Assembly (NCBI GenBank): GCA_030747505.1
Contig: JASLKQ010000001.1
Span: 30,571-94,570 of the forward strand
Source of the DNA: Verrucomicrobiota bacterium
GTDB taxonomy: Bacteria > Verrucomicrobiota > Verrucomicrobiia > Limisphaerales > UBA1100
DNA: 64,000 bases
Reading direction: 5' to 3'
This document shows positions 1 through 64,000 of the stretch, piece after piece. The notes under the pieces are model-generated. The model searched no databases, was not told the origin of the DNA, and saw nothing but the letters and a program-made list of their open reading frames with translations. Position 1 is the stretch's first letter. Every line of letters begins with the position of its first letter. The position numbers and the translations under genes are program-made.

Positions 1-661
1 GCTTATATTTTGTGCGGCAGTGATCCTGCCCATGATGCTGCTTTTTTTAATGGTGGGAGTCTTGCTTTGGGCGCATTACCAGCAGACGCCGATCCCCATT
101 GAGATACCTGAGAATTCATTGGGTAAAAAACAAACTGATTATGTCTTTCCCATCTTCATGCTGGCAGAGGCGCCGGTGGGAGTGAAGGGGCTGTTACTGG
201 TTGGAATATTTGCCGCGGCCATGTCTTCAGTGAGTTCAGCCTTGAGTGCACTTTCTTCAGTCACGGTTATGGATCTGGGTTTGGCAAAAAAGGAGGCGAG
301 TGATGAAGACAAACTGAAAACCGGTCGTGGGTGGACGCTCTTCTGGGGGTTGGTCCTGGTTGGTGTTGCCTTTGCCAGCCGCGAGGTGAAGTCGGTGATG
401 GATGCGGCCTTTAGCTTGGTGGGGTTGGCCAGTGGGGGATTATTGGGTGGAGTATTGTTGGCACTCACACTCAAGCAAGGCCGGGGAGTGCCAGTCATGA
501 TCGGGATGGGGGTTTCCCTGCTCAGCATGATCGGCATTAAGTATGGGCTGAAGGAGGCCATCCACTGGCCGTGGTACACTGCCATTGGATGCGGGATTAC
601 ACTTTTGGTGACGATGTTGGTCACTGCCGTATGCGAGGCAAGAGAGGAATCAAACACTTAA
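1..661 (+). CDS. sodium:solute symporter (SSF) family transporter, C-terminal part; the 5' end lies upstream of the window
   Basis: The frame is open from nt 2 to the stop at 659-661, so track ORF 20..661 is only the first in-window start. The product is very hydrophobic with several TM segments. 'LLLVGIFAAAMSSVSSALSALSS' resembles the conserved SSF segment AAxMS(T/S)xSS. Confidence 0.6.
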   Translation, partial: LIFCAAVILPMMLLFLMVGVLLWAHYQQTPIPIEIPENSLGKKQTDYVFPIFMLAEAPVGVKGLLLVGIFAAAMSSVSSALSALSSVTVMDLGLAKKEASDEDKLKTGRGWTLFWGLVLVGVAFASREVKSVMDAAFSLVGLASGGLLGGVLLALTLKQGRGVPVMIGMGVSLLSMIGIKYGLKEAIHWPWYTAIGCGITLLVTMLVTAVCEAREESNT

Positions 662-1537
662 ATGCCCCAAGGCAAGTAACCCGTAAAAAGTGTATTCACA
701 ATCAAGGTAATCATCGGTCCAGTTGCCATGGAAACCGCCCTCGGCATCCCACAGGGTATCAACAAAATCAAGGCAGCGTTCGGTTTCTTCTTCAGTAAGG
801 CGAACTTCCAATGCAGCCAATGCGTGGAGAGTGGTGGCTGTCGTCAGTAAATCCGGCATGGGCGCCCCGGGCACAGCCATAAATCCACCTTGAGGATGCA
901 ATTGATTCTTAAGCCAGCTACCGACTTCATCATTTATTGGGAGATGGAGATTATTAAGCAGGACCACTGCACCGGCTGTCGGATTGGCTGAGCCAGTCGG
1001 CAGATTGGGGTGATTATTCCAGGCGTGATCGGGTGTCTCGAGATGTTTTAGGCTTTGTAGAATGCGTAGTGGCTTGGGCGGGAGTTTGCCCAAATCTTGA
1101 TAAGCACCCAAGGCAAGGAAGGAGCCATAGGCGGTACCATGTTCGCGCTTGGGATTATTATCCCATCCTCCGCAGGACTTGCGGAACGCTTCGAGCCGGG
1201 TTAGTAACGCCTTGCGCAGCCCCTTGGGCATCCGGTCTTTGCCAAGTGTGCCCCAGCAACGGCAAAGGCAGCTTAAGTGGACCAGATCCAGTCCTTCGCC
1301 TTCCTTATATTTCAGCAGGAATGACTCCACCGCCGTCAGGTCCGGCTCGGCATGAAACACCGCCAGGGCGTCCATGCCGAATACGGTATAGTAGAGATCA
1401 CTTTGGCCGTCCCGATCCTGAAAGCCGCCATCGGGATTCTGTTGGGAAAGTAGAAAGTTACGGACCAGATCCGCTGATTCCCCCAGAACCTTGGGGGCTA
1501 CCCTCCCCACCTGCAGCATTTCCAGCCGGAGGCTCAT
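650..1537 (-). CDS. prenyltransferase/squalene-oxidase (PFTB-type) repeat protein, alpha/alpha-toroid fold
   Basis: 295-aa ORF with 4-5 repeats of the GGF/GGW...D..Y(T/S)...AL type: 'DGGFQDRDGQSDLYYTVFGMDALA', 'CGGWDNN..GTAYGSFLALGA', 'QGGFMAVPG..DLLTTATTLHALAAL', 'EGGFHGNWTDDYLDCEYTFYGLLALG'. It starts 9 nt downstream of the polyprenyl synthase gene on the same strand. Confidence 0.6.
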   Translation of the reverse strand: MSLRLEMLQVGRVAPKVLGESADLVRNFLLSQQNPDGGFQDRDGQSDLYYTVFGMDALAVFHAEPDLTAVESFLLKYKEGEGLDLVHLSCLCRCWGTLGKDRMPKGLRKALLTRLEAFRKSCGGWDNNPKREHGTAYGSFLALGAYQDLGKLPPKPLRILQSLKHLETPDHAWNNHPNLPTGSANPTAGAVVLLNNLHLPINDEVGSWLKNQLHPQGGFMAVPGAPMPDLLTTATTLHALAALEVRLTEEETERCLDFVDTLWDAEGGFHGNWTDDYLDCEYTFYGLLALGHLSV

Positions 1538-1546
1538 TCAAGGAAA

Positions 1547-3292
1547 CTAGGACCGGGCCTTTTCAGACCGTTGTTCGCGCACCTTATCCAGTTCACTAAC
1601 CTGCTGAACCTCACTGCACCAGCCCTTGACTACCGTGTCATTGAAGATCTTGCCGATCACCCGTCGCAGCAATCCCTTGAGGTTTGCGTTTTCCAGATCG
1701 GTCAACGAACGGATCGCCAGCTCCTTGTAGGTTAACTGCAGATCTTCAGCGCGTTTTACGGCTTTCAGGTTACGGTACCATGCTTCAACTTCCTTGAGTG
1801 TGACGTCCTCAGGCATTTGTCTCCGCCAAATCCGTGCCAGATGCCCTTTTCGTTCATCTTTGGCTTTCTCGTGGGCGATAGCCAATAGTAGTGTGGGGCG
1901 TAACCCGGCCAAATCATTGGTTTCGCCTTCACTGCCTAAATCAGAAAGGTCATCGCGTATCTGGTAGGCGATCCCTAGGTTTTCACTGTACTGGCCCAAA
2001 ACTTCGGACACGTCTTCATATTTCTCCAGGTTGGCATAGATGCAGCCCAGTTGCAGGGCGACCTCAAAGGCGGGAGCAGTTTTTTGACGGAAAATATCCA
2101 GCACTTCGGCCGACTTGAGCGGTTCAGGATTTCGTTTCCAGATAAGTTCGGCACCTTGTCCACGGCAGAGGTGACGTTGGCCTTCGGCTGCTACTTTGAA
2201 CATGGCCGCGCGTTGGTCGGCCGAGACAGATGTTTCAGCAATTAATCTATAGCCTTCCCCTATGAGTAAATCGCCCACGTTTAATGCGACAGCGACACCG
2301 TATTCTTCATGTAAGGTTTTTTCGCCGTAACGTTCGGTATCTTCATCCTCAATGTCATCATGAATGAGTGAGGCCTTGTGGAAACATTCAATGGCGAGAG
2401 CTACTTTCTTGAGGTCTTCGGGCACCGGTTCAGTTGCCTCATCGCGCAGGGCTTGGAAAGCGGCGGTGGTCAGGAAAGGCCGCCAGCGTTTTCCTGATCT
2501 TGCCAGCCATTGCCGGGCAATTGCCTCAGTATCCCCTTCACTTTCTCCCATCACTGCTTCGATGGATTCGGGTGTGAACCATGTTTCCACCTGCTCGTGT
2601 AATTGACTCAGATCGAGGCGCCGGGTTTTATCATCACTGGTCAGGTGGATATAATCCCAAATCCATTCCTCATCCACCGTGGTATCAATACAGTCATCCT
2701 GCAACAGGGGAATGGCTACTCCAGGGACTGCGGCTGCCTCCATGTACGGAAAGGCGCGTTCCAAAACAGGGATACAGGCTACCCCGACAATGGCATCCAC
2801 CTTACCGGTTTGAATAAGGCTCATCACGATGGCACTGCCTTCAGCAACCAGTGCCGCGTAGCCCAATTTCTCTGCTTCATACTCCAGATCTTGAATACTG
2901 CATAATCCACAGCTCTTGCAGAGCAGGCCGAATTCATCAAAGGGTGCGGGGCACTTGGACTCCACGCGCAGACACTTGGGCACCATCAGTAGGCGTCGTT
3001 CAAATGGGACTGCGGCAAGCGTTTCGCGCCAAAGTTCGTTGTTGATGAGAATTCCGATGTAGTCGCGGTAGCTTGCCTGGGTATTCAAGGCCCCCACGAG
3101 TTTGTCCGCATGTACCTTGAGATCCCCCAGGGGGACCGGCGGCACCAGAGTTTGTTCGGCAACATAATGGCGCACTTCACGCAGGATCACTTCCCGCTCC
3201 TCGCGGGTTTGCGGAATATTCTCCTTGGGTGGCCGCAGCTTTTGCTGGGGTACGACGCGGGGAATCTTTAATGGTGCGCTGGTTGTGGACAT
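1547..3292 (-). CDS. fusion protein: N-terminal Cys-rich DUF116-like domain plus C-terminal trans-polyprenyl diphosphate synthase
   Basis: 581-aa ORF. The C-terminal half carries both Asp-rich motifs, 'LIHDDIEDED' (FARM) and 'IRDDLSDL' (SARM). The N-terminal half has 'RRLLMVPKCLRVESKCPAPFDEFGLLCKSCGLCSI...VDAIVGVACIPVLERAF', which matches my recollection of DUF116. Confidence 0.75.
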   Translation of the reverse strand: MSTTSAPLKIPRVVPQQKLRPPKENIPQTREEREVILREVRHYVAEQTLVPPVPLGDLKVHADKLVGALNTQASYRDYIGILINNELWRETLAAVPFERRLLMVPKCLRVESKCPAPFDEFGLLCKSCGLCSIQDLEYEAEKLGYAALVAEGSAIVMSLIQTGKVDAIVGVACIPVLERAFPYMEAAAVPGVAIPLLQDDCIDTTVDEEWIWDYIHLTSDDKTRRLDLSQLHEQVETWFTPESIEAVMGESEGDTEAIARQWLARSGKRWRPFLTTAAFQALRDEATEPVPEDLKKVALAIECFHKASLIHDDIEDEDTERYGEKTLHEEYGVAVALNVGDLLIGEGYRLIAETSVSADQRAAMFKVAAEGQRHLCRGQGAELIWKRNPEPLKSAEVLDIFRQKTAPAFEVALQLGCIYANLEKYEDVSEVLGQYSENLGIAYQIRDDLSDLGSEGETNDLAGLRPTLLLAIAHEKAKDERKGHLARIWRRQMPEDVTLKEVEAWYRNLKAVKRAEDLQLTYKELAIRSLTDLENANLKGLLRRVIGKIFNDTVVKGWCSEVQQVSELDKVREQRSEKARS

Positions 3293-3412
3293 GCAATCAC
3301 CAGCCGACTTAGGCGGCAGTGGAGTTTGTTTGGACGTGGATACTGCTGATATTGTTCAGACGTGTCGACGCAAAAAGGGTTACTTTGAGCCTGAAATAGT
3401 GGCTTTTAGTAC

Positions 3413-4726
3413 TTAATGAACCCGCTTTGGCTGGGCTGCCTGCCACAATTTTTTACCCACTTTTTTAACAGAATGCAGGTGGACGAAGGCGCCTTTCTTG
3501 TTGCCCACCACAATATCAAGCAGGCCATCGCCATTCACATCCCCCGCAGCAACCTGGGTGCCTACACCGGAATTGTCATCAATCTGGTGCGGGATGTATT
3601 GAGCCTTGCCGTTCTTGCGGGTGAGTTCAAACCAGTAAAGTACTGCCGGGGCACCCGGTTCGGCGTCCTTTGCGGGGCCGTGGGCCCAGAAGCGTTTACC
3701 GGTGATGATATCGAGCAGGCCATCGCCATTGATATCAGCCAGGTCAATCGCGTGGAGCTGGCTGAACTTAACGCCATAGGGGTTGTCCTCGGGCTTGCTG
3801 TTGATAATGACGTGCTCATTAAATTTCACTGAGCCATCCTTTTCAGTGCCTTGATTTTCGTACCACGCCAGACCATAGCCGTGACCATCCCAGCTGGTGA
3901 TGATATCGTTTCGGCCATCGCCGTTGACATCGTAAGCGTACATTTGCGCGCCACCGCGTAGTAAGCTGAAGGGAACTTTATGAAACCGCCATGGAGCACC
4001 ACCAACCTTCTTGGGTTGCTCCCACCAGCCGTCCTTCTCGAGGATATCAGCCCGACCGTCGCCATTCACATCGCCCGCACCATAACCGTGAGTGTAGCGT
4101 TGGTATTTTCCCTTGGGTGAGATGGGCACAAATTTCCACTCCTTCGCCGGGTTGGACCAGTCGGCCTCACCGTAGCCAAGGTGGCCATTCTGGAAGGCCA
4201 ATAGCTCAGGCTTGCCATCGCCCGTGACATCTTTCAAGTCAGGTGATTCGCCGTCGGTGATCTTGAAAATGACGTGGGCCTTCCAGAGGCCCGGTTTGTT
4301 CTTCGGATTTTCGTACCAGATCGTTTCCTTGCCGGGCCACCCGAATACGAGTACGTCTTTCCATCCGTCGCTATTAAAGTCATAGGTGTAGGTAAGGAAA
4401 TTATTGGAATACCCGTTTTTGCCACTGAGCTCACCTCGATAGCCAGGTGCTTGGATCTTTTTTCCGTCCTTTGTTACTTCGAAGGAATCCTTTGGTGCAA
4501 CTTTATCGGTATAAATGGTGTGGCGTTTTTTAAAGTCCGGGCCGGCATACCAATAGGGACCGACCACCACATCGCCCTTTCCGTCATGGTTAAAATCACC
4601 AAAGTGGCCGCCTTCCGCCCAGAAGTGAGGGGTGATATGATGCTTGGTCCAAGTGTGAATCTTATATTCGGCGGCTGAAAGTGGCAGAGCCAATAATGTC
4701 AGAACGGCAAAGGTGTGCTTGAGCAT
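3413..4726 (-). CDS. secreted FG-GAP/VCBS repeat protein
   Basis: Repeated Ca-binding-like 'DVNGDGRADI', 'DVNGDGRNDIIT', 'DINGDGLLDIITG' and 'DVNGDGLLDIVVG' motifs. The start is set at the internal ATG (4726), which gives the signal peptide 'MLKHTFAVLTLLALPLSAAE'. The track start at 4789 would overlap the divergent gene. Confidence 0.7.
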   Translation of the reverse strand: MLKHTFAVLTLLALPLSAAEYKIHTWTKHHITPHFWAEGGHFGDFNHDGKGDVVVGPYWYAGPDFKKRHTIYTDKVAPKDSFEVTKDGKKIQAPGYRGELSGKNGYSNNFLTYTYDFNSDGWKDVLVFGWPGKETIWYENPKNKPGLWKAHVIFKITDGESPDLKDVTGDGKPELLAFQNGHLGYGEADWSNPAKEWKFVPISPKGKYQRYTHGYGAGDVNGDGRADILEKDGWWEQPKKVGGAPWRFHKVPFSLLRGGAQMYAYDVNGDGRNDIITSWDGHGYGLAWYENQGTEKDGSVKFNEHVIINSKPEDNPYGVKFSQLHAIDLADINGDGLLDIITGKRFWAHGPAKDAEPGAPAVLYWFELTRKNGKAQYIPHQIDDNSGVGTQVAAGDVNGDGLLDIVVGNKKGAFVHLHSVKKVGKKLWQAAQPKRVH

Positions 4727-4829
4727 GGGCAGGAGTGTGGGAGTCCAGCTCAATCGGGTCAAGTATCTCAAAAGGCGTGACGAACCCAAAAATGGGAGTA
4801 TTTTGGGCCAACTGAACGTCTACCCCATT

Positions 4830-7175
4830 ATGAAAACTAAACTGGCTTCCCTATTTCTATTACTGGCCATCTTCGCCCCGTTTTTTCAGACTCAGGCCGG
4901 CGGTTTGATCGTAGTTTCTGATGTCCGGATTCTCCCGGCACCCCGGCCGCCCATTATTGATCACCCCATCCGTCCTCCCCGCCCGTGGCCGATGCCTCGT
5001 CCGCGGGTGTACCGGTTTGCTCCGATGGAGGTGCAGGAGCAAAAGGTCAGCATCAAGGTGACTGACCAGATTGCCGAGACGACTGTTAAGCAGGTCTTTT
5101 ATAATCCCAACCGTAGCCGGCTGGAGGGCCACTTTATTTTTCCAGTGCCCAAGGGTGCGGTGCTGACGGGTTTTCGGATGGATATCAATGGCGAGATGCA
5201 AAAGGCCGAGCTCCTGCAGGCCGAGAAGGCGCGCAAGATTTATGAGGACATCGTGCGTAACGCGCAGGATCCAGCCCTGCTCGAGTATGCCGAGCATGAT
5301 CTCTACAAGGTGCGTATTTTTCCCATTGAACCCAACAGCACCAAGCGCACCCGCGTAACCTACAAACAGGTGCTCAAGAAGGATAGTGGCTTGGTTAGTT
5401 ACAAGTACCCACTCAATACGGGAAAATATTCAGCCAAACCCATCAAGACCCTGAGCGTGAAAATGGAGATAGAGTCCCAGACCCCCCTCAAGTCCATCTA
5501 TTCGCCCAGCCATGAAGTGGAAATCAAGCGCGATGAACCAAAGAAGGCGGTGATTGGTTATGAGGAGAAGAATGCTCTGCCCGAGGACAACTTTGCGATT
5601 TATTTCACCCCGCAGAAAACCGAACTGGGCCTGAACCTCTTGACCCACCGACCTGACCCGGACAAGGACGGTTACTTTCTGCTGTTGCTTTCACCCGGGA
5701 TTGACGTGAAGCAAGACAAGGTAGTGGAGAAGGACGTAGCGTTTGTGCTCGATACCTCCGGTTCGATGGCCGGCAAAAAAATTGAACAGGCCAAGAAGGC
5801 TCTGGAATTCTGCCTGCACAACCTGAATGAGGGAGACCGGTTTGAAGTGGTGCGTTTTTCCACCGAGGCCGAAACACTCTTCTCAGGCCTCAAGAAAGTC
5901 TCCAAGGCCAGTCGTGAAAAGGCCCTGAAATTTGTTGGAGGTTTAAAGCCGATTGGCGGAACGGCCATTAATGATGCCATGGCTGCGACTTTGAGGCTCC
6001 GCCCCAAGGACAGTAAACGTCCTTTTGTGGTGATCTTTTTGACTGATGGCCGCCCAACCGTTGGCATTACCGGCGAGAAACAGATAGTCCAGAACGTGAA
6101 GGATGAAGCCGGTAAAACCCGCGTCTTTTGTTTTGGTATTGGTAATGATGTAAATACCCATCTTCTGGACAAGATTACTGAATCCACCCGCGCTTTTAGC
6201 CAGTATGTCCTGCCTTCTGAGGACATTGAGGTGAAGGTTTCGCAATTCTATACCAGGATTAATGAACCGGTTTTGGCTGATCCGGATGTGGTGGTTTCCT
6301 GGGAAGCCAACCTGAAGCAGTTTTATCCTGCCCCACTACCTGATGTATTCAAGGGCGACCAGCTGGTGGTCGTGGGCCGCTATTCGGGCAAGGGTAAGGG
6401 GGACCTGTTATTGGCCGGTCAGGTTAACGGCAAGCCGGTGAAAAAGGAGTACCCGGTTGAGTTTCTTGACAAGTCTGATAAGCACGATTTTATTCCGCGG
6501 CTGTGGGCCACCCGCCGGGTGGGATACCTGCTGGATCAAATCCGGTTGCACGGTGAAAACAAGGAACTCAAGGAGGAAGTGACCACGCTGGCCAAGAAAT
6601 ACGGCATCGTAACGCCGTTTACCGCATATCTGATTCTGGAGGATGACCGGGTTAATAATGTGGCGGTCAACCGCCGCCTTTTGGGCGGGCTCGATAGAGA
6701 TGCTCGGGCAGTTCGTGCTCTTGAAGCAAACCTCGATTCCTTGAAAGAGAAATCAGGGGCCGGAGCAGTAGCTGCTGCTCGTGCCCAGCAAAGTTTAACC
6801 CAAGCCAAATCAGCTAAATTGAGCCTGCGTTACAGCAATGCCGAAGCAGCAAGGCCGGCGGCCAAGCCGGGGGCATATGCTCCGGCAGTGAACTACTTTG
6901 CTGGTGCTGGAGGGGGTCAGGTTCAGCAGAATATCCGCTTTGTGGCTGGCCGAAGCTTTTACCAGAACGGGACCTGCTGGATTGATGCCGAAGTTCAGGC
7001 GTTAAAGAAGAAGACCAAAAAGATCCGCATTAAGTTTGGGTCCAAATCCTACTTTAAACTGGTGGCCGAGAAACCTGCCGCCTTGAAGTGGATTTCATTG
7101 GGCAAACACGTCGAGTTTGCGCTAAATGGCAACCATTACGAGATTTACCAAGAAACCAAAAATGAAAATAACTAA
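4830..7175 (+). CDS. secreted VIT domain plus von Willebrand factor A (vWA) domain protein
   Basis: The start is set at ATG 4830, giving the signal peptide 'MKTKLASLFLLLAIFAPFFQTQA'. An N-terminal VIT-like region ('IKVTDQIAETTVKQVFYNPN...LEGHFIFPVP') is followed by a vWA domain with the MIDAS motif 'VAFVLDTSGSMAG' and 'VIFLTDGRPT'. Confidence 0.8.
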   Translation: MKTKLASLFLLLAIFAPFFQTQAGGLIVVSDVRILPAPRPPIIDHPIRPPRPWPMPRPRVYRFAPMEVQEQKVSIKVTDQIAETTVKQVFYNPNRSRLEGHFIFPVPKGAVLTGFRMDINGEMQKAELLQAEKARKIYEDIVRNAQDPALLEYAEHDLYKVRIFPIEPNSTKRTRVTYKQVLKKDSGLVSYKYPLNTGKYSAKPIKTLSVKMEIESQTPLKSIYSPSHEVEIKRDEPKKAVIGYEEKNALPEDNFAIYFTPQKTELGLNLLTHRPDPDKDGYFLLLLSPGIDVKQDKVVEKDVAFVLDTSGSMAGKKIEQAKKALEFCLHNLNEGDRFEVVRFSTEAETLFSGLKKVSKASREKALKFVGGLKPIGGTAINDAMAATLRLRPKDSKRPFVVIFLTDGRPTVGITGEKQIVQNVKDEAGKTRVFCFGIGNDVNTHLLDKITESTRAFSQYVLPSEDIEVKVSQFYTRINEPVLADPDVVVSWEANLKQFYPAPLPDVFKGDQLVVVGRYSGKGKGDLLLAGQVNGKPVKKEYPVEFLDKSDKHDFIPRLWATRRVGYLLDQIRLHGENKELKEEVTTLAKKYGIVTPFTAYLILEDDRVNNVAVNRRLLGGLDRDARAVRALEANLDSLKEKSGAGAVAAARAQQSLTQAKSAKLSLRYSNAEAARPAAKPGAYAPAVNYFAGAGGGQVQQNIRFVAGRSFYQNGTCWIDAEVQALKKKTKKIRIKFGSKSYFKLVAEKPAALKWISLGKHVEFALNGNHYEIYQETKNENN

Positions 7176-9657
7176 ACTATTACTCGGTGTTTTCCTGGTG
7201 TCCTTAAGCCTGAATCTTCAGGCACAGGAGCCTGCAAAATTGAAGGCGGCTATCAAGGCTCCAAACGGGAAGGTTTACCCTGCCCACTGGGGCCGGCCGC
7301 CATTGAGACAAACCCGTGACTTTCGGGTTCTTCCCGGTGGCTATGGTCGCGGCAGTGGTACCCTGGCCCGCTGGATTCAGGAGAATCTGGACAAGGACGC
7401 AAAAAAGCCGGCGGCAAAGCCAGTGCCTGCTCCGCCAGTTGCCGTTGATCCGGTGGCCCCCCGCCCGGTTGCTCCGCCTGTTTTTGATCCCAATGCGAAA
7501 GCTATGGAACAAGCCAAAAAACAGGCTAAGGAAGATACAGCCAAGGTGCAGGCTGCCATCAAGGCCTGGGAAAAATCCAAAGCCGAGAGTAATGGTAATT
7601 ACAGCTATAAGGTAAGTTTTACTAGCTGGGTTGGCTTTGGAAATGAAACCATTATCGTTGTAGAGAATAATAAAGTGACGGAGCGGCGTTATAAATCTTT
7701 CAACCGTCGTCGTCCAGTTCCCGCACCCCTACCTGGAGGGGCGGCTCCCCTACAACCTGAAGGTGATAGTTACTTGGAAAAAGGCGCACAACTAGGCAAA
7801 AACAAAAAAGGTGCACCGATCAAGACATTGGATGAGCTTTATGAGATAGCCTTGGTAACAGCAAAGAAACCGCTCAGAGAATTTGAGCGTCGTTACATTC
7901 GTAGCGACAAGCAGGGTTTACTGGTTTCCTGCTACATCATGGATCGCCGGATTGCTGATGATGCCCCGCGCAATGGACTGGTTGTTTCGAGTATCACCAT
8001 GGGAAAGGTTAGCACAGCCAGTAATAATGGAGGTGATGTCACCCGATTGACTGTCGGGGACAACGGTAAAACGATTACTATTAAGGCAGGTCAACGCATA
8101 GAGATTAGCTTGGCTGGCAACCCCACTACCGGTTTCACATGGAATGACAAAACTGCTGGAGATGTGCTAAGTCTTTCTGGGAAGGTATCTCACCGGGCCG
8201 GTGGCCCGGCATTGGGTGCTCCTGGCATGTCTACTGCGAGCTATCTGGCGAACAAGGCTGGCAAGACAGAGATCGTTCTGGAGTATAAGCGTGTCTTTGA
8301 ACAGAAACCGCCATTAAAGACCTTTAAGGTGACTGTCGCAGTGGCAAAGGGTGGGACAAGCAGTACAAAACCGGTTGAGGGAAACAATCAGGCGCGTATT
8401 GCAGAACTGTTAAAAGAAATCGTGCGCATGAAAGTCTTTGCGCGCCGCGCACGTTTTACTCCAGAAGAGCTTGCTAAACACAATGCCAAGCTGGCTGAAC
8501 TTGAAAAAGAGCTGGCTACATTACAGGCGGGAGGAGGCAAGCCCGAAAATACTAAAGTCTACAGGGCACCTAATGGAAAACCGTTCCCGACTCATTGGGG
8601 AGCTCCTCCTCGTTTGCAAACTCGTGACTTGAGGCCTTTACCCGGAGGGTATGGTCGCGGAAGCGGGACATGGGCTCGTTGGATTCAGGAGAATTTGGAT
8701 AAAGATGCTGCCAAGGGCGGTGGCAAACCGCAGGCTGGAAATCCCACGTTTGAAGAATGGGTAAGGGGCGGTAAAAAAATCCCAGCTGGTCGCGTCTTCA
8801 TTGGCGGCTCACCCTGGTTTAATGAACGGACCGGTCAGCGCCGGTCAGCTGAGGAAGTCTACAAAATGCTTTATGGCAAAGCTGGTGGTGGAAACAAGCC
8901 AGTTCGACCCAAGCCGATTCGTCCCGGTGGCCGCAAAGCTTATCCTGCTCATTGGGGGGCTCCGCCCAGACTCCAAACCAAGGATCTACGCCCTTTACCC
9001 GGAGGATATGGTATGGGGAGCAGTACCTTGGCAAATTGGATCAAGAAGAACATGGATATGGACGCCAAGGATCCAAACCGGGGAAAGGGAGGAAAAACCA
9101 AACCCGGAGGCAATAATGAGGAGATTCAAAAGTTGCGTCAGGAAATTGCGCGAATGAAGGATTTCATGAAGCGCGCCCGGTTTGCTCCAGATGGACTTGC
9201 TCGATTCAAAGCACGTTTGAAGAAATTGGAAGACCGTTTGGCAGAGTTGACTAATGGCGGTGCATCTAGTCAACCGCAAGGAAAACCGTCAGCAGTGAGT
9301 GCTGCTTTTGCAGCAAAGCATCCTGATGGAAGTTACGTTAAAGGGAGGCTCATGGTTGGGATGGAAAAAGGCATGACTCAGGAGGATACTGAAAAGACCC
9401 TGAACGGAGCCGTCCCTGGCATAAAAATTACCAAGAGCATGTTTAATAACACCATACTGGTGGTTAAATTGCCTGATACACATAATGAAGAGCAGGCAAT
9501 GGCTGCACTGAAAGGGGCCAAAGGTGTTAGATATTCTGAACTCGATGGAGTCGTTGGGATTGCGCCAGTTCGCCCAGGCGGTCCGGGCGGCGGAATAGGC
9601 ATTCCCCAGCCTCCTCCAATCAAACTCGGCAAACCGGCTCTCCAACCCCGCCGGTAG
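7162..9657 (+). CDS. secreted modular repeat protein with a chagasin/ICP-like (I42) cysteine-peptidase-inhibitor domain
   Basis: The start is set at ATG 7162, giving the signal peptide 'MKITKLLLGVFLVSLSLNLQAQ'; it overlaps the VIT-vWA stop by 14 nt. It contains three 48-aa repeats, two helical repeats, and a beta-rich segment with 'AGNPTTGFTWND', the chagasin NPTTG(F/Y)xW signature. The C-terminus is an alpha/beta domain followed by a Pro/Gly tail. Confidence 0.6.
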   Translation: MKITKLLLGVFLVSLSLNLQAQEPAKLKAAIKAPNGKVYPAHWGRPPLRQTRDFRVLPGGYGRGSGTLARWIQENLDKDAKKPAAKPVPAPPVAVDPVAPRPVAPPVFDPNAKAMEQAKKQAKEDTAKVQAAIKAWEKSKAESNGNYSYKVSFTSWVGFGNETIIVVENNKVTERRYKSFNRRRPVPAPLPGGAAPLQPEGDSYLEKGAQLGKNKKGAPIKTLDELYEIALVTAKKPLREFERRYIRSDKQGLLVSCYIMDRRIADDAPRNGLVVSSITMGKVSTASNNGGDVTRLTVGDNGKTITIKAGQRIEISLAGNPTTGFTWNDKTAGDVLSLSGKVSHRAGGPALGAPGMSTASYLANKAGKTEIVLEYKRVFEQKPPLKTFKVTVAVAKGGTSSTKPVEGNNQARIAELLKEIVRMKVFARRARFTPEELAKHNAKLAELEKELATLQAGGGKPENTKVYRAPNGKPFPTHWGAPPRLQTRDLRPLPGGYGRGSGTWARWIQENLDKDAAKGGGKPQAGNPTFEEWVRGGKKIPAGRVFIGGSPWFNERTGQRRSAEEVYKMLYGKAGGGNKPVRPKPIRPGGRKAYPAHWGAPPRLQTKDLRPLPGGYGMGSSTLANWIKKNMDMDAKDPNRGKGGKTKPGGNNEEIQKLRQEIARMKDFMKRARFAPDGLARFKARLKKLEDRLAELTNGGASSQPQGKPSAVSAAFAAKHPDGSYVKGRLMVGMEKGMTQEDTEKTLNGAVPGIKITKSMFNNTILVVKLPDTHNEEQAMAALKGAKGVRYSELDGVVGIAPVRPGGPGGGIGIPQPPPIKLGKPALQPRR
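7258..7401 (+). repeat. intragenic repeat copy 1 (48 aa): APNGKVYPAHWGRPPLRQTRDFRVLPGGYGRGSGTLARWIQENLDKDA
   Basis: It aligns without gaps to copies at 8566-8709 and 8923-9066. The consensus is (Y/F)PxHWGxPPxxQT(R/K)DxRxLPGGYGxGSxTxAxWIxxNxDxDA. Confidence 0.8.
8566..8709 (+). repeat. intragenic repeat copy 2: APNGKPFPTHWGAPPRLQTRDLRPLPGGYGRGSGTWARWIQENLDKDA
   Basis: Same length and frame as copy 1, with most positions identical by direct comparison. Confidence 0.8.
8923..9066 (+). repeat. intragenic repeat copy 3: PGGRKAYPAHWGAPPRLQTKDLRPLPGGYGMGSSTLANWIKKNMDMDA
   Basis: A more diverged third copy of the same 48-aa unit. Confidence 0.75.
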
Positions 9658-9663
9658 TAGGAA

Positions 9664-10260
9664 TTATTTCTCGTAGATAACCAAATCCTTGTACTCCACG
9701 TGCATGTCCTGCCCGCCGTGGAGTTGCAGGCCGATGTGTCCGCGTCTGCGGCCCGGGTCGTTTTTTAACTCAGAGGAAACCACCCCATTAATTTTAACAA
9801 TGATATGGTTGCCGATGGCACTGAGTTCCAGACTGGTCCATTCTCCCTGCTTGTATCCGCGCTGCTTGATCGCTTTGGCATCAGGCTTGTGGACCCAGGC
9901 GCGTCCGCCTGTTTCATACAAGCCACCTGTCTCTTGCGTGGTATCCACTTCCACCTGAAAACCGTTGACGCTCACCGCACTCTTGACCCGTGCTGCTCGA
10001 AAATAAAATCCACTGTCACCCTTGTGTACGCGGAATTTTGCCTTTACCACAAAGTCAGAGAACTGTTTGTCGGTGAGTAAAATTCCGTGGCGACGTTCAG
10101 CGCGCGGACTGGTTCCCACAATAGCGCCATCCTTAACCTGCCATTTGCCACCGGGAGCGGGTGTCCAGCCCTTGAGGGTTTTGCCATCAAAAAGGGGGGT
10201 TCCTTTATCGGCAGCTGTTAAGCTGATTGTGATAGACAATAGTAAGAGGATATTTTTCAT
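9664..10260 (-). CDS. secreted DUF1080 (3-keto-disaccharide hydrolase-like, concanavalin-type) domain protein
   Basis: Signal peptide 'MKNILLLLSITISLTAAD'. 'LFDGKTLKGWTP..GKWQVKDGAIVG' and 'GHIGLQLHGG..VEYKDL' are typical of DUF1080. Confidence 0.75.
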   Translation of the reverse strand: MKNILLLLSITISLTAADKGTPLFDGKTLKGWTPAPGGKWQVKDGAIVGTSPRAERRHGILLTDKQFSDFVVKAKFRVHKGDSGFYFRAARVKSAVSVNGFQVEVDTTQETGGLYETGGRAWVHKPDAKAIKQRGYKQGEWTSLELSAIGNHIIVKINGVVSSELKNDPGRRRGHIGLQLHGGQDMHVEYKDLVIYEK

Positions 10261-10272
10261 TATTAAGTAGGG

Positions 10273-11130
10273 TTAATTTTGCTGTGAGTTGAGGGCAGCT
10301 TGGGCCTTCGCATTGGCTTCGGCAGCTTTTTTGGCAATTTCATCGGCACTAGGTAAACTTTGCAATACTTCCAGAGGAATATCGATATCTGCTTCAGCAG
10401 CCAGCTTGGTGAGGCACTTGGTGCGTTCACCCAAGGCCTTACCTGAATCGCGTTCCTTGGAGAATCGGCTTCTGGAACGTTGGCTTCGGTCGCGCAGCAT
10501 TTGATATACATCGCCTCCCAAGAGGGCAGAGATATCGATCTTCATCTTTTCGCGGTTCAGGTCCCCATCACTCACCACGTCTCCATTAATGGGTCCGCTT
10601 TTGTATTTGGGAAACATGATCGCCGCTTCTGGGCAAACGCGACTACAGGCCGGGCAGTTGGTTTTGCAATTGTCATTATTCTGGACCTGAATCTCCTGCT
10701 CCTCATCCACGCCGTAGACATCAAATAGGCAGAAGGATAGACACTGCATGCAGTTGGTGCACCGGTCATAATCAATCACTGGAAACCAGGGTTTCCAGTC
10801 ACCGTGTTTGGCTGCTTGTGAGCTTTCACGCTCCTCTTCAACCATTTGGGCTATTTCCTCAGGGCTATGACCATTGATATCCCGAAACTGGATTGAAACC
10901 TGACCGTTGAGGTCCTCTACTTCCGGGGTTTGACCGTTATTAAATCGTCCCAAAACCAGCAGTGAATTTTCATCGGCTGGGGATACTTCTCCATTTCCGG
11001 CACAAGTGACCGCGTAGCCTTTTTTCAATAACGCAAGCAGGGTCGAGCTGCGCTCCTCAGTGGCCAACGTTTCAGCTCCCTCCCCTTCATAGAGGATAAT
11101 GCGTAAAGTGGTTTCCTCGGCAATAGCCAT
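10273..11130 (-). CDS. 2x[4Fe-4S] ferredoxin-domain protein with unassigned N- and C-terminal extensions
   Basis: It carries 'CTNCMQCLSFC' (CxxCxxCxxxC) and 'CKTNCPACSRVCP' cluster motifs. The gene sits 4 nt downstream of the preceding ORF on the same strand. Confidence 0.7.
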   Translation of the reverse strand: MAIAEETTLRIILYEGEGAETLATEERSSTLLALLKKGYAVTCAGNGEVSPADENSLLVLGRFNNGQTPEVEDLNGQVSIQFRDINGHSPEEIAQMVEEERESSQAAKHGDWKPWFPVIDYDRCTNCMQCLSFCLFDVYGVDEEQEIQVQNNDNCKTNCPACSRVCPEAAIMFPKYKSGPINGDVVSDGDLNREKMKIDISALLGGDVYQMLRDRSQRSRSRFSKERDSGKALGERTKCLTKLAAEADIDIPLEVLQSLPSADEIAKKAAEANAKAQAALNSQQN

Positions 11131-11134
11131 GGGT

Positions 11135-11530
11135 TTAAATCTTTTTTTCCCCTTCCACTTTTGCTACCGATCCATCGGCAGGCAGGTTGGGCGTTAGAGT
11201 TTCATTTAACACCGCATTGGTCGCATCCTCAGGATTCAGTTCGCGCATATTGATTACTTCAGTTTGCTCAGCCTTTAGCGGAGCCTGACAGCCTCCGAAG
11301 AGCCATTTTACTGCGCGCGGATAACAGGCGGCGATCTTCACTGGACCCTCGCCGGACGCCAAGCGTTTGAGTGCGGGGTCACGGCGGGCAGCCATTTCGC
11401 ACAAGTCAGCGACTGCCTCAAAGGCCTGACCTGATGCGCATAATCCCCCCAATACACTACTTTTCACCTCATCAGGAACTACGCGAGCGTAGTTGCAGTG
11501 GCAAAAAAGGATGCGCGGTTTTTCTGACAT
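11135..11530 (-). CDS. small Cys-rich hypothetical protein (possible redox or metal-binding partner)
   Basis: 131-aa ORF with Cys residues at 'LFCHCNY', 'GGLCASG', 'ADLCEMA', 'AACYPRA' and 'GGCQAP'. Tight operon context. I recognise no family. Confidence 0.4.
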   Translation of the reverse strand: MSEKPRILFCHCNYARVVPDEVKSSVLGGLCASGQAFEAVADLCEMAARRDPALKRLASGEGPVKIAACYPRAVKWLFGGCQAPLKAEQTEVINMRELNPEDATNAVLNETLTPNLPADGSVAKVEGEKKI

Positions 11531-11593
11531 GAACGCCCGAGAAAGTAGTCCTTTTGGGGCCTTTTGCCAATGACCGAAAACTCAGCTTGAAAC

Positions 11594-12703
11594 CTAGGCC
11601 AAATCAGTAATCCGGTGTGTTGGCTCAGGTTTGCCCGGACGGAAATGCTCCAAGTGGTCCAGCTTGGCGGTGAGATTTTCAGGCACCTTTGCTACTCCCT
11701 TTTCTACAGCTTGACGCAAGGTATCTGGGTCGCCCTCTGCACGCAGGTTGATAATGAGTTGCCCACTTTCAATCGGGCCATCGAGATCCGCCGAGAGTTC
11801 TGGCACAAAGTCGTTTCGAATCAGATTAATGATTGCGACATTCCCATCCAGACCCGTATCGGGGCTTAAGGTCATTTTGAGGTGTGCGATTTCAGCAGAC
11901 TCTTCATTAAGTTGATTCTGGATGTCCGCGGCCAGATGTTGCAGTACAGCCTTGGCTTCAAAATTTTCTTCTGCATTGAGTTGTACGGTGGCATTCAACC
12001 ACCCCAGTAACGCTTCGCCCTCAGCATAGACCTCGTAATCTACTTCCATCACATTGCGCGTAATTTGTTCAGCGTCAATGATTCGGGCGAACCACTCATT
12101 TATCCCTTCGCCAGTTCGGGCTGAGATGTGCAGAACTTCGGCCTGCGGGAATTCAGTTTTAAGGGTATTGGCAAGAGTGGTGAGCTCATCAGCTTCCAAA
12201 AGGTCTGTTTTATTAATGACAATTAAGTCTGCCTCCTCAAGTTGTTTGCGATAGATATAGATGACTTTCTTAGAGAACTGTCCGCCTTCAGCCAAGCCAA
12301 AGATGCGCGAGGCGCGGATGGGGTCCACAAGTACACTCAAAGGTGCGATACTAAAATCATCGCCATAAATCCGGCGTAATGGATAGGTTACTGTCGCCAC
12401 TAAATCGGTGCAGCTACCCACCGGTTCAGCAATGAAGAAATCGGGCCGAGTCGATACAGTAAGTTTACCTGCTGCATCGACCAATGAATTGAATCGGCAA
12501 CAAAAACAGCCGCCGGGAATTTCTTCGGTGGCAAAGCCCTTGGATCGCAGCATAGCCGTATCAACCAATTCACGACCCTGATCATTGGTAATGAGTCCAA
12601 CCTTCCGACCTTGATCACTCAGGTGTTGGGCGAGAGCAGCAACACTGGTGGTTTTGCCAGCTCCCAGGAAACCGCCAATCATAATGTAACGTGCTTTATT
12701 CAA
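11594..12703 (-). CDS. G3E-family P-loop GTPase (COG0523/CobW-like metallochaperone-type)
   Basis: Walker A 'GGFLGAGKTT', the Cys motif 'GGCFCC' (GCxCC type) and NKxD 'INKTD'. The start is ambiguous: TTG 12703 overlaps the upstream gene, and ATG 12682 is the alternative. Confidence 0.7.
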   Translation of the reverse strand: MNKARYIMIGGFLGAGKTTSVAALAQHLSDQGRKVGLITNDQGRELVDTAMLRSKGFATEEIPGGCFCCRFNSLVDAAGKLTVSTRPDFFIAEPVGSCTDLVATVTYPLRRIYGDDFSIAPLSVLVDPIRASRIFGLAEGGQFSKKVIYIYRKQLEEADLIVINKTDLLEADELTTLANTLKTEFPQAEVLHISARTGEGINEWFARIIDAEQITRNVMEVDYEVYAEGEALLGWLNATVQLNAEENFEAKAVLQHLAADIQNQLNEESAEIAHLKMTLSPDTGLDGNVAIINLIRNDFVPELSADLDGPIESGQLIINLRAEGDPDTLRQAVEKGVAKVPENLTAKLDHLEHFRPGKPEPTHRITDLA

Positions 12704-13241
12704 TGCTTTCGCCTTTTTCCGCCTGCTGTTGTTCCAGCATTTTGTCGATGGTTTGATTCAAGATAGCAGCGTAGCCTTCCGCGTCGACGCATTTATTATC
12801 CAGCTGCCCCTTTACTTCATACAGCCAACCTTCATCGTAGGGTTGTTTACTGATTAGTGAGATATCCTTCTTCAAGGCCATATTAGCCCCTTTGAATTTA
12901 CCTGAACTGAAGGCATACAAATCACTAATGGCCTTGAACCCTTCCACCCAGCCCAGGATTTGACCCGGGACAACCGGCGCTTCGGTCTGGATGTCAAAAT
13001 CATGATCCACCATGTCGCCCAGCATGCGGGTGGCAAACTTGGTAAAACCGACTTGCCAGCCGCCTTCTATTTGCTTGGCCCAGAAGTGCGATGGGCTGTA
13101 CCGGTAATTCAATGGCAGGTGCGTCGCAAAATGCTTACGCTTAAAAAAGAGTGTTTTTTTACTGTCAGCCACGACAGGGGGAAGTTCCTCGAAAAACTCT
13201 AAAACATCAATTTGAATGTGGAGTGCCCGCCAGTATCTCAT
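12696..13241 (-). CDS. glycine-cleavage H-protein-like (lipoyl-carrier-like) protein with an N-terminal extension
   Basis: 'YSPSHFWAK..GWQVGFTKFATRMLGDMV..D....PVVPGQILGWVEGFKAISDLYAFSSGKF..N.......PYDEGWLYEV' is collinear with GcvH. Lys in 'EGFKAISD' lies at the position of the lipoyl-Lys (ESVKAASD). The start is taken at ATG 13241; the track gives TTG 13244. Confidence 0.7.
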   Translation of the reverse strand: MRYWRALHIQIDVLEFFEELPPVVADSKKTLFFKRKHFATHLPLNYRYSPSHFWAKQIEGGWQVGFTKFATRMLGDMVDHDFDIQTEAPVVPGQILGWVEGFKAISDLYAFSSGKFKGANMALKKDISLISKQPYDEGWLYEVKGQLDNKCVDAEGYAAILNQTIDKMLEQQQAEKGESIE

Positions 13242-13329
13242 CAATCTATCACAAGTGAAGGCGGTTCTATTTTCTTCATATTTATCGGTGGAGTCGGTAT
13301 AGTGGATCGGAATTTTATGCAGTTGGTAT

Positions 13330-14160
13330 ATGCCGAATTCTCAGGAAAAGATTGATAAGGAGATTAGGAAAGCAGCGACAGAAGCTGCAATCATGAATGA
13401 CACCGATGTTCCTGGATCCCAGATAACGGAGGCTGAATTACAACAGGTTAACTTTCTGAATCTGGAAAACATGCAACTTACCGACCTGACCCCTCTTGCT
13501 GGTCTGACTAATTTGAAATACCTGCGCATGGGAGGGAATCAGATCCAAGACCTAACTCCATTGACTGGTTTGAGCAATTTGGAAGGGCTTGGGATTTATG
13601 ATAACCAGATCCGTGATTTGACTCCCTTAAAAGGACTGATCAAGTTGGAACGGATATTATTGGACAATAATCAGGTTGAAGATTTGACTCCGCTTAAATG
13701 GGTGAGAAGTTTGCGCCGCATCGGGCTGACGGGAAACAATATTAGGGATCTGAGCCCTTTAGCCCCATTACAGGAGGTGGAGATTCTTGGGCTTTCAGGT
13801 AATCGGATTTCTGATGTATCCCCACTAAAAGGACTGCAAGAACTTCAGGATCTTTACCTGACAGACAATCAAATCGAAAATGCGGCAGGGTTGGCAAATT
13901 TAACCCAACTGAAGGTGCTCGCCCTTGGTCGCAACAGGATCAATGATCTCACTTTTATCAAAGGGATAAGCTGCTTGCTGGATCTTGATTTGTCCGGAAA
14001 TCGGATTTCAGATTTGAGTCCATTGGTTTCATTAACAAGTCTTTTGAAGCTTGATCTTCGCGACAACACGGATTTGTTATCGACTCAGATTGATCAACTC
14101 AAGAAAGCCATGCCACGGAAGTGGTTTGGCCTGAGGACAAAATGCACGATATATCATTAA
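13330..14160 (+). CDS. leucine-rich repeat (internalin-like, 22-aa LRR) protein
   Basis: About 10 tandem 22-aa units of the type 'LxxLxLxxNxIxDLxPLxxLxx', for example 'LTNLKYLRMGGNQIQDLTPLTG'. No obvious signal peptide. Confidence 0.8.
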   Translation: MPNSQEKIDKEIRKAATEAAIMNDTDVPGSQITEAELQQVNFLNLENMQLTDLTPLAGLTNLKYLRMGGNQIQDLTPLTGLSNLEGLGIYDNQIRDLTPLKGLIKLERILLDNNQVEDLTPLKWVRSLRRIGLTGNNIRDLSPLAPLQEVEILGLSGNRISDVSPLKGLQELQDLYLTDNQIENAAGLANLTQLKVLALGRNRINDLTFIKGISCLLDLDLSGNRISDLSPLVSLTSLLKLDLRDNTDLLSTQIDQLKKAMPRKWFGLRTKCTIYH

Positions 14161-14175
14161 AGCAAACAAGCGAAG

Positions 14176-14805
14176 GTGGACGCTAACTTTCAATCAGTGA
14201 ATAATCTTTGGTTTATACTGGCGGTCCCGGTAGCGGGTATTATTTTATTTTGGTTATATAAGGTGCTGGCGGAAGGAACGATGTCAGCAGAAAAACAAAT
14301 TGAGGAGGAGATTCGGCGCCGTCTCAATAAATCTGAAGGGGAGTTGACTGAAGATGATTTTATAAGAGTAACAACCATAGGGTTCTATAAAGCAAAAATA
14401 AAAGATCTGTCTACAGTGGCTCGACTGGTGAAGGTAAGGGAGCTTTTTCTCCATAATAACCAAATCGAAGACCTTTCCCCTTTAGTCATGTGTAAGGATT
14501 TGGAAAAACTCACCCTGTCCAATAACCGGATTAAGGATCTTTCTCCTTTGTCCATGTTGGTAAAATTAAACACACTTAGTCTCAATGTGAACATGATCAC
14601 CGATTTAACCCCACTTGCGGCCTTAACTAATTTGCAGGTTCTCCAGCTCAGCAGCAATCAGTTCAATGATTTGACTCCGTTATTAGGCTTGAGCCGATTA
14701 CAGTCATTATCAGTTGAAGACGTAAAGAGTCTGCCGCAGGCGGAATTTGACAAAATCACCAAGGCACTGCCGGGCTGTAAGGTTTACTATAAAGAAAACG
14801 GTTGA
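14176..14805 (+). CDS. membrane-anchored leucine-rich repeat protein (paralogue of the preceding gene)
   Basis: N-terminal TM segment 'LWFILAVPVAGIILFWLY', then 'EKQIEEEIRRRLNKSEGELTEDD' and about 5 22-aa LRR units. GTG start 15 nt after the upstream stop. Confidence 0.75.
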   Translation: MDANFQSVNNLWFILAVPVAGIILFWLYKVLAEGTMSAEKQIEEEIRRRLNKSEGELTEDDFIRVTTIGFYKAKIKDLSTVARLVKVRELFLHNNQIEDLSPLVMCKDLEKLTLSNNRIKDLSPLSMLVKLNTLSLNVNMITDLTPLAALTNLQVLQLSSNQFNDLTPLLGLSRLQSLSVEDVKSLPQAEFDKITKALPGCKVYYKENG

Positions 14806-14874
14806 AGGCAAGACCTTAAAGGTAGCATAAAAAACTCGAAACCATTCTGGTGTTGATTATTCTCGGAATCAACC

Positions 14875-15987
14875 GTGCTGTACTTTGATCATAACGCGAC
14901 TACTCCTTTGTGTGATTCAGCAAGAGAAGCGTGGGGAGCGGCGACTGAAAAGTATGTGGGCAACCCCTCAAGCCCCCACCGGATAGGAGCGCGAGCCGAG
15001 CGTGCGATGACGGAAGCGCGCGAGCAGTTGGCAGGATTTTTGGGCTGCAGTCCTCTGGATATCGTTTGGACTTCTGGCGCAACCGAATCCACTAATCTAG
15101 TGCTCCATCATTGTGCTCAGGTTCTGGATGGGGATGAGGAAGTATGGATTTCTTCCATCGAGCACCCATGTGTTATTGAGTCAACCCGTACCCATTTTGT
15201 CCGCCGCAATAAGACACTTCCCGTGACTCCTGAGGGTGTTTTGGATATGGATGCTTTGCGAGAAGCCCTGAAGGAACAACATCCTGGCCTGATTGCAGTG
15301 ATGGCGGCAAATAACGAAACCGGCATCCTGCAGCCTTGGGAAGAAGTGCAGCAACTTTGTGCAGAACACCGAATTCCTTTTTTTTGTGATGCTGCACAGT
15401 GGGTAGGGAAGCTTCCGGCTAAAGGATTGGGAGTGTGTGACTTTGTAAGCGGTTGCGCGCACAAATTCGGGGGACCTCAAGGTGTTGGATTCCTGAAATG
15501 CCCCCCCAATGGGGCAGTCCATTCCCAGCTTGTGGGTGGCCTGCAGGAGGAAGGACGCAGAGCAGGCACCGAAAATGTGGCTGGTATACTTTCCATGATG
15601 GCGGCCTTGAAGGAGCGCGAAAGCCAACTGGCTTCAGGGTCGGTACAAGAAAAGGAAGCGTGGCGGAATGCTTTTGTAATGAGCTTGGTGGGAGCCCGGA
15701 TTCTGGGCAAAGGCCAAGTTCGATTGTGGAATACGGTGAGCGCACTATTGCCCGGTGATTGTCGTATGCGGTGGGTGGTGAAGCTTGATAAGGCCGGTTT
15801 TGCAGTATCAACCGGCAGTGCCTGTTCCAGCGGGAAGGAAACTCCCAGTCACGTGCTGATGGCCATGGGTATTGCAAAAGAAGATGCCGATAGAGTGGTT
15901 CGCTTCAGTAGTGGATGGGAAACCACTGCTGAGGAATGGCAGGCACTGGTTAGGGGAGTCAATCAGGTAGCCGGTGAATTGGCCTAA
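14875..15987 (+). CDS. cysteine desulfurase (class V aminotransferase, NifS/IscS-like)
   Basis: 'YFDHNATTP' N-terminus, the PLP-Lys context 'SGCAHKFGGPQGVGFL' and the active-site Cys context 'STGSACSSG'. GTG start. Confidence 0.8.
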   Translation: MLYFDHNATTPLCDSAREAWGAATEKYVGNPSSPHRIGARAERAMTEAREQLAGFLGCSPLDIVWTSGATESTNLVLHHCAQVLDGDEEVWISSIEHPCVIESTRTHFVRRNKTLPVTPEGVLDMDALREALKEQHPGLIAVMAANNETGILQPWEEVQQLCAEHRIPFFCDAAQWVGKLPAKGLGVCDFVSGCAHKFGGPQGVGFLKCPPNGAVHSQLVGGLQEEGRRAGTENVAGILSMMAALKERESQLASGSVQEKEAWRNAFVMSLVGARILGKGQVRLWNTVSALLPGDCRMRWVVKLDKAGFAVSTGSACSSGKETPSHVLMAMGIAKEDADRVVRFSSGWETTAEEWQALVRGVNQVAGELA

Positions 15988-16590
15988 CTAATCTTCTTTT
16001 TTTTCGGGGGGGAGCAGCGATGGTTCGGTCTCGTTATTTCCAGGAAGTGGACCAGTGGGTAGAGGGGAAAAGCCAGTGGCATCAGGATCAATATTACTGC
16101 CGGGCGGGGTTAATCCCGGGCCGGAAGTCTCTCCGCCTGCATTGTCTGGGTGGAATGGATTGGGTTTTTGTACGTTTTTTTGCCCCGCAATAAGAACTAC
16201 TGCTGGAATAATAATCCCTGCAATTACCGCACCCACAGCCGGTTTTTTATCTTTGGCTGAACGAATGGCTAGGACCAGTCCCATGATCATGGTGACTAGG
16301 GAAAAAATGACGACCAGATAAACGAGCCACTTGAAAAAAGTGGTATCATACTCCCAGTCATTAACGGTCTTGGGTTGGTTTTCCGCCATGGGGTCTATTT
16401 CACTTACCCCGCGAGCCCAATGCTGATCAGTATGCACCCACCAGAGTTTTTGCGTGAGGCTTTGGGCTTCTCCTTCGTCCTTCTGGCGTGCAGGGTTTAG
16501 GATGAAATAAAAGCCGGAAACAAGATACATCGCTAGAAGCGGTGTAATGAAACAGCCAAGATAAAGGTGAATGCGGCGCAGCTGTTTCAC
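15988..16590 (-). CDS. membrane protein (PepSY-associated-TM-like N-terminus) with a Pro/Gly-rich C-terminal tail
   Basis: 'RRIHLYLGCFITPLLAMYLVSGFYF' and two further TM segments. The start abuts the stop of the upstream LysM gene. Confidence 0.45.
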   Translation of the reverse strand: MKQLRRIHLYLGCFITPLLAMYLVSGFYFILNPARQKDEGEAQSLTQKLWWVHTDQHWARGVSEIDPMAENQPKTVNDWEYDTTFFKWLVYLVVIFSLVTMIMGLVLAIRSAKDKKPAVGAVIAGIIIPAVVLIAGQKNVQKPNPFHPDNAGGETSGPGLTPPGSNIDPDATGFSPLPTGPLPGNNETEPSLLPPEKKED

Positions 16591-17265
16591 TTACTTGAGT
16601 TGCCCAGGCTCGGGAATGAGTAACTTTTGGCCAGCCAATAAACGGTCGGCCTTCATTCCCGGGTTGGCCTTGAGTACCTGACTTTGAGAGACGCGTCCTT
16701 TAAGTCCTTCCTTCTTGAAGGCGGCATTATAGGCAGCGAGGATGGTGCTAAGAAATTCACCCGACTGAACAACGTGTTCCCGTGCCTTGAATTTTGGTGG
16801 AGCAGGATTGGTGCGGGTTGGGGTTGGTGCGGGAACTGGGCTGTTGGCAATTTTTTCTACAGTTTTCAATATCTCATCAATTTGCTTATTGGTAATTTCA
16901 AGATCATTGCGTCGATTTTTATCTAGCTCAGTCAGCTTTATTGCCAGTTCATCAATATCTTTATTACTGGCAAAACGGAGGGCATTCTCTCGCTTTAAAT
17001 TTTCATTAGCCGCGCGAAGAATTTTCATTTCATTCTCCAGAGCCGTCATTTTACGAATCTGCAAATTATATGCCCCCTTCAATTCTTCCATCTCGCCGCG
17101 CAGTTGACGAATCTGCTCCATGAAATACTTGTTTTCTGCTGCGGCCGTCGAGGGGAGCGGTTTCTTTAGCTTACCCTTTTTGGTTGTGTTTTCCTGTGCA
17201 CTAGTAGAGAGCGTGCTTAGAGCGAAGGCGGCGAACATCGCTGTGCAATTTATCAGACTCCTCAT
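16591..17265 (-). CDS. secreted coiled-coil protein with a C-terminal LysM domain
   Basis: Signal peptide 'MRSLINCTAMFAAFALSTLSTSAQE', a heptad-rich middle, and the LysM-like 'HVVQSGEFLSTILAAYN....VLKANPGMKADRLLAGQKLLIP'. Confidence 0.7.
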   Translation of the reverse strand: MRSLINCTAMFAAFALSTLSTSAQENTTKKGKLKKPLPSTAAAENKYFMEQIRQLRGEMEELKGAYNLQIRKMTALENEMKILRAANENLKRENALRFASNKDIDELAIKLTELDKNRRNDLEITNKQIDEILKTVEKIANSPVPAPTPTRTNPAPPKFKAREHVVQSGEFLSTILAAYNAAFKKEGLKGRVSQSQVLKANPGMKADRLLAGQKLLIPEPGQLK

Positions 17266-17315
17266 GACCTAATTCTAGATGCAGTAGGGCTATTATTCAA
17301 GTTTCAAGCTGCAGT

Positions 17316-18221
17316 GTGGGATGGTTTTCTCTTCCCGAAACCTTTGTCAGTTCTCAAGCTTCACGGGTGAATGTCAAAGACTCACTGCAACATGCTGCCA
17401 AGGTGCTGGTGAATGCTGGTGTGACCAGTGCTGATATAAACGCGCAATGGTTGATGACCCATGTACTTGGCTGCAGGCGGACTGAGTTAGCCCTAAAGCT
17501 ATCTGAACCGCTCAGTGATGAAGAACAGGCTCGATGGGATGAGGTCGTAGCCAAGCGAATTCAACGTATCCCGCTTCAGCACATTATCGGAACCGTAGAT
17601 TTTTGTGGGATAGAGCTTGATGTGAATGAACATGTGCTGATTCCCCGTCCTGAAACGGAGCTTTTAGCGGAGATGGCTTGGGTTGTGGCCGCCTCAATGA
17701 ATCAGGCGTCCGTATTGGATATCGGAACTGGAAGTGGATGCTTGGCGATCGCTGTCGCCTTAAATGCCAGAAAAGCAACAGTGCATGCGTTGGATATTTC
17801 GGCCAATGCTCTTGAGGTTGCTCGCGCGAATGCCAGTCGTCATGGATTAAAGGAGCGGATTACATTTCATGAAGCTGATATGCGCGAACCCCTTCCAGTA
17901 AATGGATTAATTGATCTAATAGTGGCTAATCCTCCATATGTTCCTTCAAGGGATATCAGGGATCTTGAACCGGAAGTGCGTGATCATGATCCGCATCTGT
18001 CTCTGGACGGAGGCGAGGATGGGCTTGATTATTACCGGTCTCTAGCGGAAAACTTGCTACCGTGCCTGAGTGCCGAGGGTCGTCTAATGATGGAGATAGG
18101 TGAGGGGCAGGCTTCTGGAGTGGCTGATATCATCGGCTGCTCTGGAGGGAGAGTGCTAGAGATACTACCTGATCTGAATAACGTGGAACGAATCGTGGTT
18201 GCCTCGGCAGTTAATTCATGA
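17316..18221 (+). CDS. prmC: peptide chain release factor N5-glutamine methyltransferase
   Basis: 'LDIGTGSGCLAIA' SAM motif and 'VANPPYVPS' (NPPY). Collinear with HemK/PrmC. The start is uncertain: GTG 17316 or GTG 17367. Confidence 0.85.
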   Translation: MGWFSLPETFVSSQASRVNVKDSLQHAAKVLVNAGVTSADINAQWLMTHVLGCRRTELALKLSEPLSDEEQARWDEVVAKRIQRIPLQHIIGTVDFCGIELDVNEHVLIPRPETELLAEMAWVVAASMNQASVLDIGTGSGCLAIAVALNARKATVHALDISANALEVARANASRHGLKERITFHEADMREPLPVNGLIDLIVANPPYVPSRDIRDLEPEVRDHDPHLSLDGGEDGLDYYRSLAENLLPCLSAEGRLMMEIGEGQASGVADIIGCSGGRVLEILPDLNNVERIVVASAVNS

Positions 18222-18248
18222 ACAATCCCGCACCGAGGAGTTTTTTCC

Positions 18249-19511
18249 GTGGATAGTCTTGAGATTAAAGGCGGCACACCACTCAATGGTGAAGTGCAGA
18301 TTAGTGGGGCGAAAAATGCGGTGTTACCCATTTTAGCGGCAACGATTCTTACCCGTGAACCCTGTATCATTCGCAATGTGCCTGAATTGGCCGACGTGAA
18401 AACAATGTGCCAGATTTTGGAGAGTCTTGGGGCTACAACAAAAATTGAAGGGAAAACGGTGACGGTGCAGGCAGCCAAGGTCCGTGACTTTGCTGATTAC
18501 GATTTGGTTCGTAAAATGCGCGGGTCACTTTGTGTTTTGGGTCCGTTACTTGCCCGCTTAAAGAAGGCCACTGTTTCCATGCCGGGAGGATGTGTGATTG
18601 GAACTCGCCCAGTGGACCTACACCGTAAAGCGATGGAGGCACTTGGAGCCAGGGTTAAGGTTGAAAATGGGTATATTATTGCCAGTGCACGTAAACTGAC
18701 GGGGGGAGAAATGTTTTTGGGAGGTCGTGCCGGCCCCACAGTACTCGGTACGGCTAATGCAATGATGGCAGCCACCCTAGCAGAAGGGATTACAGTAATA
18801 GAGCATGCGGCTTGTGAGCCTGAAGTGGTCGATTTGGGTAAGTTCCTCAACAATATAGGGGCACAGATTCAAGGACTGGGTTCTCCCACGCTGACCATTA
18901 CGGGAGTGAAGGAACTGGGCGGGGCAGAGCATGAGGTAATCCCAGATCGAATCGAGGCAGCGACCTATGCCATTGCCGGGGTGGTCACCAAGGGGGAAGT
19001 CACCTTGAAGGGAGCACGACCTGACCACATGAAAGCCGTGATTGAAAAACTGCGTGAATCGGGGGTGAAGGTGGATCAATCGAAAGGTAAGCTCACTTTC
19101 AAACGCGGGCGTGGATTGCATAGCGTTCACATCACCACCCTGCCCCACCCAGGGTTCCCAACCGATGTGCAGGCGCAGATGATGACTTTCATGACTCAAA
19201 CGCCTGGTATCAGCGTTATCACTGAACGCATTTTTGAGAGTCGCTTTACTCACGTTCAAGAGTTGGAGCGGCTGGGGGCTGAAATCTCCATTGAAGGTCC
19301 AAGTGCGATTGTGCATGGAGTTCAGAAACTCTCTGGGGCCACAATTATGGCCAGTGACTTGCGTGCAAGTGCTGCGTTGGTTATAGCCGGCATGGTGGCC
19401 AAAGGGACTACACGGATCAATCGCATTTACCATTTGGACCGAGGCTATGAAAATCTTGATTCCAAACTCAAGAAACTGGGGGCTAAGGTTAAACGCGTGA
19501 GGCAAAACTAG
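18249..19511 (+). CDS. murA: UDP-N-acetylglucosamine 1-carboxyvinyltransferase
   Basis: 'LEIKGGTPLNGEVQISGAKNAVLPILAA' and the active-site region 'PGGCVIGTRPVDLH'. 420 aa. GTG start. Confidence 0.9.
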   Translation: MDSLEIKGGTPLNGEVQISGAKNAVLPILAATILTREPCIIRNVPELADVKTMCQILESLGATTKIEGKTVTVQAAKVRDFADYDLVRKMRGSLCVLGPLLARLKKATVSMPGGCVIGTRPVDLHRKAMEALGARVKVENGYIIASARKLTGGEMFLGGRAGPTVLGTANAMMAATLAEGITVIEHAACEPEVVDLGKFLNNIGAQIQGLGSPTLTITGVKELGGAEHEVIPDRIEAATYAIAGVVTKGEVTLKGARPDHMKAVIEKLRESGVKVDQSKGKLTFKRGRGLHSVHITTLPHPGFPTDVQAQMMTFMTQTPGISVITERIFESRFTHVQELERLGAEISIEGPSAIVHGVQKLSGATIMASDLRASAALVIAGMVAKGTTRINRIYHLDRGYENLDSKLKKLGAKVKRVRQN

Positions 19512-19581
19512 GTTTGAACTGGCTGCTTTTGCGTCCTTCAGGTAGATTGTTACCACAATTTCACTAGGCCTAATCGAGACG

Positions 19582-20244
19582 ATGAAATATCAAGCTACTA
19601 GTTTTGCCGATGGGGTTTTTACTGTTGTCTGCCCTCATTGCTCCAATGCACTTGCAGTGGATGAAGCTCAGCTGGGTCAAATTAATGAACAATTAGGAGG
19701 CCGATATGCCTGCCCACAAGGCTCATGCGGGAAGGAGATTGAATTTCCCTCTACCGAGGAGGCTCAGGAAATTATGACGGGCGTAGGGGCTCCCGTGCCG
19801 GAATCGGGAGCTGCAGCCCCCAGTGCACCTGCTTCAACCGGAGCGGTTCCTGCACCTCCTCCACAAGCCAATCCATCAGCCAAGCCTACGCCTCCCCCGG
19901 ACGATGCCGCTTCGCCAGCACAGGAGGCTTCTGCTAATAAGACTGTTGCACCAGCGGCGAAGGCTGCTGAGGAAGAAATTGTTGTTGGTTTTGGAGGTGG
20001 ATCCACGGCCACACTGGAGCGTGAGGCAGCTGGGTTGCATAAACTTTCGGTAAAGACCATTTTTCATAGCGATTGTGTGAAGGATAAAAGGGACACTTTT
20101 GATGATGAAGTGTCCAAGTTTCTCAGTAGCTTGGAGGAGGAGAATCTAGTGGGTGTCCACCCAGTTCAATACACGGCTGATGAAAAGAAGGGCAGCGATT
20201 TCGGGGTGATGATCATCTACAAGGCAGTTCCCAAGGAGGATTAA
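19582..20244 (+). CDS. hypothetical protein: N-terminal zinc-ribbon-like motif, Pro/Ala-rich linker, small C-terminal domain
   Basis: 'CPHCSN...(22)...CPQGSCGKEIEFPS', then 'APSAPASTGAVPAPPPQANPSAKPTPPP'. I recognise no family. Confidence 0.45.
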   Translation: MKYQATSFADGVFTVVCPHCSNALAVDEAQLGQINEQLGGRYACPQGSCGKEIEFPSTEEAQEIMTGVGAPVPESGAAAPSAPASTGAVPAPPPQANPSAKPTPPPDDAASPAQEASANKTVAPAAKAAEEEIVVGFGGGSTATLEREAAGLHKLSVKTIFHSDCVKDKRDTFDDEVSKFLSSLEEENLVGVHPVQYTADEKKGSDFGVMIIYKAVPKED

Positions 20245-22781
20245 CTGAAGAGATCCAGCTGAGGGGAGGGGGTCAGATTTCGTAATTTTTTCCGTTCCAC
20301 CCTGGGGTTCACGCTGCCTTTCCTGGCTCCTGCACCTGTAAGATCGGTTTCCTCCAAGTTCATCAGGATTTCCTTCGCCCGCTCTAGAACAGGTTGAGGG
20401 ACCCCCGCCAATCGCGCTACGTGTATACCATAACTCTGATCTGCTGCGCCGTCTATGATCTGGCGGAGGAAAACGATTTGATCGTTATATTCCCTGACCG
20501 CCACGTTCAGGTTAAAAACGCGTTGAAGGCGCTGGGACAGTTCAGTGAGTTCGTGATAATGAGTTGCAAAGAGCGTTTTGGTGCCTAGCTGCTGATGAAT
20601 GTGCTCGACGATGGACCACGCTAGGCTAAGCCCGTCAAAGGTGCTGGTGCCTCGTCCGATTTCATCGAGGATGACGAGACTGTTCGAGCTAGCATGGTGG
20701 AGAATGTTTGCCGTTTCACTCATTTCCACCATAAAGGTGGATTGGCCGCGGGAAAGATTATCACTGGCCCCGATCCTTGTGAAGATACGGTCCAGCAAAT
20801 CTATTCTTGCTTCAGTTGCTGGCACAAAACTCCCCGTGTGCGCCAGAAGAGCAATCAGCGCCACTTGCCTTATATAGGTACTTTTGCCTGCCATGTTGGG
20901 TCCTGTGATCAAAGCAATTTGCTTGTCCGCACTTAAATTCGTGCGATTGGGCACAAATCGTTCGTCCAGTATCGTTTGTTCGAGTACGGGATGACGACCA
21001 TCCTGGATTTCAAGTCGACCTTCATGCCCCATGGTCGGACAGCAGTAATTGTAGAGCCGTGCGGTTTGTGCGAATCCTGCCAGTACATCAAGTTGGGCCA
21101 GTGAATCAGCAGCTTGTTGTATAGAGCGAAGATGTTTCAAAACAGTTTCTCTGACTTGCAGGTATAATTCATACTCGAGCTTCGTACTCCGTTCCTGGGC
21201 TCCGAGCACCTTGTCTTCCATCTGTTTGAGTTCATCAGTGATGTATCGTTCTCCATTAGCAATGGTTTGCTTACGCACATAGTGGGGAGGAACCTTGGCC
21301 AGATGGGTTTTGGTGATTTCAATGAAATAACCGAAAACATTATTAAATCGTACTTTTAAGGAGGGGATGCCCGTTTTCGCAATTTCGCGTTGCTGTAATT
21401 GGGCGATCCACTCCTTGCCTTCACTTGCTCCACCACGCAGTTCGTCCAGTGACGTGCTATAACCTTCACGGATGATTCCGCCTTCGCGTAAGGTAAGCGG
21501 AGGGTCATCAATGATGGCTTGCGCAATAAGTGAAACCACTTCAGGCAATTCATGGAGCTGTTCTGCCAGTTGCGCCAGCAGCGGGACTTCGGCGGCATCA
21601 TCAAGATCCAGTACACCCGAATTACCGAGAGCTTCGTCAATTAGCGTATGTAGCGAAGTAAATTGTTCAATGGCTAGTCGCAAATTCAATAGATCGCGAG
21701 CATTACCCGTTCCTACTGAAAGACGGGTGATGGTACGCTCTAGATCACGCACTTCACGGAGATGATGTTTAAATTGCTCCAATCGGTTTCCGTCTTCAAC
21801 CCAGGTTCGGACCGCACTTTGCCTTGCATGGATTCCCCCAGTCTCCGAAAGAGGCTGTGTCAGCCAATCACGCAGTCGCCTTGCCCCCATGGGGGTGACG
21901 GTGCAGTTCATCGAGTTGTACAGACATGCAGCATTGGGGGCGTCTCGGGTAAGAGGTTCGAGGATTTCCAGATTGCGAAGTGAAGCTCCATCGATTGTGA
22001 GAAAATCAGTATTTTGATAAAATTTGATCGGTTGCAAATGTGCTACGTCACGACGTAGAGTGTTAATCAGGTAGTGCAATGCGCCGCCGGCTGCACTAAT
22101 GGCAGCAGGTCGATCCTTTAGGCCGAACCCGTCGAGAGATTTTACTCCAAAATGGCCCTTTAGAGTATATCCCGCCGAGTCGAAAGCGAAGACCCAATCC
22201 TCATGTTCATTGAGTACAGCCCCGGTATCGCCCAAAGCTTCTGAAATGCAAAAATTCCCCGCAGGAAGTACTATTTCAGCCGGCTTAAGTCGGTCCAGCT
22301 CTGTTCTTAGGTCAACTATGGATCCGGCTTCAGTAACCTTAAAATCGCCCGTGGTTAGGTCGATGAGGGTTAGCCCGTAGATATCCCTATTGTGACATAT
22401 TGCGGCCAGGTAATTGTTCCGTTCAGCAGTAAGGATTTGTTCATCAAAATGAGTACCAGGGCTGAGGATCCGAGTGACCTCTCGATTAACAAGTTTCCCT
22501 GGTACTGCTTCTTCGGTTTGCTCGCACATAGCCACTTTACAACCGGCCTGAAGAAGTTTCCCAATGTAATTGTTTGCTGCGTGAAACGGTATTCCACACA
22601 TGGGAGTGCTGCCACGCTTTGTTAAGGTGATATTTAAAATGTCGGCACCGGTTTTTGCATCACCAAAGAACAACTCATAAAAATCACCTAACCGGAACAA
22701 TAGTAAAGTGTCTTTAGGCAACTCTCCCTTCAAGCGATGGTATTGTGCCATCATCGGTGTTTGTTTTGGAGACTTGGCCAT
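20241..22781 (-). CDS. mutS: DNA mismatch repair protein MutS
   Basis: 'TPMMAQYHRLK' N-terminus, Walker A 'GPNMAGKST' and 'DEIGRGTSTFDG'. The start is taken at ATG 22781; the track gives TTG 22787. Confidence 0.95.
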   Translation of the reverse strand: MAKSPKQTPMMAQYHRLKGELPKDTLLLFRLGDFYELFFGDAKTGADILNITLTKRGSTPMCGIPFHAANNYIGKLLQAGCKVAMCEQTEEAVPGKLVNREVTRILSPGTHFDEQILTAERNNYLAAICHNRDIYGLTLIDLTTGDFKVTEAGSIVDLRTELDRLKPAEIVLPAGNFCISEALGDTGAVLNEHEDWVFAFDSAGYTLKGHFGVKSLDGFGLKDRPAAISAAGGALHYLINTLRRDVAHLQPIKFYQNTDFLTIDGASLRNLEILEPLTRDAPNAACLYNSMNCTVTPMGARRLRDWLTQPLSETGGIHARQSAVRTWVEDGNRLEQFKHHLREVRDLERTITRLSVGTGNARDLLNLRLAIEQFTSLHTLIDEALGNSGVLDLDDAAEVPLLAQLAEQLHELPEVVSLIAQAIIDDPPLTLREGGIIREGYSTSLDELRGGASEGKEWIAQLQQREIAKTGIPSLKVRFNNVFGYFIEITKTHLAKVPPHYVRKQTIANGERYITDELKQMEDKVLGAQERSTKLEYELYLQVRETVLKHLRSIQQAADSLAQLDVLAGFAQTARLYNYCCPTMGHEGRLEIQDGRHPVLEQTILDERFVPNRTNLSADKQIALITGPNMAGKSTYIRQVALIALLAHTGSFVPATEARIDLLDRIFTRIGASDNLSRGQSTFMVEMSETANILHHASSNSLVILDEIGRGTSTFDGLSLAWSIVEHIHQQLGTKTLFATHYHELTELSQRLQRVFNLNVAVREYNDQIVFLRQIIDGAADQSYGIHVARLAGVPQPVLERAKEILMNLEETDLTGAGARKGSVNPRVERKKLRNLTPSPQLDLFS

Positions 22782-22950
22782 TAGCAAAACGCTATCGTGA
22801 AAAAAAAAAATCGCGAAGAGAAAAATTTCTCTGTGTAAAACGTGTGAACATTTTTACCAAAGAGGGTAAAAAAAAACTATGCAAACACCCGTAAAGTGTT
22901 GTATAGGGATAGGCGAATCGCATACGTGCGATCCGACGATAACCCTAAGA

Positions 22951-22956
22951 AGGAGG
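22951..22956 (+). promoter_or_regulatory. Shine-Dalgarno sequence AGGAGG for the histone-H1-like gene
   Basis: AGGAGG lies 11 nt upstream of ATG 22968. Confidence 0.5.
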
Positions 22957-22967
22957 TGTACGCTTCT

Positions 22968-23228
22968 ATGGCAAAGAAAAAAGCTAAGAAGAAGGCAGCT
23001 AAGAAAAAGCCTGCTAAGAAGAAGAAGGCAGCTAAGAAGAAGCCTGCTAAGAAGAAGAAGGCAGCTAAGAAAAAGAAGCCTGCTAAGAAGAAGAAGGCAG
23101 CTAAGAAGAAGAAGCCTGCTAAGAAGAAGAAGGCAGCTAAAAAGAAGCCTGCTAAGAAAAAGAAGGCAGCTAAAAAGAAGCCTGCTAAGAAAAAGAAGGC
23201 AGCTAAGAAGAAAGCCAAGAAGAAGTAG
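22968..23228 (+). CDS. Lys/Ala/Pro-repeat basic protein (histone H1-like / Hc1-like nucleoid protein)
   Basis: 86 aa: MAKKKAKKK, then 6 units of AAKKK(K)PAKKKK, then AAKKKAKKK. Supported by a strong SD upstream and an intrinsic terminator downstream. Confidence 0.7.
   Translation: MAKKKAKKKAAKKKPAKKKKAAKKKPAKKKKAAKKKKPAKKKKAAKKKKPAKKKKAAKKKPAKKKKAAKKKPAKKKKAAKKKAKKK
22995..23198 (+). repeat. in-frame tandem repeat, six units of 33/33/36/36/33/33 nt (gca gct aag aag aag [aag] cct gct aag aag aag aag)
   Basis: Read directly from the sequence. Units differ mainly by aaa/aag synonymous changes and one extra Lys codon in the two central units. Confidence 0.85.
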
Positions 23229-23258
23229 TCTTCTTTCTAGTAAGGACTATTTCCACAC

Positions 23259-23286
23259 GGCGGCGGGTTTCCCGCCGCTTTTTTTG
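23259..23286 (+). terminator. rho-independent terminator after the histone-like gene
   Basis: GGCGGCGGG-ttt-CCCGCCGC stem-loop followed by a T7 run. Confidence 0.75.
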
Positions 23287-23329
23287 TGTTTCAGCTTTGA
23301 ATTTCAGGGCTAAAAGCGCACCGTAGGGC

Positions 23330-24043
23330 ATGTCTTGTCTGATATTCGATATCGAAACGTCTGCTCTTCCAAAGGAGAATTTAGATGAGGCCCAGCTGGA
23401 ATATTTGTTTCGGCCCGCTGAAAACCTTACTAAAGAGACGGAAAAAGAGCAAAAACGGAGTGAAATAGAACGCCAGTTCAATCTCTGGCCGTTCACGGCA
23501 CAATGTGTCTGTATCTGCATGATTAATTCAGACAGCGGACGAGGTAAGGTATTGTATTTGGCTGACGATTTTGAGGAAGCTCCTTCTGATCCGATTGAAT
23601 ATGTGCCCTGCGTTGATGAGTCGGAGTTGCTCTCCCACTTCTGGGAACTGGCGGCCAAGTATAATAAGATATGCACTTTTAACGGGCGAGGCTTTGATGT
23701 CCCCTTTCTGTATTTGCGTTCAGCTGTATTGGACGTGCCGGTAACCCGTAAGGATTGGCTTGGTTACCGTTTCCAGACGGAGCCCCATTGTGATTTAGCT
23801 GATCAATTTACTTTTTACAATGTTGGCGGCTGGGGAGGTGCTGCGAGGAGATTTAATCTCGATTTCTACTGTAAAGCTTTCGGGATTGCTTCGCCCAAGG
23901 CTGAAGGGGTTACAGGAATGGATGTAAATGACCTTATGGCTGAAGGAAGATATAAAGAAATAGCCGATTATTGTGTTCGTGATGTGGTTGCGACGACCCG
24001 CCTTTATGAGGTTTGGCTCAAGCGATTGGCTGGCGTCAAATAA
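23330..24043 (+). CDS. predicted 3'-5' exonuclease (PolB-exonuclease-like, RNase H fold)
   Basis: 'LIFDIETSA' (Exo I), 'TFNGRGFDVPFLYLR' (Exo II) and 'HCDL...YCVRDVVATTRLY' (Exo III-like), arranged as in COG3298-type proteins. Confidence 0.6.
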   Translation: MSCLIFDIETSALPKENLDEAQLEYLFRPAENLTKETEKEQKRSEIERQFNLWPFTAQCVCICMINSDSGRGKVLYLADDFEEAPSDPIEYVPCVDESELLSHFWELAAKYNKICTFNGRGFDVPFLYLRSAVLDVPVTRKDWLGYRFQTEPHCDLADQFTFYNVGGWGGAARRFNLDFYCKAFGIASPKAEGVTGMDVNDLMAEGRYKEIADYCVRDVVATTRLYEVWLKRLAGVK

Positions 24044-24122
24044 CCAACTTGAGATTGAGTAATAGGTGGGTTTGTGCTTTTATCCTCGTACCCTAAACGC
24101 GTTGCCTGATTTAGACTGTGAG

Positions 24123-25103
24123 ATGTCATCAACACCGCAAAAAAACCGGGAATGGGCGGACCTCTTGCAGGGGGCGTTGAAAATTCCAGACCGCTGGCAA
24201 GTGTTGCCTCATGAAATCGTTTTTATGCTGTTCATGGGAGCAGTCTGGGTTCGAGTAGGCTTGGCTTCTGGGTTTTCCCAGTCCAGTGCCGTTCAGTTTC
24301 TTCTATATCTTCTTTCACTTTTTTGGGTAATCGGTTGGTGTCAGGTTCGCCCGACACCCTATCGTTGGCGATTGCGGCTTTTGTTTACTCTGGCTATCAG
24401 CACTTTGTGCTACTTTTCCCTATCTGCAGCGGTCCCGCTTATGCATAACCCGAGTGGGATGGGGACACTCAACTGGCATCAGGACGCCGTATTAAGTCAA
24501 TGGGATGCCCTTTGGCTGGGAGATATGCCTCGTAGACTCATGCTGCTGGCTCCTCCCAATTGGGTGACGGATATCTTCATGGCCTGCTATCTGTTCTTCT
24601 TCTATTACATCGTTGGGGGACTTTTGTATTATTGCCTCAAGGAATTAAACAAGTTCCGCATTATAGTGGTTGGTTTCTGCACGGTGTACGCATTGGGCTA
24701 CGTAGGTTACATGTTGATGCCCGCAGTTGGTCCCGTAGATGAGTTAGGCTCTCGTGCTGGCGGGTGGTTGACCAATGCAGGAGGCAGGATTATTGCTGAA
24801 CGCGGCAATGGAGTGGATGTTTTTCCGAGCATTCACATGGCGGCTTCTCTTTATTTGCTTATGTTTGATTTTGAGCATCGACGTACTCATTTCTGGTGGG
24901 TGTTGGCGCCGACCGTGGGTTTGTGGATCTCCACGGTCTATCTGCGTTATCATTATGGAGTGGACCTGATCGCCGGCATAATTTTGGCGTTGAGCTGTGT
25001 TTGGTTGGTGCGTTGGTTTGCTCAGTCGCGCCTGTGTGCTGATGTCGAAGCAGAATGTGAGGCACATGGCAGGCAATCTGCACAGATTCATAATGAAGGA
25101 TAG
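24123..25103 (+). CDS. PAP2-superfamily integral membrane protein (PAP2_C / phosphoinositol-ceramide-synthase-like motif)
   Basis: Multiple TM segments. 'FPSIHMAASL' and 'YLRYHYGVDLIAG' match the SxH ... HYxxD pattern. The start is taken at ATG 24123; the track start is GTG 24066. Confidence 0.55.
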   Translation: MSSTPQKNREWADLLQGALKIPDRWQVLPHEIVFMLFMGAVWVRVGLASGFSQSSAVQFLLYLLSLFWVIGWCQVRPTPYRWRLRLLFTLAISTLCYFSLSAAVPLMHNPSGMGTLNWHQDAVLSQWDALWLGDMPRRLMLLAPPNWVTDIFMACYLFFFYYIVGGLLYYCLKELNKFRIIVVGFCTVYALGYVGYMLMPAVGPVDELGSRAGGWLTNAGGRIIAERGNGVDVFPSIHMAASLYLLMFDFEHRRTHFWWVLAPTVGLWISTVYLRYHYGVDLIAGIILALSCVWLVRWFAQSRLCADVEAECEAHGRQSAQIHNEG

Positions 25104-25148
25104 AGGATGTTTTCCGGTGGGCTGGGTCAAAACAGTTCGGTTTCCCCT

Positions 25149-26249
25149 ATGATTATTGGAGTGCCACGAGAAGTTAAGGCTGATGAGTATCGTGTCGGTC
25201 TTTTGCCTTCCGCAGCATATCAACTCGCGCAGCGCGGTCATCGCGTGGTGGTGGAAGTTGGCGCGGGTGATGGGAGTGGTTATCATGATGCAGACTACGT
25301 TGAGGCTGGAGCGATACTCCTTGAAAGCCCAGAGTCGGTCTTTTCGGAGGCAGAACTCATAGTAAAGGTAAAGGAGCCTCAACCTGAAGAGGTGCCACTG
25401 TTGCAAGCAGAGCAGATGCTCTTCACATATCTCCATCTTGCGCCTTCGTCTGAGTTAACACAATCACTGCTAGACTGTAAGTGCACCGCCATCGCTTATG
25501 AGACTATTGAGGTGAATGGCCATTTGCCATTACTGGAACCGATGAGTGAAATTGCCGGCCGTATGTCGGTAATTGTTGGGGGCTATTTTTTGGCGAAACA
25601 TCACGGAGGTAGTGGGATTCTGTTGGGGGGAGTGCCCGGGGTTTTACCAGGGAAAGTGGTGGTACTTGGAGGAGGTGTGAGTGGGGTGAACGCTGCGCGC
25701 ATGGCTACAGGCCTGGGGGCGGATGTCACCATCCTTGAAGTGGATGTTGAACGTATGCGCTTTCTGGATATCACCCTACACTCGGCTCATACACTATACT
25801 CAGATCAGGCTCATCTTATGGAGCTTCTTCCACGGGTTGATTTGCTCATTGGGGCTGTGCTCGTGCCAGGGGCCAAGGCCCCCCGCCTCATTACCCGACA
25901 GATGCTTCAAGTCATGCGGCCCGGCAGTGTGCTGGTGGATATTGCCATCGACCAAGGGGGATGCGCTGAGACCAGTCGTCCCACCACACATCACAACCCT
26001 GTTTATGTTGAGGAAGGAGTGACTCATTATTGTGTGACCAATATGCCTGGGGCTTATGCCCGCACGGCAACGCAGGCACTCACAAACGTGACTTTTCCCT
26101 ATGTGGAACTCATTGCTGATCGTGGTTTAGGTTCAGCTTGTGAAGCCAGGCCTGAACTACGGGGGGGCATCAACGTGATGAATGGAATGGTCACCTGCCC
26201 TGCAGTTGCTGAGGCTCATGGCATGGAATGGGTCCCGCTGGAGCTATAA
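25149..26249 (+). CDS. ald: alanine dehydrogenase
   Basis: '[21 protein letters not shown]', the Rossmann motif '[16 protein letters not shown]' and '[10 protein letters not shown]'. The start is taken at ATG 25149. Confidence 0.9.
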
Positions 26250-26310
26250 GACTCCATTACTTTGGCTCGCGGACGAAAGCGAGCAGAAGCACTTCCTGTT
26301 GTCTTGCTTA

Positions 26311-26898
26311 TCATATATCCAGTCCGTGATTATAAACTTTTTCCAATTGACCTGCTTTTGATAGCTCAATCGGGCTGATTACTTGTTGATCCAGAGGTAC
26401 CGGTGCGTTGTTGTATTTCTCGATTGTCGCGCGGTAAGGTTTCCAGTTCATATCTCCCACCCTCGTGAGTTTGCCCATTTCCTGACCTGTGGAACTCATC
26501 CAAGCATGGTAGACCAGCCAAGAACAGTACAGCTTGTCTTCAGAAAGTTCATATTTGAAATCATAGGGTTTGCCTATATGTGCTTCGAGCTCTGTCCGGA
26601 ACTGTGGAATATGTTCCCGATACGCGGCCTTGAGACGATATGCTGCCCAGCGTTCGTTGCGACCCTTGATCTTCCATTCTTCAAAGGGAGTGTAAATTAC
26701 ACCGGGTCGGCTCGCTTCAATCACTGTCCATATCCCATCGCGATTGAGCAGCACTCCCACGTGTGAGTAGTTTGATTCAGTGACGCCTTCAATAGCCTCA
26801 ATTAAGTCATCATCCAGCGGCAAAGCCTGAAAGATCAGATCACCTTCCTCCGGTTGATATCTTTTTGATTTACTCGACTTATTTGATTGCAGATCCAT
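26311..26898 (-). CDS. YiiX/YaeF-family permuted papain-like (NlpC/P60-related) enzyme
   Basis: 'EEGDLIFQ', 'YSHVGVLL' and 'KPYDF.....DKLYCSWLVYHAW' match my recollection of the permuted His...Cys arrangement in the YiiX family. Confidence 0.55.
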   Translation of the reverse strand: MDLQSNKSSKSKRYQPEEGDLIFQALPLDDDLIEAIEGVTESNYSHVGVLLNRDGIWTVIEASRPGVIYTPFEEWKIKGRNERWAAYRLKAAYREHIPQFRTELEAHIGKPYDFKYELSEDKLYCSWLVYHAWMSSTGQEMGKLTRVGDMNWKPYRATIEKYNNAPVPLDQQVISPIELSKAGQLEKVYNHGLDI

Positions 26899-26975
26899 TA
26901 TTACTGAATAATAAGGAAAAAAAATTCATCTGGGCCAATCGATAATAGATGGCAGAAAATCGATTGAATCAATGT

Positions 26976-28496
26976 TTAGGTCCAAATCTGACGATCCAGT
27001 GTGCGATACTGGATGGCTTCCGAGACATGTTCAGTTTTGAGTGATTCAGCCCCATTCAAGTCCGCAATGGTTCTTGAAACTTTTAGTATTCGGTCATACG
27101 CACGGGCACTTAAGGTGAGTTCCTCCATGGCTGCACGTAAGAGATCGCGCGTCTCCTTATCCATGGTGCAGTACTTTTTTATATCCTTCGGTTGCATTCT
27201 GGCATTGCAGGTAGGGTTGCCTTTCCAACGTCTGTATTGCTGGCCACGTGCTTCCATAACACGCTTACGGATCTCTTTACTCGGTTCGCCTTCAGTCTCG
27301 GCGTCCAGTTCGCGGAAATTCACTGGCGGCACCTCCACATGCAGGTCGATTCGGTCCAGTAAAGGTCCTGAAATTCGGCCAAGGTAATTTTGTATTTCAC
27401 GTGGACTACTACGGCTTTCGTCAGGCATTTTGCCGTCTGGAGTGGGGTTCATGGCAGCTATGAGCATGAATTCAGCAGGAAAGGTCATCGTGCCAGCAGC
27501 CCGACTGATCGTTACATGCCCCTCCTCCAACGGTTGTCGCATTGTTTCCAGGACACCGCGGCGAAACTCAGGCAACTCGTCCAGAAACATTACGCCATGA
27601 TGCGAAAGTGAAATTTCGCCCGGGGAGGGGTTGATACTTCCCCCCAAGAGGCCTGCATCACTGGCGGTGTGGTGAGGAGAGCGGAATGGACGCTGGGAGA
27701 CCAACGCCTGATGAGGCTTTAATAGGCCCGCTACACTGTGAATCCGTGTGGTTTCAAGTGCTTCATTGAGTGTGAGAGGGGGCAGGATTGACCTCAAACG
27801 TTGAGCGAGCATGCTTTTCCCGGTACCGGGAGGACCGATAAGAATGAGGTTATGCCCCCCAGCCGCTGCAATTTCCAGGGCACGCTTTACTGTCTCCTGC
27901 CCTTTTACTTCATTGAAATCGTGCTCAGTATCGACTTGGTTTTCAAATATTGCCTTGGTGTTGATGAGCGTGGGAGTGATGAGAGAGGTTCCTGACAAAA
28001 AGCTGGCTGCTTCACGTAGGTTTTTGACGGCGATGACTTCAAGTCCATCAACCACGGCCGCCTCTGCGGCGTTATCATCAGGAACAAGAATGCCGAGTCG
28101 GTCTTGCGCCTTTGCCATGAGTGCAATTGGTAGCACTCCCTTGACGCGTCTGATTTCACCGGTCAAGGCAAGTTCACCGATAATCGTGTAATCTTCAGAA
28201 AACTCTCCATTACTTTGTTGGTTGGCAATTAGCCAGGCTAGGGCAATCGCCAAATCAAAGCTCGGTCCTTCCTTGCGAAGATCAGCAGGCGCAAGATTGA
28301 TGGTGGTTTTGCCTGGTGGCAGGCGATAACCGGAACTAGTGAGGGCGGTAGAGACACGTTCAACGGACTCTCGCACTGCCGCATCGGGTAATCCCACGAC
28401 GACAATCCGTTCTTCTCCGGGCCCCACATGCACCTCTACTTCGACAGGCAGGGCGTCAACGCCACGTAAAGCCGCCGCATGAACCCTGGAGAGCAT
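26976..28496 (-). CDS. comM: YifB/ComM family Mg-chelatase-like AAA+ ATPase
   Basis: 'MLSRVHAAALRGVDALPVEVEV', Walker A 'GPPGTGKSMLA', 'GVMFLDELPEF' and the C-terminal 'SARAYDRILKVSRTIADL'. Confidence 0.9.
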   Translation of the reverse strand: MLSRVHAAALRGVDALPVEVEVHVGPGEERIVVVGLPDAAVRESVERVSTALTSSGYRLPPGKTTINLAPADLRKEGPSFDLAIALAWLIANQQSNGEFSEDYTIIGELALTGEIRRVKGVLPIALMAKAQDRLGILVPDDNAAEAAVVDGLEVIAVKNLREAASFLSGTSLITPTLINTKAIFENQVDTEHDFNEVKGQETVKRALEIAAAGGHNLILIGPPGTGKSMLAQRLRSILPPLTLNEALETTRIHSVAGLLKPHQALVSQRPFRSPHHTASDAGLLGGSINPSPGEISLSHHGVMFLDELPEFRRGVLETMRQPLEEGHVTISRAAGTMTFPAEFMLIAAMNPTPDGKMPDESRSSPREIQNYLGRISGPLLDRIDLHVEVPPVNFRELDAETEGEPSKEIRKRVMEARGQQYRRWKGNPTCNARMQPKDIKKYCTMDKETRDLLRAAMEELTLSARAYDRILKVSRTIADLNGAESLKTEHVSEAIQYRTLDRQIWT

Positions 28497-28553
28497 GAGA
28501 CAATCTAGTGCAATTTATATATTACGCCATGAAAAGTTGGCGGAATATGAAAG

Positions 28554-28643
28554 TGGCGGAGGGGGCGGGATTCGAACCCGCGGTAGGGGTTAACCTACGC
28601 ACGCTTTCCAAGCGTGTGCCTTCGACCACTCAGCCACCCCTCC
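28554..28643 (-). tRNA. tRNA-Ser (anticodon GGA), encoded CCA
   Basis: The reverse complement reads GGAGGGGTGGCTGAGTGGTCGAAGGCACACGCTTGGAAAGCGTGCGTAGGTTAACCCCTACCGCGGGTTCGAATCCCGCCCCCTCCGCCA. It has a 7-bp acceptor stem, the anticodon loop TTGGAAA, a long variable arm and GTTCGAATC in the T-loop. Confidence 0.9.
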
Positions 28644-28736
28644 TGAAAAAGCGGAGTTTGGCCAAGAGTAATCAGGCAAGCAAGGTTTTCCTAGGACTTC
28701 AGCCTTGATTCGGTTCCCATTAGGGCGTTTCAATCA

Positions 28737-29636
28737 ATGACTGTGTCTACACCCGGCATGAAAAAGTGCCCGTGCCTGTCCTGCGGCGAGCATATAGAGT
28801 ACCCTTCAGAATACGAGGGGATGAAGTTTGCTTGTCCTCATTGCGGACAGGCTACACTGTTGAAAACGTCAGCAGCCTCAACAGTTAAGCTTCCCGAATC
28901 TGCTGTTCCAGCGCCCCCGGCGATGGGTTCTATGTCGCCTACTTCCACGACTCTAGCGCCCCCCCCTATGGGGAGCATGTCTTTGTCTTCAGCGGATGCA
29001 TCTGCGGTGCCAGATCCATCCTCTTCACCGGACCAAGAGTCCGATCCGTGTGTTTGCGAAAATTGCGGGGCGGCTATGGTGACGGAAGATAAAGTATGTG
29101 TGGAATGCGGTCACCGTCGACCTTCAGTCAGTAAATGGAACGGAACAGCGGTATTCAGGTTGATGGCTTGGATTTTGCTATTGGTAGAGTTGGCGGTTTT
29201 GGGCCTTCAATGGACGACGGAGGGCGAACCTTTTGGCTTGCGTAAACGTACACGACACGCCGTTTTGGTGAAATTGGGTTTCGAAGAGGAGGCTGTAAAG
29301 CCATCTGAAGGTGGAACCAACGGGGTGCCGATGACTGCTACGGCAACGGTCAAGGATTCCGATCTAAAACTAAAAAGCCATGCAATTGAAACGGACAAGG
29401 ACAATGGAACGCTTTGGATTAAAGGAGTTGTGGAGAATATATCGCAGTACCGATATTTGGGATTGCGCGTGAGGTTTGATCTTAAGAATGCTGCCGGGAA
29501 TGTTATTCCTGATGGAGAAGTTTCAGCTTACCATCAATCATTAGAGCCAGGCAAAGAATGGACCTTCAAGGTGTTGTTACTGGATCCTGAAGCAACCGAT
29601 TATGTTCCCATCTTGCCGATTAAAGGGGTCCGATAG
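28737..29636 (+). CDS. hypothetical membrane protein: zinc ribbons, Pro/Ser-rich linker, TM helix, C-terminal FxLYD-like beta domain
   Basis: 'CPCLSCGEHIEYPSEYEGMKFACPHCGQ' and 'CENCGAAM...CVECGH'. TM segment 'VFRLMAWILLLVELAVLGL'. C-terminal 'LWIKGVVENISQYRYLGLRVRFDLKNAAGNVI..GEV......LEPGKEWTFKV'. Confidence 0.45.
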   Translation: MTVSTPGMKKCPCLSCGEHIEYPSEYEGMKFACPHCGQATLLKTSAASTVKLPESAVPAPPAMGSMSPTSTTLAPPPMGSMSLSSADASAVPDPSSSPDQESDPCVCENCGAAMVTEDKVCVECGHRRPSVSKWNGTAVFRLMAWILLLVELAVLGLQWTTEGEPFGLRKRTRHAVLVKLGFEEEAVKPSEGGTNGVPMTATATVKDSDLKLKSHAIETDKDNGTLWIKGVVENISQYRYLGLRVRFDLKNAAGNVIPDGEVSAYHQSLEPGKEWTFKVLLLDPEATDYVPILPIKGVR

Positions 29637-29692
29637 CACTAGCATAGATTGTTGACCCCAATTTATCCGGTCCCTACGCTTACGCGTGATAG

Positions 29693-31918
29693 ATGGAATC
29701 TCTGCTGAAAAATCCCCGTGTATTGATTGCTGCAGCTCTATTGGCCGGGGTTATTGCCATCTTGGTTTATTCTGGGGCCGATGACGGAGGAAATGAGGAC
29801 AGACCGCAGACTTCCGGGCATCAAAAGATGCTTGCGAAGCTGGCCGTCATTGCAACTGATAGTGACAATGTTTTTTTCGGTGACGCATCTATTAATCGTG
29901 CTCGTGCACAACTTCTAAGTGTCCGTCCCGGCGATCCTCAGGAAATCGGCTTGAGATTTGGTTTGGGAGCCAATGAATTACGAAGAGGAGAGACAGAAGC
30001 GGCGATTGAGCTGCTACAAGAATGTTATGATTTGCTCACCAAAGCATCTCATACAATCCCGCCAGAAGTGCGCACTCAGGTACGTAAAACAACCACCTTC
30101 CTACTGGCGGTAGCCTACCTGCGTTTGGGAGAAAACGAAAACTGCGTTGATTGCCACACTAGTGAGAGCTGTATTTTCCCGCTCAAAGGGGGAGGAATTC
30201 ACGAAAAACGGAAAGGGTCACAGAAAGCTATTCCTTATCTGGAGGAAGTATTGGCCCTCGCTCCGGATGATGCGGCGGCACGGTGGCTCCTGAATCTGGC
30301 GCACATGACCTTGGGATCCTACCCCAAGTCGGTTCCTGAGAAATATTTGATGAGGCCTGAACTATTTGACTCCGATGAAGACTTTCCACGCTTTACCAAT
30401 ATTGCCAAGCGGGTTGGTTTGAATACCTTTAGCCTCTGTGGAGGAGCGATATCCGATGATTTTAACGGGGATGGATTATTGGATATTGTTGCCTCCAACT
30501 GGGGTCCCAAGGGGCAATTGAGATATTTCATTAATACTGGTAAGGGAAAGTTCATTGACCGAACTGAAAAAGCCGGTCTCACCGGTTTGTATGGTGGATT
30601 AAACATCAACCAAACCGATTACAATAATGATGGTTATCCGGATATTTATGTAATGCGCGGGGCATGGCTCGGTGAGCAGGGCAAACATCCTAATTCGCTG
30701 ATTCGTAATGATGGAAATGGAACCTTTACCGACGTCACTTTTGAAGCGGGCTTGGCCAGTGATAATTTTCCCACACAAACCGCTTCCTGGGCTGATTACG
30801 ATAATGATGGGTTATTGGATTTGTATGTGGGGAATGAAGTTATCGGCGAAACCCCTGTCCCTTCGCAGCTTTTTCATAATAACGGGGATGGAACCTTCAC
30901 TGACGTGGCAGAACAAGCAGGGGTGCAAAATAATCGTTATGCTAAGGCAGTGATTTGGGGTGATTACGACAATGACAATGATCCAGACTTGTACGTTTCC
31001 AACTACGGGGAGCCGAACCGATTATACCAAAATCATGGCGATGGCACCTTTAGTGATGTGGCTCCAGCCTTGGGTGTTGATCGCCCTATTTGGAGTTTCC
31101 CTGCTTGGTTCTGGGATTTTAATAATGACGGTGCGCTTGATATTTTTGTATCGAGTTACGAAATCCCTGATGGCACCGGATTGGTGGCTAAGAGTTATCT
31201 TGGACTCCCTTTCGAAGCGGAAACTTTATGCCTATATCAGGGTGACGGAAAAGGAGGATTTAAGGAAGTGGCTCGAGAACAGAAACTGACCCAGCTTTCA
31301 CTCCCGATGGGTTCCAATTTTGGCGATCTGGATAATGACGGATTTCCAGATTTTTATTTGGGAACCGGTTATCCGAATTATGAGGCGCTGATGCCCAATC
31401 TGATGTATCACAATCAGAGAGGCAATAGCTTTGCTGATGTTACCACAGCCGGGGGGTTCGGCCATTTGCAGAAGGGTCACGCGGTAGTGTTTGCAGACCT
31501 GGATAATGACGGGGACCAAGATGTGTTTGAGCAAGTGGGAGGAGCCTATCCCGGCGATGGGTTCGTGGATGTGCTTTTCGAAAACCCGGGTTTTAAAAAC
31601 CATTGGATTAAACTTAAATTAATTGGAATCAAATCAAACCGGGCAGGCATTGGTGCGCGAATCCGGGTTGAGATCACTGAAGCTGGCAAGAAACGTTCGG
31701 TTTATTGCCATGTCAATAGTGGTGGCAGTTTCGGGGCCAGTCCGCTCCGCAAAGAAATCGGGATAGGCAAGTCCGAGTCCATTGATCTATTGGAAATACA
31801 TTGGCCAACCAGTGGTATAACCCAGACCTTTTATGATGTTCCAGTTGATGTGTGTTTGGACATTCAAGAGGGCGAAAATAAATACAAGGTCTTTTTTCTG
31901 CCCAGAATTAAGTTTTAG
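29693..31918 (+). CDS. CRTAC1-family protein (TPR-like N-terminus, FG-GAP/VCBS repeats, ASPIC/UnbV C-terminal domain)
   Basis: Repeated 'DFNGDGLLDI', 'DYNNDGYPDIY', 'DYDNDGLLDLYV', 'DYDNDNDPDLYV', 'DLDNDGFPDFY' and 'DLDNDGDQDV'. C-terminal 'NRAGIGARIRVE......VNSGGSFGASPL..EIGIG....IDLLEIHWP'. Confidence 0.8.
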   Translation: MESLLKNPRVLIAAALLAGVIAILVYSGADDGGNEDRPQTSGHQKMLAKLAVIATDSDNVFFGDASINRARAQLLSVRPGDPQEIGLRFGLGANELRRGETEAAIELLQECYDLLTKASHTIPPEVRTQVRKTTTFLLAVAYLRLGENENCVDCHTSESCIFPLKGGGIHEKRKGSQKAIPYLEEVLALAPDDAAARWLLNLAHMTLGSYPKSVPEKYLMRPELFDSDEDFPRFTNIAKRVGLNTFSLCGGAISDDFNGDGLLDIVASNWGPKGQLRYFINTGKGKFIDRTEKAGLTGLYGGLNINQTDYNNDGYPDIYVMRGAWLGEQGKHPNSLIRNDGNGTFTDVTFEAGLASDNFPTQTASWADYDNDGLLDLYVGNEVIGETPVPSQLFHNNGDGTFTDVAEQAGVQNNRYAKAVIWGDYDNDNDPDLYVSNYGEPNRLYQNHGDGTFSDVAPALGVDRPIWSFPAWFWDFNNDGALDIFVSSYEIPDGTGLVAKSYLGLPFEAETLCLYQGDGKGGFKEVAREQKLTQLSLPMGSNFGDLDNDGFPDFYLGTGYPNYEALMPNLMYHNQRGNSFADVTTAGGFGHLQKGHAVVFADLDNDGDQDVFEQVGGAYPGDGFVDVLFENPGFKNHWIKLKLIGIKSNRAGIGARIRVEITEAGKKRSVYCHVNSGGSFGASPLRKEIGIGKSESIDLLEIHWPTSGITQTFYDVPVDVCLDIQEGENKYKVFFLPRIKF

Positions 31919-32075
31919 CCGCATAATCGCTCGTTTACCGTAAAGGCCGCCGGGTTCCAAGTTTCGGTCCTTCGATTACAAAATGAGGTAATATTTACAG
32001 TTCGCTATTTTCAAGAATTCTGTGTTATTAGTTAATGCTAAGTGAGTTAATCACTCTATTAGAGATATATTTTTT

Positions 32076-32717
32076 ATGGAAAGCGAAAGTCAACCGGAGA
32101 GTAGTGTCATTAAATTGTGGAATCCCAATGCGGCAGCTAATTTGGCTATTTTATTCAGCCCAATTTTCAGTGCCTGGCTTATGGCGAAAAACTGGCACGA
32201 GCTAGGCAAGCCAGATGAGGCCAAGAAATCCATGATGTGGGTAAAAATCTGGATCGGATTTTTGCCTGTATATCTCCTTGTTGCTGTGCTGGCTCCCGAC
32301 ATTCCCGTAATATTTGTATACTTAATTCTGTTGGTTGCCTGGTACTATAAGCTCGGGAAAAAGCAAATAACATATGTAAAAGAAGCAGGTATTCAGTACG
32401 AAAAGAAGGCATGGGGAAAACCAGTGTTGATCGCGCTTGCCGCCACAGTGATATGGTTTATGGCCGCTGCAGCAGTCGGCGGCGCTGCGGCATTGGCAAA
32501 TCCCCCTAAAGAGATGATGCAGGCGGCTGCTCTCCCTGTAGTTAACCAACTTGCATTACAGACAGGAATAAACGCGACTTGCTCATCGGTCGTCATTACG
32601 GGCGAATCTTCCAAGGGAGTATACGATGCGGTAGCCACTATGAGTGATGGAAGTACCCTTAAGATTCAACTTGTGCTCAAGGGCCAGCAGTTACTCGTTA
32701 ATCTCCTTCCTCAGTGA
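32076..32717 (+). CDS. hypothetical membrane protein
   Basis: 213-aa ORF with 3-4 TM segments, preceded by an AT-rich 157-bp spacer. No family assigned. Confidence 0.4.
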   Translation: MESESQPESSVIKLWNPNAAANLAILFSPIFSAWLMAKNWHELGKPDEAKKSMMWVKIWIGFLPVYLLVAVLAPDIPVIFVYLILLVAWYYKLGKKQITYVKEAGIQYEKKAWGKPVLIALAATVIWFMAAAAVGGAAALANPPKEMMQAAALPVVNQLALQTGINATCSSVVITGESSKGVYDAVATMSDGSTLKIQLVLKGQQLLVNLLPQ

Positions 32718-32732
32718 ACAATCATTAGAGCC

Positions 32733-33077
32733 ATGGGAGATGCGGGGAAAGAACCCTCCGGAGCGTCGAAGGTCTGTAAGGTTGGCATGGCTTCCTGCGT
32801 TTTGGGAGTGGTTAGCGGTATAGGTATATTTGTAAATTTCCTGATAACTGCAGTCGTTGTGTTAACCGATAGTACGCCTAACATGATTGTCGTAGGCGCG
32901 TCTGGTATTGTATGGGTTGTCTTTGCTGGCTTCTCTCTTGTTGGAATTATTGCCGGGATTTATTCATGTCTGGAGAAGGGAAAATCAAGGGTTCCCGCGG
33001 TAGTAGGAATTGGAGTTAACGCACTGGTTCTGTTATTTACGATAGTAATTATGACGGTCGGTATTCTAAATAAATAA
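32733..33077 (+). CDS. hypothetical small membrane protein (4 predicted TM segments)
   Basis: 114-aa hydrophobic ORF that starts 15 nt after the previous gene. Confidence 0.4.
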
Positions 33078-33081
33078 GGAA

Positions 33082-33157
33082 TGGTGGAGCCATGGAGAAT
33101 CGAACTCCAGACCTCGTCATTGCGAACGACGCGCTCTACCAACTGAGCTATGACCCC
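33082..33157 (-). tRNA. tRNA-Ala (anticodon CGC), encoded CCA
   Basis: The reverse complement reads GGGGTCATAGCTCAGTTGGTAGAGCGCGTCGTTCGCAATGACGAGGTCTGGAGTTCGATTCTCCATGGCTCCACCA. It has the anticodon loop TTCGCAA and the G3:U70 wobble pair, which is the Ala identity element. Confidence 0.9.
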
Positions 33158-33208
33158 ACAAAGGTGTACCTTCACTACAACCCCTGTCCTCCCATCGCAA
33201 GCGCAAAG

Positions 33209-35878
33209 CTATTTCTTGATCTTGTAGACCTTGCCTCTCGGGTTTGAGGAGATCAGTTCAAAATATTCCTTATCGGCTCGGTCTAAAACCAAGAGCTGCA
33301 TTAACTGCGAATTGTATGCGGTCTCATCAGTAATGATTGCAAAGGGTGGATTCAGGGAAAAGATCAGGTGGCGATCAGCAGTTTCGCCTTTGGGGTTGTT
33401 CAGTTTGTACTTTTGGCGGGTATCCAGTCTTTCTGCTCCTTTCAACCTCATTGAAGGGTATATCCAACTGACCTTGGAATAAGGGATTTTAGCGACCTGA
33501 TCATCCAACAAGGTTGCTTCAATTGCCTCAGGCTGAAGGTTCAGTTTTTTTGTGTGTAACAGTAACCCTCGAGTGGATTGCAGGGAGATGATTTTGGAAT
33601 TCCACTCGATTTTTTGCCCGTAGGCGGTCATTGCTTTCATCTGTTTTGCGTCAATCTTTTTCCCGTATTCGCAAATAACCAGCTGAGCAAGATCAATCAG
33701 TAGGGCTGGTTGTTGATCTTGCGGATAGTAGGAAATCCACAGGGCATTCCCATCCAGTTTGGTGGCTTGAAAACGCACCAACAATGGAGAGGGAGCTTGT
33801 TCACCGGTTCGAAGGTTCCGTTCACTGAATGAATGAAGGACATGATAGAAGTTTAATAATTTAGATGGAAGAAACAGAAAAATATCCCGAGTGGGTTCCA
33901 CAGGGAGATGGTCTTCTATGTCAGACAATACTTCATCGGGGTCCAACTGTGCGTGTTGAAATAGATGTTCTACGGCCAAGCCGGTTCTGCCTTTCTGATC
34001 TCCATGGTGAAAGTATTCCGCAACCGTTCTGCCCAGATGAGCGGCTAATCTGGGTGAGTCGGTGGTCATCATTTTGGCAAATACATACGTATCATGGGTC
34101 TGGTTATTGGGTGAGGTAAGGACGTTTCTTTCAGCATGAAACCATACCGCAGACCCCCAGTCCCACCAGGTGTGAACATAATCGCCGGGCTTGGATTTAT
34201 TTTTGATATCATCCAGCAACTTTACCTCTGAGGACTGTAGGACAGTCGGCAAAGCCCGTGATCGGTCCTTTGCCAACTGTACGTTTGGCCACAAAATTCC
34301 AGCGCATAACCCAACCGTGGCTATATGGGTTGCGATTTTTCTGGTCAGCCAAGGGATGGTAGTTGTTGGCTCACTTGGAGCAGGGTTTGATGGCTTACGT
34401 TTTTTGACCGGATTGTCATTCTTTTTGGGTGAAATCCTGTTATACAATTCAACCATTGTTCCCGGTAACATGACTGCTGCCAATGCAGCAATTGGCACCG
34501 CGTGAACAGTGAACCTGTGCCCCCCCCAATGAGCGAAAATACCGATGCCGATGAATGGAAGTGCAATTGAGAACTCAGGAAAAACAAACAGTAATAGGAT
34601 ATAACCTATCAGTGCAATTATGCACCCCCAGGAGGATCCACTGATTCGTTCCATTAAGTTGCTCCAAGAGGAGCTTCGGGCTTCAATAATGGTTTCTATT
34701 ACATTTTTATATTGGAGAGGGGCCCGGATGGAATCCGTGGGGTTTAGTGTGGCTTGTTGTTCAGCATATAACCATTGGTAAATCTGAGTATTCTGGATTT
34801 TCGGGTAATATGTCGCAGCATAACGAGGGATACTCTTCAGGGTTTCATTAAAGCTGCATAAAAACACTAATCCGGCAAGTGCTCCTGCTATCATTAGCCG
34901 TTTGCTGAGAAGGGAATCCCACTTGATATATAGGGTGCATACGGACAGGGCGATGAGAAGCAGAATACTAATGGAGAATGAGTTCGTTTGGGTTGCGATA
35001 GCGATTCCCGAAGCGTATGAACACAAAGCCGTGGAAGTGCCCAGTAAAAGAGTAGCCGAGAGAGAGAATGAAATTGATTTGGGAGAATCATTTTTTCGTT
35101 TTATCCACCAGACCACGCCTCGATAACCAAGAAACATTAGGTTCAACGAGGTTATGATTGGAGTGCCTGAACTATAAAAAAACGGGTAAAAAAAAGTGAT
35201 GAAACTGGCCCCGATCAGCCATCCCACCGACTCCGTCTTGTTTGCCTGAAGTAGCAGATAAAGAATCAGGGCCGGAATGGTAACTGAAAACATATCTGTA
35301 TCAAAATAGCCGGCCATGGTTCGGTTGAAATAACTCGAACCAGCTACTGCTAGGCAGGCTGCGCAAAAACCGGTCAAAATGGACCCATAAAGGCGGCCGA
35401 TGAGAACCATGGGAATTGCCAAGAGACCAGCAGCATAAACCGGCATATAAATGGTGGTGGATGCTGCCGGAATATCGAGCAGATGGTTTAAGGCAACCCC
35501 AATGACGGTTAAGGCTCCGAAATCTATGACTTTGGGTTGGCGTTTTAATGGTTCTGCAGGTGGCTTATTGGGCCTGTTTTGGTTAATGATGGAGGAAAAC
35601 AGATAACTATCGTGAGTTGTGGGAAGTAGGGTTGTATTCCATTGCATGTGCGGCTGGGATTTGGCGTGAGAAACCCACTCCATTCTTAACCAGGTGGAGA
35701 AAGCCCAAGCGATTAAGATAGCAAGAGCCGTTAATCCATGATGAACCCACCTGTGATGTGAAGGCGGATTTTCGTCAGCGGATTTTTTTTGGCAATGGTC
35801 TTCTTCGTTAAGGTTACTCATTTCACCAAACTGTCGAAAGGGTGTTAAGATATAATTGATGAGGCAAACAATAAACAT
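33209..35878 (-). CDS. pglB: PglB/STT3-family oligosaccharyltransferase (bacterial N-glycosylation OST type)
   Basis: Polytopic N-terminal half plus a soluble C-terminal domain. 'TTHDSYLF', '[13 protein letters not shown]' (nt 35294-35302 encode DTD), 'ETIIEA', '[10 protein letters not shown]', 'HTWWDWG' (nt 34154-34168) and the C-terminal '[13 protein letters not shown]...GKVYKIKK' are collinear with Campylobacter PglB as I recall it. An alternative start is ATG 35821 (MSNLNEED...). Confidence 0.85.
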
Positions 35879-35968
35879 TCACTTAAAGCATCGGGTTTAC
35901 TGTGGTGGATAACTCATATAGGTTCCACGCTTTACAGTTTACTCCTGAGGAGAGAGCCTATTGAACCA

Positions 35969-36487
35969 ATGGGTGCTGATGTGCCAACTCAGGATAGAGA
36001 GGAGGATCTATTGTGGTATGCGGTTCACACCAAACCAAGATGTGAGAAAAAGCTTCGGACGTGGTGTGTCCGAAATGAAATAACCTGTGAGCTTCCTACG
36101 TATTCCTCTTTAAGAAAATATCGTGGTAAAGAGGTGGAATTCAGCAAGCCTCTTTTTCCCGGGTACGTGTTTCCCCGAGTGCCTGTTTCGAATGCACAAT
36201 TTATCTACCGCAGCAATTACGCGGTGAAACTTCTCGAGCCGGTAGATCAAGAGGAGTTTAGCAGTCAATTATCGGCCATAATTGTTGCAACTGAAAATAT
36301 GGAGCAGATTCGGTTGGTGCCGAATATTTCAGTAGGGTCTCGTGTCGTGATCCGAAATGGGCCATTAGCTGGAATTGAGGCTTGGGTGCAGGATAGGGAT
36401 GGACCGAGTGAAGTCATTCTGAGATTGGATTTTATAGGGCAAGCTGCGGCAGTAAGCCTGTCTGTTGAGGAATTACAGTTGGTGTAA
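35969..36487 (+). CDS. NusG-paralogue transcription antiterminator (UpxY/RfaH-like)
   Basis: NGN domain 'LWYAVHTKPRCEKKLRTWC......ELPTY........GKEVEFSKPLFPGYVFPRV' and a KOW-like 'GSRVVIRNGPLAGIEAWV'. It lies at the head of a polysaccharide locus. Confidence 0.75.
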   Translation: MGADVPTQDREEDLLWYAVHTKPRCEKKLRTWCVRNEITCELPTYSSLRKYRGKEVEFSKPLFPGYVFPRVPVSNAQFIYRSNYAVKLLEPVDQEEFSSQLSAIIVATENMEQIRLVPNISVGSRVVIRNGPLAGIEAWVQDRDGPSEVILRLDFIGQAAAVSLSVEELQLV

Positions 36488-36693
36488 AAGAGCTTGCTAT
36501 ATGGCCCACATCCACATATTTTCGATTTGTTAAGTATGTTTAGTTTAGGCTGAACGTATTAATCATTCTGGCCTATAAATACGGTTATGCTTTTGCGAAC
36601 CGACGGGCGCGGCGCGTTCAACTTGTTTTTATTCCTATAAAACCACTGAAAAACCCTGATACAACAGACAGCAGTACTCTGCCTAAGGTACGT

Positions 36694-37155
36694 ATGGAGT
36701 TTGCGGATGCGGGAGGGCGTTTCGCTCTTTCGCTCGGGCTTCCCAGATCGGTCGGTGAAATATATGGCCTTTTGTATCTATCGACCAAACCCATGTCGGC
36801 CCCTGAGATTGGAGCCGCACTTTCTATAAGTAAGGGCAGTGTGAGTACGGGGACTCGGCAGCTGTTGAGTTTAGGCTTCATCCAGAAGGTATGGCTGCAG
36901 GGGGAGCGAAAAGATTATTTCGAAGCAGTGATAGAATTGGGAGAAATGGCTCAAATGGCCTATGAACGAATTGTTAAGCATCGCACACAAGAGGCTGAAC
37001 GTAGGTTCGATTCATTAAGGAATACTCTGGCCCAAGAGGAAAAAGAGATTAATCAAGAAGAGTGTGCAATTATTAGGGAGAGACTGGAAAAACTGGGAAA
37101 ATTACAAGAACGAGCCTCCAAATTGATTCCTTTGATTGAAAAGATAATACGGTGA
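36694..37155 (+). CDS. GbsR/MarR-family winged-helix transcriptional regulator
   Basis: 'GLPRSVGEIYGLLYLSTKPMSAPEIGAALSISKGSVSTGTRQLLSLGFIQKVWLQGERKDYFEA' matches the GbsR-type wHTH pattern. The stop overlaps the next start. Confidence 0.6.
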   Translation: MEFADAGGRFALSLGLPRSVGEIYGLLYLSTKPMSAPEIGAALSISKGSVSTGTRQLLSLGFIQKVWLQGERKDYFEAVIELGEMAQMAYERIVKHRTQEAERRFDSLRNTLAQEEKEINQEECAIIRERLEKLGKLQERASKLIPLIEKIIR

Positions 37156-38135
37156 TGTCACCACAAATAGCTCTATTTGGATGTGGATATTGGGGGAAGA
37201 ATATTGCACGAAATTTATATGAATTAGATGCACTTAAAATGGTATGTGACCCTTCTGATACCGGGCAGAGCAAAGCTCGGGAGATGGCTCCGGAAGTGGA
37301 TGTGGTCTCAGACTTCAAAGAGGCATTCTTGAATGAAGATATCCGGGGTGTTGCTATTGCTACGCCTGCAGAAACACATTTTGAGCTTGCGAGGTGCGCC
37401 CTGGAAGCCGGGAAGGACGTATTTGTAGAGAAGCCCCTAGCTCTTAATGCTGCTGAAGGGATACGCTTATGTCAATTAGCTCGGGATCAGGATCGGATTT
37501 TGATGGTGGGGCACCTATTGGAATATCATCCAGCGGTGGAGTATCTCAAGGGGATGACTGAAAAAAAAGAACTGGGGGAGCTGCGTTATATCTATTCGCA
37601 CCGGCTGAATTTTGGAAAGGTTCGCACTGAAGAAAATGCTTTGTGGAGTTTTGCTCCTCATGATGTGGCGGTGATTTTGCGGCTGACGGGGGAAATGCCG
37701 CAGGAAGTTCAGTGTACAGGGGGTAGTTATTTAACACCGGGACTGACTGATGTAACGATGTCTGTGCTCAAATTCGAATCCGGGGTCCGTGCACATGTTT
37801 TTGTGAGCTGGCTGAATCCCTATAAGGAGCAGAAGTTGGTTGTGACTGGATCTGAGCGAATGGCGGTTTTCAATGATGTGACGAAGGAAAAACTCGTGCT
37901 TCATGAGCAGAGGGTTGATTTTCAAGGAGCCCAACCATTGTTGAGGGATCAGGGGGCCGAAACGGTTGAATTGCCTGATGCCGAACCTTTGCGAAGGGAG
38001 TTCGAACACTTTATCCATTGTATTGAACACCGCCAAAAGCCACTGACAGATGCAGAAAGTGGGGTTCGAGTGTTGAAGGTTCTTGAGGCTTGCCAGAAAT
38101 CCATGGATTTAAACGGACAAAGCGTAATACTCTGA
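37152..38135 (+). CDS. Gfo/Idh/MocA-family NAD-dependent sugar-nucleotide 3-dehydrogenase (WbpB-like)
   Basis: 'IALFGCGYWGKNIARN' Rossmann N-terminus and 'DVFVEKPLAL' (EKP motif). It is followed directly by an LbH acetyltransferase and a DegT aminotransferase. Confidence 0.75.
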   Translation: MMSPQIALFGCGYWGKNIARNLYELDALKMVCDPSDTGQSKAREMAPEVDVVSDFKEAFLNEDIRGVAIATPAETHFELARCALEAGKDVFVEKPLALNAAEGIRLCQLARDQDRILMVGHLLEYHPAVEYLKGMTEKKELGELRYIYSHRLNFGKVRTEENALWSFAPHDVAVILRLTGEMPQEVQCTGGSYLTPGLTDVTMSVLKFESGVRAHVFVSWLNPYKEQKLVVTGSERMAVFNDVTKEKLVLHEQRVDFQGAQPLLRDQGAETVELPDAEPLRREFEHFIHCIEHRQKPLTDAESGVRVLKVLEACQKSMDLNGQSVIL

Positions 38136-38791
38136 TGGAGACAAATAACCAGATTCATCCGACGGCAGTTGTTGACCAACCTTGTATCATTGGTGCTGGA
38201 ACACGCGTATGGCATTTTAGTCATATTTGCAAAGGGGCGCAGATTGGAGAATGCTGCAGCATTGGACAGAACATATTCGTTTCCGGAGGCGTGGTGATGG
38301 GAGATCGGGTTAAGGTACAAAATAATGTGTCTTTATATGACGGCATCACAATTGAAGATGATGTTTTTCTTGGGCCCTCATGCGTGCTTACGAATATTAC
38401 CAACCCCCGTTCGCAAGTGGTTCGTAAAGCGCTCTATGAGAAAACACTTGTTCGTCGGGGTGCAACCATCGGTGCGAATGCGACGATTGTTTGCGGCACC
38501 CAAATCGGTCTTTATGCATTTGTAGGGGCCGGAGCTGTAATACGGAGTGATGTTCCTGATTATGCCATGATGCTTGGGGTGCCGGCAGTTCAAAATGGCT
38601 GGGTGAGTCGCCATGGACACAAGCTTGAATTTGATGAAGAAGGCATAGCTATCTGCCCTGAATCGAAACTGCGTTATCAACTTGAAGACGGGAGGGTGTG
38701 TTGTCTTGATTTGAGTGAAGAGAATCCTCTCCCAGAGGAATTGGCTTCCGGGAAGGGGGCTTATCAAGACTATAAGCAAAAAGAGGCTTGA
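38135..38791 (+). CDS. left-handed beta-helix N-acetyltransferase (WbpD-like)
   Basis: The start at ATG 38135 overlaps the upstream TGA (TGATG). Hexapeptide repeats include 'IGAGTRVWHFSHICKGAQIGECCSIGQNIFV' and 'VRRGATIGANATIVCGTQIGLYAFVGAGAVI'. Confidence 0.8.
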   Translation: METNNQIHPTAVVDQPCIIGAGTRVWHFSHICKGAQIGECCSIGQNIFVSGGVVMGDRVKVQNNVSLYDGITIEDDVFLGPSCVLTNITNPRSQVVRKALYEKTLVRRGATIGANATIVCGTQIGLYAFVGAGAVIRSDVPDYAMMLGVPAVQNGWVSRHGHKLEFDEEGIAICPESKLRYQLEDGRVCCLDLSEENPLPEELASGKGAYQDYKQKEA

Positions 38792-39885
38792 TGGAATTTA
38801 TTGATCTTAAAACGAGGCTGGAACGCATTCGTGAGAAAGTTGATCAGCGCGTGGCGGCGGTACTGGATCATGGGCAGTTTATTCTGGGTCCCGAGGTGTA
38901 CGAACTTGAGCAAACGCTTGCTTCCTATGTTGGGACGAAATATTGCGTTGGAGTTTCCAGCGGAACCGATTCGCTACTCATTGCACTGATGGCTCTGGAG
39001 GTTGGTTCAGGTGATGAAGTGATTACAGTTCCCTACACGTGGATTTCCACTGCCGAAGTGATAGCCTTAACGGGAGCTAGGCCGGTTTTTGTGGATATTG
39101 ACCCAGAAACCTGGAACATGGACCCTAATCTTTTGGAAGATGCCATTACTGAGAACACCAAGGCAATCATGCCTGTGGGCATTTATGGCCAGACTGCGGA
39201 CATGGATTCAATTAATCAAATTGCCAACCGCCACAATTTGCCTGTTATTGAGGATGCTGCGCAAAGTTTTGGTGCCACCTATCATGGGCGCAAGTCCTGT
39301 GCGCTTTCAACGATTGGGAGCACATCATTTTTCCCCTCCAAGCCATTGGGTGGCTTTGGGGATAGCGGTGCGCTTTTCACTGATGACGATGAGCTAGCAG
39401 AAAAATTTCGGTGGATTAGGGTCCATGGGCAGGAACGCAAGCATCGCCATCCTATCCTGGGCGTGAATGGTCGGCTGGATACAATCCAGGCTGCAGCCCT
39501 GCTTGCGATCTTTGAAATATTTCCTGAAGAAGTTGAGCAGCGTCAGGCAATTGGTTCTCAATATAATTCTCTATTATCAAAAATAGATGAGCCAAACATA
39601 GAATTGCCGCACGTCGCGGAGCAATCAACATCAGTGTACGCCCAATACACGATCCTATCTGAAGACCGGAATAATATTCAGGACCGTTTAAAATCCTCTA
39701 ATATTCCCTCAGTAGCCTATTATGCCGTGCCATTGCATTTACAGCCGGTATTTGCGGGCTTGAACCATAAATATGGTGATTTCCCGGTAACGGAGAAAGT
39801 TGCCGACCAATGTCTCAGCCTTCCGATGAGTGCTTGCTTACGGGTTGAGGATCAACAGGCTGTGGTTGAGGCCATACAATCGTGA
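38791..39885 (+). CDS. DegT/DnrJ/EryC1/StrS-family PLP-dependent sugar aminotransferase (WbpE-like)
   Basis: ATG 38791 with SD 'AAAGAGG' upstream. 'ILGPEVYELEQ', 'IEDAAQSFGA' and the PLP-Lys context 'SFFPSKPLGGFGDSGALFT'. Confidence 0.85.
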   Translation: MEFIDLKTRLERIREKVDQRVAAVLDHGQFILGPEVYELEQTLASYVGTKYCVGVSSGTDSLLIALMALEVGSGDEVITVPYTWISTAEVIALTGARPVFVDIDPETWNMDPNLLEDAITENTKAIMPVGIYGQTADMDSINQIANRHNLPVIEDAAQSFGATYHGRKSCALSTIGSTSFFPSKPLGGFGDSGALFTDDDELAEKFRWIRVHGQERKHRHPILGVNGRLDTIQAAALLAIFEIFPEEVEQRQAIGSQYNSLLSKIDEPNIELPHVAEQSTSVYAQYTILSEDRNNIQDRLKSSNIPSVAYYAVPLHLQPVFAGLNHKYGDFPVTEKVADQCLSLPMSACLRVEDQQAVVEAIQS

Positions 39886-41663
39886 CCAATCCTCCCGAGA
39901 ACCAACAGATTCCGCTGCACAAAATGTTCATCCAGATTTGGGGACTTCTGGAAACTGAAGACCGTCGCCGGGCAATGGGAGTGCTGATGCTCATCCTTGT
40001 CGGGACCCTCTTGGAAATCCTAGGGGTGGGCTTGGTTATCCCCGTGGTTACCCTGCTCAGCCAGCCTGAATCAACCTCTACTTCCTCCGAATTAAAGAGT
40101 TTGCATAAGGCCTTGGGTGCGCCGGCTCATAGTGTCTTTATGTTTTGGGCACTGGGAGGGTTGCTCTTGGTCTTTGTGATCAAAAACGCGTTCATCATGT
40201 TGTCCACCTGGTGTCAGGTACGTTTCTTGTTCAACTATCAATCCAAGCTATCTGGTAAATTGATGGCAGTCTACCTCAACCGTCCCTACGCATTCCACCT
40301 GCAACACTCGACTGCTGAGTTGCTGCAGAAAATCAACGGTGAGTTGGGATCACTCATCCATGGAGTTCTGAGCCCCATTTTGTGGATTATCAGCGAAAGC
40401 TTCGTTGTTGTCGGTTTGCTGCTGCTGGCTTTATCAGTCAATCCACTGTGTGCTCTGATCGCCATGTGCGGCCTGGGTGCGGCGTTTTGGGCCTACTACC
40501 ACTTCTTCAAGGCGCGTGTGGAATTCTGGGGTTGCCGTACTCAAGAACATTCTGAGGGCATGTATGAGCAAATGCAGTGCGGATTGGGTGGCATCAAGGA
40601 AGTGAAGATTTTTGGTAGAGAAAGATTTTTTTCCGACACGTTCGCTCTCCATGCTCAAGAATCAGCACGATACACATCTCGACATGAATTCCTAGTACAG
40701 TCGTCCCGTTACGTCATTGAGCTGTTGGTAATTACAGTTTTGCTGGGGGCAATCATGCTACTGGTTGGCGTAGGCGGCGGAACAGGAGCTGTCGTTCCCA
40801 CACTCGCCTTTTTTGCCGTTGCTGCTTTTCGACTCATGCCTTCTTCCCAGCGCCTGATGGGTAACGCCAACAGCATCCGTTACGGTGCTCGATCTCTCCG
40901 CCTGTTGCGTCCTGACCTGATTGAAATCTTTGACCAACAGGGTGCCTGTTCTGAGGAGATTAGCCCCTTCTTCTTCCGACATGAGCTCAAGCTTCGGCAT
41001 GTGTCTTTTAGATATAGCAAAGGACACGAGGAAGTGCTGAAAGAACTAAACCTTACCATTCCGCACGGAGTCATGATCGGTTTTCAAGGTAAAAGTGGTG
41101 CAGGTAAAACCACGTTGGTAGATCTCATTCTGGGGTTATTAGAGCCCACTCAAGGAGAAGTGGTAGTCGATGGGGTTTCCATCCAGAAAAACCTATCGGG
41201 CTGGCAGGCAAATATTGGCTATGTGCCCCAGAGCATCTTTCTCACGGACGATACATTGCGGCGGAATGTGGCGTTTGGGATTGAGGATCAAAAGATCGAT
41301 GAGTTACGAGTTCACGAGGTATTATGCCAAGCGCAACTTGAGGAATTCGTGAACTCCCGTTCAGAAAAACTGGAAACCTTGGTCGGTGAACGCGGCATTC
41401 GTCTTTCCGGTGGCCAACGTCAGCGTATCGGGATAGCACGTGCCCTCTACCACGACCCCGACATCCTCGTCTTGGATGAGGCTACCGCCTCGCTTGATCT
41501 CGACACTGAGGTGGAATTCATGAAAATCATTCATTCTCTGAAAAAGAAAAAAACCATCATTCTTATTTCTCACCGCCTATCTGCTATGGAAGGCTGCGAC
41601 AGGAAATATCAAATACAGGCCGGACGCTTGCAGCCCCTGGGGACTCCTTCCGCTAAAAGCTGA
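39882..41663 (+). CDS. fused TMD-NBD ABC transporter (MsbA/PglK-type lipid-linked glycan flippase candidate)
   Basis: Six-TM N-terminal half, Walker A 'GKSGAGKTT', signature 'LSGGQRQR' and Walker B 'ILVLDEATASLD'. The start overlaps the upstream stop. Confidence 0.8.
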   Translation: MTNPPENQQIPLHKMFIQIWGLLETEDRRRAMGVLMLILVGTLLEILGVGLVIPVVTLLSQPESTSTSSELKSLHKALGAPAHSVFMFWALGGLLLVFVIKNAFIMLSTWCQVRFLFNYQSKLSGKLMAVYLNRPYAFHLQHSTAELLQKINGELGSLIHGVLSPILWIISESFVVVGLLLLALSVNPLCALIAMCGLGAAFWAYYHFFKARVEFWGCRTQEHSEGMYEQMQCGLGGIKEVKIFGRERFFSDTFALHAQESARYTSRHEFLVQSSRYVIELLVITVLLGAIMLLVGVGGGTGAVVPTLAFFAVAAFRLMPSSQRLMGNANSIRYGARSLRLLRPDLIEIFDQQGACSEEISPFFFRHELKLRHVSFRYSKGHEEVLKELNLTIPHGVMIGFQGKSGAGKTTLVDLILGLLEPTQGEVVVDGVSIQKNLSGWQANIGYVPQSIFLTDDTLRRNVAFGIEDQKIDELRVHEVLCQAQLEEFVNSRSEKLETLVGERGIRLSGGQRQRIGIARALYHDPDILVLDEATASLDLDTEVEFMKIIHSLKKKKTIILISHRLSAMEGCDRKYQIQAGRLQPLGTPSAKS

Positions 41664-41664
41664 C

Positions 41665-42633
41665 ATGAAAACTACCCGATCAAAAATTCTTGTAATCGGT
41701 GGCGCAGGCTTTATTGGGAGTCATGTTGTCGCCGAGTTACTTAAAACCAAGGTTGCTGAAGTGGTCATCTACGATAATTTTGCCCGTGGTAAGGCAAAAT
41801 ATATTGCTGAATATCTGAAGGATTCACGCTGCACCGTTTGGCCCCATGGTGGCGATATTCGCGACCTGGACCTACTCAACGATGCCATGGCTGGCATGGA
41901 TGGGGTTATTCACCTTGCGGCCATGTGGCTTTTGCACTGCCGTGACTATCCCCGCACCGCCTTCCACGTAAATATAGAAGGGACGTTTAATGTTCTCGAG
42001 GCGTGTGTAAAAAATAACATTAAACGCCTGGTCTATTCCTCGTCTGCTTCTGTTTATGGCGATGCTGTTGAGGTTCCCATGACCGAGGCACATCCCTTCA
42101 AAAACCGCAATTTTTATGGGGCCACCAAGATCGCTGGTGAGGCCATGTGTCGAGCTTATTACGATCGGTATGGCCTTGACTATGTTGGCCTGCGTTACAT
42201 GAACGTCTACGGCCCACAACAGGATCAGCACGCCGTTTACTCTGGAGTCATCCCCACCATGCTCAACAAGATTGATGCCGGAGAGCCTCTTGCCGTCAAT
42301 GGAGACGGCTCTCAGGCCTACGACTTCATTTATGTCGATGATGTTGCTCGATCTAACGTACTCGCGCTTGAGGCCTCTGCCACCGACGAATTCTATAACG
42401 TAGGCACAGGTGTTCAGACTACCATCCGAGAGCTCTGTGACACCATCCTCGAATTGAAACAATCAGGCCATGAGGTTACTTACCAGCCTTACAGTGCGGA
42501 CGATTCAAGGCGACTGGTTCAGAACCGGATCGGTTGTCCCAAGCAGGCTGATGAACAGCTTGATTTCCGACACCAGATTTCCCTGCGGGAGGGCCTGCAA
42601 AAACTGATTGATTGGCGCAATGCCGGTAACTAA
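41665..42633 (+). CDS. extended SDR NAD-dependent sugar-nucleotide epimerase/dehydratase
   Basis: 'ILVIGGAGFIGSH', 'SSSASVYG' and 'YGATK' (YxxxK). Confidence 0.8.
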   Translation: MKTTRSKILVIGGAGFIGSHVVAELLKTKVAEVVIYDNFARGKAKYIAEYLKDSRCTVWPHGGDIRDLDLLNDAMAGMDGVIHLAAMWLLHCRDYPRTAFHVNIEGTFNVLEACVKNNIKRLVYSSSASVYGDAVEVPMTEAHPFKNRNFYGATKIAGEAMCRAYYDRYGLDYVGLRYMNVYGPQQDQHAVYSGVIPTMLNKIDAGEPLAVNGDGSQAYDFIYVDDVARSNVLALEASATDEFYNVGTGVQTTIRELCDTILELKQSGHEVTYQPYSADDSRRLVQNRIGCPKQADEQLDFRHQISLREGLQKLIDWRNAGN

Positions 42634-43774
42634 GCCCAGGCAAATCCAAATTGCTTCACCCGTTATAGGTCAGGACGAAATTCAAGCTGTCTGCGAAGTG
42701 CTTGAATCAGGCTGGTTAACCCAAGGACCGCGTGTGGCAGCTTTCGAGAAAAAGTTCGCCGAGATACACGGTGTCAAACACGCTATCGCTGTCACCTCCT
42801 GTACCACCGGATTGCACCTTGCGCTCACAGCTATGGGTATTGGCCTCGGTGATGAGGTCATCTTGCCTGCCTTTACTTGGGTGGCTACTGCTAACGTTGT
42901 GGTTCAGTGTGGCGCCACACCGGTGTTTGCTGATGTAGACCCAGTGACATACAACATTGATCCTCAGGATATTTTGAAGCGCATCACAACGCATACCAAG
43001 GCCGTGATGCCGGTTCATCTGTTTGGCTTGTGCTCCGAAATGGATGTGATTCAGGATATATTACCCGACCACATTAAGATACTCGAGGATGCAGCTTGTG
43101 CCTCCGGGGCAATGTACAAAGATCGGCCGGCGGGCTCCTTAGGTGACGCAGGTGTATTTTCCTTCCATCCCCGCAAGTCCATTACCACAGGCGAGGGAGG
43201 CATGATTACCACCAATGATGATCAAATCGCCGAGTTGGCGGGCATGCTGCGCAACCACGGGGCATCGATTTCGGAGGAGCAGCGCCACCGCGGCTCCAAG
43301 TCTTACCTGTTGCCGGAGTTCAACCATCTCGGATTCAACTGCCGAATGACTGATCTTCAAGGTGCACTCGGACTCGCTCAACTCGATCAACTGCAACGGT
43401 TCATCAAGGAGCGTGACCTTCGGGCAAACTGGTATACTCAGGAGCTCAGCACAATTCCGTGGCTTCGCATGCCCGAGCGGCCATGCGACGGCACCCACGC
43501 TTGGCAGGCCTTCGTGACCTATATCGACCCTGACACTGCTCCGATGTCACGTAATCACCTCATGGAACAGTTGCAGGAGGTGGGTATCTCAACTCGCCCC
43601 GGCACCCATGCGGTTCACATGCTTGGATATTATGCACAGCGATTTGGGATTAAGCCAACCGATTATCCAAGGGCAATGGATTGCGACCACAACACGATGG
43701 CGATCCCGCTCCATAACCAGATGAGCAAAGACGACTACCAACATGTGGTCGAAACCCTGAAGGCTATGAGCTAG
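42620..43774 (+). CDS. DegT-family PLP-dependent sugar aminotransferase (second copy, PglE-like)
   Basis: 'GWLTQGPRVAAFEKKFAE', 'LEDAACASGA' and the PLP-Lys context 'SFHPRKSITTGEGGMITT'. The start is ATG 42620; the track gives TTG 42608. Confidence 0.85.
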   Translation: MPVTKPRQIQIASPVIGQDEIQAVCEVLESGWLTQGPRVAAFEKKFAEIHGVKHAIAVTSCTTGLHLALTAMGIGLGDEVILPAFTWVATANVVVQCGATPVFADVDPVTYNIDPQDILKRITTHTKAVMPVHLFGLCSEMDVIQDILPDHIKILEDAACASGAMYKDRPAGSLGDAGVFSFHPRKSITTGEGGMITTNDDQIAELAGMLRNHGASISEEQRHRGSKSYLLPEFNHLGFNCRMTDLQGALGLAQLDQLQRFIKERDLRANWYTQELSTIPWLRMPERPCDGTHAWQAFVTYIDPDTAPMSRNHLMEQLQEVGISTRPGTHAVHMLGYYAQRFGIKPTDYPRAMDCDHNTMAIPLHNQMSKDDYQHVVETLKAMS

Positions 43775-43780
43775 CGATCC

Positions 43781-45670
43781 ATGTGTGGCATCACTGGACT
43801 CATTAATCTTGATGGCGAGCCGGTATCCTCGTCGGTTCTGCAAAAAATGACCGATGAGATCGCTCACCGTGGTCCGGACGGTGAAGGCCACTGGATTGAG
43901 GGAAACGTGGGGCTAGGACACCGGCGTTTAGCCATCATTGATCTTTCTCCGGCGGGGCATCAGCCGATGATCTCTACCGATCATCGTTATGTGCTTAGCT
44001 ACAACGGCGAAATCTACAATTTTTCGGAACTTCGCACTGAATTGGAGAGAGAAGGATTCAGGTTTCGTTCCAAAACCGACAGTGAAGTTGTCCTGTGCGC
44101 CCTTGTCCATTGGGGAGTCAAAGCCTTTGACCGGTTTAATGGTATGTTTGCTCTGGCTCTCTGGGATAGCAAAGAAAGAACGCTTCTACTGGCTCGTGAT
44201 CGTTACGGGATCAAGCCACTCTATGTTAGTCAGCAGGGTCGTTTTTTTGCTTTTGGTTCCGAGCAAAAAGCAATTCTGGCCCGACCTGGTTTCAAGCGCA
44301 GCTTGGACAAGCCTGCTCTGCTGGAATACTTCACCTTTCAGAACATTTTTACAGACCGCACTCTTTTGGAGGACATTCAACTGTTGCCAGCTGGGTACTA
44401 TGCCGTGCTGAACCTTAAACAACAGAGACCGACGCTCAAGCATAGGCAATATTGGGATTATCACTTTCGGGAACCTGCAAAGCCAAAGAGGAAAGAGGAA
44501 TACCTTGAAGAACTGGATCGCTTATTCAAACAGGCGGTAAACCGTCAGTTGGTCGCGGATGTAGAACTCGGAAGCTATCTTAGTGGGGGAATGGATTCAG
44601 GATCAATTACCGCAATTGCCACCAAGTCTTTTCCTTATTTGAAAACCTTTACCTGCGGGTTTGATCTCAGTTCCGCCTCAGGGCTCGAGCTTGGCTTTGA
44701 TGAACGGGCCAAGGCCGAGGCGCTGTCGGCGTGCTTTAAGACTGAACATTATGAAATGGTGCTCAAGGCCGGAGACATGGAGCGTTGCCTGCCTAAGTTT
44801 GCATGGCACTTGGAGGAGCCAAGAGTGGGGCAAAGCTACCCCAATTATTATGTGGCCGGATTGGCCAGTAAATTTGTAAAGGTGGTGCTATCAGGTGCTG
44901 GGGGAGATGAGCTCTTTGGCGGTTATCCCTGGCGCTACTACCGGGCTGCGGTGAACCAGGATTTCGAGCACTACATTGACCAGTACTACCTTTACTGGCA
45001 GCGCCTAATCGGCAGCAAAGACATCAAGGAGGTTTTTTCTCCCATATGGGGAGATGTGAAAGATGTATCGACCCGTGATATATTTCGGGATGTGTTCGTA
45101 AATCATAAGAACGAGGTGAAGACACCTGAGGACTATATCAATCATTCCCTCTATTTTGAGGCTAAGACTTTCCTACACGGTTTGTTTGTAGTGGAAGACA
45201 AACTCAGTATGGCCCATAGCTTGGAAACCCGTGTGCCCTTCATGGATAACGACCTAGTTGATTTTGCAATGCAATGCCCGGTCAGCCTGAAGTTAAACAA
45301 TCTTGCAGAGGTAATTCGCATCAATGAGAACGAACCGAGCGACAAGCAGAGTCAGTATTTCCAAAAGACAAATGATGGGAAGCAGATTCTCCGGGATATG
45401 ATGAATGGCTATATCCCCACTGAAATCACCCGGGGAGAAAAGCAGGGATTTTCATCGCCCGACGCCAGTTGGTTTAAGGGAGAGAGTATCGAGTTCGTAA
45501 AACAAAAACTTCTGAATGATCATGTCAAAATCTATAATTTTTTAGACCAAGCGAAGCTGGAGATGCTCGTTAACCAACATCTAAACGGGGAGCAGAATCG
45601 TCGATTACTCGTTTGGTCTCTTCTTAATGTTGAGACTTGGCTTGAGTCAGAAGAAGGGCTTTCTGCGTGA
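43781..45670 (+). CDS. asnB: asparagine synthase (glutamine-hydrolysing) family amidotransferase
   Basis: 'MCGITG' N-terminal nucleophile Cys, PP-loop 'YLSGGMDSGSI' and 'DKLSMAHSLETRVPFMD'. Confidence 0.85.
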   Translation: MCGITGLINLDGEPVSSSVLQKMTDEIAHRGPDGEGHWIEGNVGLGHRRLAIIDLSPAGHQPMISTDHRYVLSYNGEIYNFSELRTELEREGFRFRSKTDSEVVLCALVHWGVKAFDRFNGMFALALWDSKERTLLLARDRYGIKPLYVSQQGRFFAFGSEQKAILARPGFKRSLDKPALLEYFTFQNIFTDRTLLEDIQLLPAGYYAVLNLKQQRPTLKHRQYWDYHFREPAKPKRKEEYLEELDRLFKQAVNRQLVADVELGSYLSGGMDSGSITAIATKSFPYLKTFTCGFDLSSASGLELGFDERAKAEALSACFKTEHYEMVLKAGDMERCLPKFAWHLEEPRVGQSYPNYYVAGLASKFVKVVLSGAGGDELFGGYPWRYYRAAVNQDFEHYIDQYYLYWQRLIGSKDIKEVFSPIWGDVKDVSTRDIFRDVFVNHKNEVKTPEDYINHSLYFEAKTFLHGLFVVEDKLSMAHSLETRVPFMDNDLVDFAMQCPVSLKLNNLAEVIRINENEPSDKQSQYFQKTNDGKQILRDMMNGYIPTEITRGEKQGFSSPDASWFKGESIEFVKQKLLNDHVKIYNFLDQAKLEMLVNQHLNGEQNRRLLVWSLLNVETWLESEEGLSA

Positions 45671-46656
45671 GTCGAGAACATTTCCTTTCTTCTTTGGGTA
45701 GCATCTTTTCAAGGGATTTGCGCCCTGACACAGTGGAGAACTTTCTAAATCTTGACTCGTTGTCTTCAGGAGTAAACCAACGACAGACCAACGATGCTTT
45801 TACCGACAAGTGGACAGTTTATAACAAGAGCTCGGAGAAACATAAGTTGTATGAAATGCAGAGGCAGTGGTACCTTCAACTTTATGGATTTGATTCGGAG
45901 TGTGAACTTGCCGAATTCCTCCGTTCAAAGAAGATCATTTTTGATGCTGGTTGTGGATTGGGTTACAAGGCTGCTTGGTTTGCCCAGTTGGCTCCTGATT
46001 CGCTGGTTATAGGTATGGATTTTTCGGATGCAGCGAAATTAGCTGCGGATACCTACAAAGGACTGGATAACCTCTTTTTCATTCAAGGCGATATTTCTGG
46101 AACCCGTTTTTTAGACGGGAGCATCGATTACGTGAATTGCGACCAAGTCATTATGCATACGCAGAATCCCGATAAAACGTTTGCGGAATTGTCGCGTATC
46201 ACTCGTCCCGAAGTTGGAGAGTTTGCCTGTTATTTCTACTCCAAGAAGGCTCTTCCTCGCGAGTTATTGGATGAACATTTTCGTTCTTATTGCTCAGTCA
46301 TGACATCGGAGGAACTTTGGCAGATGTCTGAACAACTCACCGAACTCGGAAAACGATTGAGCGAACTCAACGTATGTATTGACGCACCGGATATTCCCGC
46401 TTTGGGGATCAAAGGGGGTAGATGCGATCTGCAGAGATTCATCTACTGGAATTTTATCAAGTGCTTCTGGAACCCAGAGCTCGGTAAAGAAACTTCCGTG
46501 GTCACCAATTATGACTGGTATAGCCCCAGCAACGCTCGACGTTATAGCGAAGAGGAAGTCAGGGCCTTGCTAAAGAAAAACGGAATGGAGGCAGTTTGCT
46601 TTCATCAAGAGAATGCCTGTCATAGCGGTCGATTTATGAAAAGGGATTCTGCATAA
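45667..46656 (+). CDS. class I SAM-dependent methyltransferase
   Basis: Motif I 'IFDAGCGLGYKAAWFA'. The GTG start overlaps the upstream stop. Confidence 0.7.
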   Translation: MSREHFLSSLGSIFSRDLRPDTVENFLNLDSLSSGVNQRQTNDAFTDKWTVYNKSSEKHKLYEMQRQWYLQLYGFDSECELAEFLRSKKIIFDAGCGLGYKAAWFAQLAPDSLVIGMDFSDAAKLAADTYKGLDNLFFIQGDISGTRFLDGSIDYVNCDQVIMHTQNPDKTFAELSRITRPEVGEFACYFYSKKALPRELLDEHFRSYCSVMTSEELWQMSEQLTELGKRLSELNVCIDAPDIPALGIKGGRCDLQRFIYWNFIKCFWNPELGKETSVVTNYDWYSPSNARRYSEEEVRALLKKNGMEAVCFHQENACHSGRFMKRDSA

Positions 46657-46755
46657 TTAAGAAGCCATTTTGATTATAGCAATTGATAGATCGCACTTGG
46701 TATTTATCCAATTAGTAGGAAGGGATTTTGTGTCGATTATGGGAGTGATATTATT

Positions 46756-47289
46756 ATGAAAAATGAAGAACGAAATTCATCCTGCGAATCAGGGCTGTAC
46801 AAGGATATCGTTCGGCTCTGGAAGGGGTTGCAGAAAAAAACTAATGACAAATGGAGTCGAACGCTTCCTTTTGGTGACTACTTTGTCGATCGGCAAGAAA
46901 AGGCACGACTCCTGGGCTTTGGTGAAGGGGCTAGCATCTACGATTCAGCCTTGGTTATTGGGAATGTAAGGGTTGGTCAAGAAACATGGATTGGTCCGCA
47001 CACAGTGCTGGATGGATCTGGTGGTCTGGAAATCGGCGATTGGTGCTCTATCTCTGCCGGTTGTCAGATTTACTCGCACGATACTGTTGCTTGGGCGTTG
47101 AGTGCCGGTGAGGTCGACGCAGAGCGTAAATCTACTCGGATTGGATCGCGTTGCTACTTGGGTCCAAACACCGTGGTGGCTAAAGGTGTGACCATTGGCG
47201 ATGGCTGTGTAATTGGGGCCAACAGCTTGGTGATTCGTGATTTGCCTTCAGGCTCCAAGGCTTTTGGTAATCCGTGCCGTGTTAAGTAG
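46756..47289 (+). CDS. hexapeptide-repeat (LbH) acyl/acetyltransferase
   Basis: '[39 protein letters not shown]' and '[31 protein letters not shown]'. Confidence 0.75.
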
Positions 47290-47317
47290 GGTATAGTTTT
47301 TTCGAATAAGCGAAGTT

Positions 47318-48487
47318 GTGCTTGCCAGTGATCTTATAAATGCAGAGGGGGTACAAATCTGCACTCGCTGCATTTATGACGAACGTGTCGCCAGCATCGA
47401 GTTCGACGCGCAGGGTGTATGCAATTACTGTCATCAGCTTGATTCATTGAGTGAGGAATACGGGACCGGAAGAGAACGAGGCGAAAATGAACTGGATCGC
47501 ATCTTTGATCAGATCAAGAAAGCTGGGCGCGGCAGGAAATACGATTGCGCCATTGGTGTTAGCGGGGGAACGGATTCATCTTATCTCGTTTATTTGGCGA
47601 AGAAACGAGGGTTGCGGCCTTTGGCCGTGCATTATGACAACACCTGGAATTCGGCAATCGCCACACAAAACATACGCAAGGTTTTAACTGGTCTGGATGT
47701 GGATCTATATACGCATGTCATCGACAATAAGGAGTCCGATGACATCTTTAGGTCATTCTTTTATGCCAGTGTGGCAGAGATCGAGGCGGCCACAGATTTG
47801 GCATTGGCTGAGACCATGTATCGAGCTGCTGCGAAATATGGAATCAAGTATGTCTTGGAGGGGCATTCCTTTATCGCGGAAGGGATTACGCCGGTGGGTA
47901 GTAATTACTTCGATGGATGCTATGTAAAGGGTATTCATCGCAAGTTTGGTCGTCTTCCGATGAGGTCTTACCCCTTGATGACCTTTTCCCGTTTCATTTG
48001 GTGGTCCGTATTTGCCCGTATTCGGAAAATTCGCCCCTTCTGGTACATCGACTATAACAAGGAAGATGCCCAAGTGTTCCTTGAGAAGGAGTATGGTTGG
48101 CAATATTACGGAGGACACCACTTGGAGAATAGAATGACAGCATTTTTACATACGATATATGCTCCTCAAAAGTTTGAAATGGATTTTCGTAATAACACTC
48201 TTTCCGCTCTTGTCAGGATGGGGAAAATAACGCGCGAGAAAGCATGGGCCAAATACAATACACCGCCCAAAGTTGAAGAAGAATTACTCGAATACTTCAA
48301 GAAGAGGCTAGAGTTATCCGATGAGGAATATGAACGGATCATGGGGAAAGCTCCAAAATCATGGAAAGACTATCCAACATACAAGAAGCGGTTCGAACTC
48401 TTTCGTCCATTATTTGCAATCTTGGCTAAGGCCAACCTAGTGCCGATGAGCTTTTATTTGAAATACTGTTTTTCCGCAAGGGACTGA
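47318..48487 (+). CDS. N-acetyl sugar amidotransferase (WbpG/LfnA-like PP-loop ATPase)
   Basis: N-terminal 'CTRCIYDE....EFDAQGVCNYC' zinc-ribbon-like motif and PP-loop 'IGVSGGTDSSYL'. Immediately upstream of the HisH/HisF paralogues. GTG start. Confidence 0.8.
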   Translation: MLASDLINAEGVQICTRCIYDERVASIEFDAQGVCNYCHQLDSLSEEYGTGRERGENELDRIFDQIKKAGRGRKYDCAIGVSGGTDSSYLVYLAKKRGLRPLAVHYDNTWNSAIATQNIRKVLTGLDVDLYTHVIDNKESDDIFRSFFYASVAEIEAATDLALAETMYRAAAKYGIKYVLEGHSFIAEGITPVGSNYFDGCYVKGIHRKFGRLPMRSYPLMTFSRFIWWSVFARIRKIRPFWYIDYNKEDAQVFLEKEYGWQYYGGHHLENRMTAFLHTIYAPQKFEMDFRNNTLSALVRMGKITREKAWAKYNTPPKVEEELLEYFKKRLELSDEEYERIMGKAPKSWKDYPTYKKRFELFRPLFAILAKANLVPMSFYLKYCFSARD

Positions 48488-48488
48488 A

Positions 48489-49097
48489 ATGATCACCATT
48501 GTAGATTATGGCATGGGCAATCTGGGGTCCATGCTAAATATGCTCAAGCGCATCGGAGCCGAGGCACAAATAAAGTCAGATACGAAAGCCATCCGAGTTG
48601 CCCAGAAGTTGATACTCCCTGGCGTAGGCGCTTTCGATGCTGCGATGCAGCGTATTGATGAGGTGTCTGGACTGCGCGAGGTGCTGAAACACAAAGCTAT
48701 GGTCGATCGTGTACCCGTGTTGGGTGTCTGCTTGGGCATGCAGTTACTTGCCCAGTCAAGCGAAGAAGGGACCCGTTCAGGGCTGGGCTGGATTAATGGG
48801 GCAACCCGACGATTTCCAAAACTGAAAGGACTTAAGGTGCCACATATGGGCTGGAACGTGGCTCGGCCAAACACGTCTAGTCCGTTGACCAGAGAAGTGG
48901 GAGAGGAACCCAGCTATTACTTTGTACATTCTTACTATGTGCACGTGGATGACCCTGCCCATTCACTTATGCGCACCCACTATGGGCTTGCATTTGATGC
49001 CGCTATTGGTCGAGACAATGTTTACGGTGTGCAGTTTCACCCGGAGAAGAGTCACCGGTTCGGGATGCAGATTCTTAAGAATTTCGTGGAAGTGTGA
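48489..49097 (+). CDS. hisH: imidazole glycerol phosphate synthase HisH-type glutamine amidotransferase subunit (glycan-locus paralogue)
   Basis: 'ITIVDYGMGNLGS', the nucleophile context 'GVCLGMQLL' and 'VQFHPEKS'. Confidence 0.85.
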   Translation: MITIVDYGMGNLGSMLNMLKRIGAEAQIKSDTKAIRVAQKLILPGVGAFDAAMQRIDEVSGLREVLKHKAMVDRVPVLGVCLGMQLLAQSSEEGTRSGLGWINGATRRFPKLKGLKVPHMGWNVARPNTSSPLTREVGEEPSYYFVHSYYVHVDDPAHSLMRTHYGLAFDAAIGRDNVYGVQFHPEKSHRFGMQILKNFVEV

Positions 49098-49099
49098 AT

Positions 49100-49861
49100 A
49101 TGTTGAGGACCCGCATCATTCCTGCCCTGCTGTTACGCGACGAGAGCTTGGTCAAGACCGTACGCTTTGGAAAATTCACCTACGTGGGGGATCCCTGCAA
49201 CACAGTGCGCATTTTCAACGAGCTGGAAGTGGATGAACTAGTCTTTCTCGACATCACCGCCACCCGTGAAGGGCGTAGTCCCAACCTAAAAATACTAGCT
49301 GACATCGCAAACGAGTGTTTCATGCCATTGGGCTACGGTGGCGGCATTAGCTCGCTAGAACAGGCCAAGGCTATTTTTGACATGGGATTCGAGAAGGTTA
49401 TTCTCAATTCCTGTGCCGCGGAAAAACCTGCCTTACTAACCGACATTGCCGAGCAATACGGTAGCCAAGCAGTAATTACTGCAATTGATGTCAAAACCAG
49501 TTTTTGGGGTATATCAACTGTGCGAACGGAGGGAGCTAGATGCAATACTCGACGCGACCCCGTGGAGTGGGCACAAGAAGCCGAGGAGCGAGGCGCAGGC
49601 GAAATTCTTCTTACCTCTGTTGACCGTGAGGGGACTTGGGAAGGTTTTGACTTAGATTTAGTCAAGAGGATTGTCGATGCTGTAAGTATCCCCGTAATTG
49701 CACATGGGGGTGCAGGCTGTGTGGAGGATGTCGGCAAGGTAGTACAGCAGGCTGGCGCCTCAGCGGTGGCACTTGGTAGTATGGTTGTGTTTCAAAAAAA
49801 AGGAATGGGTGTACTGGTGAATTTTCCGGATAAAAAGAGGCTTGAATCCGTTCTAGCATGA
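49100..49861 (+). CDS. HisF-like cyclase subunit (AglZ/HisF2/WbuZ-type acetamidino modification protein)
   Basis: 'MLRTRIIPALLL', 'DELVFLDITA', 'LGYGGGISS' and 'VIAHGGAG'. An alternative GTG start at 49094 overlaps the hisH stop. Confidence 0.85.
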   Translation: MLRTRIIPALLLRDESLVKTVRFGKFTYVGDPCNTVRIFNELEVDELVFLDITATREGRSPNLKILADIANECFMPLGYGGGISSLEQAKAIFDMGFEKVILNSCAAEKPALLTDIAEQYGSQAVITAIDVKTSFWGISTVRTEGARCNTRRDPVEWAQEAEERGAGEILLTSVDREGTWEGFDLDLVKRIVDAVSIPVIAHGGAGCVEDVGKVVQQAGASAVALGSMVVFQKKGMGVLVNFPDKKRLESVLA

Positions 49862-49889
49862 GGCCCCTCTGAGTCGAGCTGTTAGACAC

Positions 49890-51221
49890 ATGAAACCTCA
49901 TAGGATAGCCATAGTTGGAAACATGAACAATGCCGGTTTTTGCATCCTGCGGTATTTTCGAGATCTTGGGGCAGATGCTCATTTGCTATTGTACTCTAAT
50001 GATGGGCAAGACTCATTGAGCCACTTTAAACCAGAGTGCGATACCTGGGAAATTGGAAAGTGGAGCCCGTTCATTCATCAGACAGATATACCGAATACTG
50101 TCTTTTCTGGGTTGCCTCCCCCATTATCTTGGTTTGTTTCACTTCGTTCTTATTTTAAGTCAGGACTGGGATCGAAAGTAGATTGCGTTGCGTCAGCTTC
50201 AAAAGAAAAAATCAAAAAGACATACACTGGGTACGACAAATATATTGGGAATGGAATTGCTCCAGCTATGTTTTCCAAGGCAGGCCTTGTCTTGGATATA
50301 TTTTACCCATACTCAAGTGGTGTTGAATTTCTTGGTACGGGCGAATTTCTAGTTGAGATTAATAAACAAAATCCAGTTAAAAGGGCTTTGGTGCGTATGG
50401 CAAGGGCGATGCAAAAAAAGGGGATTTGCGATTCACATTATGTGTTGAACGCAGAGATGGGAATCACCCAGGATGCTTTAATAAAGATTGGATCGTCTCC
50501 AATAAATCTTGCCATTCCAGCGGTATACAATAGAGGGAAACTTCTATTACAAAAAACGAATCCTGAAATTACTCGTTCGTTAGAGAGGGTTAAAAAATCT
50601 GATTTTACGATCCTACATCATTCAAGGTTAATGTGGAAGAATCCAGGAGATTATTCAGATGATGCTTGGAGATTGGAAAACAAGAATAGTAATTGGTTAC
50701 TGGAGGCATTTGCTAAATTAATAAGGCAACGTAAGGACCTTAACCCGTTGTTGATACTTGTTGAGTACGGTCCTGATGTGAAAACTGCGAAAAAATTGTG
50801 TGACCAATTAGAGATTGGAGAGCATGTATTATGGCTGCCCAAGATGGATCGGCGACACTTAATGTGGCTGCTCACCCATGTGAGTATAGGAGTCGGAGAA
50901 TTTTATAATGTGCCAAAAGTTATTTGGGGCGGCACCGGCTGGGAGACTTTAGCATCCGGCAGACCTTTATTACAGGGATTCCAATTTGAGGATGGCGAGT
51001 TTGAGCAACTCTATGGATATCCACCTCCTCCGATGCTTCCTGTGCGCTTTCAGGATGATATTTTAAAACACCTGCTAAACATGATTGACAACCCCGAAAA
51101 GCAGGAGCAAATCGGCCAAGGTGCTAAAGAGTGGTTCAACCGGTACAACGGCATCGGTTTAGCCAGGCAATGGCTGGATTTGCTGACGGGTCCTTGCAGT
51201 AAAACAGGGGTTAATTTCTAG
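49890..51221 (+). CDS. hypothetical protein, possibly a divergent GT-B-fold glycosyltransferase
   Basis: The 'RIAIVGNMNNAGFCILRYFRDLG' N-terminus and the C-terminal 'GTGWETLASGRPLL...' resemble the two Rossmann halves of GT-B enzymes, but without a clear ExxxxxxxE motif. AT-rich gene. Confidence 0.35.
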   Translation: MKPHRIAIVGNMNNAGFCILRYFRDLGADAHLLLYSNDGQDSLSHFKPECDTWEIGKWSPFIHQTDIPNTVFSGLPPPLSWFVSLRSYFKSGLGSKVDCVASASKEKIKKTYTGYDKYIGNGIAPAMFSKAGLVLDIFYPYSSGVEFLGTGEFLVEINKQNPVKRALVRMARAMQKKGICDSHYVLNAEMGITQDALIKIGSSPINLAIPAVYNRGKLLLQKTNPEITRSLERVKKSDFTILHHSRLMWKNPGDYSDDAWRLENKNSNWLLEAFAKLIRQRKDLNPLLILVEYGPDVKTAKKLCDQLEIGEHVLWLPKMDRRHLMWLLTHVSIGVGEFYNVPKVIWGGTGWETLASGRPLLQGFQFEDGEFEQLYGYPPPPMLPVRFQDDILKHLLNMIDNPEKQEQIGQGAKEWFNRYNGIGLARQWLDLLTGPCSKTGVNF

Positions 51222-51356
51222 TCACGAAGATGATCTTTTGCAGCGGTCCTACATCATATATATGAGCCTAATATTACTTGCTGGTAAATTCTGCGTTATA
51301 CCTAATACGAGTTACTTCTTTGGCTCCGGGCCAGGAAAAACGACTGGAAAGATGGA

Positions 51357-52469
51357 TTGAAACTCCTATTATTCATCTCAAGTTTGGAAGGAGGAGGAGC
51401 AGAGAGAGTTACCGCCAATTTGGCTCGCTATTGGGCGGAAAAGGGCTGGGAAATTACTCTTGTGACATTTACACGCGCGGACACGGATTTTTTTCAATTG
51501 CCATCGTCCGTGCATCGTGTGGAACTCGGTCTGATTGGCGAGAAAAAGAATTTGATCGGCTGGATTGATAACAACCTCCGCCGTATTTTTTCTTTGCGCC
51601 AGATACTGAGGGGGTTCAGGCCAGATGTTGCTCTGGCAATGATGAACACAAATAATATTATCTTATCTTTCGCTGCGAGAGGAATATCTGATCTAGTCGT
51701 TGTAGGATCTGAACGTACATACCCTCCTTGTGTGCCTTTGGGTTTCTTTCTTGAGTGGTTGCGCAGCTGGAGCTACGGCAACCTTTCTGCGTTAGTGGCA
51801 CAAACGGCCAAATCTGGCGAGTGGCTGCAGCTTCATTGCCGCACTCAGCGTATTGAGACCATTCCAAATGCTTTGACTTGGCCGTTGAGTATTCAGGAGC
51901 CAGTCGTTGAGCTGCCTCCTCAGCTTAAAAGGCACAAGGTGCTACTTGCTGCGGGCAGGCTGAGTGAGGAAAAATGTTTCAATTTTCTGATCACAACCTT
52001 TAGTCAGATCGCAAAAGATTACCCGGATTGGGTGTTGGTGATTCTCGGAGAGGGACCAGAGAGGGGTGAGTTGGAACGACAAATTTCAAATGCTTCATTA
52101 TCAGATCGGATCATGCTCCCTGGGCAAGTGGGTAACATCAGTCAATGGTATGAGGCGTCTGATTTATATGTAATGAGCTCCCGTTTCGAAGGGTTTCCTA
52201 ATTCATTGCTGGAGGCGATGGCATCCGGATTGGCTGCAGTTAGTTTTGATTGTGACACTGGGCCGCGAGAAATCATCCTTCATGAGATAAATGGCTTATT
52301 GGTTTCGCCCGGTGATTTTCAGGCCCTGAAGACAGCTCTTGAGCGATTGATGGAGGATCAAGATCTCCGTCAAGAGTACGCGAAAGAAGCGAAAACCGTT
52401 ATCGAACGATTTTCGATTGAGAGTATTGCAGGACGGTGGGAGAAATTATTTCAAGAAATCAAAGGATGA
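51357..52469 (+). CDS. glycosyltransferase family 4 (GT-B, group 1)
   Basis: 'LLLFISSLEGGGAERV' and 'SRFEGFPNSLLEAMASGLAAVSFDCDTGPREII'. TTG start. Confidence 0.8.
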   Translation: MKLLLFISSLEGGGAERVTANLARYWAEKGWEITLVTFTRADTDFFQLPSSVHRVELGLIGEKKNLIGWIDNNLRRIFSLRQILRGFRPDVALAMMNTNNIILSFAARGISDLVVVGSERTYPPCVPLGFFLEWLRSWSYGNLSALVAQTAKSGEWLQLHCRTQRIETIPNALTWPLSIQEPVVELPPQLKRHKVLLAAGRLSEEKCFNFLITTFSQIAKDYPDWVLVILGEGPERGELERQISNASLSDRIMLPGQVGNISQWYEASDLYVMSSRFEGFPNSLLEAMASGLAAVSFDCDTGPREIILHEINGLLVSPGDFQALKTALERLMEDQDLRQEYAKEAKTVIERFSIESIAGRWEKLFQEIKG

Positions 52470-53338
52470 AAAGCCATCAGGAAGAGGTTAAATCAGGAAC
52501 CCGTTTTGCATTTGGGGCTAATTGGAAGCAGTTTCTGGATGTTTTAAACGATGAGCGTATTGCTATGGCTGAGGAATCCCTGAAGCAGATGCTTCAAGTC
52601 AAGGATCTGAAAAATGTACGATTTCTCGATGTCGGTTCAGGCAGTGGTTTATTCAGCTTGGCTGCCCGGCGCTTGGGGGCTTCTGTCCATAGCTTCGACT
52701 ATGACCCTCAATCGGTGGCTTGCACATCTGAACTAAAACGCCGTTTTTATCAAAACGATCCGCAATGGCAGGTGGAGCAGGGGTCCGCACTGGATACGAA
52801 CTATACGGAGAAATTGGGCAGATTTGATGTGGTTTATTCTTGGGGAGTGCTTCATCACACTGGGAACATGTGGAAGGCCCTTGATAATGTTTCACGATTG
52901 GCTGCGGGAGGCAGGCTGTTTATTTCGATATATAACGACCAGGGGCGGCGCAGCAGACTATGGCGGCGAGTCAAAAAAATATATAATGGGCTGCCATCGC
53001 CATTAAAGTGGCTTGTACTGTATCCGGCGTGGATAGTTTTATGGGGGCCCATTACGGTTGTTGATTTGCTTCGGGCGAAACCGTTTCGGACATGGCGTGA
53101 CTATGCTAAACAAGGGGCGAGAAGTATGCATCCGTGGTACGATCTAGTGGATTGGGTAGGAGGATTACCTTTTGAGGTAGCAAAGCCTGAGGAGATATTT
53201 GATTTTTTCCAAAAAAAAGGGTTTCGCCTGGATCATTTGGTGACTTGTGGGGGCGGGTTGGGCTGCAATCAGTTTGTGTTTACCCATAACAACTCAGAAA
53301 ACATACATAAAGATCAGGAAACTTACTTGTCGCCTTGA
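52466..53338 (+). CDS. class I SAM-dependent methyltransferase (second copy)
   Basis: Motif I 'VRFLDVGSGSGLFSLAA'. ATG 52466 overlaps the upstream TGA (ATGA). Confidence 0.7.
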   Translation: MKSHQEEVKSGTRFAFGANWKQFLDVLNDERIAMAEESLKQMLQVKDLKNVRFLDVGSGSGLFSLAARRLGASVHSFDYDPQSVACTSELKRRFYQNDPQWQVEQGSALDTNYTEKLGRFDVVYSWGVLHHTGNMWKALDNVSRLAAGGRLFISIYNDQGRRSRLWRRVKKIYNGLPSPLKWLVLYPAWIVLWGPITVVDLLRAKPFRTWRDYAKQGARSMHPWYDLVDWVGGLPFEVAKPEEIFDFFQKKGFRLDHLVTCGGGLGCNQFVFTHNNSENIHKDQETYLSP

Positions 53339-54504
53339 AGAATGATGGAATTAGCCCGGTGAAAGTGCTCTTTGTGTCTTCAGGATTGGGATGTGGTGGG
53401 GCAGAGACCATGCTGTTCAGTTTATTGCAACATATGGATCGTCGGCGTATTATCCCGGAAGTAATCTCGTTAACTGGGCTAGGGGATATCGGGCAAAAAA
53501 TTCGTGACTTAGGGATTCCCGTTGAGACGAGTAATTTTACCAGAAAAACTGATCGGTTTCAATGGAGCTCCTTCATGAGACTCTGTCGAAAAATAAATTC
53601 ATGTCGGCCTGATGTTGTTCAGACGTGGCAATATCACGCTGATTTAGTAGCCGGGGCCGCGGCTCGCTTCTCCGGGATAAAAGCAATCAGCTGGGGGGTT
53701 CGGAATGGAGACTTATTGCCCGGTCACACAAAGCGCTCCACCCGAATTGTAAGGGGAATATCGAGTGCCGTGTCGCACTGCGTTCCCAAGGCGATTTTAT
53801 TCAATTCTGAGAGCTCAAGAAAAGTTCATATACGGGCAGGATATGACGCAAGAAGAACAAAAGTTATACCAAACGGGTTTGATATTGGGAAATATGCCCC
53901 TAATCCGTCCATCCGACGGGCTCTGCGGCATGAGTTAATGCTTGATGAACATACTCCCTTGGTGGGGTTTGTGTGCCGAAATGATCCGGTTAAGAACCAT
54001 GAGGGGTTTTTACGAGCGGCAAGCATGATCAATGCGGGAATACCGGGTGTTCATTACGTTTTGGTAGGGCCGGGGATCGATCATGACAACCTCAGATTGA
54101 GCCAGATTATCGGCATGATGGGGATGGGAGAGCGCGTGCACATGTTGGGATATAGGGAGGATATTTCGATTTTGATGGCGGCATTTGATGTCCTTGTTTC
54201 AGCATCACATTCAGAGGCATTCCCTAATGTACTTGGGGAGGCTATGTCTTGCGGAGTCATCTGTGTGGCAACCAATGCGGGAGATTCAGATCAAATTATT
54301 GGTGATACCGGGAGGGTTGTTCCTTTGAGGGATATGGAATCTCTTGCGGAGGGAGTTTTAGCCGTGCTTGCCATGAGTAAAGCAGAGCGAACGGCCCTTG
54401 GAATGAAAGCACGGGCGCGAATAGAGGGGAAATTTGAGATAGGGAAAATCGCGGTTGAATACGAGAATTACTTTATCTCTTTAACGAAAGAAGACCGTGA
54501 ATAA
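53335..54504 (+). CDS. glycosyltransferase family 4 (GT-B, group 1)
   Basis: 'VLFVSSGLGCGGAETM' and 'SHSEAFPNVLGEAMSCGVICVATNAGD'. The start is uncertain: TTG 53335 or GTG 53359. Confidence 0.8.
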   Translation: MKNDGISPVKVLFVSSGLGCGGAETMLFSLLQHMDRRRIIPEVISLTGLGDIGQKIRDLGIPVETSNFTRKTDRFQWSSFMRLCRKINSCRPDVVQTWQYHADLVAGAAARFSGIKAISWGVRNGDLLPGHTKRSTRIVRGISSAVSHCVPKAILFNSESSRKVHIRAGYDARRTKVIPNGFDIGKYAPNPSIRRALRHELMLDEHTPLVGFVCRNDPVKNHEGFLRAASMINAGIPGVHYVLVGPGIDHDNLRLSQIIGMMGMGERVHMLGYREDISILMAAFDVLVSASHSEAFPNVLGEAMSCGVICVATNAGDSDQIIGDTGRVVPLRDMESLAEGVLAVLAMSKAERTALGMKARARIEGKFEIGKIAVEYENYFISLTKEDRE

Positions 54505-54528
54505 GCAGACCAGAATAGACCATTTATT

Positions 54529-56382
54529 TTGGGTCGCAAACCTGTGAAAATTCTAGGGATTTCTGCATATTATCATGACAGTGCAGCCGCACTCTTAGAT
54601 TGCGGTAAAATTGTTGCTGCTGCTCAAGAGGAGCGTTTCACCAGAAGGAGGCACGATGCGAGTTTCCCAATGGAGTCGATTCGTTATTGCCTCAAAGAAG
54701 GGAGGGTGAAATTAGCAGAAGTCGATTATGTAGTATTTTATGACAAGCCTTTACTGAAGTTTGAACGACTCCTCGAAACATATCTTTCATATGCTCCTAA
54801 AGGGTTTTCCTCATTTGTTCAGGCCATGCCAGTGTGGCTTAAGGAAAAACTATTTCTGAAATCTATTTTAAAGAAGGAGTTGCTGGAGGTGGATGAATCT
54901 TCAAGATCAACCGTTCCACAATTATTATTTGATGAGCATCATCGCTCTCATGCAGCCTCCGCCTTTTATCCCAGTCCATTCGAGAATGCTGCTGTACTGT
55001 GTTTAGATGGTGTGGGGGAATGGGCCACAACCTCAGTATGGCATGGAAAAGGCAAAGAGCTTGAGCCTCTCTGGCAAATCGATTTCCCCCATTCTTTAGG
55101 ATTATTATACTCAGCGTTTACCTATTTTACCGGTTTCAAGGTTAACTCTGGGGAATACAAGTTGATGGGCTTGGCTCCCTACGGTGAGCCCAAGTATGTA
55201 GATGCTATTTTTGATAATCTCATCGAGATGCGCGACGACGGATCTTACAGATTAAATATGGAATATTTTGCATTCGCTACGGAGTTGCGAATGACAAACG
55301 ATCGTTTTGCGGGTTTGTTTGGAGGGCCTCCCCGAAAAGCTGAGTCTAAAATCACTCAAAGGGAAATGGATTTGGCAGCTTCGGTGCAAAAAGTTCTGGA
55401 AGAGGTGGTAGTTAAAATTGCACGGACCGTGCATAAAGAGACGGGGGAAACTAATCTATGTATGGCAGGAGGCGTGGCTCTAAACTGTGTTGCTAATGGA
55501 GTTCTGTCACGAGAGGGTATTTTTAATCATATATGGGTGCAGCCTGCCGCGGGAGATGCGGGGGGTGCGCTGGGGGCTGCATATTCGGTGTGGCATGAAT
55601 ATTGTCATCAAGATAGGGAGGCTAGAGATGGTGATGCAATGGATGGCTCATTTCTTGGCATTCATTACACAGATCAAGAAATTAGAAAATTTTTGGATGA
55701 TAAAAAAATCCCTTATACGAAGGTTGACGAGGATGAGTTAACAAGAAGGGTGGCGGATTTACTTGTTGAGGAGAAGGTTGTGGGATGGTTCCAGGGTAGA
55801 ATGGAATTTGGGCCCCGAGCCTTGGGAGGGAGGTCTATCTTGGGCAATCCGCTTAGTGTTCGGACTCAAAGTGTGATGAACCTGAAGATCAAATACCGCG
55901 AATCCTTTCGCCCGTTTGCTCCATCGGTTAAGGCGGAATGTGTTTCAGATTGGTTTGAGATGAATCATGATAGCCCTTATATGCTCTTTGTTGCTCCAAT
56001 TAAGGAGCAGCATCGATTGCCAGTGACCGATGTGCAGAGTTCGCTCTTCGGAATAGAGAAACTAAATGTTCCTCGGTCCAAGATACCCGCTATTACGCAT
56101 GTGGATTACTCGGCGCGAGTTCAGACAGTCAGTAAACAGGTGAATCCAAGATATTGGGAATTGCTGGACGCATTCGAAAAGCGCACAGACTGCCCTCTGC
56201 TGGTAAACACCTCCTTCAATGTCAGAGGTGAGCCCATTGTCTGTTCGCCTGAAGATGCGTATCGTTGTTTCATGAGGACGGAGATGGACAATCTTGTGCT
56301 CGGGAATTTTTTGCTCTCAAAAACAGATCAACCGAAGACCCCTCATAATGACTCATGGAAGGATGAATTTGAACTGGACTAG
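54529..56382 (+). CDS. carbamoyltransferase (NodU/CmcH family)
   Basis: 'ILGISAYYHDSAAALL', 'MAGGVALNCVANG', 'FGPRALGGRSILGNP' and 'LVNTSFNVRGEPIVCSP'. The start is TTG 54529 or GTG 54544. Confidence 0.9.
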   Translation: MGRKPVKILGISAYYHDSAAALLDCGKIVAAAQEERFTRRRHDASFPMESIRYCLKEGRVKLAEVDYVVFYDKPLLKFERLLETYLSYAPKGFSSFVQAMPVWLKEKLFLKSILKKELLEVDESSRSTVPQLLFDEHHRSHAASAFYPSPFENAAVLCLDGVGEWATTSVWHGKGKELEPLWQIDFPHSLGLLYSAFTYFTGFKVNSGEYKLMGLAPYGEPKYVDAIFDNLIEMRDDGSYRLNMEYFAFATELRMTNDRFAGLFGGPPRKAESKITQREMDLAASVQKVLEEVVVKIARTVHKETGETNLCMAGGVALNCVANGVLSREGIFNHIWVQPAAGDAGGALGAAYSVWHEYCHQDREARDGDAMDGSFLGIHYTDQEIRKFLDDKKIPYTKVDEDELTRRVADLLVEEKVVGWFQGRMEFGPRALGGRSILGNPLSVRTQSVMNLKIKYRESFRPFAPSVKAECVSDWFEMNHDSPYMLFVAPIKEQHRLPVTDVQSSLFGIEKLNVPRSKIPAITHVDYSARVQTVSKQVNPRYWELLDAFEKRTDCPLLVNTSFNVRGEPIVCSPEDAYRCFMRTEMDNLVLGNFLLSKTDQPKTPHNDSWKDEFELD

Positions 56383-56383
56383 T

Positions 56384-56818
56384 ATGAACCGAGACATTCC
56401 GGATATTGGCAGATCCGGACTCAGGCGTTTTGGGATTGTCACAGGCGTCCTAGTTGCGGTTATTTTTGGGGTTCTTTTGCCTTGGGCGTGGAAAGGTAAG
56501 CCTAACTTTCCGACGGAAGTATTGTCTATGGAAATGCCCGGTTGGCCATGGGTGACCTGTTTAATACTAAATATTTGGGCTCTTATCGCTCCCGGTTCAT
56601 TACGGTTCCCTTATCGGGCATGGATGTGCTTGGCTCTTGTGCTCGGAGCTGTCAATAGTCGCATCATACTAGGGATAGTATTTGTTTTTGTGTTGTTTCC
56701 GATTGGGTTATTATTACGCTTGGTTAAAGGAAGCCCAATGATGCGATCGGGGCCAAATGGAGAGTTCCGGATTCCATCGCCATCACGTGATCCAAGCCAT
56801 ATGGAGAAGCCTTTCTAA
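56384..56818 (+). CDS. SxtJ-like small membrane protein
   Basis: ATG 56384 lies 1 nt after the carbamoyltransferase stop. It has 3-4 TM segments. Its position after a NodU-type carbamoyltransferase matches the SxtJ-family context as I recall it. Confidence 0.5.
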   Translation: MNRDIPDIGRSGLRRFGIVTGVLVAVIFGVLLPWAWKGKPNFPTEVLSMEMPGWPWVTCLILNIWALIAPGSLRFPYRAWMCLALVLGAVNSRIILGIVFVFVLFPIGLLLRLVKGSPMMRSGPNGEFRIPSPSRDPSHMEKPF

Positions 56819-56970
56819 TGATGGAATTTCTTAAAGATCTCTACGCGTTCATGAAGGAACGGAAAAAGTATTGGTTGATACCGATTATTCTAGTCCTGCT
56901 CTTGCTTGGTGTCTTGATTGTCTTCAGCCAAGGTTCGGCTGTTGCCCCTTTCATATATACCTTATTCTAG
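56818..56970 (+). CDS. 50-aa single-TM protein (DUF5989-like); below the ORF-track length cut-off
   Basis: My own translation gives MMEFLKDLYAFMKERKKYWLIPIILVLLLLGVLIVFSQGSAVAPFIYTLF*. The ATG overlaps the upstream TAA (TAATG). 'RKKYWL.PI...L..G.L.V..QGSAVAPFIYTLF' matches the conserved DUF5989 pattern I recall. Confidence 0.6.
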   Translation: MMEFLKDLYAFMKERKKYWLIPIILVLLLLGVLIVFSQGSAVAPFIYTLF

Positions 56971-56974
56971 TCGG

Positions 56975-58147
56975 ATGAAGGATTCAGGGATGGGCGATGA
57001 GGATGGTGCTGTAGTTAATGTAACGAGCACAGCTATTCCCGTCCGATCTCGAAGGCGACTGTGGATACTCAGGCTATCGACTAGTTTAATTGGAATGATG
57101 GGTTTATTTCTCTTCTTGGAGATTACATTGAGATTTTTTCCTGTTCGTGAAAGTTTTCACGCTCAACCGGTTACATCTTTGCACCCTATAATACGATTTA
57201 CACCAAATCAGGAGTATGTTTTCAGTCGCGATTGGAATTTTACCATTGTAACAGACAAGAAAACAAACGGGGCAGGATTTTTCTCCGACGTAGAATATGT
57301 CAAGGATTCGGACAAACCGTTAGTTGCAATCATTGGAGACAGCTATGTGGAGGCTCTTCAGGTGAATAATGCGGATACCTTCCATGGGAGAATAGGCCGG
57401 GATAACTTCGAGAAAGTCCGCGTATATGCTTTTGGAGCTAGCGGCAACCCCTTGTCTAGTTATTTGAAATATGCAGAGTGGGTTGGGCAGCAATATAAGC
57501 CAGATTATTTTATCTTCAATATCGTTGGTAATGACTTTGATGAGAGTTATCCTTATTACAAAGATGGGGCTGAGGGTTTTACATATTTTCCGGAACAAAC
57601 CGACCAGTTCGATATGGCAGAGTTGGATACCCGTTTTTTGCCATTGAGGCCTTCATTCGTGGGTCGAAACCTAAGGCGATCCTATCTAGCCAGATATCTA
57701 GTTAGTAATTGTGAAATTCGGCGCATTACAGCGAATCTGCGTACCACAGCGAAAGCAGATACTTCCAATGGGAACATTGGAGAAGAGAGAATCCAGACCG
57801 GCTCAGCGGCAATTAATCATTTTATAAGACTTTTACCGGAAGCGACTGGCTTGGTGCCGGAGCGTATTCTGCTGGTTTTGGACGCGGAGCGGCAAAGGAT
57901 ATATGCATCGGAATCGAACGTTTTGAGCCAAAGCTATTACGAATGTATGATGCCTGAATTGATTGGGAAAGCTGCTCTCGCACAAATCTCGACATTAGAT
58001 ATGACTAGACCATTCACCCTCCACTACGGGCAGCACAAAAAGAGATTTGAATACCCGACGGATGGTCACTGGAATGAGATTGGTCACAGGGTTGTTGCCG
58101 AATCGATAATGAATACCGATTTCTGGTCTACAGTAATTGGGGAATAA
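56975..58147 (+). CDS. membrane-anchored SGNH/AlgX-AlgJ-like hydrolase or acyltransferase-like protein
   Basis: The start is taken at ATG 56975, 4 nt after the small ORF. TM segment 'LWILRLSTSLIGMMGLFLFLEITL'. 'VAIIGDSYVEA' is GDS block I and 'DGHWNEIGH' is DxxH-type block V. Confidence 0.45.
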   Translation: MKDSGMGDEDGAVVNVTSTAIPVRSRRRLWILRLSTSLIGMMGLFLFLEITLRFFPVRESFHAQPVTSLHPIIRFTPNQEYVFSRDWNFTIVTDKKTNGAGFFSDVEYVKDSDKPLVAIIGDSYVEALQVNNADTFHGRIGRDNFEKVRVYAFGASGNPLSSYLKYAEWVGQQYKPDYFIFNIVGNDFDESYPYYKDGAEGFTYFPEQTDQFDMAELDTRFLPLRPSFVGRNLRRSYLARYLVSNCEIRRITANLRTTAKADTSNGNIGEERIQTGSAAINHFIRLLPEATGLVPERILLVLDAERQRIYASESNVLSQSYYECMMPELIGKAALAQISTLDMTRPFTLHYGQHKKRFEYPTDGHWNEIGHRVVAESIMNTDFWSTVIGE

Positions 58148-58202
58148 GGATATTAGAGTGTAGCTGCTTTTATTCGGAAGTGAGGTTGTTCGAAGTCTTA
58201 AG

Positions 58203-60169
58203 ATGTGCGGCATAGCAGGGTTTTGTACCGGAAGTGGGTTTGAAGGCACCCGGGCCAGCAAGCAGGCAGGAGCTATGGCTGATGTGATTGGTCATCGTGG
58301 GCCAGATGACTCAGGGGTTTGGGTTGACGATAAGTCCGGAATTGCAATGGCACATAGAAGGTTGTCCATTCTAGATTTATCCACAGCGGGGCACCAGCCA
58401 ATGGTATCAGTCTCTGAACGGTACGTAATCGTGTTCAACGGAGAGATATACAACCATAATAAAATTCGCAGCGAATTGGAATTTACAGGTTATCAATGGC
58501 GAGGCACCTCGGATACAGAATCTTTTTTGGCGGGTATAGAAACATGGGGCTTGGAATTGACACTAAAAAAATCAGTTGGAATGTTTGCGTTTGCATTATG
58601 GGATAGGAAAAAAAAAGAAATTTCTTTGGCCAGAGACCGCATGGGAGAGAAGCCCCTGTACTATGGACTCAACAACGGCATTTTTTTCTTTGGCTCAGAA
58701 CTCAAAGCCCTAAAGGCTCATCCAGATTTTGAAGGGGTTGTGGATCGCGACTCTGTTGCATTATTTCTGCGCCACAATTACATACCCTCTCCTTATTCGA
58801 TATATCGGGGCATTAATAAGCTATTGCCTGGCACGTACCTTTGTATTCCTGAAAACAAACTGGCATCTGCGCACGAAATCGCGCCCACTGCTTATTGGTC
58901 ATTACAGAGGGCAGCAACCAGGGGCCAAGATAACCTCTTTTTAGGGGATGAAGAGGAAGCATTAGATGAACTTCAGAGGTTGCTCAGGCAGTCCGTTCAG
59001 GCACAATGCATTGCTGATGTTCCGCTCGGAGCATTTCTATCTGGAGGCATAGATTCATCTCTCGTAGTGGCCTTAATGCAGTCTCATGCAGCTAGACCGG
59101 TTAAGACCTTTACACTTGGATTTCAAGAAGAAGCCTATAATGAGGCAATACATGCCAGAAAAATTGCGCAGCACCTGGGCACTGAACATCATGAATTATA
59201 TGTAACACCAAAAGAGGCAATAGACGTGATTCCGAGATTGCCGAGTATGTATGATGAGCCCTTTTCTGATTCTTCTCAAATTCCAACCAATCTTGTATCC
59301 CAACTAGCGAGAAAACAAGTAACAGTTTCTCTTTCTGGCGATGGAGGTGACGAAGTATTCGGGGGATATAACCGATATCAATGGATGCGCATTATTTGGG
59401 ATCGGGTACGAAGAGTCCCTCGAGCATTCAGGAATATAGCGGCATATATAATGAGATCACAAACAGCGGACCGCTGGGATCATTTGTATGGACTGTTTAG
59501 GCCTGTCGTTCCCAACAGTTTTCGTGTGGCGCAATTTGGCTCTAAGGTAAATACGTTGGCAGATTGTATAGTGAATGAACATTCACACGAGTTATACCAA
59601 TCAGTGGTCTCGCATTGGAAGAGCCCAGCGAATGTCGTTTTAAACGGAATCGAACCAGAAACCGTATTAACCGCTGCAGAGCGGACGATACCCTTGGGCT
59701 ATCGCTGGAGCAACGGATGATGGTTCTGGATAGTTTGTCCTATTTGCCCGATGATATTTTAGTCAAATTAGATCGGGCTGCCATGAGAGAAAGCCTCGAA
59801 ACCCGAGTGCCTTTGCTTGACCATAGGGTGATTGAATTCGCGTGGAGCCTTCCTCACGAAATGAAAATAAAAGATGGGACTGGCAAATGGATACTTAGAA
59901 GACTTTTGGGGAAATATGTGCCTCCTGAGTTGTTCGAACGTCCAAAGATGGGTTTTGCTATTCCGCTTGGAAGCTGGCTGCGTGGTCCAATTCGCGACTG
60001 GGCAGAAGAACTAATCAAAGAGTCACTATTGGATCAGCAAGGTTTTTTGGACCCAAAGCCAATACGCAAAATATGGAGCGAACATGTTTCCAGCCAAAAA
60101 GATCATTCATATCTTTTGTGGGATGTGCTTATGTTTCAAGCATGGTTAAGTGAGCATAATGCACAATAA
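58203..60169 (+). pseudogene. asparagine synthase-family amidotransferase interrupted by a frameshift (two ORFs, 58203..59720 and 59615..60169)
   Basis: ORF1 has 'MCGIAG' and PP-loop 'FLSGGIDSSLV'. ORF2, in a different frame, continues with the canonical C-terminal 'RMMVLDSLSYLPDDILVKLDRAAMRESLETRVPLLD'. The frame switch must lie around 59650-59700. Confidence 0.7.
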
Positions 60170-61331
60170 TAACGGGCTGAACAGGGCTTATGGAAATAGG
60201 CCTCTCCGTATATTGTTTGTTGCTCAAGCAGATTGGGCTTTTCAGACTCACCGTATATTTCTGGCACGGTGGCTTAAACAAAGAGGGGCGATCGTTGGGA
60301 TCTTGTGCCCTCAGGTATGCAAAGCGACGGCTGAACTTAAGGCAGAAGGGTTTGAATTGTTTTCGATGGAACTTTCTCGAGAGGAGGTTTCGCTGACGCG
60401 AATAATTTCTTCAGTGAAATCTGTGCAGGCGGTTTGCAAGGATTTTAGGGCGGACGTTCTGCATTGTGTTTCTATTCGCTGTGTATTGCTGGGCTGGTTG
60501 GCAATGCGGAATGTTAAGTCCTCCCCAAGAATTATCAATCATCTGGTTGGCATGGGAAGTATGTATACTGGTGGAGATCGCTCGCTTCGATCATGGGTCA
60601 TGAAAAAATTGGTGGACTTCGGTTTGTGCAGGGCATTTCGCTTGTCGGAGGCCCATACGGTTTTTCAAAACTCTGATGATTTAAACTGGTGGATGAAACG
60701 AAGGCGTCTTCAAGACAATAAAACAGAGCTGATCCCTGGGAGTATTTCATGGGAAGGGCAGAAAGGATCTCCTGAGCCTTGCAGCAAGCCATTAAAAATT
60801 TTGTATGTGGGACGAATGCTGAAGAACAAGGGGGTGGAGGACTTATTTCAGGCGTGGTGCCACTTGCGCCAAGAAGGAGTTAAAGTGGAACTCATTCTTT
60901 GTGGGGACATCGATAAAGGAAGTCCTACTAGTCTTACGCGGGAGGATATGTATGCTTATGAGTCTGAGGCAGGGTGTAGTTGGCTTGGGTATCGCAATGA
61001 TGTTATGGAGGTCATGAGAGAGTGTAATATAGTTGTGCTTCCTTCTTATCGCGAGGGGTTTCCCAAAGTTATATTGGAGGCTGGATTAGTCACAAGAGCT
61101 GTGATCGCAACAGATGTGCCCGGATGCAGAGAGTTGGTAATTCATGAGAAATCGGGAATTCTTGTCAAGAAGGGGGACATTCGTGGTTTAGCGTTGGCTA
61201 TTCAGAAGCTTTTGAAAGATGAGACTAAAAGAAAAACTTTAGCAAAGGCACTACATCGGCGTGTTAAATCGAATTACACCGATGACACAGTTAACCCGCT
61301 TTGGTGGGAATTATATACCCGCAAGTTGTGA
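60150..61331 (+). CDS. glycosyltransferase family 4 (GT-B, group 1)
   Basis: 'LRILFVAQADWAF' and 'PSYREGFPKVILEAGLVTRAVIATDVPGCRELV'. The start is GTG 60150 or ATG 60159. Confidence 0.8.
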   Translation: MSIMHNNNGLNRAYGNRPLRILFVAQADWAFQTHRIFLARWLKQRGAIVGILCPQVCKATAELKAEGFELFSMELSREEVSLTRIISSVKSVQAVCKDFRADVLHCVSIRCVLLGWLAMRNVKSSPRIINHLVGMGSMYTGGDRSLRSWVMKKLVDFGLCRAFRLSEAHTVFQNSDDLNWWMKRRRLQDNKTELIPGSISWEGQKGSPEPCSKPLKILYVGRMLKNKGVEDLFQAWCHLRQEGVKVELILCGDIDKGSPTSLTREDMYAYESEAGCSWLGYRNDVMEVMRECNIVVLPSYREGFPKVILEAGLVTRAVIATDVPGCRELVIHEKSGILVKKGDIRGLALAIQKLLKDETKRKTLAKALHRRVKSNYTDDTVNPLWWELYTRKL

Positions 61332-62335
61332 TCTCAACTATTGGCATTTTTATCGGGGCTTCTTTTTTGACTTGGGCCCTTGGTTTTCCTGTGAGGAAGT
61401 TACTTGAGAGGTATAATTATTGGGATCACCCTAATCATAGGTCCAGTCATACAACGTCTGTTTTACGGGGTGGAGGAGTTGCTATTGTGATAACACAATT
61501 GATTGCAATTTGTTTTTTGGTTTGTCCGAGCCATCCTAGTTTTGGTTGGGTTTGGATTGTGGGAATATTGGCACTGACTACGATTGGTTTGCTTGATGAT
61601 AAACGGGACGCTCCTATTTCGTTGAGACTGGGAATTCAAGTTATATCCAGTTTGAGTATTTTACTCGTATTGAAGGGCGGTGACTGGACGGTGGTTGAGA
61701 TAACCCTTGGACTGGCTCTAATGGTATCATTTGTAAACTTCGTGAATTTTATGGATGGGATCAATGGATTGGTTGTAATGCAAATGTTGTTGATCCCGAT
61801 GGGTCTTGTGGTTCTGGTTGGTTCAGGATCTGTGTTGAGTGAGCCCAAGTTGTTGATTATTATGATTGCGTTAGTATCAGCTGGAGCTGCAGTGGGATTC
61901 CTCCCTCACAATTTTCCATCCCCCAAGATGTTTCTAGGGGATGCGGGCAGCGTGACGATTGGGTTTTCATGTGCTGTTCTCGTTCTTTGGGCGTTCAGTA
62001 CGGCATCTAGTCTAGTTCTAGAAACGACACTCCTTGTTTTGCCCTGTTACTTTTATTTTGACGGCGGCGCAACCCTTTTAAGAAGGTTGTTTTCAGGGGA
62101 AAAATGGTGGCTTCCGCATCGTGAGCATTATTATCAGAAACTGGTTCGAAGTGGCATAAGTCATGGCCGTACGACAATGATAATTGGTGGACTGCAGTTG
62201 ACGGTCACCTTTTTTGCGTGGGGCATCCTTCGATATCAAGCAGCTTGGTGGATTGCTTTGGCAGGAGTATTGGTTATATGGGGATTAGGTGCGGTATGCG
62301 CGGAATTGTTGTTCAGACGATCACTCAAAAAGTGA
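61301..62335 (+). CDS. polyprenyl-phosphate HexNAc-1-phosphate transferase (MraY/WecA/WbpL family, initiating enzyme)
   Basis: About 10 TM segments. 'GLLDDKRD', 'NFVNFMDGINGL' and 'FLGDAGS'. The start is uncertain: TTG 61301 or GTG 61328, which overlaps the upstream TGA. Confidence 0.85.
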   Translation: MVGIIYPQVVISTIGIFIGASFLTWALGFPVRKLLERYNYWDHPNHRSSHTTSVLRGGGVAIVITQLIAICFLVCPSHPSFGWVWIVGILALTTIGLLDDKRDAPISLRLGIQVISSLSILLVLKGGDWTVVEITLGLALMVSFVNFVNFMDGINGLVVMQMLLIPMGLVVLVGSGSVLSEPKLLIIMIALVSAGAAVGFLPHNFPSPKMFLGDAGSVTIGFSCAVLVLWAFSTASSLVLETTLLVLPCYFYFDGGATLLRRLFSGEKWWLPHREHYYQKLVRSGISHGRTTMIIGGLQLTVTFFAWGILRYQAAWWIALAGVLVIWGLGAVCAELLFRRSLKK

Positions 62336-62341
62336 GATGAC

Positions 62342-63247
62342 ATGTCTCCGAATGTGATCATCACTGGAGGTAGCGGTTTTTTGGGTCGCCAAGTTAGTGC
62401 CTGCCTTAATAAAGAGCACATGCTTCTGGGTTTTAGTGGCAAAGGAGGTACTGTTCAGTGTGATTTGAGACATCAAGTACCAAGAATTCCGGCCGAGGTG
62501 CAACATGTGATTCATTTGGCTGGCAGGGCCCATGCAGTAGATTTGAAAAAATCAGAAATTGAGGAGTTCTATCAAGTTAATGTTCAGGGTACCCTGAATC
62601 TATTGAAGGGACTCGAGAACTCTCGCGGGACAATTCAACAAGTGGTATATGCCAGTACTGTAGCTGTTTATGGGCTGGCGCAAGGTGAAAACATTAGTGA
62701 AAAAGAGCCGAAACTTGGAACAACCCCATATGCAAAAAGTAAATTGGAAGCTGAAGGGATTCTGCACAAATGGGCAGAAAAGCATGGGGTGAAACTGCTA
62801 ATACTCCGGCTACCTTTAATTGCAGGACCAAATCCTCCAGGGAACCTCGGAGTAATGATTAATGCACTGAAACGTAATAGGTACTTGTCTATTGGAGAAG
62901 GAGCAGCACGACGCAGCATGGTCATGGGAACGGATGTCGGAAGATTATGTTCACGGTTGAAGGGATCTGAGGATGGAATATACAATTTGACCGATGGCTG
63001 CCATCCAAGCATCCGCGAACTGGAACAATTAATTTGCAATCAATTAGGCAGATCTATGCCAAGAAGAATTCCTCGATGTGTGGCAAAAGCGATTGGCTCA
63101 TGCGGTGATTTTTTTGGGAGATATTCACCGGTCAATTCCAATAAGATAGACAAACTGCTAAGCACATTGACTTTTACTGATTCAGTGGCAAAGCGACAAT
63201 TAGATTGGAATCCAAGATCTGTTATCGATAATTTTACTCTTGATTAA
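62342..63247 (+). CDS. NAD-dependent epimerase/dehydratase-family SDR (WbpK-like reductase/epimerase)
   Basis: 'VIITGGSGFLG', 'YASTVAVYG' and 'YAKSK' (YxxxK). It sits between WbpL-like and WbpM-like genes. Confidence 0.75.
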   Translation: MSPNVIITGGSGFLGRQVSACLNKEHMLLGFSGKGGTVQCDLRHQVPRIPAEVQHVIHLAGRAHAVDLKKSEIEEFYQVNVQGTLNLLKGLENSRGTIQQVVYASTVAVYGLAQGENISEKEPKLGTTPYAKSKLEAEGILHKWAEKHGVKLLILRLPLIAGPNPPGNLGVMINALKRNRYLSIGEGAARRSMVMGTDVGRLCSRLKGSEDGIYNLTDGCHPSIRELEQLICNQLGRSMPRRIPRCVAKAIGSCGDFFGRYSPVNSNKIDKLLSTLTFTDSVAKRQLDWNPRSVIDNFTLD

Positions 63248-63289
63248 GAAAATATATATGAGGGATTCATAATGGTATTTTGATCTACA

Positions 63290-64000
63290 ATGCAGCGGGA
63301 ATTATCACAATTCACCTTAAGTAAAAACCAACGTGCTATATTATTAGCGTTTATCTACGTGGATATATTCGTATTTTCCACGTGGCTCGCTTACAATTTA
63401 CGATTCGACTTTGGGGTTTTGCCGGCCGAACACCAACCTCACATGAGAACAATTTGGAGTTGGGTTTGGTTGGTTAAATTGGGGGCCTTGTGGGCGACAG
63501 GGCAATTCTCTAGTTTACTGAGTTATTTTAGCCTCCCCGATTTGCAACGTATAACGGTTGGTCAACTGCCGATAACTTTGGCCCTAATCATAGGCTGGTA
63601 TTGTGTGGATGCACTGCACTATATGTCGCGTAGTGTTATCATCATGGATGCTATGATTTCCGTGGCAGGTATTGCGGCTATGCGCCTAATGTTCCGTGTT
63701 TTAAGGCTGCGCACAGAGGAGGACAGTACGGCCGCAAATAAAATTCATGTGGCCATTGTGGGTGCCGGGGGAGCTGGAGCGGCTCTAGCTCGTGAACTTC
63801 AAAGCAACAGTAAATATGATCCAGTTGCTTTTTTTGATGATTCTGAAGCAAAGCGGGGGACACAGGTTCATGGCATCAATGTTTATGGCTCCATTGAGTC
63901 TCTTATAGATCACGACCTTCAAGGTGTTACCGAGGCCATTATTGCCATGCCTTCAGCGAACGGGAAAAGGATTCAGGAGATCGTTCACTTTCTGAACGAT
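63290..64000 (+). CDS. membrane-bound polysaccharide biosynthesis protein, UDP-HexNAc 4,6-dehydratase type (CapD/WbpM/PglF family); 3' end beyond the window
   Basis: Not in the ORF track because no stop falls in the window. My own translation from ATG 63290 is open for 237 codons to the window edge: MQRELSQFTLSKNQRAILLAFIYVDIFVFSTWLAYNLRFDF..., with 4 TM segments and then the Rossmann motif 'VAIVGAGGAGAALAREL...PVAFFDD...G..V.G..V.G'. Confidence 0.8.
   Translation, partial: MQRELSQFTLSKNQRAILLAFIYVDIFVFSTWLAYNLRFDFGVLPAEHQPHMRTIWSWVWLVKLGALWATGQFSSLLSYFSLPDLQRITVGQLPITLALIIGWYCVDALHYMSRSVIIMDAMISVAGIAAMRLMFRVLRLRTEEDSTAANKIHVAIVGAGGAGAALARELQSNSKYDPVAFFDDSEAKRGTQVHGINVYGSIESLIDHDLQGVTEAIIAMPSANGKRIQEIVHFLND

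Follow-up and report, generated by a model that had tools for sequence, protein, structure and literature searches.

Does the glycan-assembly operon that lies beside an oligosaccharyltransferase (OST) gene in a marine Verrucomicrobium supply protein glycosylation, or does it belong to an ordinary surface polysaccharide? The window analysed, a stretch of 64,000 nucleotides, contains about 27–28 kb of this operon on a single strand. The first-pass annotation had described a one-strand run from 36694 to 64000 with at least 13 tight junctions. Every long ORF in this run is indeed on the + strand, and the arrangement also holds from 35969, the start of a NusG paralogue, giving 27 genes up to the window edge. 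Assuming plausible start codons, 14 junctions show an overlap or a gap of ≤4 nt (37152/37155, 38135, 38788/38791, 39882/39885, 41663/41665, 45667/45670, 48487/48489, 49094/49097, 52466/52469, 53335/53338, 56382/56384, 56818, 56970/56975 and 61328/61331). Gene content was assigned with Pfam and NCBIfam profiles, using the NCBIfam curated/equivalog cut-offs, and all of the enzyme classes originally listed were recovered in these searches.

The OST gene (33209..35878, − strand) is divergent from the operon and outside it, and encodes an 889-aa protein of the STT3/PglB family (Pfam STT3 and STT3-PglB_core). The protein matches the Campylobacter lari PglB structure 5ogl (E 5e-47) and has equivalents of the C. 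lari residues D56, D154xD156, E319 (in TIxE), R331 and R375, as well as the WWD(Y/W)G motif, which reads WWDWG in the window. A family alignment of 17 members shows no variation in the catalytic and sequon-binding residues, in this motif or in R411, the equivalent of the −2-binding arginine R331. Judged from its sequence, the protein is a divergent STT3/PglB homologue with all catalytic residues kept. Its length, an identity of only 27–31% to Campylobacterota PglB proteins and a score of 208 bits against the NCBIfam PglB model, far under the equivalog cut-off of 1300, could also suit an enzyme that is not a protein N-glycosyltransferase, and that releases free oligosaccharide into the periplasm by hydrolysis of the lipid-linked glycan, or uses a non-protein acceptor. 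The PglB of C. jejuni also releases free oligosaccharide. However, the family-wide invariance of the peptide-binding WWDWG and of R411 speaks for a peptide substrate and makes this explanation very improbable.

The linkage between the OST and the operon was examined in related loci. The order of an OST, a divergent NusG paralogue, usually a MarR-like gene, and then variable glycan genes was seen again in 12 further Verrucomicrobial loci (L007–L012, L015–L018, L088 and L089), so that OST and locus are inherited together, in fixed relative position, in these relatives, despite an OST identity of no more than 33–48%. L088 and L089 share the head composed of OST, NusG, MarR-like, Gfo/Idh/MocA, LbH, DegT and ABC genes; the ABC protein has 75% identity to that of the window in L088 and 70% in L089, and the genes further downstream are wholly different. 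The operon thus described has a hypervariable cassette region in its middle part, between conserved ends that comprise the OST, the NusG paralogue and the leader on one side, and a glycosyltransferase (GT4 c), WecA, PglF and a putative acceptor gene on the other.

The operon head has putative regulatory features of its own. The specialised NusG paralogue (35969..36487, +; likely true start 36011) is UpxY/RfaH/LoaP-like, matching Pfam NusG and the NCBIfam models UpxY (68 bits), LoaP (55) and RfaH (52), all under cut-offs, and adjoins the OST in the 12 other loci also. Just 3´ of it in each of these Verrucomicrobial OST loci (12/12) lies a single copy of a 21-nt conserved leader element, GAAnnGACnGGCnCGnnGnGT (36597..36617, +), a candidate ops-like site that would recruit the NusG paralogue or cause pausing. 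The element forms a small hairpin with one compensatory pair, occurs once in the window against 0.01 copies expected, and was found in none of 79 other loci searched. The first gene past the leader (36694..37155, +) encodes a small MarR-like winged helix-turn-helix protein with weak MarR_2 and CudC matches and 53–67% identity in relatives. Alignment of the NusG–MarR spacer revealed a palindromic operator-like site, GTTnAn8TGAAC (36538..36558), present in 11 of 11 loci having the MarR-like gene and not found in the leaders of L010 and L012, both of which are without that gene.

The sugar-nucleotide enzymes begin with three genes, all on the + strand, as are those that follow. They encode a Gfo/Idh/MocA sugar-nucleotide 3-dehydrogenase of the WbpB/GnnA-like type (37152..38135; Pfam, PDB 3c1a and 7bvj; top NCBIfam match UDP-GlcNAc 3-dehydrogenase, 142 bits, under cut-off), a WlbB/WbpD-like LbH 3-N-acetyltransferase (38135..38791) and a WbpE-like DegT aminotransferase (38788..39885; WbpE 3nu7, E 1e-119). 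The acetyltransferase matches PDB 3mqg (E 2e-71), entitled a lipopolysaccharide-biosynthesis acetyltransferase, which is an enzyme of the WlbB/WbpD type. Further downstream are an SDR that is a candidate WbgU/WbpP-like UDP-HexNAc(A) 4-epimerase (41665..42633; PDB 6dnt, WbgU and WbpP, E 1e-39 to 1e-46), a DegT protein of the 4-aminotransferase type (42620..43774; PDB perosamine synthetase and ArnB; NCBIfam PseC, 335 bits, under cut-off) and a WcaF/NeuD-like LbH acetyltransferase (46756..47289; Pfam and NCBIfam). The acetamidino module (47318..49861) consists of WbuX (47318–48487), HisH (48489–49097) and AglZ/HisF2/WbuZ (49094–49861), and all three models exceed their curated cut-offs (TIGR03573, 234 bits, cut-off 203; TIGR01855, 237 bits; NF038364, 348 bits, cut-off 310). 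A second SDR (62342..63247; Pfam Epimerase, no NCBIfam equivalog match) may be a 4-reductase acting downstream of the PglF-like dehydratase step.

Further decoration is indicated by two SAM methyltransferases (45667..46656, Pfam; 52466..53338, profile match), by a carbamoyltransferase (54529–56382) with its small membrane partners SxtJ (56384–56818) and DUF5989 (56818–56970), the latter a 50-aa gene added to the earlier gene list, and by a membrane-anchored SGNH/AlgX-like protein (56975..58147; weak ALGX and GDSL matches). This last protein has a single N-terminal TM segment preceded by RSRRR and probably faces the periplasm. Two AsnB-type glutamine amidotransferases are encoded at 43781..45670 (Pfam and NCBIfam) and at 58203..60169, the second carrying, in the window, a frameshift that splits its Pfam match; relative to L001, L003 and L006, where the gene is intact at 655 aa, one nucleotide near 59679 is deleted. 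The two AsnB enzymes imply uronic acids, but no UDP-sugar 6-dehydrogenase was found in the window, a point against the N-glycosylation reading. A precedent is the HexNAc uronamide of the N-glycan of Helicobacter pullorum, where it is made by WbpO/WbpS-type enzymes (PMC6025236).

Chain assembly can be assigned to one initiating transferase and four GT-B enzymes, a set consistent with a glycan of roughly five sugars. The initiating enzyme (61328..62335, +; also a 61301 start; PF00953) is a polytopic polyprenyl-phosphate HexNAc-1-P transferase of the WecA/WbpL type, unlike the PglC type, with 12 hydrophobic segments in a hydropathy scan and 83 bits against the WecA model, under cut-off. Profile matches at 51357, 53335 and 60150 bear out the three GT4 enzymes originally proposed (51357..52469, with PglH and PglJ as top NCBIfam matches far under cut-off; 53335..54504, by Pfam/NCBIfam profiles; and 60159..61331, also a 60150 start). 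The last of them, GT4 c, adjoins the initiating enzyme in relatives and is 46–49% identical to its counterparts in L012 and L094. The GT-B fold suggested for the 443-aa protein at 49890..51221 (+) is supported by an AlphaFold model (pLDDT 89.6), with Foldseek matches to the GT4-type GT-B proteins HepE, BshA, MshA and PglA (E ~1e-13). It belongs to a large unnamed family of hundreds of proteins with 47–59% identity and is linked to the acetamidino module, a homologue also coming after WbuX–HisH–HisF in L087. The operon's last gene encodes a PglF/WbpM-type membrane UDP-GlcNAc 4,6-dehydratase, of which the window holds the N-terminal 237 aa (63290..64000, +; CoA_binding_3, PglD_N); the full protein in L001 has 616 aa and a Polysacc_synt_2 domain.

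Flipping of the glycan would be carried out by a fused TMD–NBD ABC half-transporter (39882..41663, +), a candidate PglK-like lipid-linked-oligosaccharide flippase. C. jejuni PglK (6hrc/5c73) is its top PDB match (E 2e-82) over the full length (residues 19–584), as the flippase assignment of the first-pass annotation had anticipated, and three of the four PglK cavity arginines are kept (R260, R302 and R309, not R86). The NCBIfam scores are 305 bits for PglK (cut-off 1000), 247 for HepA and 239 for MsbA; that the OST, the ABC protein and WecA all fall under equivalog cut-offs counts against the N-glycosylation reading. The gene was not found at the equivalent position in L011, and no flippase was seen in the 10 kb examined of L012. 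The reported absence of Wzx, Wzy, Wzz, WaaL and Wzm/Wzt from the window was upheld: no 8–12-TM ORF of Wzx/Wzy/WaaL size occurs in the whole 64 kb by hydropathy scan, and no Wza, Wzz or Wzy_C domain was detected by Pfam in 20 of about 28 ORFs upstream of the OST, the remainder being shorter. Nor were Wzx, Wzy, Wzz, WaaL, Wza or Wzm/Wzt found in the 10 kb past 64000, read from L001–L005, L001 being a 99%-identical contig, although a WaaL gene may lie elsewhere in the genome.

Ordinary O-antigen/capsule loci likewise contain the sugar cassette, the ABC family and the initiating enzyme. In L091 the PglK-like ABC and MarR-like pair has Poly_export, Wzz and NusG as neighbours, and in L090 it lies near Wzm/Wzt; no OST was found within 10 kb on either side in these loci. 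Since this ABC family is shared with polysaccharide loci, a PglK-like protein combined with the lack of Wzy is by itself not diagnostic, and the argument rests on the OST linkage and on the acceptor candidate.

These likenesses give weight to a different interpretation, in which the operon is an ordinary, Wzy-independent LPS O-antigen or capsule locus with a Wzk-like ABC flippase, as in Helicobacter pylori, its product being either joined to lipid A-core by a WaaL whose gene lies in another part of the genome or exported in polymeric form, and the OST functionally unrelated. The enzymes mirror O-antigen clusters (WbpE, the WlbB-type acetyltransferase, WbuX/HisH/HisF, WecA/WbpL and WbpM types), in L087 a Wzx gene comes after this sugar cassette, and a Wzm/Wzt pair lies inside the OST-anchored L008. 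The set of WbpB/D/E-, HisH/HisF/WbpG- and WbpK/L/M-like genes resembles the wbp cluster of Pseudomonas aeruginosa O5, and this closeness also tells against the N-glycosylation reading. Set against this are the positional lock of the OST to the locus head in 12 other loci despite deep divergence, the failure to find WaaL, Wzz or Wza in 74 kb, and a sequon-enriched secreted family locked to the locus tail and, in one genome, placed beside a second OST. An O-antigen or capsule origin is accordingly judged improbable. The pathway could instead have a dual use, with one undecaprenyl-PP-linked glycan serving both the N-OST and WaaL or another transferase for LPS or a different surface polymer, in the manner of O-OST/WaaL systems, which share a single lipid-linked pool. 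Such a scheme draws on all the support for N-glycosylation as well as on the O-antigen-like features, and Wzm/Wzt in a relative's OST-anchored locus suggests that polymer synthesis is possible there. However, no ligase is seen in the 74 kb and no data require a second acceptor, so that dual use appears rather unlikely.

The acceptor candidate lies past the operon end. The PglF/WbpM-like gene forms the terminus, and 25 nt further, in L001, a convergent gene (L001 12825–16757) encodes a secreted protein of 1310 aa that carries a signal peptide, lacks cysteine and matches no Pfam family; the gene is outside the window and known solely from the 99%-identical contigs. The protein contains 10 extended D/E-x-N-x-S/T sequons against 1.5 expected, a number reached in 0 of 20000 shuffles. 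More than five such sequons occur in only 2 of 213 ORFs from the window and 22 comparison loci, namely in this protein and in its homologue in L013, the gene of which immediately precedes a second OST paralogue. Genes of this family are convergent with PglF in nine distinct metagenome lineages, and with PglF<WecA in four of them, and 12 full-length homologues carry 4–14 extended sequons versus 1.0–1.6 expected. Of 331 sequons in the family, 41% have an acidic residue at position −2, compared with 9% as background and 5.6% for Asn outside sequons; the motif was counted 137 times in the forward and 13 times in the reversed reading. The sequon positions turn over, 14 of the 36 alignment columns with a sequon being unique to a single sequence. 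This acidic −2 bias in a syntenic secreted family is exactly what the −2-binding arginine of the OST predicts, a match that further disfavours a hydrolytic or non-protein role for the enzyme. The 1310-aa protein is the prime acceptor candidate on the strength of these sequon statistics.

From homology, the following pathway can be proposed. A promoter in the 206-nt NusG–MarR spacer would drive a single transcript of ~27 kb, with the palindrome as the likely operator for the MarR-like protein and the NusG paralogue, recruited at the leader element, maintaining RNA polymerase processivity. The PglF/WbpM-like dehydratase and the second SDR, possibly with the second DegT and LbH enzymes, would produce a 6-deoxy-HexNAc nucleotide sugar of the QuiNAc, FucNAc or bacillosamine type, which the WecA/WbpL-type enzyme would load onto undecaprenyl phosphate, so that the reducing end would carry the C2-acetamido group required by PglB enzymes. 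The four GT-B transferases would then lengthen the chain to some five sugars, among them 2,3-diacetamido-2,3-dideoxy sugars made by the WbpB/GnnA-, WbpE- and WlbB-like enzymes and one residue with an acetamidino group added via WbuX/HisH/HisF2; uronic acids would be amidated by the AsnB enzymes, and methyl, carbamoyl and acetyl groups attached. The completed lipid-linked oligosaccharide would be flipped to the periplasmic side by the PglK-like half-transporter and moved en bloc by the OST onto the Asn of D/E-x-N-x-S/T sequons, with the 1310-aa protein as the main candidate target.

No description of Campylobacter-style protein N-glycosylation in Verrucomicrobiota was found in the literature. 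The pgl-like logic proposed in the first-pass annotation is supported by the OST residues, the PglK-like ABC protein, the enzyme set for about five sugars and the lack of a polymerase or ligase nearby, and the operon probably serves glycan assembly for PglB-type N-linked protein glycosylation in this marine Verrucomicrobium.

The oligosaccharyltransferase (OST) gene of the window (33209–35878, minus strand) encodes an 889-aa member of the STT3/PglB family, in which both Pfam domains exceed their gathering scores (STT3 transmembrane domain PF02516, 62 bits; STT3/PglB core periplasmic domain PF21436, 69 bits) and which matches C. lari PglB (5ogl) at E 5e-47. The C. lari residues D56, D154xD156, E319 (TIxE motif) and R375 correspond to D90, D193/D195, E399 and R455, and the WWDYG motif reads WWDWG (residues 571–575), with W, W, D and G invariant. 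C. lari R331, which binds the acidic residue at position −2 of the sequon, is matched by the invariant R411. Across an alignment of 17 homologues (25–49% identity), the catalytic and sequon-binding residues are invariant in all, and the enzyme appears from its sequence to follow the acidic −2 rule. The closest genome matches (44–48% identity) come from marine MAGs of Verrucomicrobiales and Verrucomicrobiota and from one single cell, followed by Pedosphaera, Opitutales and Pirellulales and then by Campylobacterota (27–31%). The score for the PglB equivalog NF050801 is 208 bits against a cut-off of 1300, and sequence comparison places the OST in a distant clade of the PglB family. Family members can be considerably longer: P0051 has 1549 aa, and the STT3/PglB product of another Verrucomicrobial locus with the same locus head (L088, 1–5264, minus strand) is annotated as a giant OST fusion of 2213 aa.

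PMC6025236 lists characterised PglB enzymes of Campylobacter, a few Helicobacter species (among them H. pullorum), Desulfovibrio and the deep-sea-vent Nitratiruptor, Sulfurovum and Deferribacter. A full-text literature search found no description of an N-OST (PglB/STT3) system in Verrucomicrobiota or Planctomycetota.

The first-pass annotation had described a PglB homologue adjoining a glycan assembly line. The homologue is present, but it lies on the minus strand and diverges from the operon. The operon itself agrees with the co-directional train and tight junctions that had been proposed: an ORF survey found uninterrupted plus-strand genes from 35969 to the window edge, with 14 junctions showing an overlap or a gap of at most 4 nt, given sensible start codons, including all those previously listed. 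A spacing of 52 nt separates the 3´ end of the OST gene from a tRNA-Ala(CGC) gene (33082–33157, minus strand), and a tRNA-Ser(GGA) gene is found at 28554–28643; an Rfam search of 32000–64000 returned a tRNA and nothing else. The G+C content is about 0.52 over the first 10 kb and drops to 0.44–0.48 over the glycan locus.

Pfam and NCBIfam scans recovered every enzyme class that had been named, all on the plus strand. A MarR-like gene (36694) is followed by genes for a Gfo/Idh/MocA dehydrogenase (37152), an LbH acetyltransferase (LbH1, 38135), a DegT aminotransferase (DegT1, 38788), a fused ABC exporter (39882), an SDR (SDR1, 41665), a second DegT protein (DegT2, 42620), an AsnB protein (AsnB1, 43781), a methyltransferase (45667) and a second LbH protein (LbH2, 46756). 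Next come WbuX, HisH and AglZ/HisF2 (47318–49861), all three above curated cut-offs, a 443-aa protein with a GT-B structure model (49890–51221), a GT4 (51357), a methyltransferase (52466), another GT4 (53335), a carbamoyltransferase (54529), SxtJ (144 aa, 56384), DUF5989 (50 aa, 56818) and an SGNH/AlgX-like protein (56975). The remainder comprises AsnB2 (58203–60169), a further GT4 (GT4c, 60159), a WecA-family transferase (61328), SDR2 (62342) and the N-terminus of a PglF/WbpM-type dehydratase (63290 to the edge). SxtJ and DUF5989 are small membrane proteins behind the carbamoyltransferase, and this trio (54529–56970) is intact in both near-identical metagenome contigs compared (L001 and L006). 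In the window, AsnB2 is frameshifted: compared with three other metagenome contigs of the same population, in which it is intact with 655 aa, one nucleotide near 59679 is deleted, outside any homopolymer run. The gene may be a pseudogene at strain level, or else the assembly is in error.

The enzyme set points to unusual sugars. DegT1 is WbpE-like (PDB match, E 1e-119), LbH1 matches the lipopolysaccharide-biosynthesis acetyltransferase 3mqg (E 2e-71), which we take to be a WlbB/WbpD-like enzyme, and the Gfo/Idh/MocA enzyme has the oxidoreductases 3c1a and 7bvj as its nearest PDB entries and UDP-GlcNAc 3-dehydrogenase, below cut-off, as its top NCBIfam match. Together, these three proteins would produce a 2,3-diacetamido-2,3-dideoxy sugar, and WbuX, HisH and HisF2 would introduce an acetamidino group. 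SDR1 resembles WbgU/WbpP 4-epimerases and DegT2 resembles 4-aminotransferases. DegT2 and LbH2, which have no equivalog match, could act as PglE and PglD, respectively, while the position of SDR2 beside PglF suggests a 4-reductase route instead of the PglE/PglD bacillosamine route. No UDP-sugar 6-dehydrogenase was found in the window, also searched with the proteins of relatives, and yet two AsnB-type amidotransferases are encoded. A uronamide-containing N-glycan made with WbpO/WbpS-type enzymes is on record (PMC6025236), so that AsnB-type genes have a precedent in a pathway of this kind.

The sole initiating enzyme found belongs to the WecA/MraY family (PF00953), and no PglC-type monotopic transferase (PF02397) was detected at the locus. 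The 443-aa protein represents a large unnamed family (hundreds of clusters at 47–59% identity, mostly without a Pfam match); its model (pLDDT 89.6) finds GT4-type GT-B enzymes as structural matches, so that the GT-B fold proposed for this candidate is supported by modelling. With fewer than three hydrophobic segments and a confident GT-B model, it was rejected as a polymerase or as a non-glycosyltransferase. A member of this family (L086/L087, 10001–11347) likewise stands right behind WbuX–HisH–HisF in L087, a placement suggesting that the transferase serves the acetamidino sugar specifically. Since the locus encodes one initiating and four extending transferases, the predicted chain would have about five sugars if each acts once, which fits the short glycan of about 4–6 residues anticipated in the first-pass annotation. 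The predicted glycan would have a 6-deoxy-HexNAc at its reducing end and include 2,3-diacetamido sugars, a single acetamidino group, uronamides, and methyl and carbamoyl substituents.

The same locus was located on several metagenome contigs by exact-protein look-up, and one of them (L001, 99.07% identical to the window across 11.66 kb) extends beyond the window edge. On this contig, the full PglF-like protein has 616 aa and a Polysacc_synt_2 domain, and its gene closes the operon; a convergent gene starts 25 nt past it. The next 10 kb encode a 1310-aa secreted protein (p1310), a MacB-like permease, an ABC ATPase, a 614-aa protein (p614) and a metallo-beta-lactamase-fold protein, and hold no Wzy, Wzz, WaaL or Wza. 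Within the window, a hydropathy scan found no Wzx-, Wzy- or WaaL-sized polytopic ORF (8–12 TM), no Polysacc_synt (Wzx), Wzy_C or Wzz domain was matched by Pfam among the scanned ORFs, and no Wzm/Wzt pair (ABC-2 permease plus separate ATPase) was detected, with proteins of relatives used as queries too. Two polytopic candidates for a ligase or flippase, a 4-TM ORF (32076–32717) and a PAP2 protein (24066–25103), were ruled out by size and family. The upstream 33 kb are ordinary chromosome (MutS, ComM/ChlI, alanine dehydrogenase, EPSP synthase, polyprenyl synthase, and FG-GAP and vWA proteins). The absence of Wzx, Wzy, Wzz and WaaL claimed from the window thus holds for 74 kb (window plus 10 kb downstream), with neither a WaaL candidate nor an 8–12-TM ORF of fitting size among its genes.

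The candidate flippase is a 593-aa half-transporter with a type IV exporter transmembrane domain fused to the nucleotide-binding domain (PF00664 and PF00005 in a single chain). In the PDB, it matches C. jejuni PglK best (E 2e-82), over the full length and gap-free across the TM1–TM2 external-helix region; of the PglK cavity arginines, R260, R302 and R309 are retained and R86 is not. The NCBIfam models rank PglK first, with HepA and then MsbA close behind, all below their equivalog cut-offs (305 bits against 1000 for PglK).

The ABC protein is linked to an N-OST in the window and in two other Verrucomicrobial loci (L088 and L089). Family members further removed (43–46% identical) likewise have a small MarR-like gene directly upstream. 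Their loci contain either Poly_export, Wzz and NusG or Wzm/Wzt, and the 10 kb retrieved on each flank include no OST. Furthermore, a window-like cassette in an unrelated genome (L087; LbH–DegT–...–SDR–DegT–AsnB–LbH–WbuX–HisH–HisF–GT-B) precedes Wzx (Polysacc_synt) and probable polymerase genes. Because the cassette occurs beside Wzx and the ABC family in Wzz or Wzm/Wzt loci without an OST, a PglK-like ABC protein and a missing Wzy are not by themselves diagnostic of N-glycosylation. These same loci favour an O-antigen or capsule locus whose WaaL is encoded elsewhere; with Wzy, Wzz, WaaL and Wza all missing from 74 kb, we regard that explanation as quite improbable. It is also unlikely, if slightly less so, that one donor is shared by two routes, the N-OST and an LPS or surface polymer.

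The conservation of the locus among relatives bears on this question. The window order, with the OST facing away from the NusG paralogue (52–62% identical), is shared by L007–L012 and L015–L018; in most of them, a MarR-like gene (53–67%) stands behind the NusG paralogue, with glycan genes next. On the far side of the OST, an FG-GAP protein (73–80% identical) is found in the five loci whose contig extends there. In the window, this FG-GAP/ASPIC (CRTAC1-like) protein (29693–31918) has TPR repeats and one extended sequon, and it is the best-conserved OST neighbour, at 73–80% where the OST reaches 44–48%. The contigs L088 and L089, found through their ABC proteins (75% and 70% identical to that of the window), begin with the same head of OST, NusG, MarR-like, Gfo/Idh/MocA, LbH, DegT and ABC genes. 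The order is repeated in both sets, and the co-inheritance of OST and locus in relatives is borne out.

The glycan genes themselves vary. L011 and L017 share the Gfo/Idh/MocA–LbH–DegT head with the window at 65–84% identity, and L011 also has SDR–DegT–AsnB; the ABC gene is missing from L011, which encodes a WbpA-type 6-dehydrogenase not found in the window. L012 has a short operon ending in AsnB–GT4c–WecA. Past the ABC gene, L088 and L089 carry nonulosonic-acid, formyltransferase or radical-SAM genes, and the OST-anchored locus L008 includes two UDP-sugar dehydrogenases and a Wzm/Wzt pair. The L008 contig (PATZ01000028.1) is labelled 'Methanobacteriota archaeon' but is syntenic with Verrucomicrobiales loci, with an FG-GAP neighbour 73% identical, and was probably mis-binned. 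Since glycan genes differ among relatives while the head order persists, the locus is a swappable middle between conserved ends, with the OST as one anchor.

In our judgement, the locus is probably a PglB-type N-linked protein glycosylation system. The pgl-pathway logic of the first-pass annotation is supported by the OST residues, the PglK-like ABC protein, the missing polymerase and ligase in 74 kb and the OST linkage in relatives. A glycan would be built on undecaprenyl-PP, flipped in this form by the ABC protein, and moved en bloc by the OST to the sequon D/E-x-N-x-S/T.

A candidate acceptor lies next to the operon. The p1310 gene (L001 12825–16757, minus strand) is found about 1.9 kb past window position 64000, and its product has a signal peptide and no cysteine. 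Pfam at E<=0.05 gave no match for p1310, its homologue or p614. The protein contains 27 N-x-S/T sequons, and 10 of the extended D/E-x-N-x-S/T type against 1.5 expected, a count reached by none of 20000 shuffles. Among 213 ORFs of at least 250 aa in the window and 22 comparison loci, p1310 and one homologue are the only ones with more than five extended sequons; the runner-up is a 319-aa ORF from a Campylobacterota locus. Other neighbours (FG-GAP/ASPIC, VIT-vWA, LRR and others) were rejected as acceptors, having 0–1 extended sequons each, which is the chance level.

The homologue in L013 (5676–9557), 41–47% identical to p1310 depending on the alignment, immediately precedes a second OST paralogue in the same orientation, and the MAG with L013 also has an OST-anchored glycan operon (L011). 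A metagenome scan yielded 29 further p1310 loci, with homologues in L092–L112. The p1310-family gene is convergent with PglF in nine distinct lineages, four of which show the PglF<WecA arrangement too, and the full p614 > ABC ATPase > MacB-like run is upstream of it in five of the nine. In L001, p614, the ABC ATPase and the MacB-like permease are co-directional upstream of p1310 (16938–20588, minus strand), in an order kept in many lineages; the three may constitute a dedicated export or anchoring system for p1310.

The 12 full-length p1310 homologues have 4–14 extended sequons against 1.0–1.6 expected. Their sequons are spread over 36 alignment columns, 14 of them unique to a single sequence, so the density is maintained while positions turn over. 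An acidic residue precedes 41% of the 331 sequons of the family at position −2 (Asp 33%), compared with a background of 9%, 5.6% at non-sequon Asn and 2–19% at the remaining positions near the sequon; 137 forward motifs stand against 13 reversed ones. On sequence grounds, such a bias is what characterises the bacterial PglB sequon, in agreement with the invariant R331-equivalent arginine, and it makes p1310 a candidate N-glycoprotein acceptor. A non-protein role for the OST is highly improbable, given that arginine and the acidic −2 bias in the p1310 family.

The operon also appears to have its own control elements. The 206 nt that separate the NusG paralogue from the MarR-like gene contain two conserved elements, interpreted here by analogy with RfaH/ops, UpxY and LoaP. 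The first, the palindrome GTTnAn8TGAAC (36538–36558), is present in all 11 loci with a MarR-like gene and missing from the leaders of both loci without it, and is probably the operator of the MarR-like protein. The second is the 21-nt element GAAnnGACnGGCnCGnnGnGT (36597–36617, plus strand), with one copy in the window against 0.01 expected. It occurs once per locus in 12 other Verrucomicrobial loci, always directly past the NusG paralogue (13/13 leaders with the window), and in 0/79 other loci. It can form a 5-bp hairpin with one compensatory change and is a candidate ops-like site at which the NusG paralogue may be recruited or a pause may occur; action of the paralogue there would explain read-through of the 27-kb operon. 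The NusG domain protein scores below the cut-offs for UpxY, LoaP and RfaH. Promoter and terminator consensus scans of the operon and its end remained at chance level, with 30 vs 26.6 and 24 vs 20.2 in shuffled sequence for the window and 26 vs 24.0 and 15 vs 12.8 for L001. One hairpin with a T-run is located within the 25-nt gap behind the PglF-like gene (L001 12816–12833).

The locus combines traits of several known systems. With C. jejuni and C. lari pgl, it shares a PglB-type OST made of one subunit, in which the catalytic and sequon-binding residues agree, a candidate flippase of the fused, PglK-like ABC type, a PglF-like membrane 4,6-dehydratase, GT4 transferases for a short undecaprenyl-PP glycan, the lack of a polymerase, and a candidate acceptor with D/E-x-N-x-S/T. 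Unlike Campylobacter pgl, initiation here is of the polytopic WecA/WbpL type (PF00953) instead of the monotopic PglC, the 889-aa OST is divergently transcribed and at most 31% identical, and the operon of about 27 kb encodes some 15 tailoring enzymes (acetamidino, amidation, carbamoylation, methylation). Also distinctive are the own NusG paralogue, leader element and MarR-like gene, the hypervariable middle among relatives, the Verrucomicrobiota host, and the one large sequon-rich protein in synteny, which hints at a dedicated, not a general, system.

The P. aeruginosa O5 wbp cluster for the B-band O-antigen and the Bordetella wlb locus resemble it in making 2,3-diacetamido sugars with WbpB/WbpE/WbpD (WlbA/C/B)-type enzymes, in an acetamidino module of the HisH/HisF/WbpG type, in WbpL-type initiation, and in a WbpM-type dehydratase encoded last in the operon. 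Unlike them, the window has no Wzx, Wzy or Wzz and no WbpA-type 6-dehydrogenase; a PglK-like ABC protein takes the place of the flippase, and the linked transferase is an N-OST, not WaaL. The Wzk-dependent O-antigen pathway of H. pylori likewise starts with a WecA-type enzyme, completes the glycan on the cytoplasmic face, uses an ABC flippase homologous to PglK and lacks Wzy, but ends in WaaL ligation to lipid A-core, whereas here a PglB-type OST is linked and no WaaL was seen.

In predicted chemistry, the locus is also similar to the Agl pathway of M. maripaludis and M. voltae (2,3-diacetamido uronic acids, carboxyl modification, an STT3-family OST and AglX/Y/Z-type acetamidino enzymes, with the AglZ/HisF2 model above cut-off here). 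That pathway is archaeal, with dolichol-linked donors, an AglB-type OST and a plain N-x-S/T sequon, while the enzymes here best match bacterial ones. Finally, a NusG paralogue heading a long polysaccharide operon with a short conserved leader element recalls RfaH/ops, UpxY of Bacteroides capsule loci and LoaP; the difference lies in scores below all three family cut-offs and in a 21-nt element unrelated to ops in sequence.

Tentatively, and with somewhat less than an even chance, the OST, the NusG paralogue with its leader, the hypervariable cassettes, the GT4c–WecA–PglF end and p1310 with its own MacB-type ABC genes might form one dedicated super-locus. A PVC-group bacterium would then be coated by one major, heavily N-glycosylated S-layer-like surface protein, as in archaea. 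If it is true, cassette exchange between the conserved ends would diversify the glycan among strains in an O-antigen-like manner, with phages or grazers as the likely selective pressure.

The locus offers a complete, testable system in an abundant marine phylum, with an OST, a candidate flippase and a candidate acceptor with 10 sequons. The predicted donor chemistry is unusual (diacetamido, acetamidino, amidated and carbamoylated sugars), and the organisation of the system is visible in its fixed ends and exchangeable middle, with a private NusG paralogue and leader element as candidate controls. For glyco-engineering, the locus would widen the choice of OSTs by a divergent clade and supply new cassettes for glycan tailoring. 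In marine microbiology, the findings suggest that surface N-glycoproteins, beyond LPS and capsules, may differ among closely related Verrucomicrobia.
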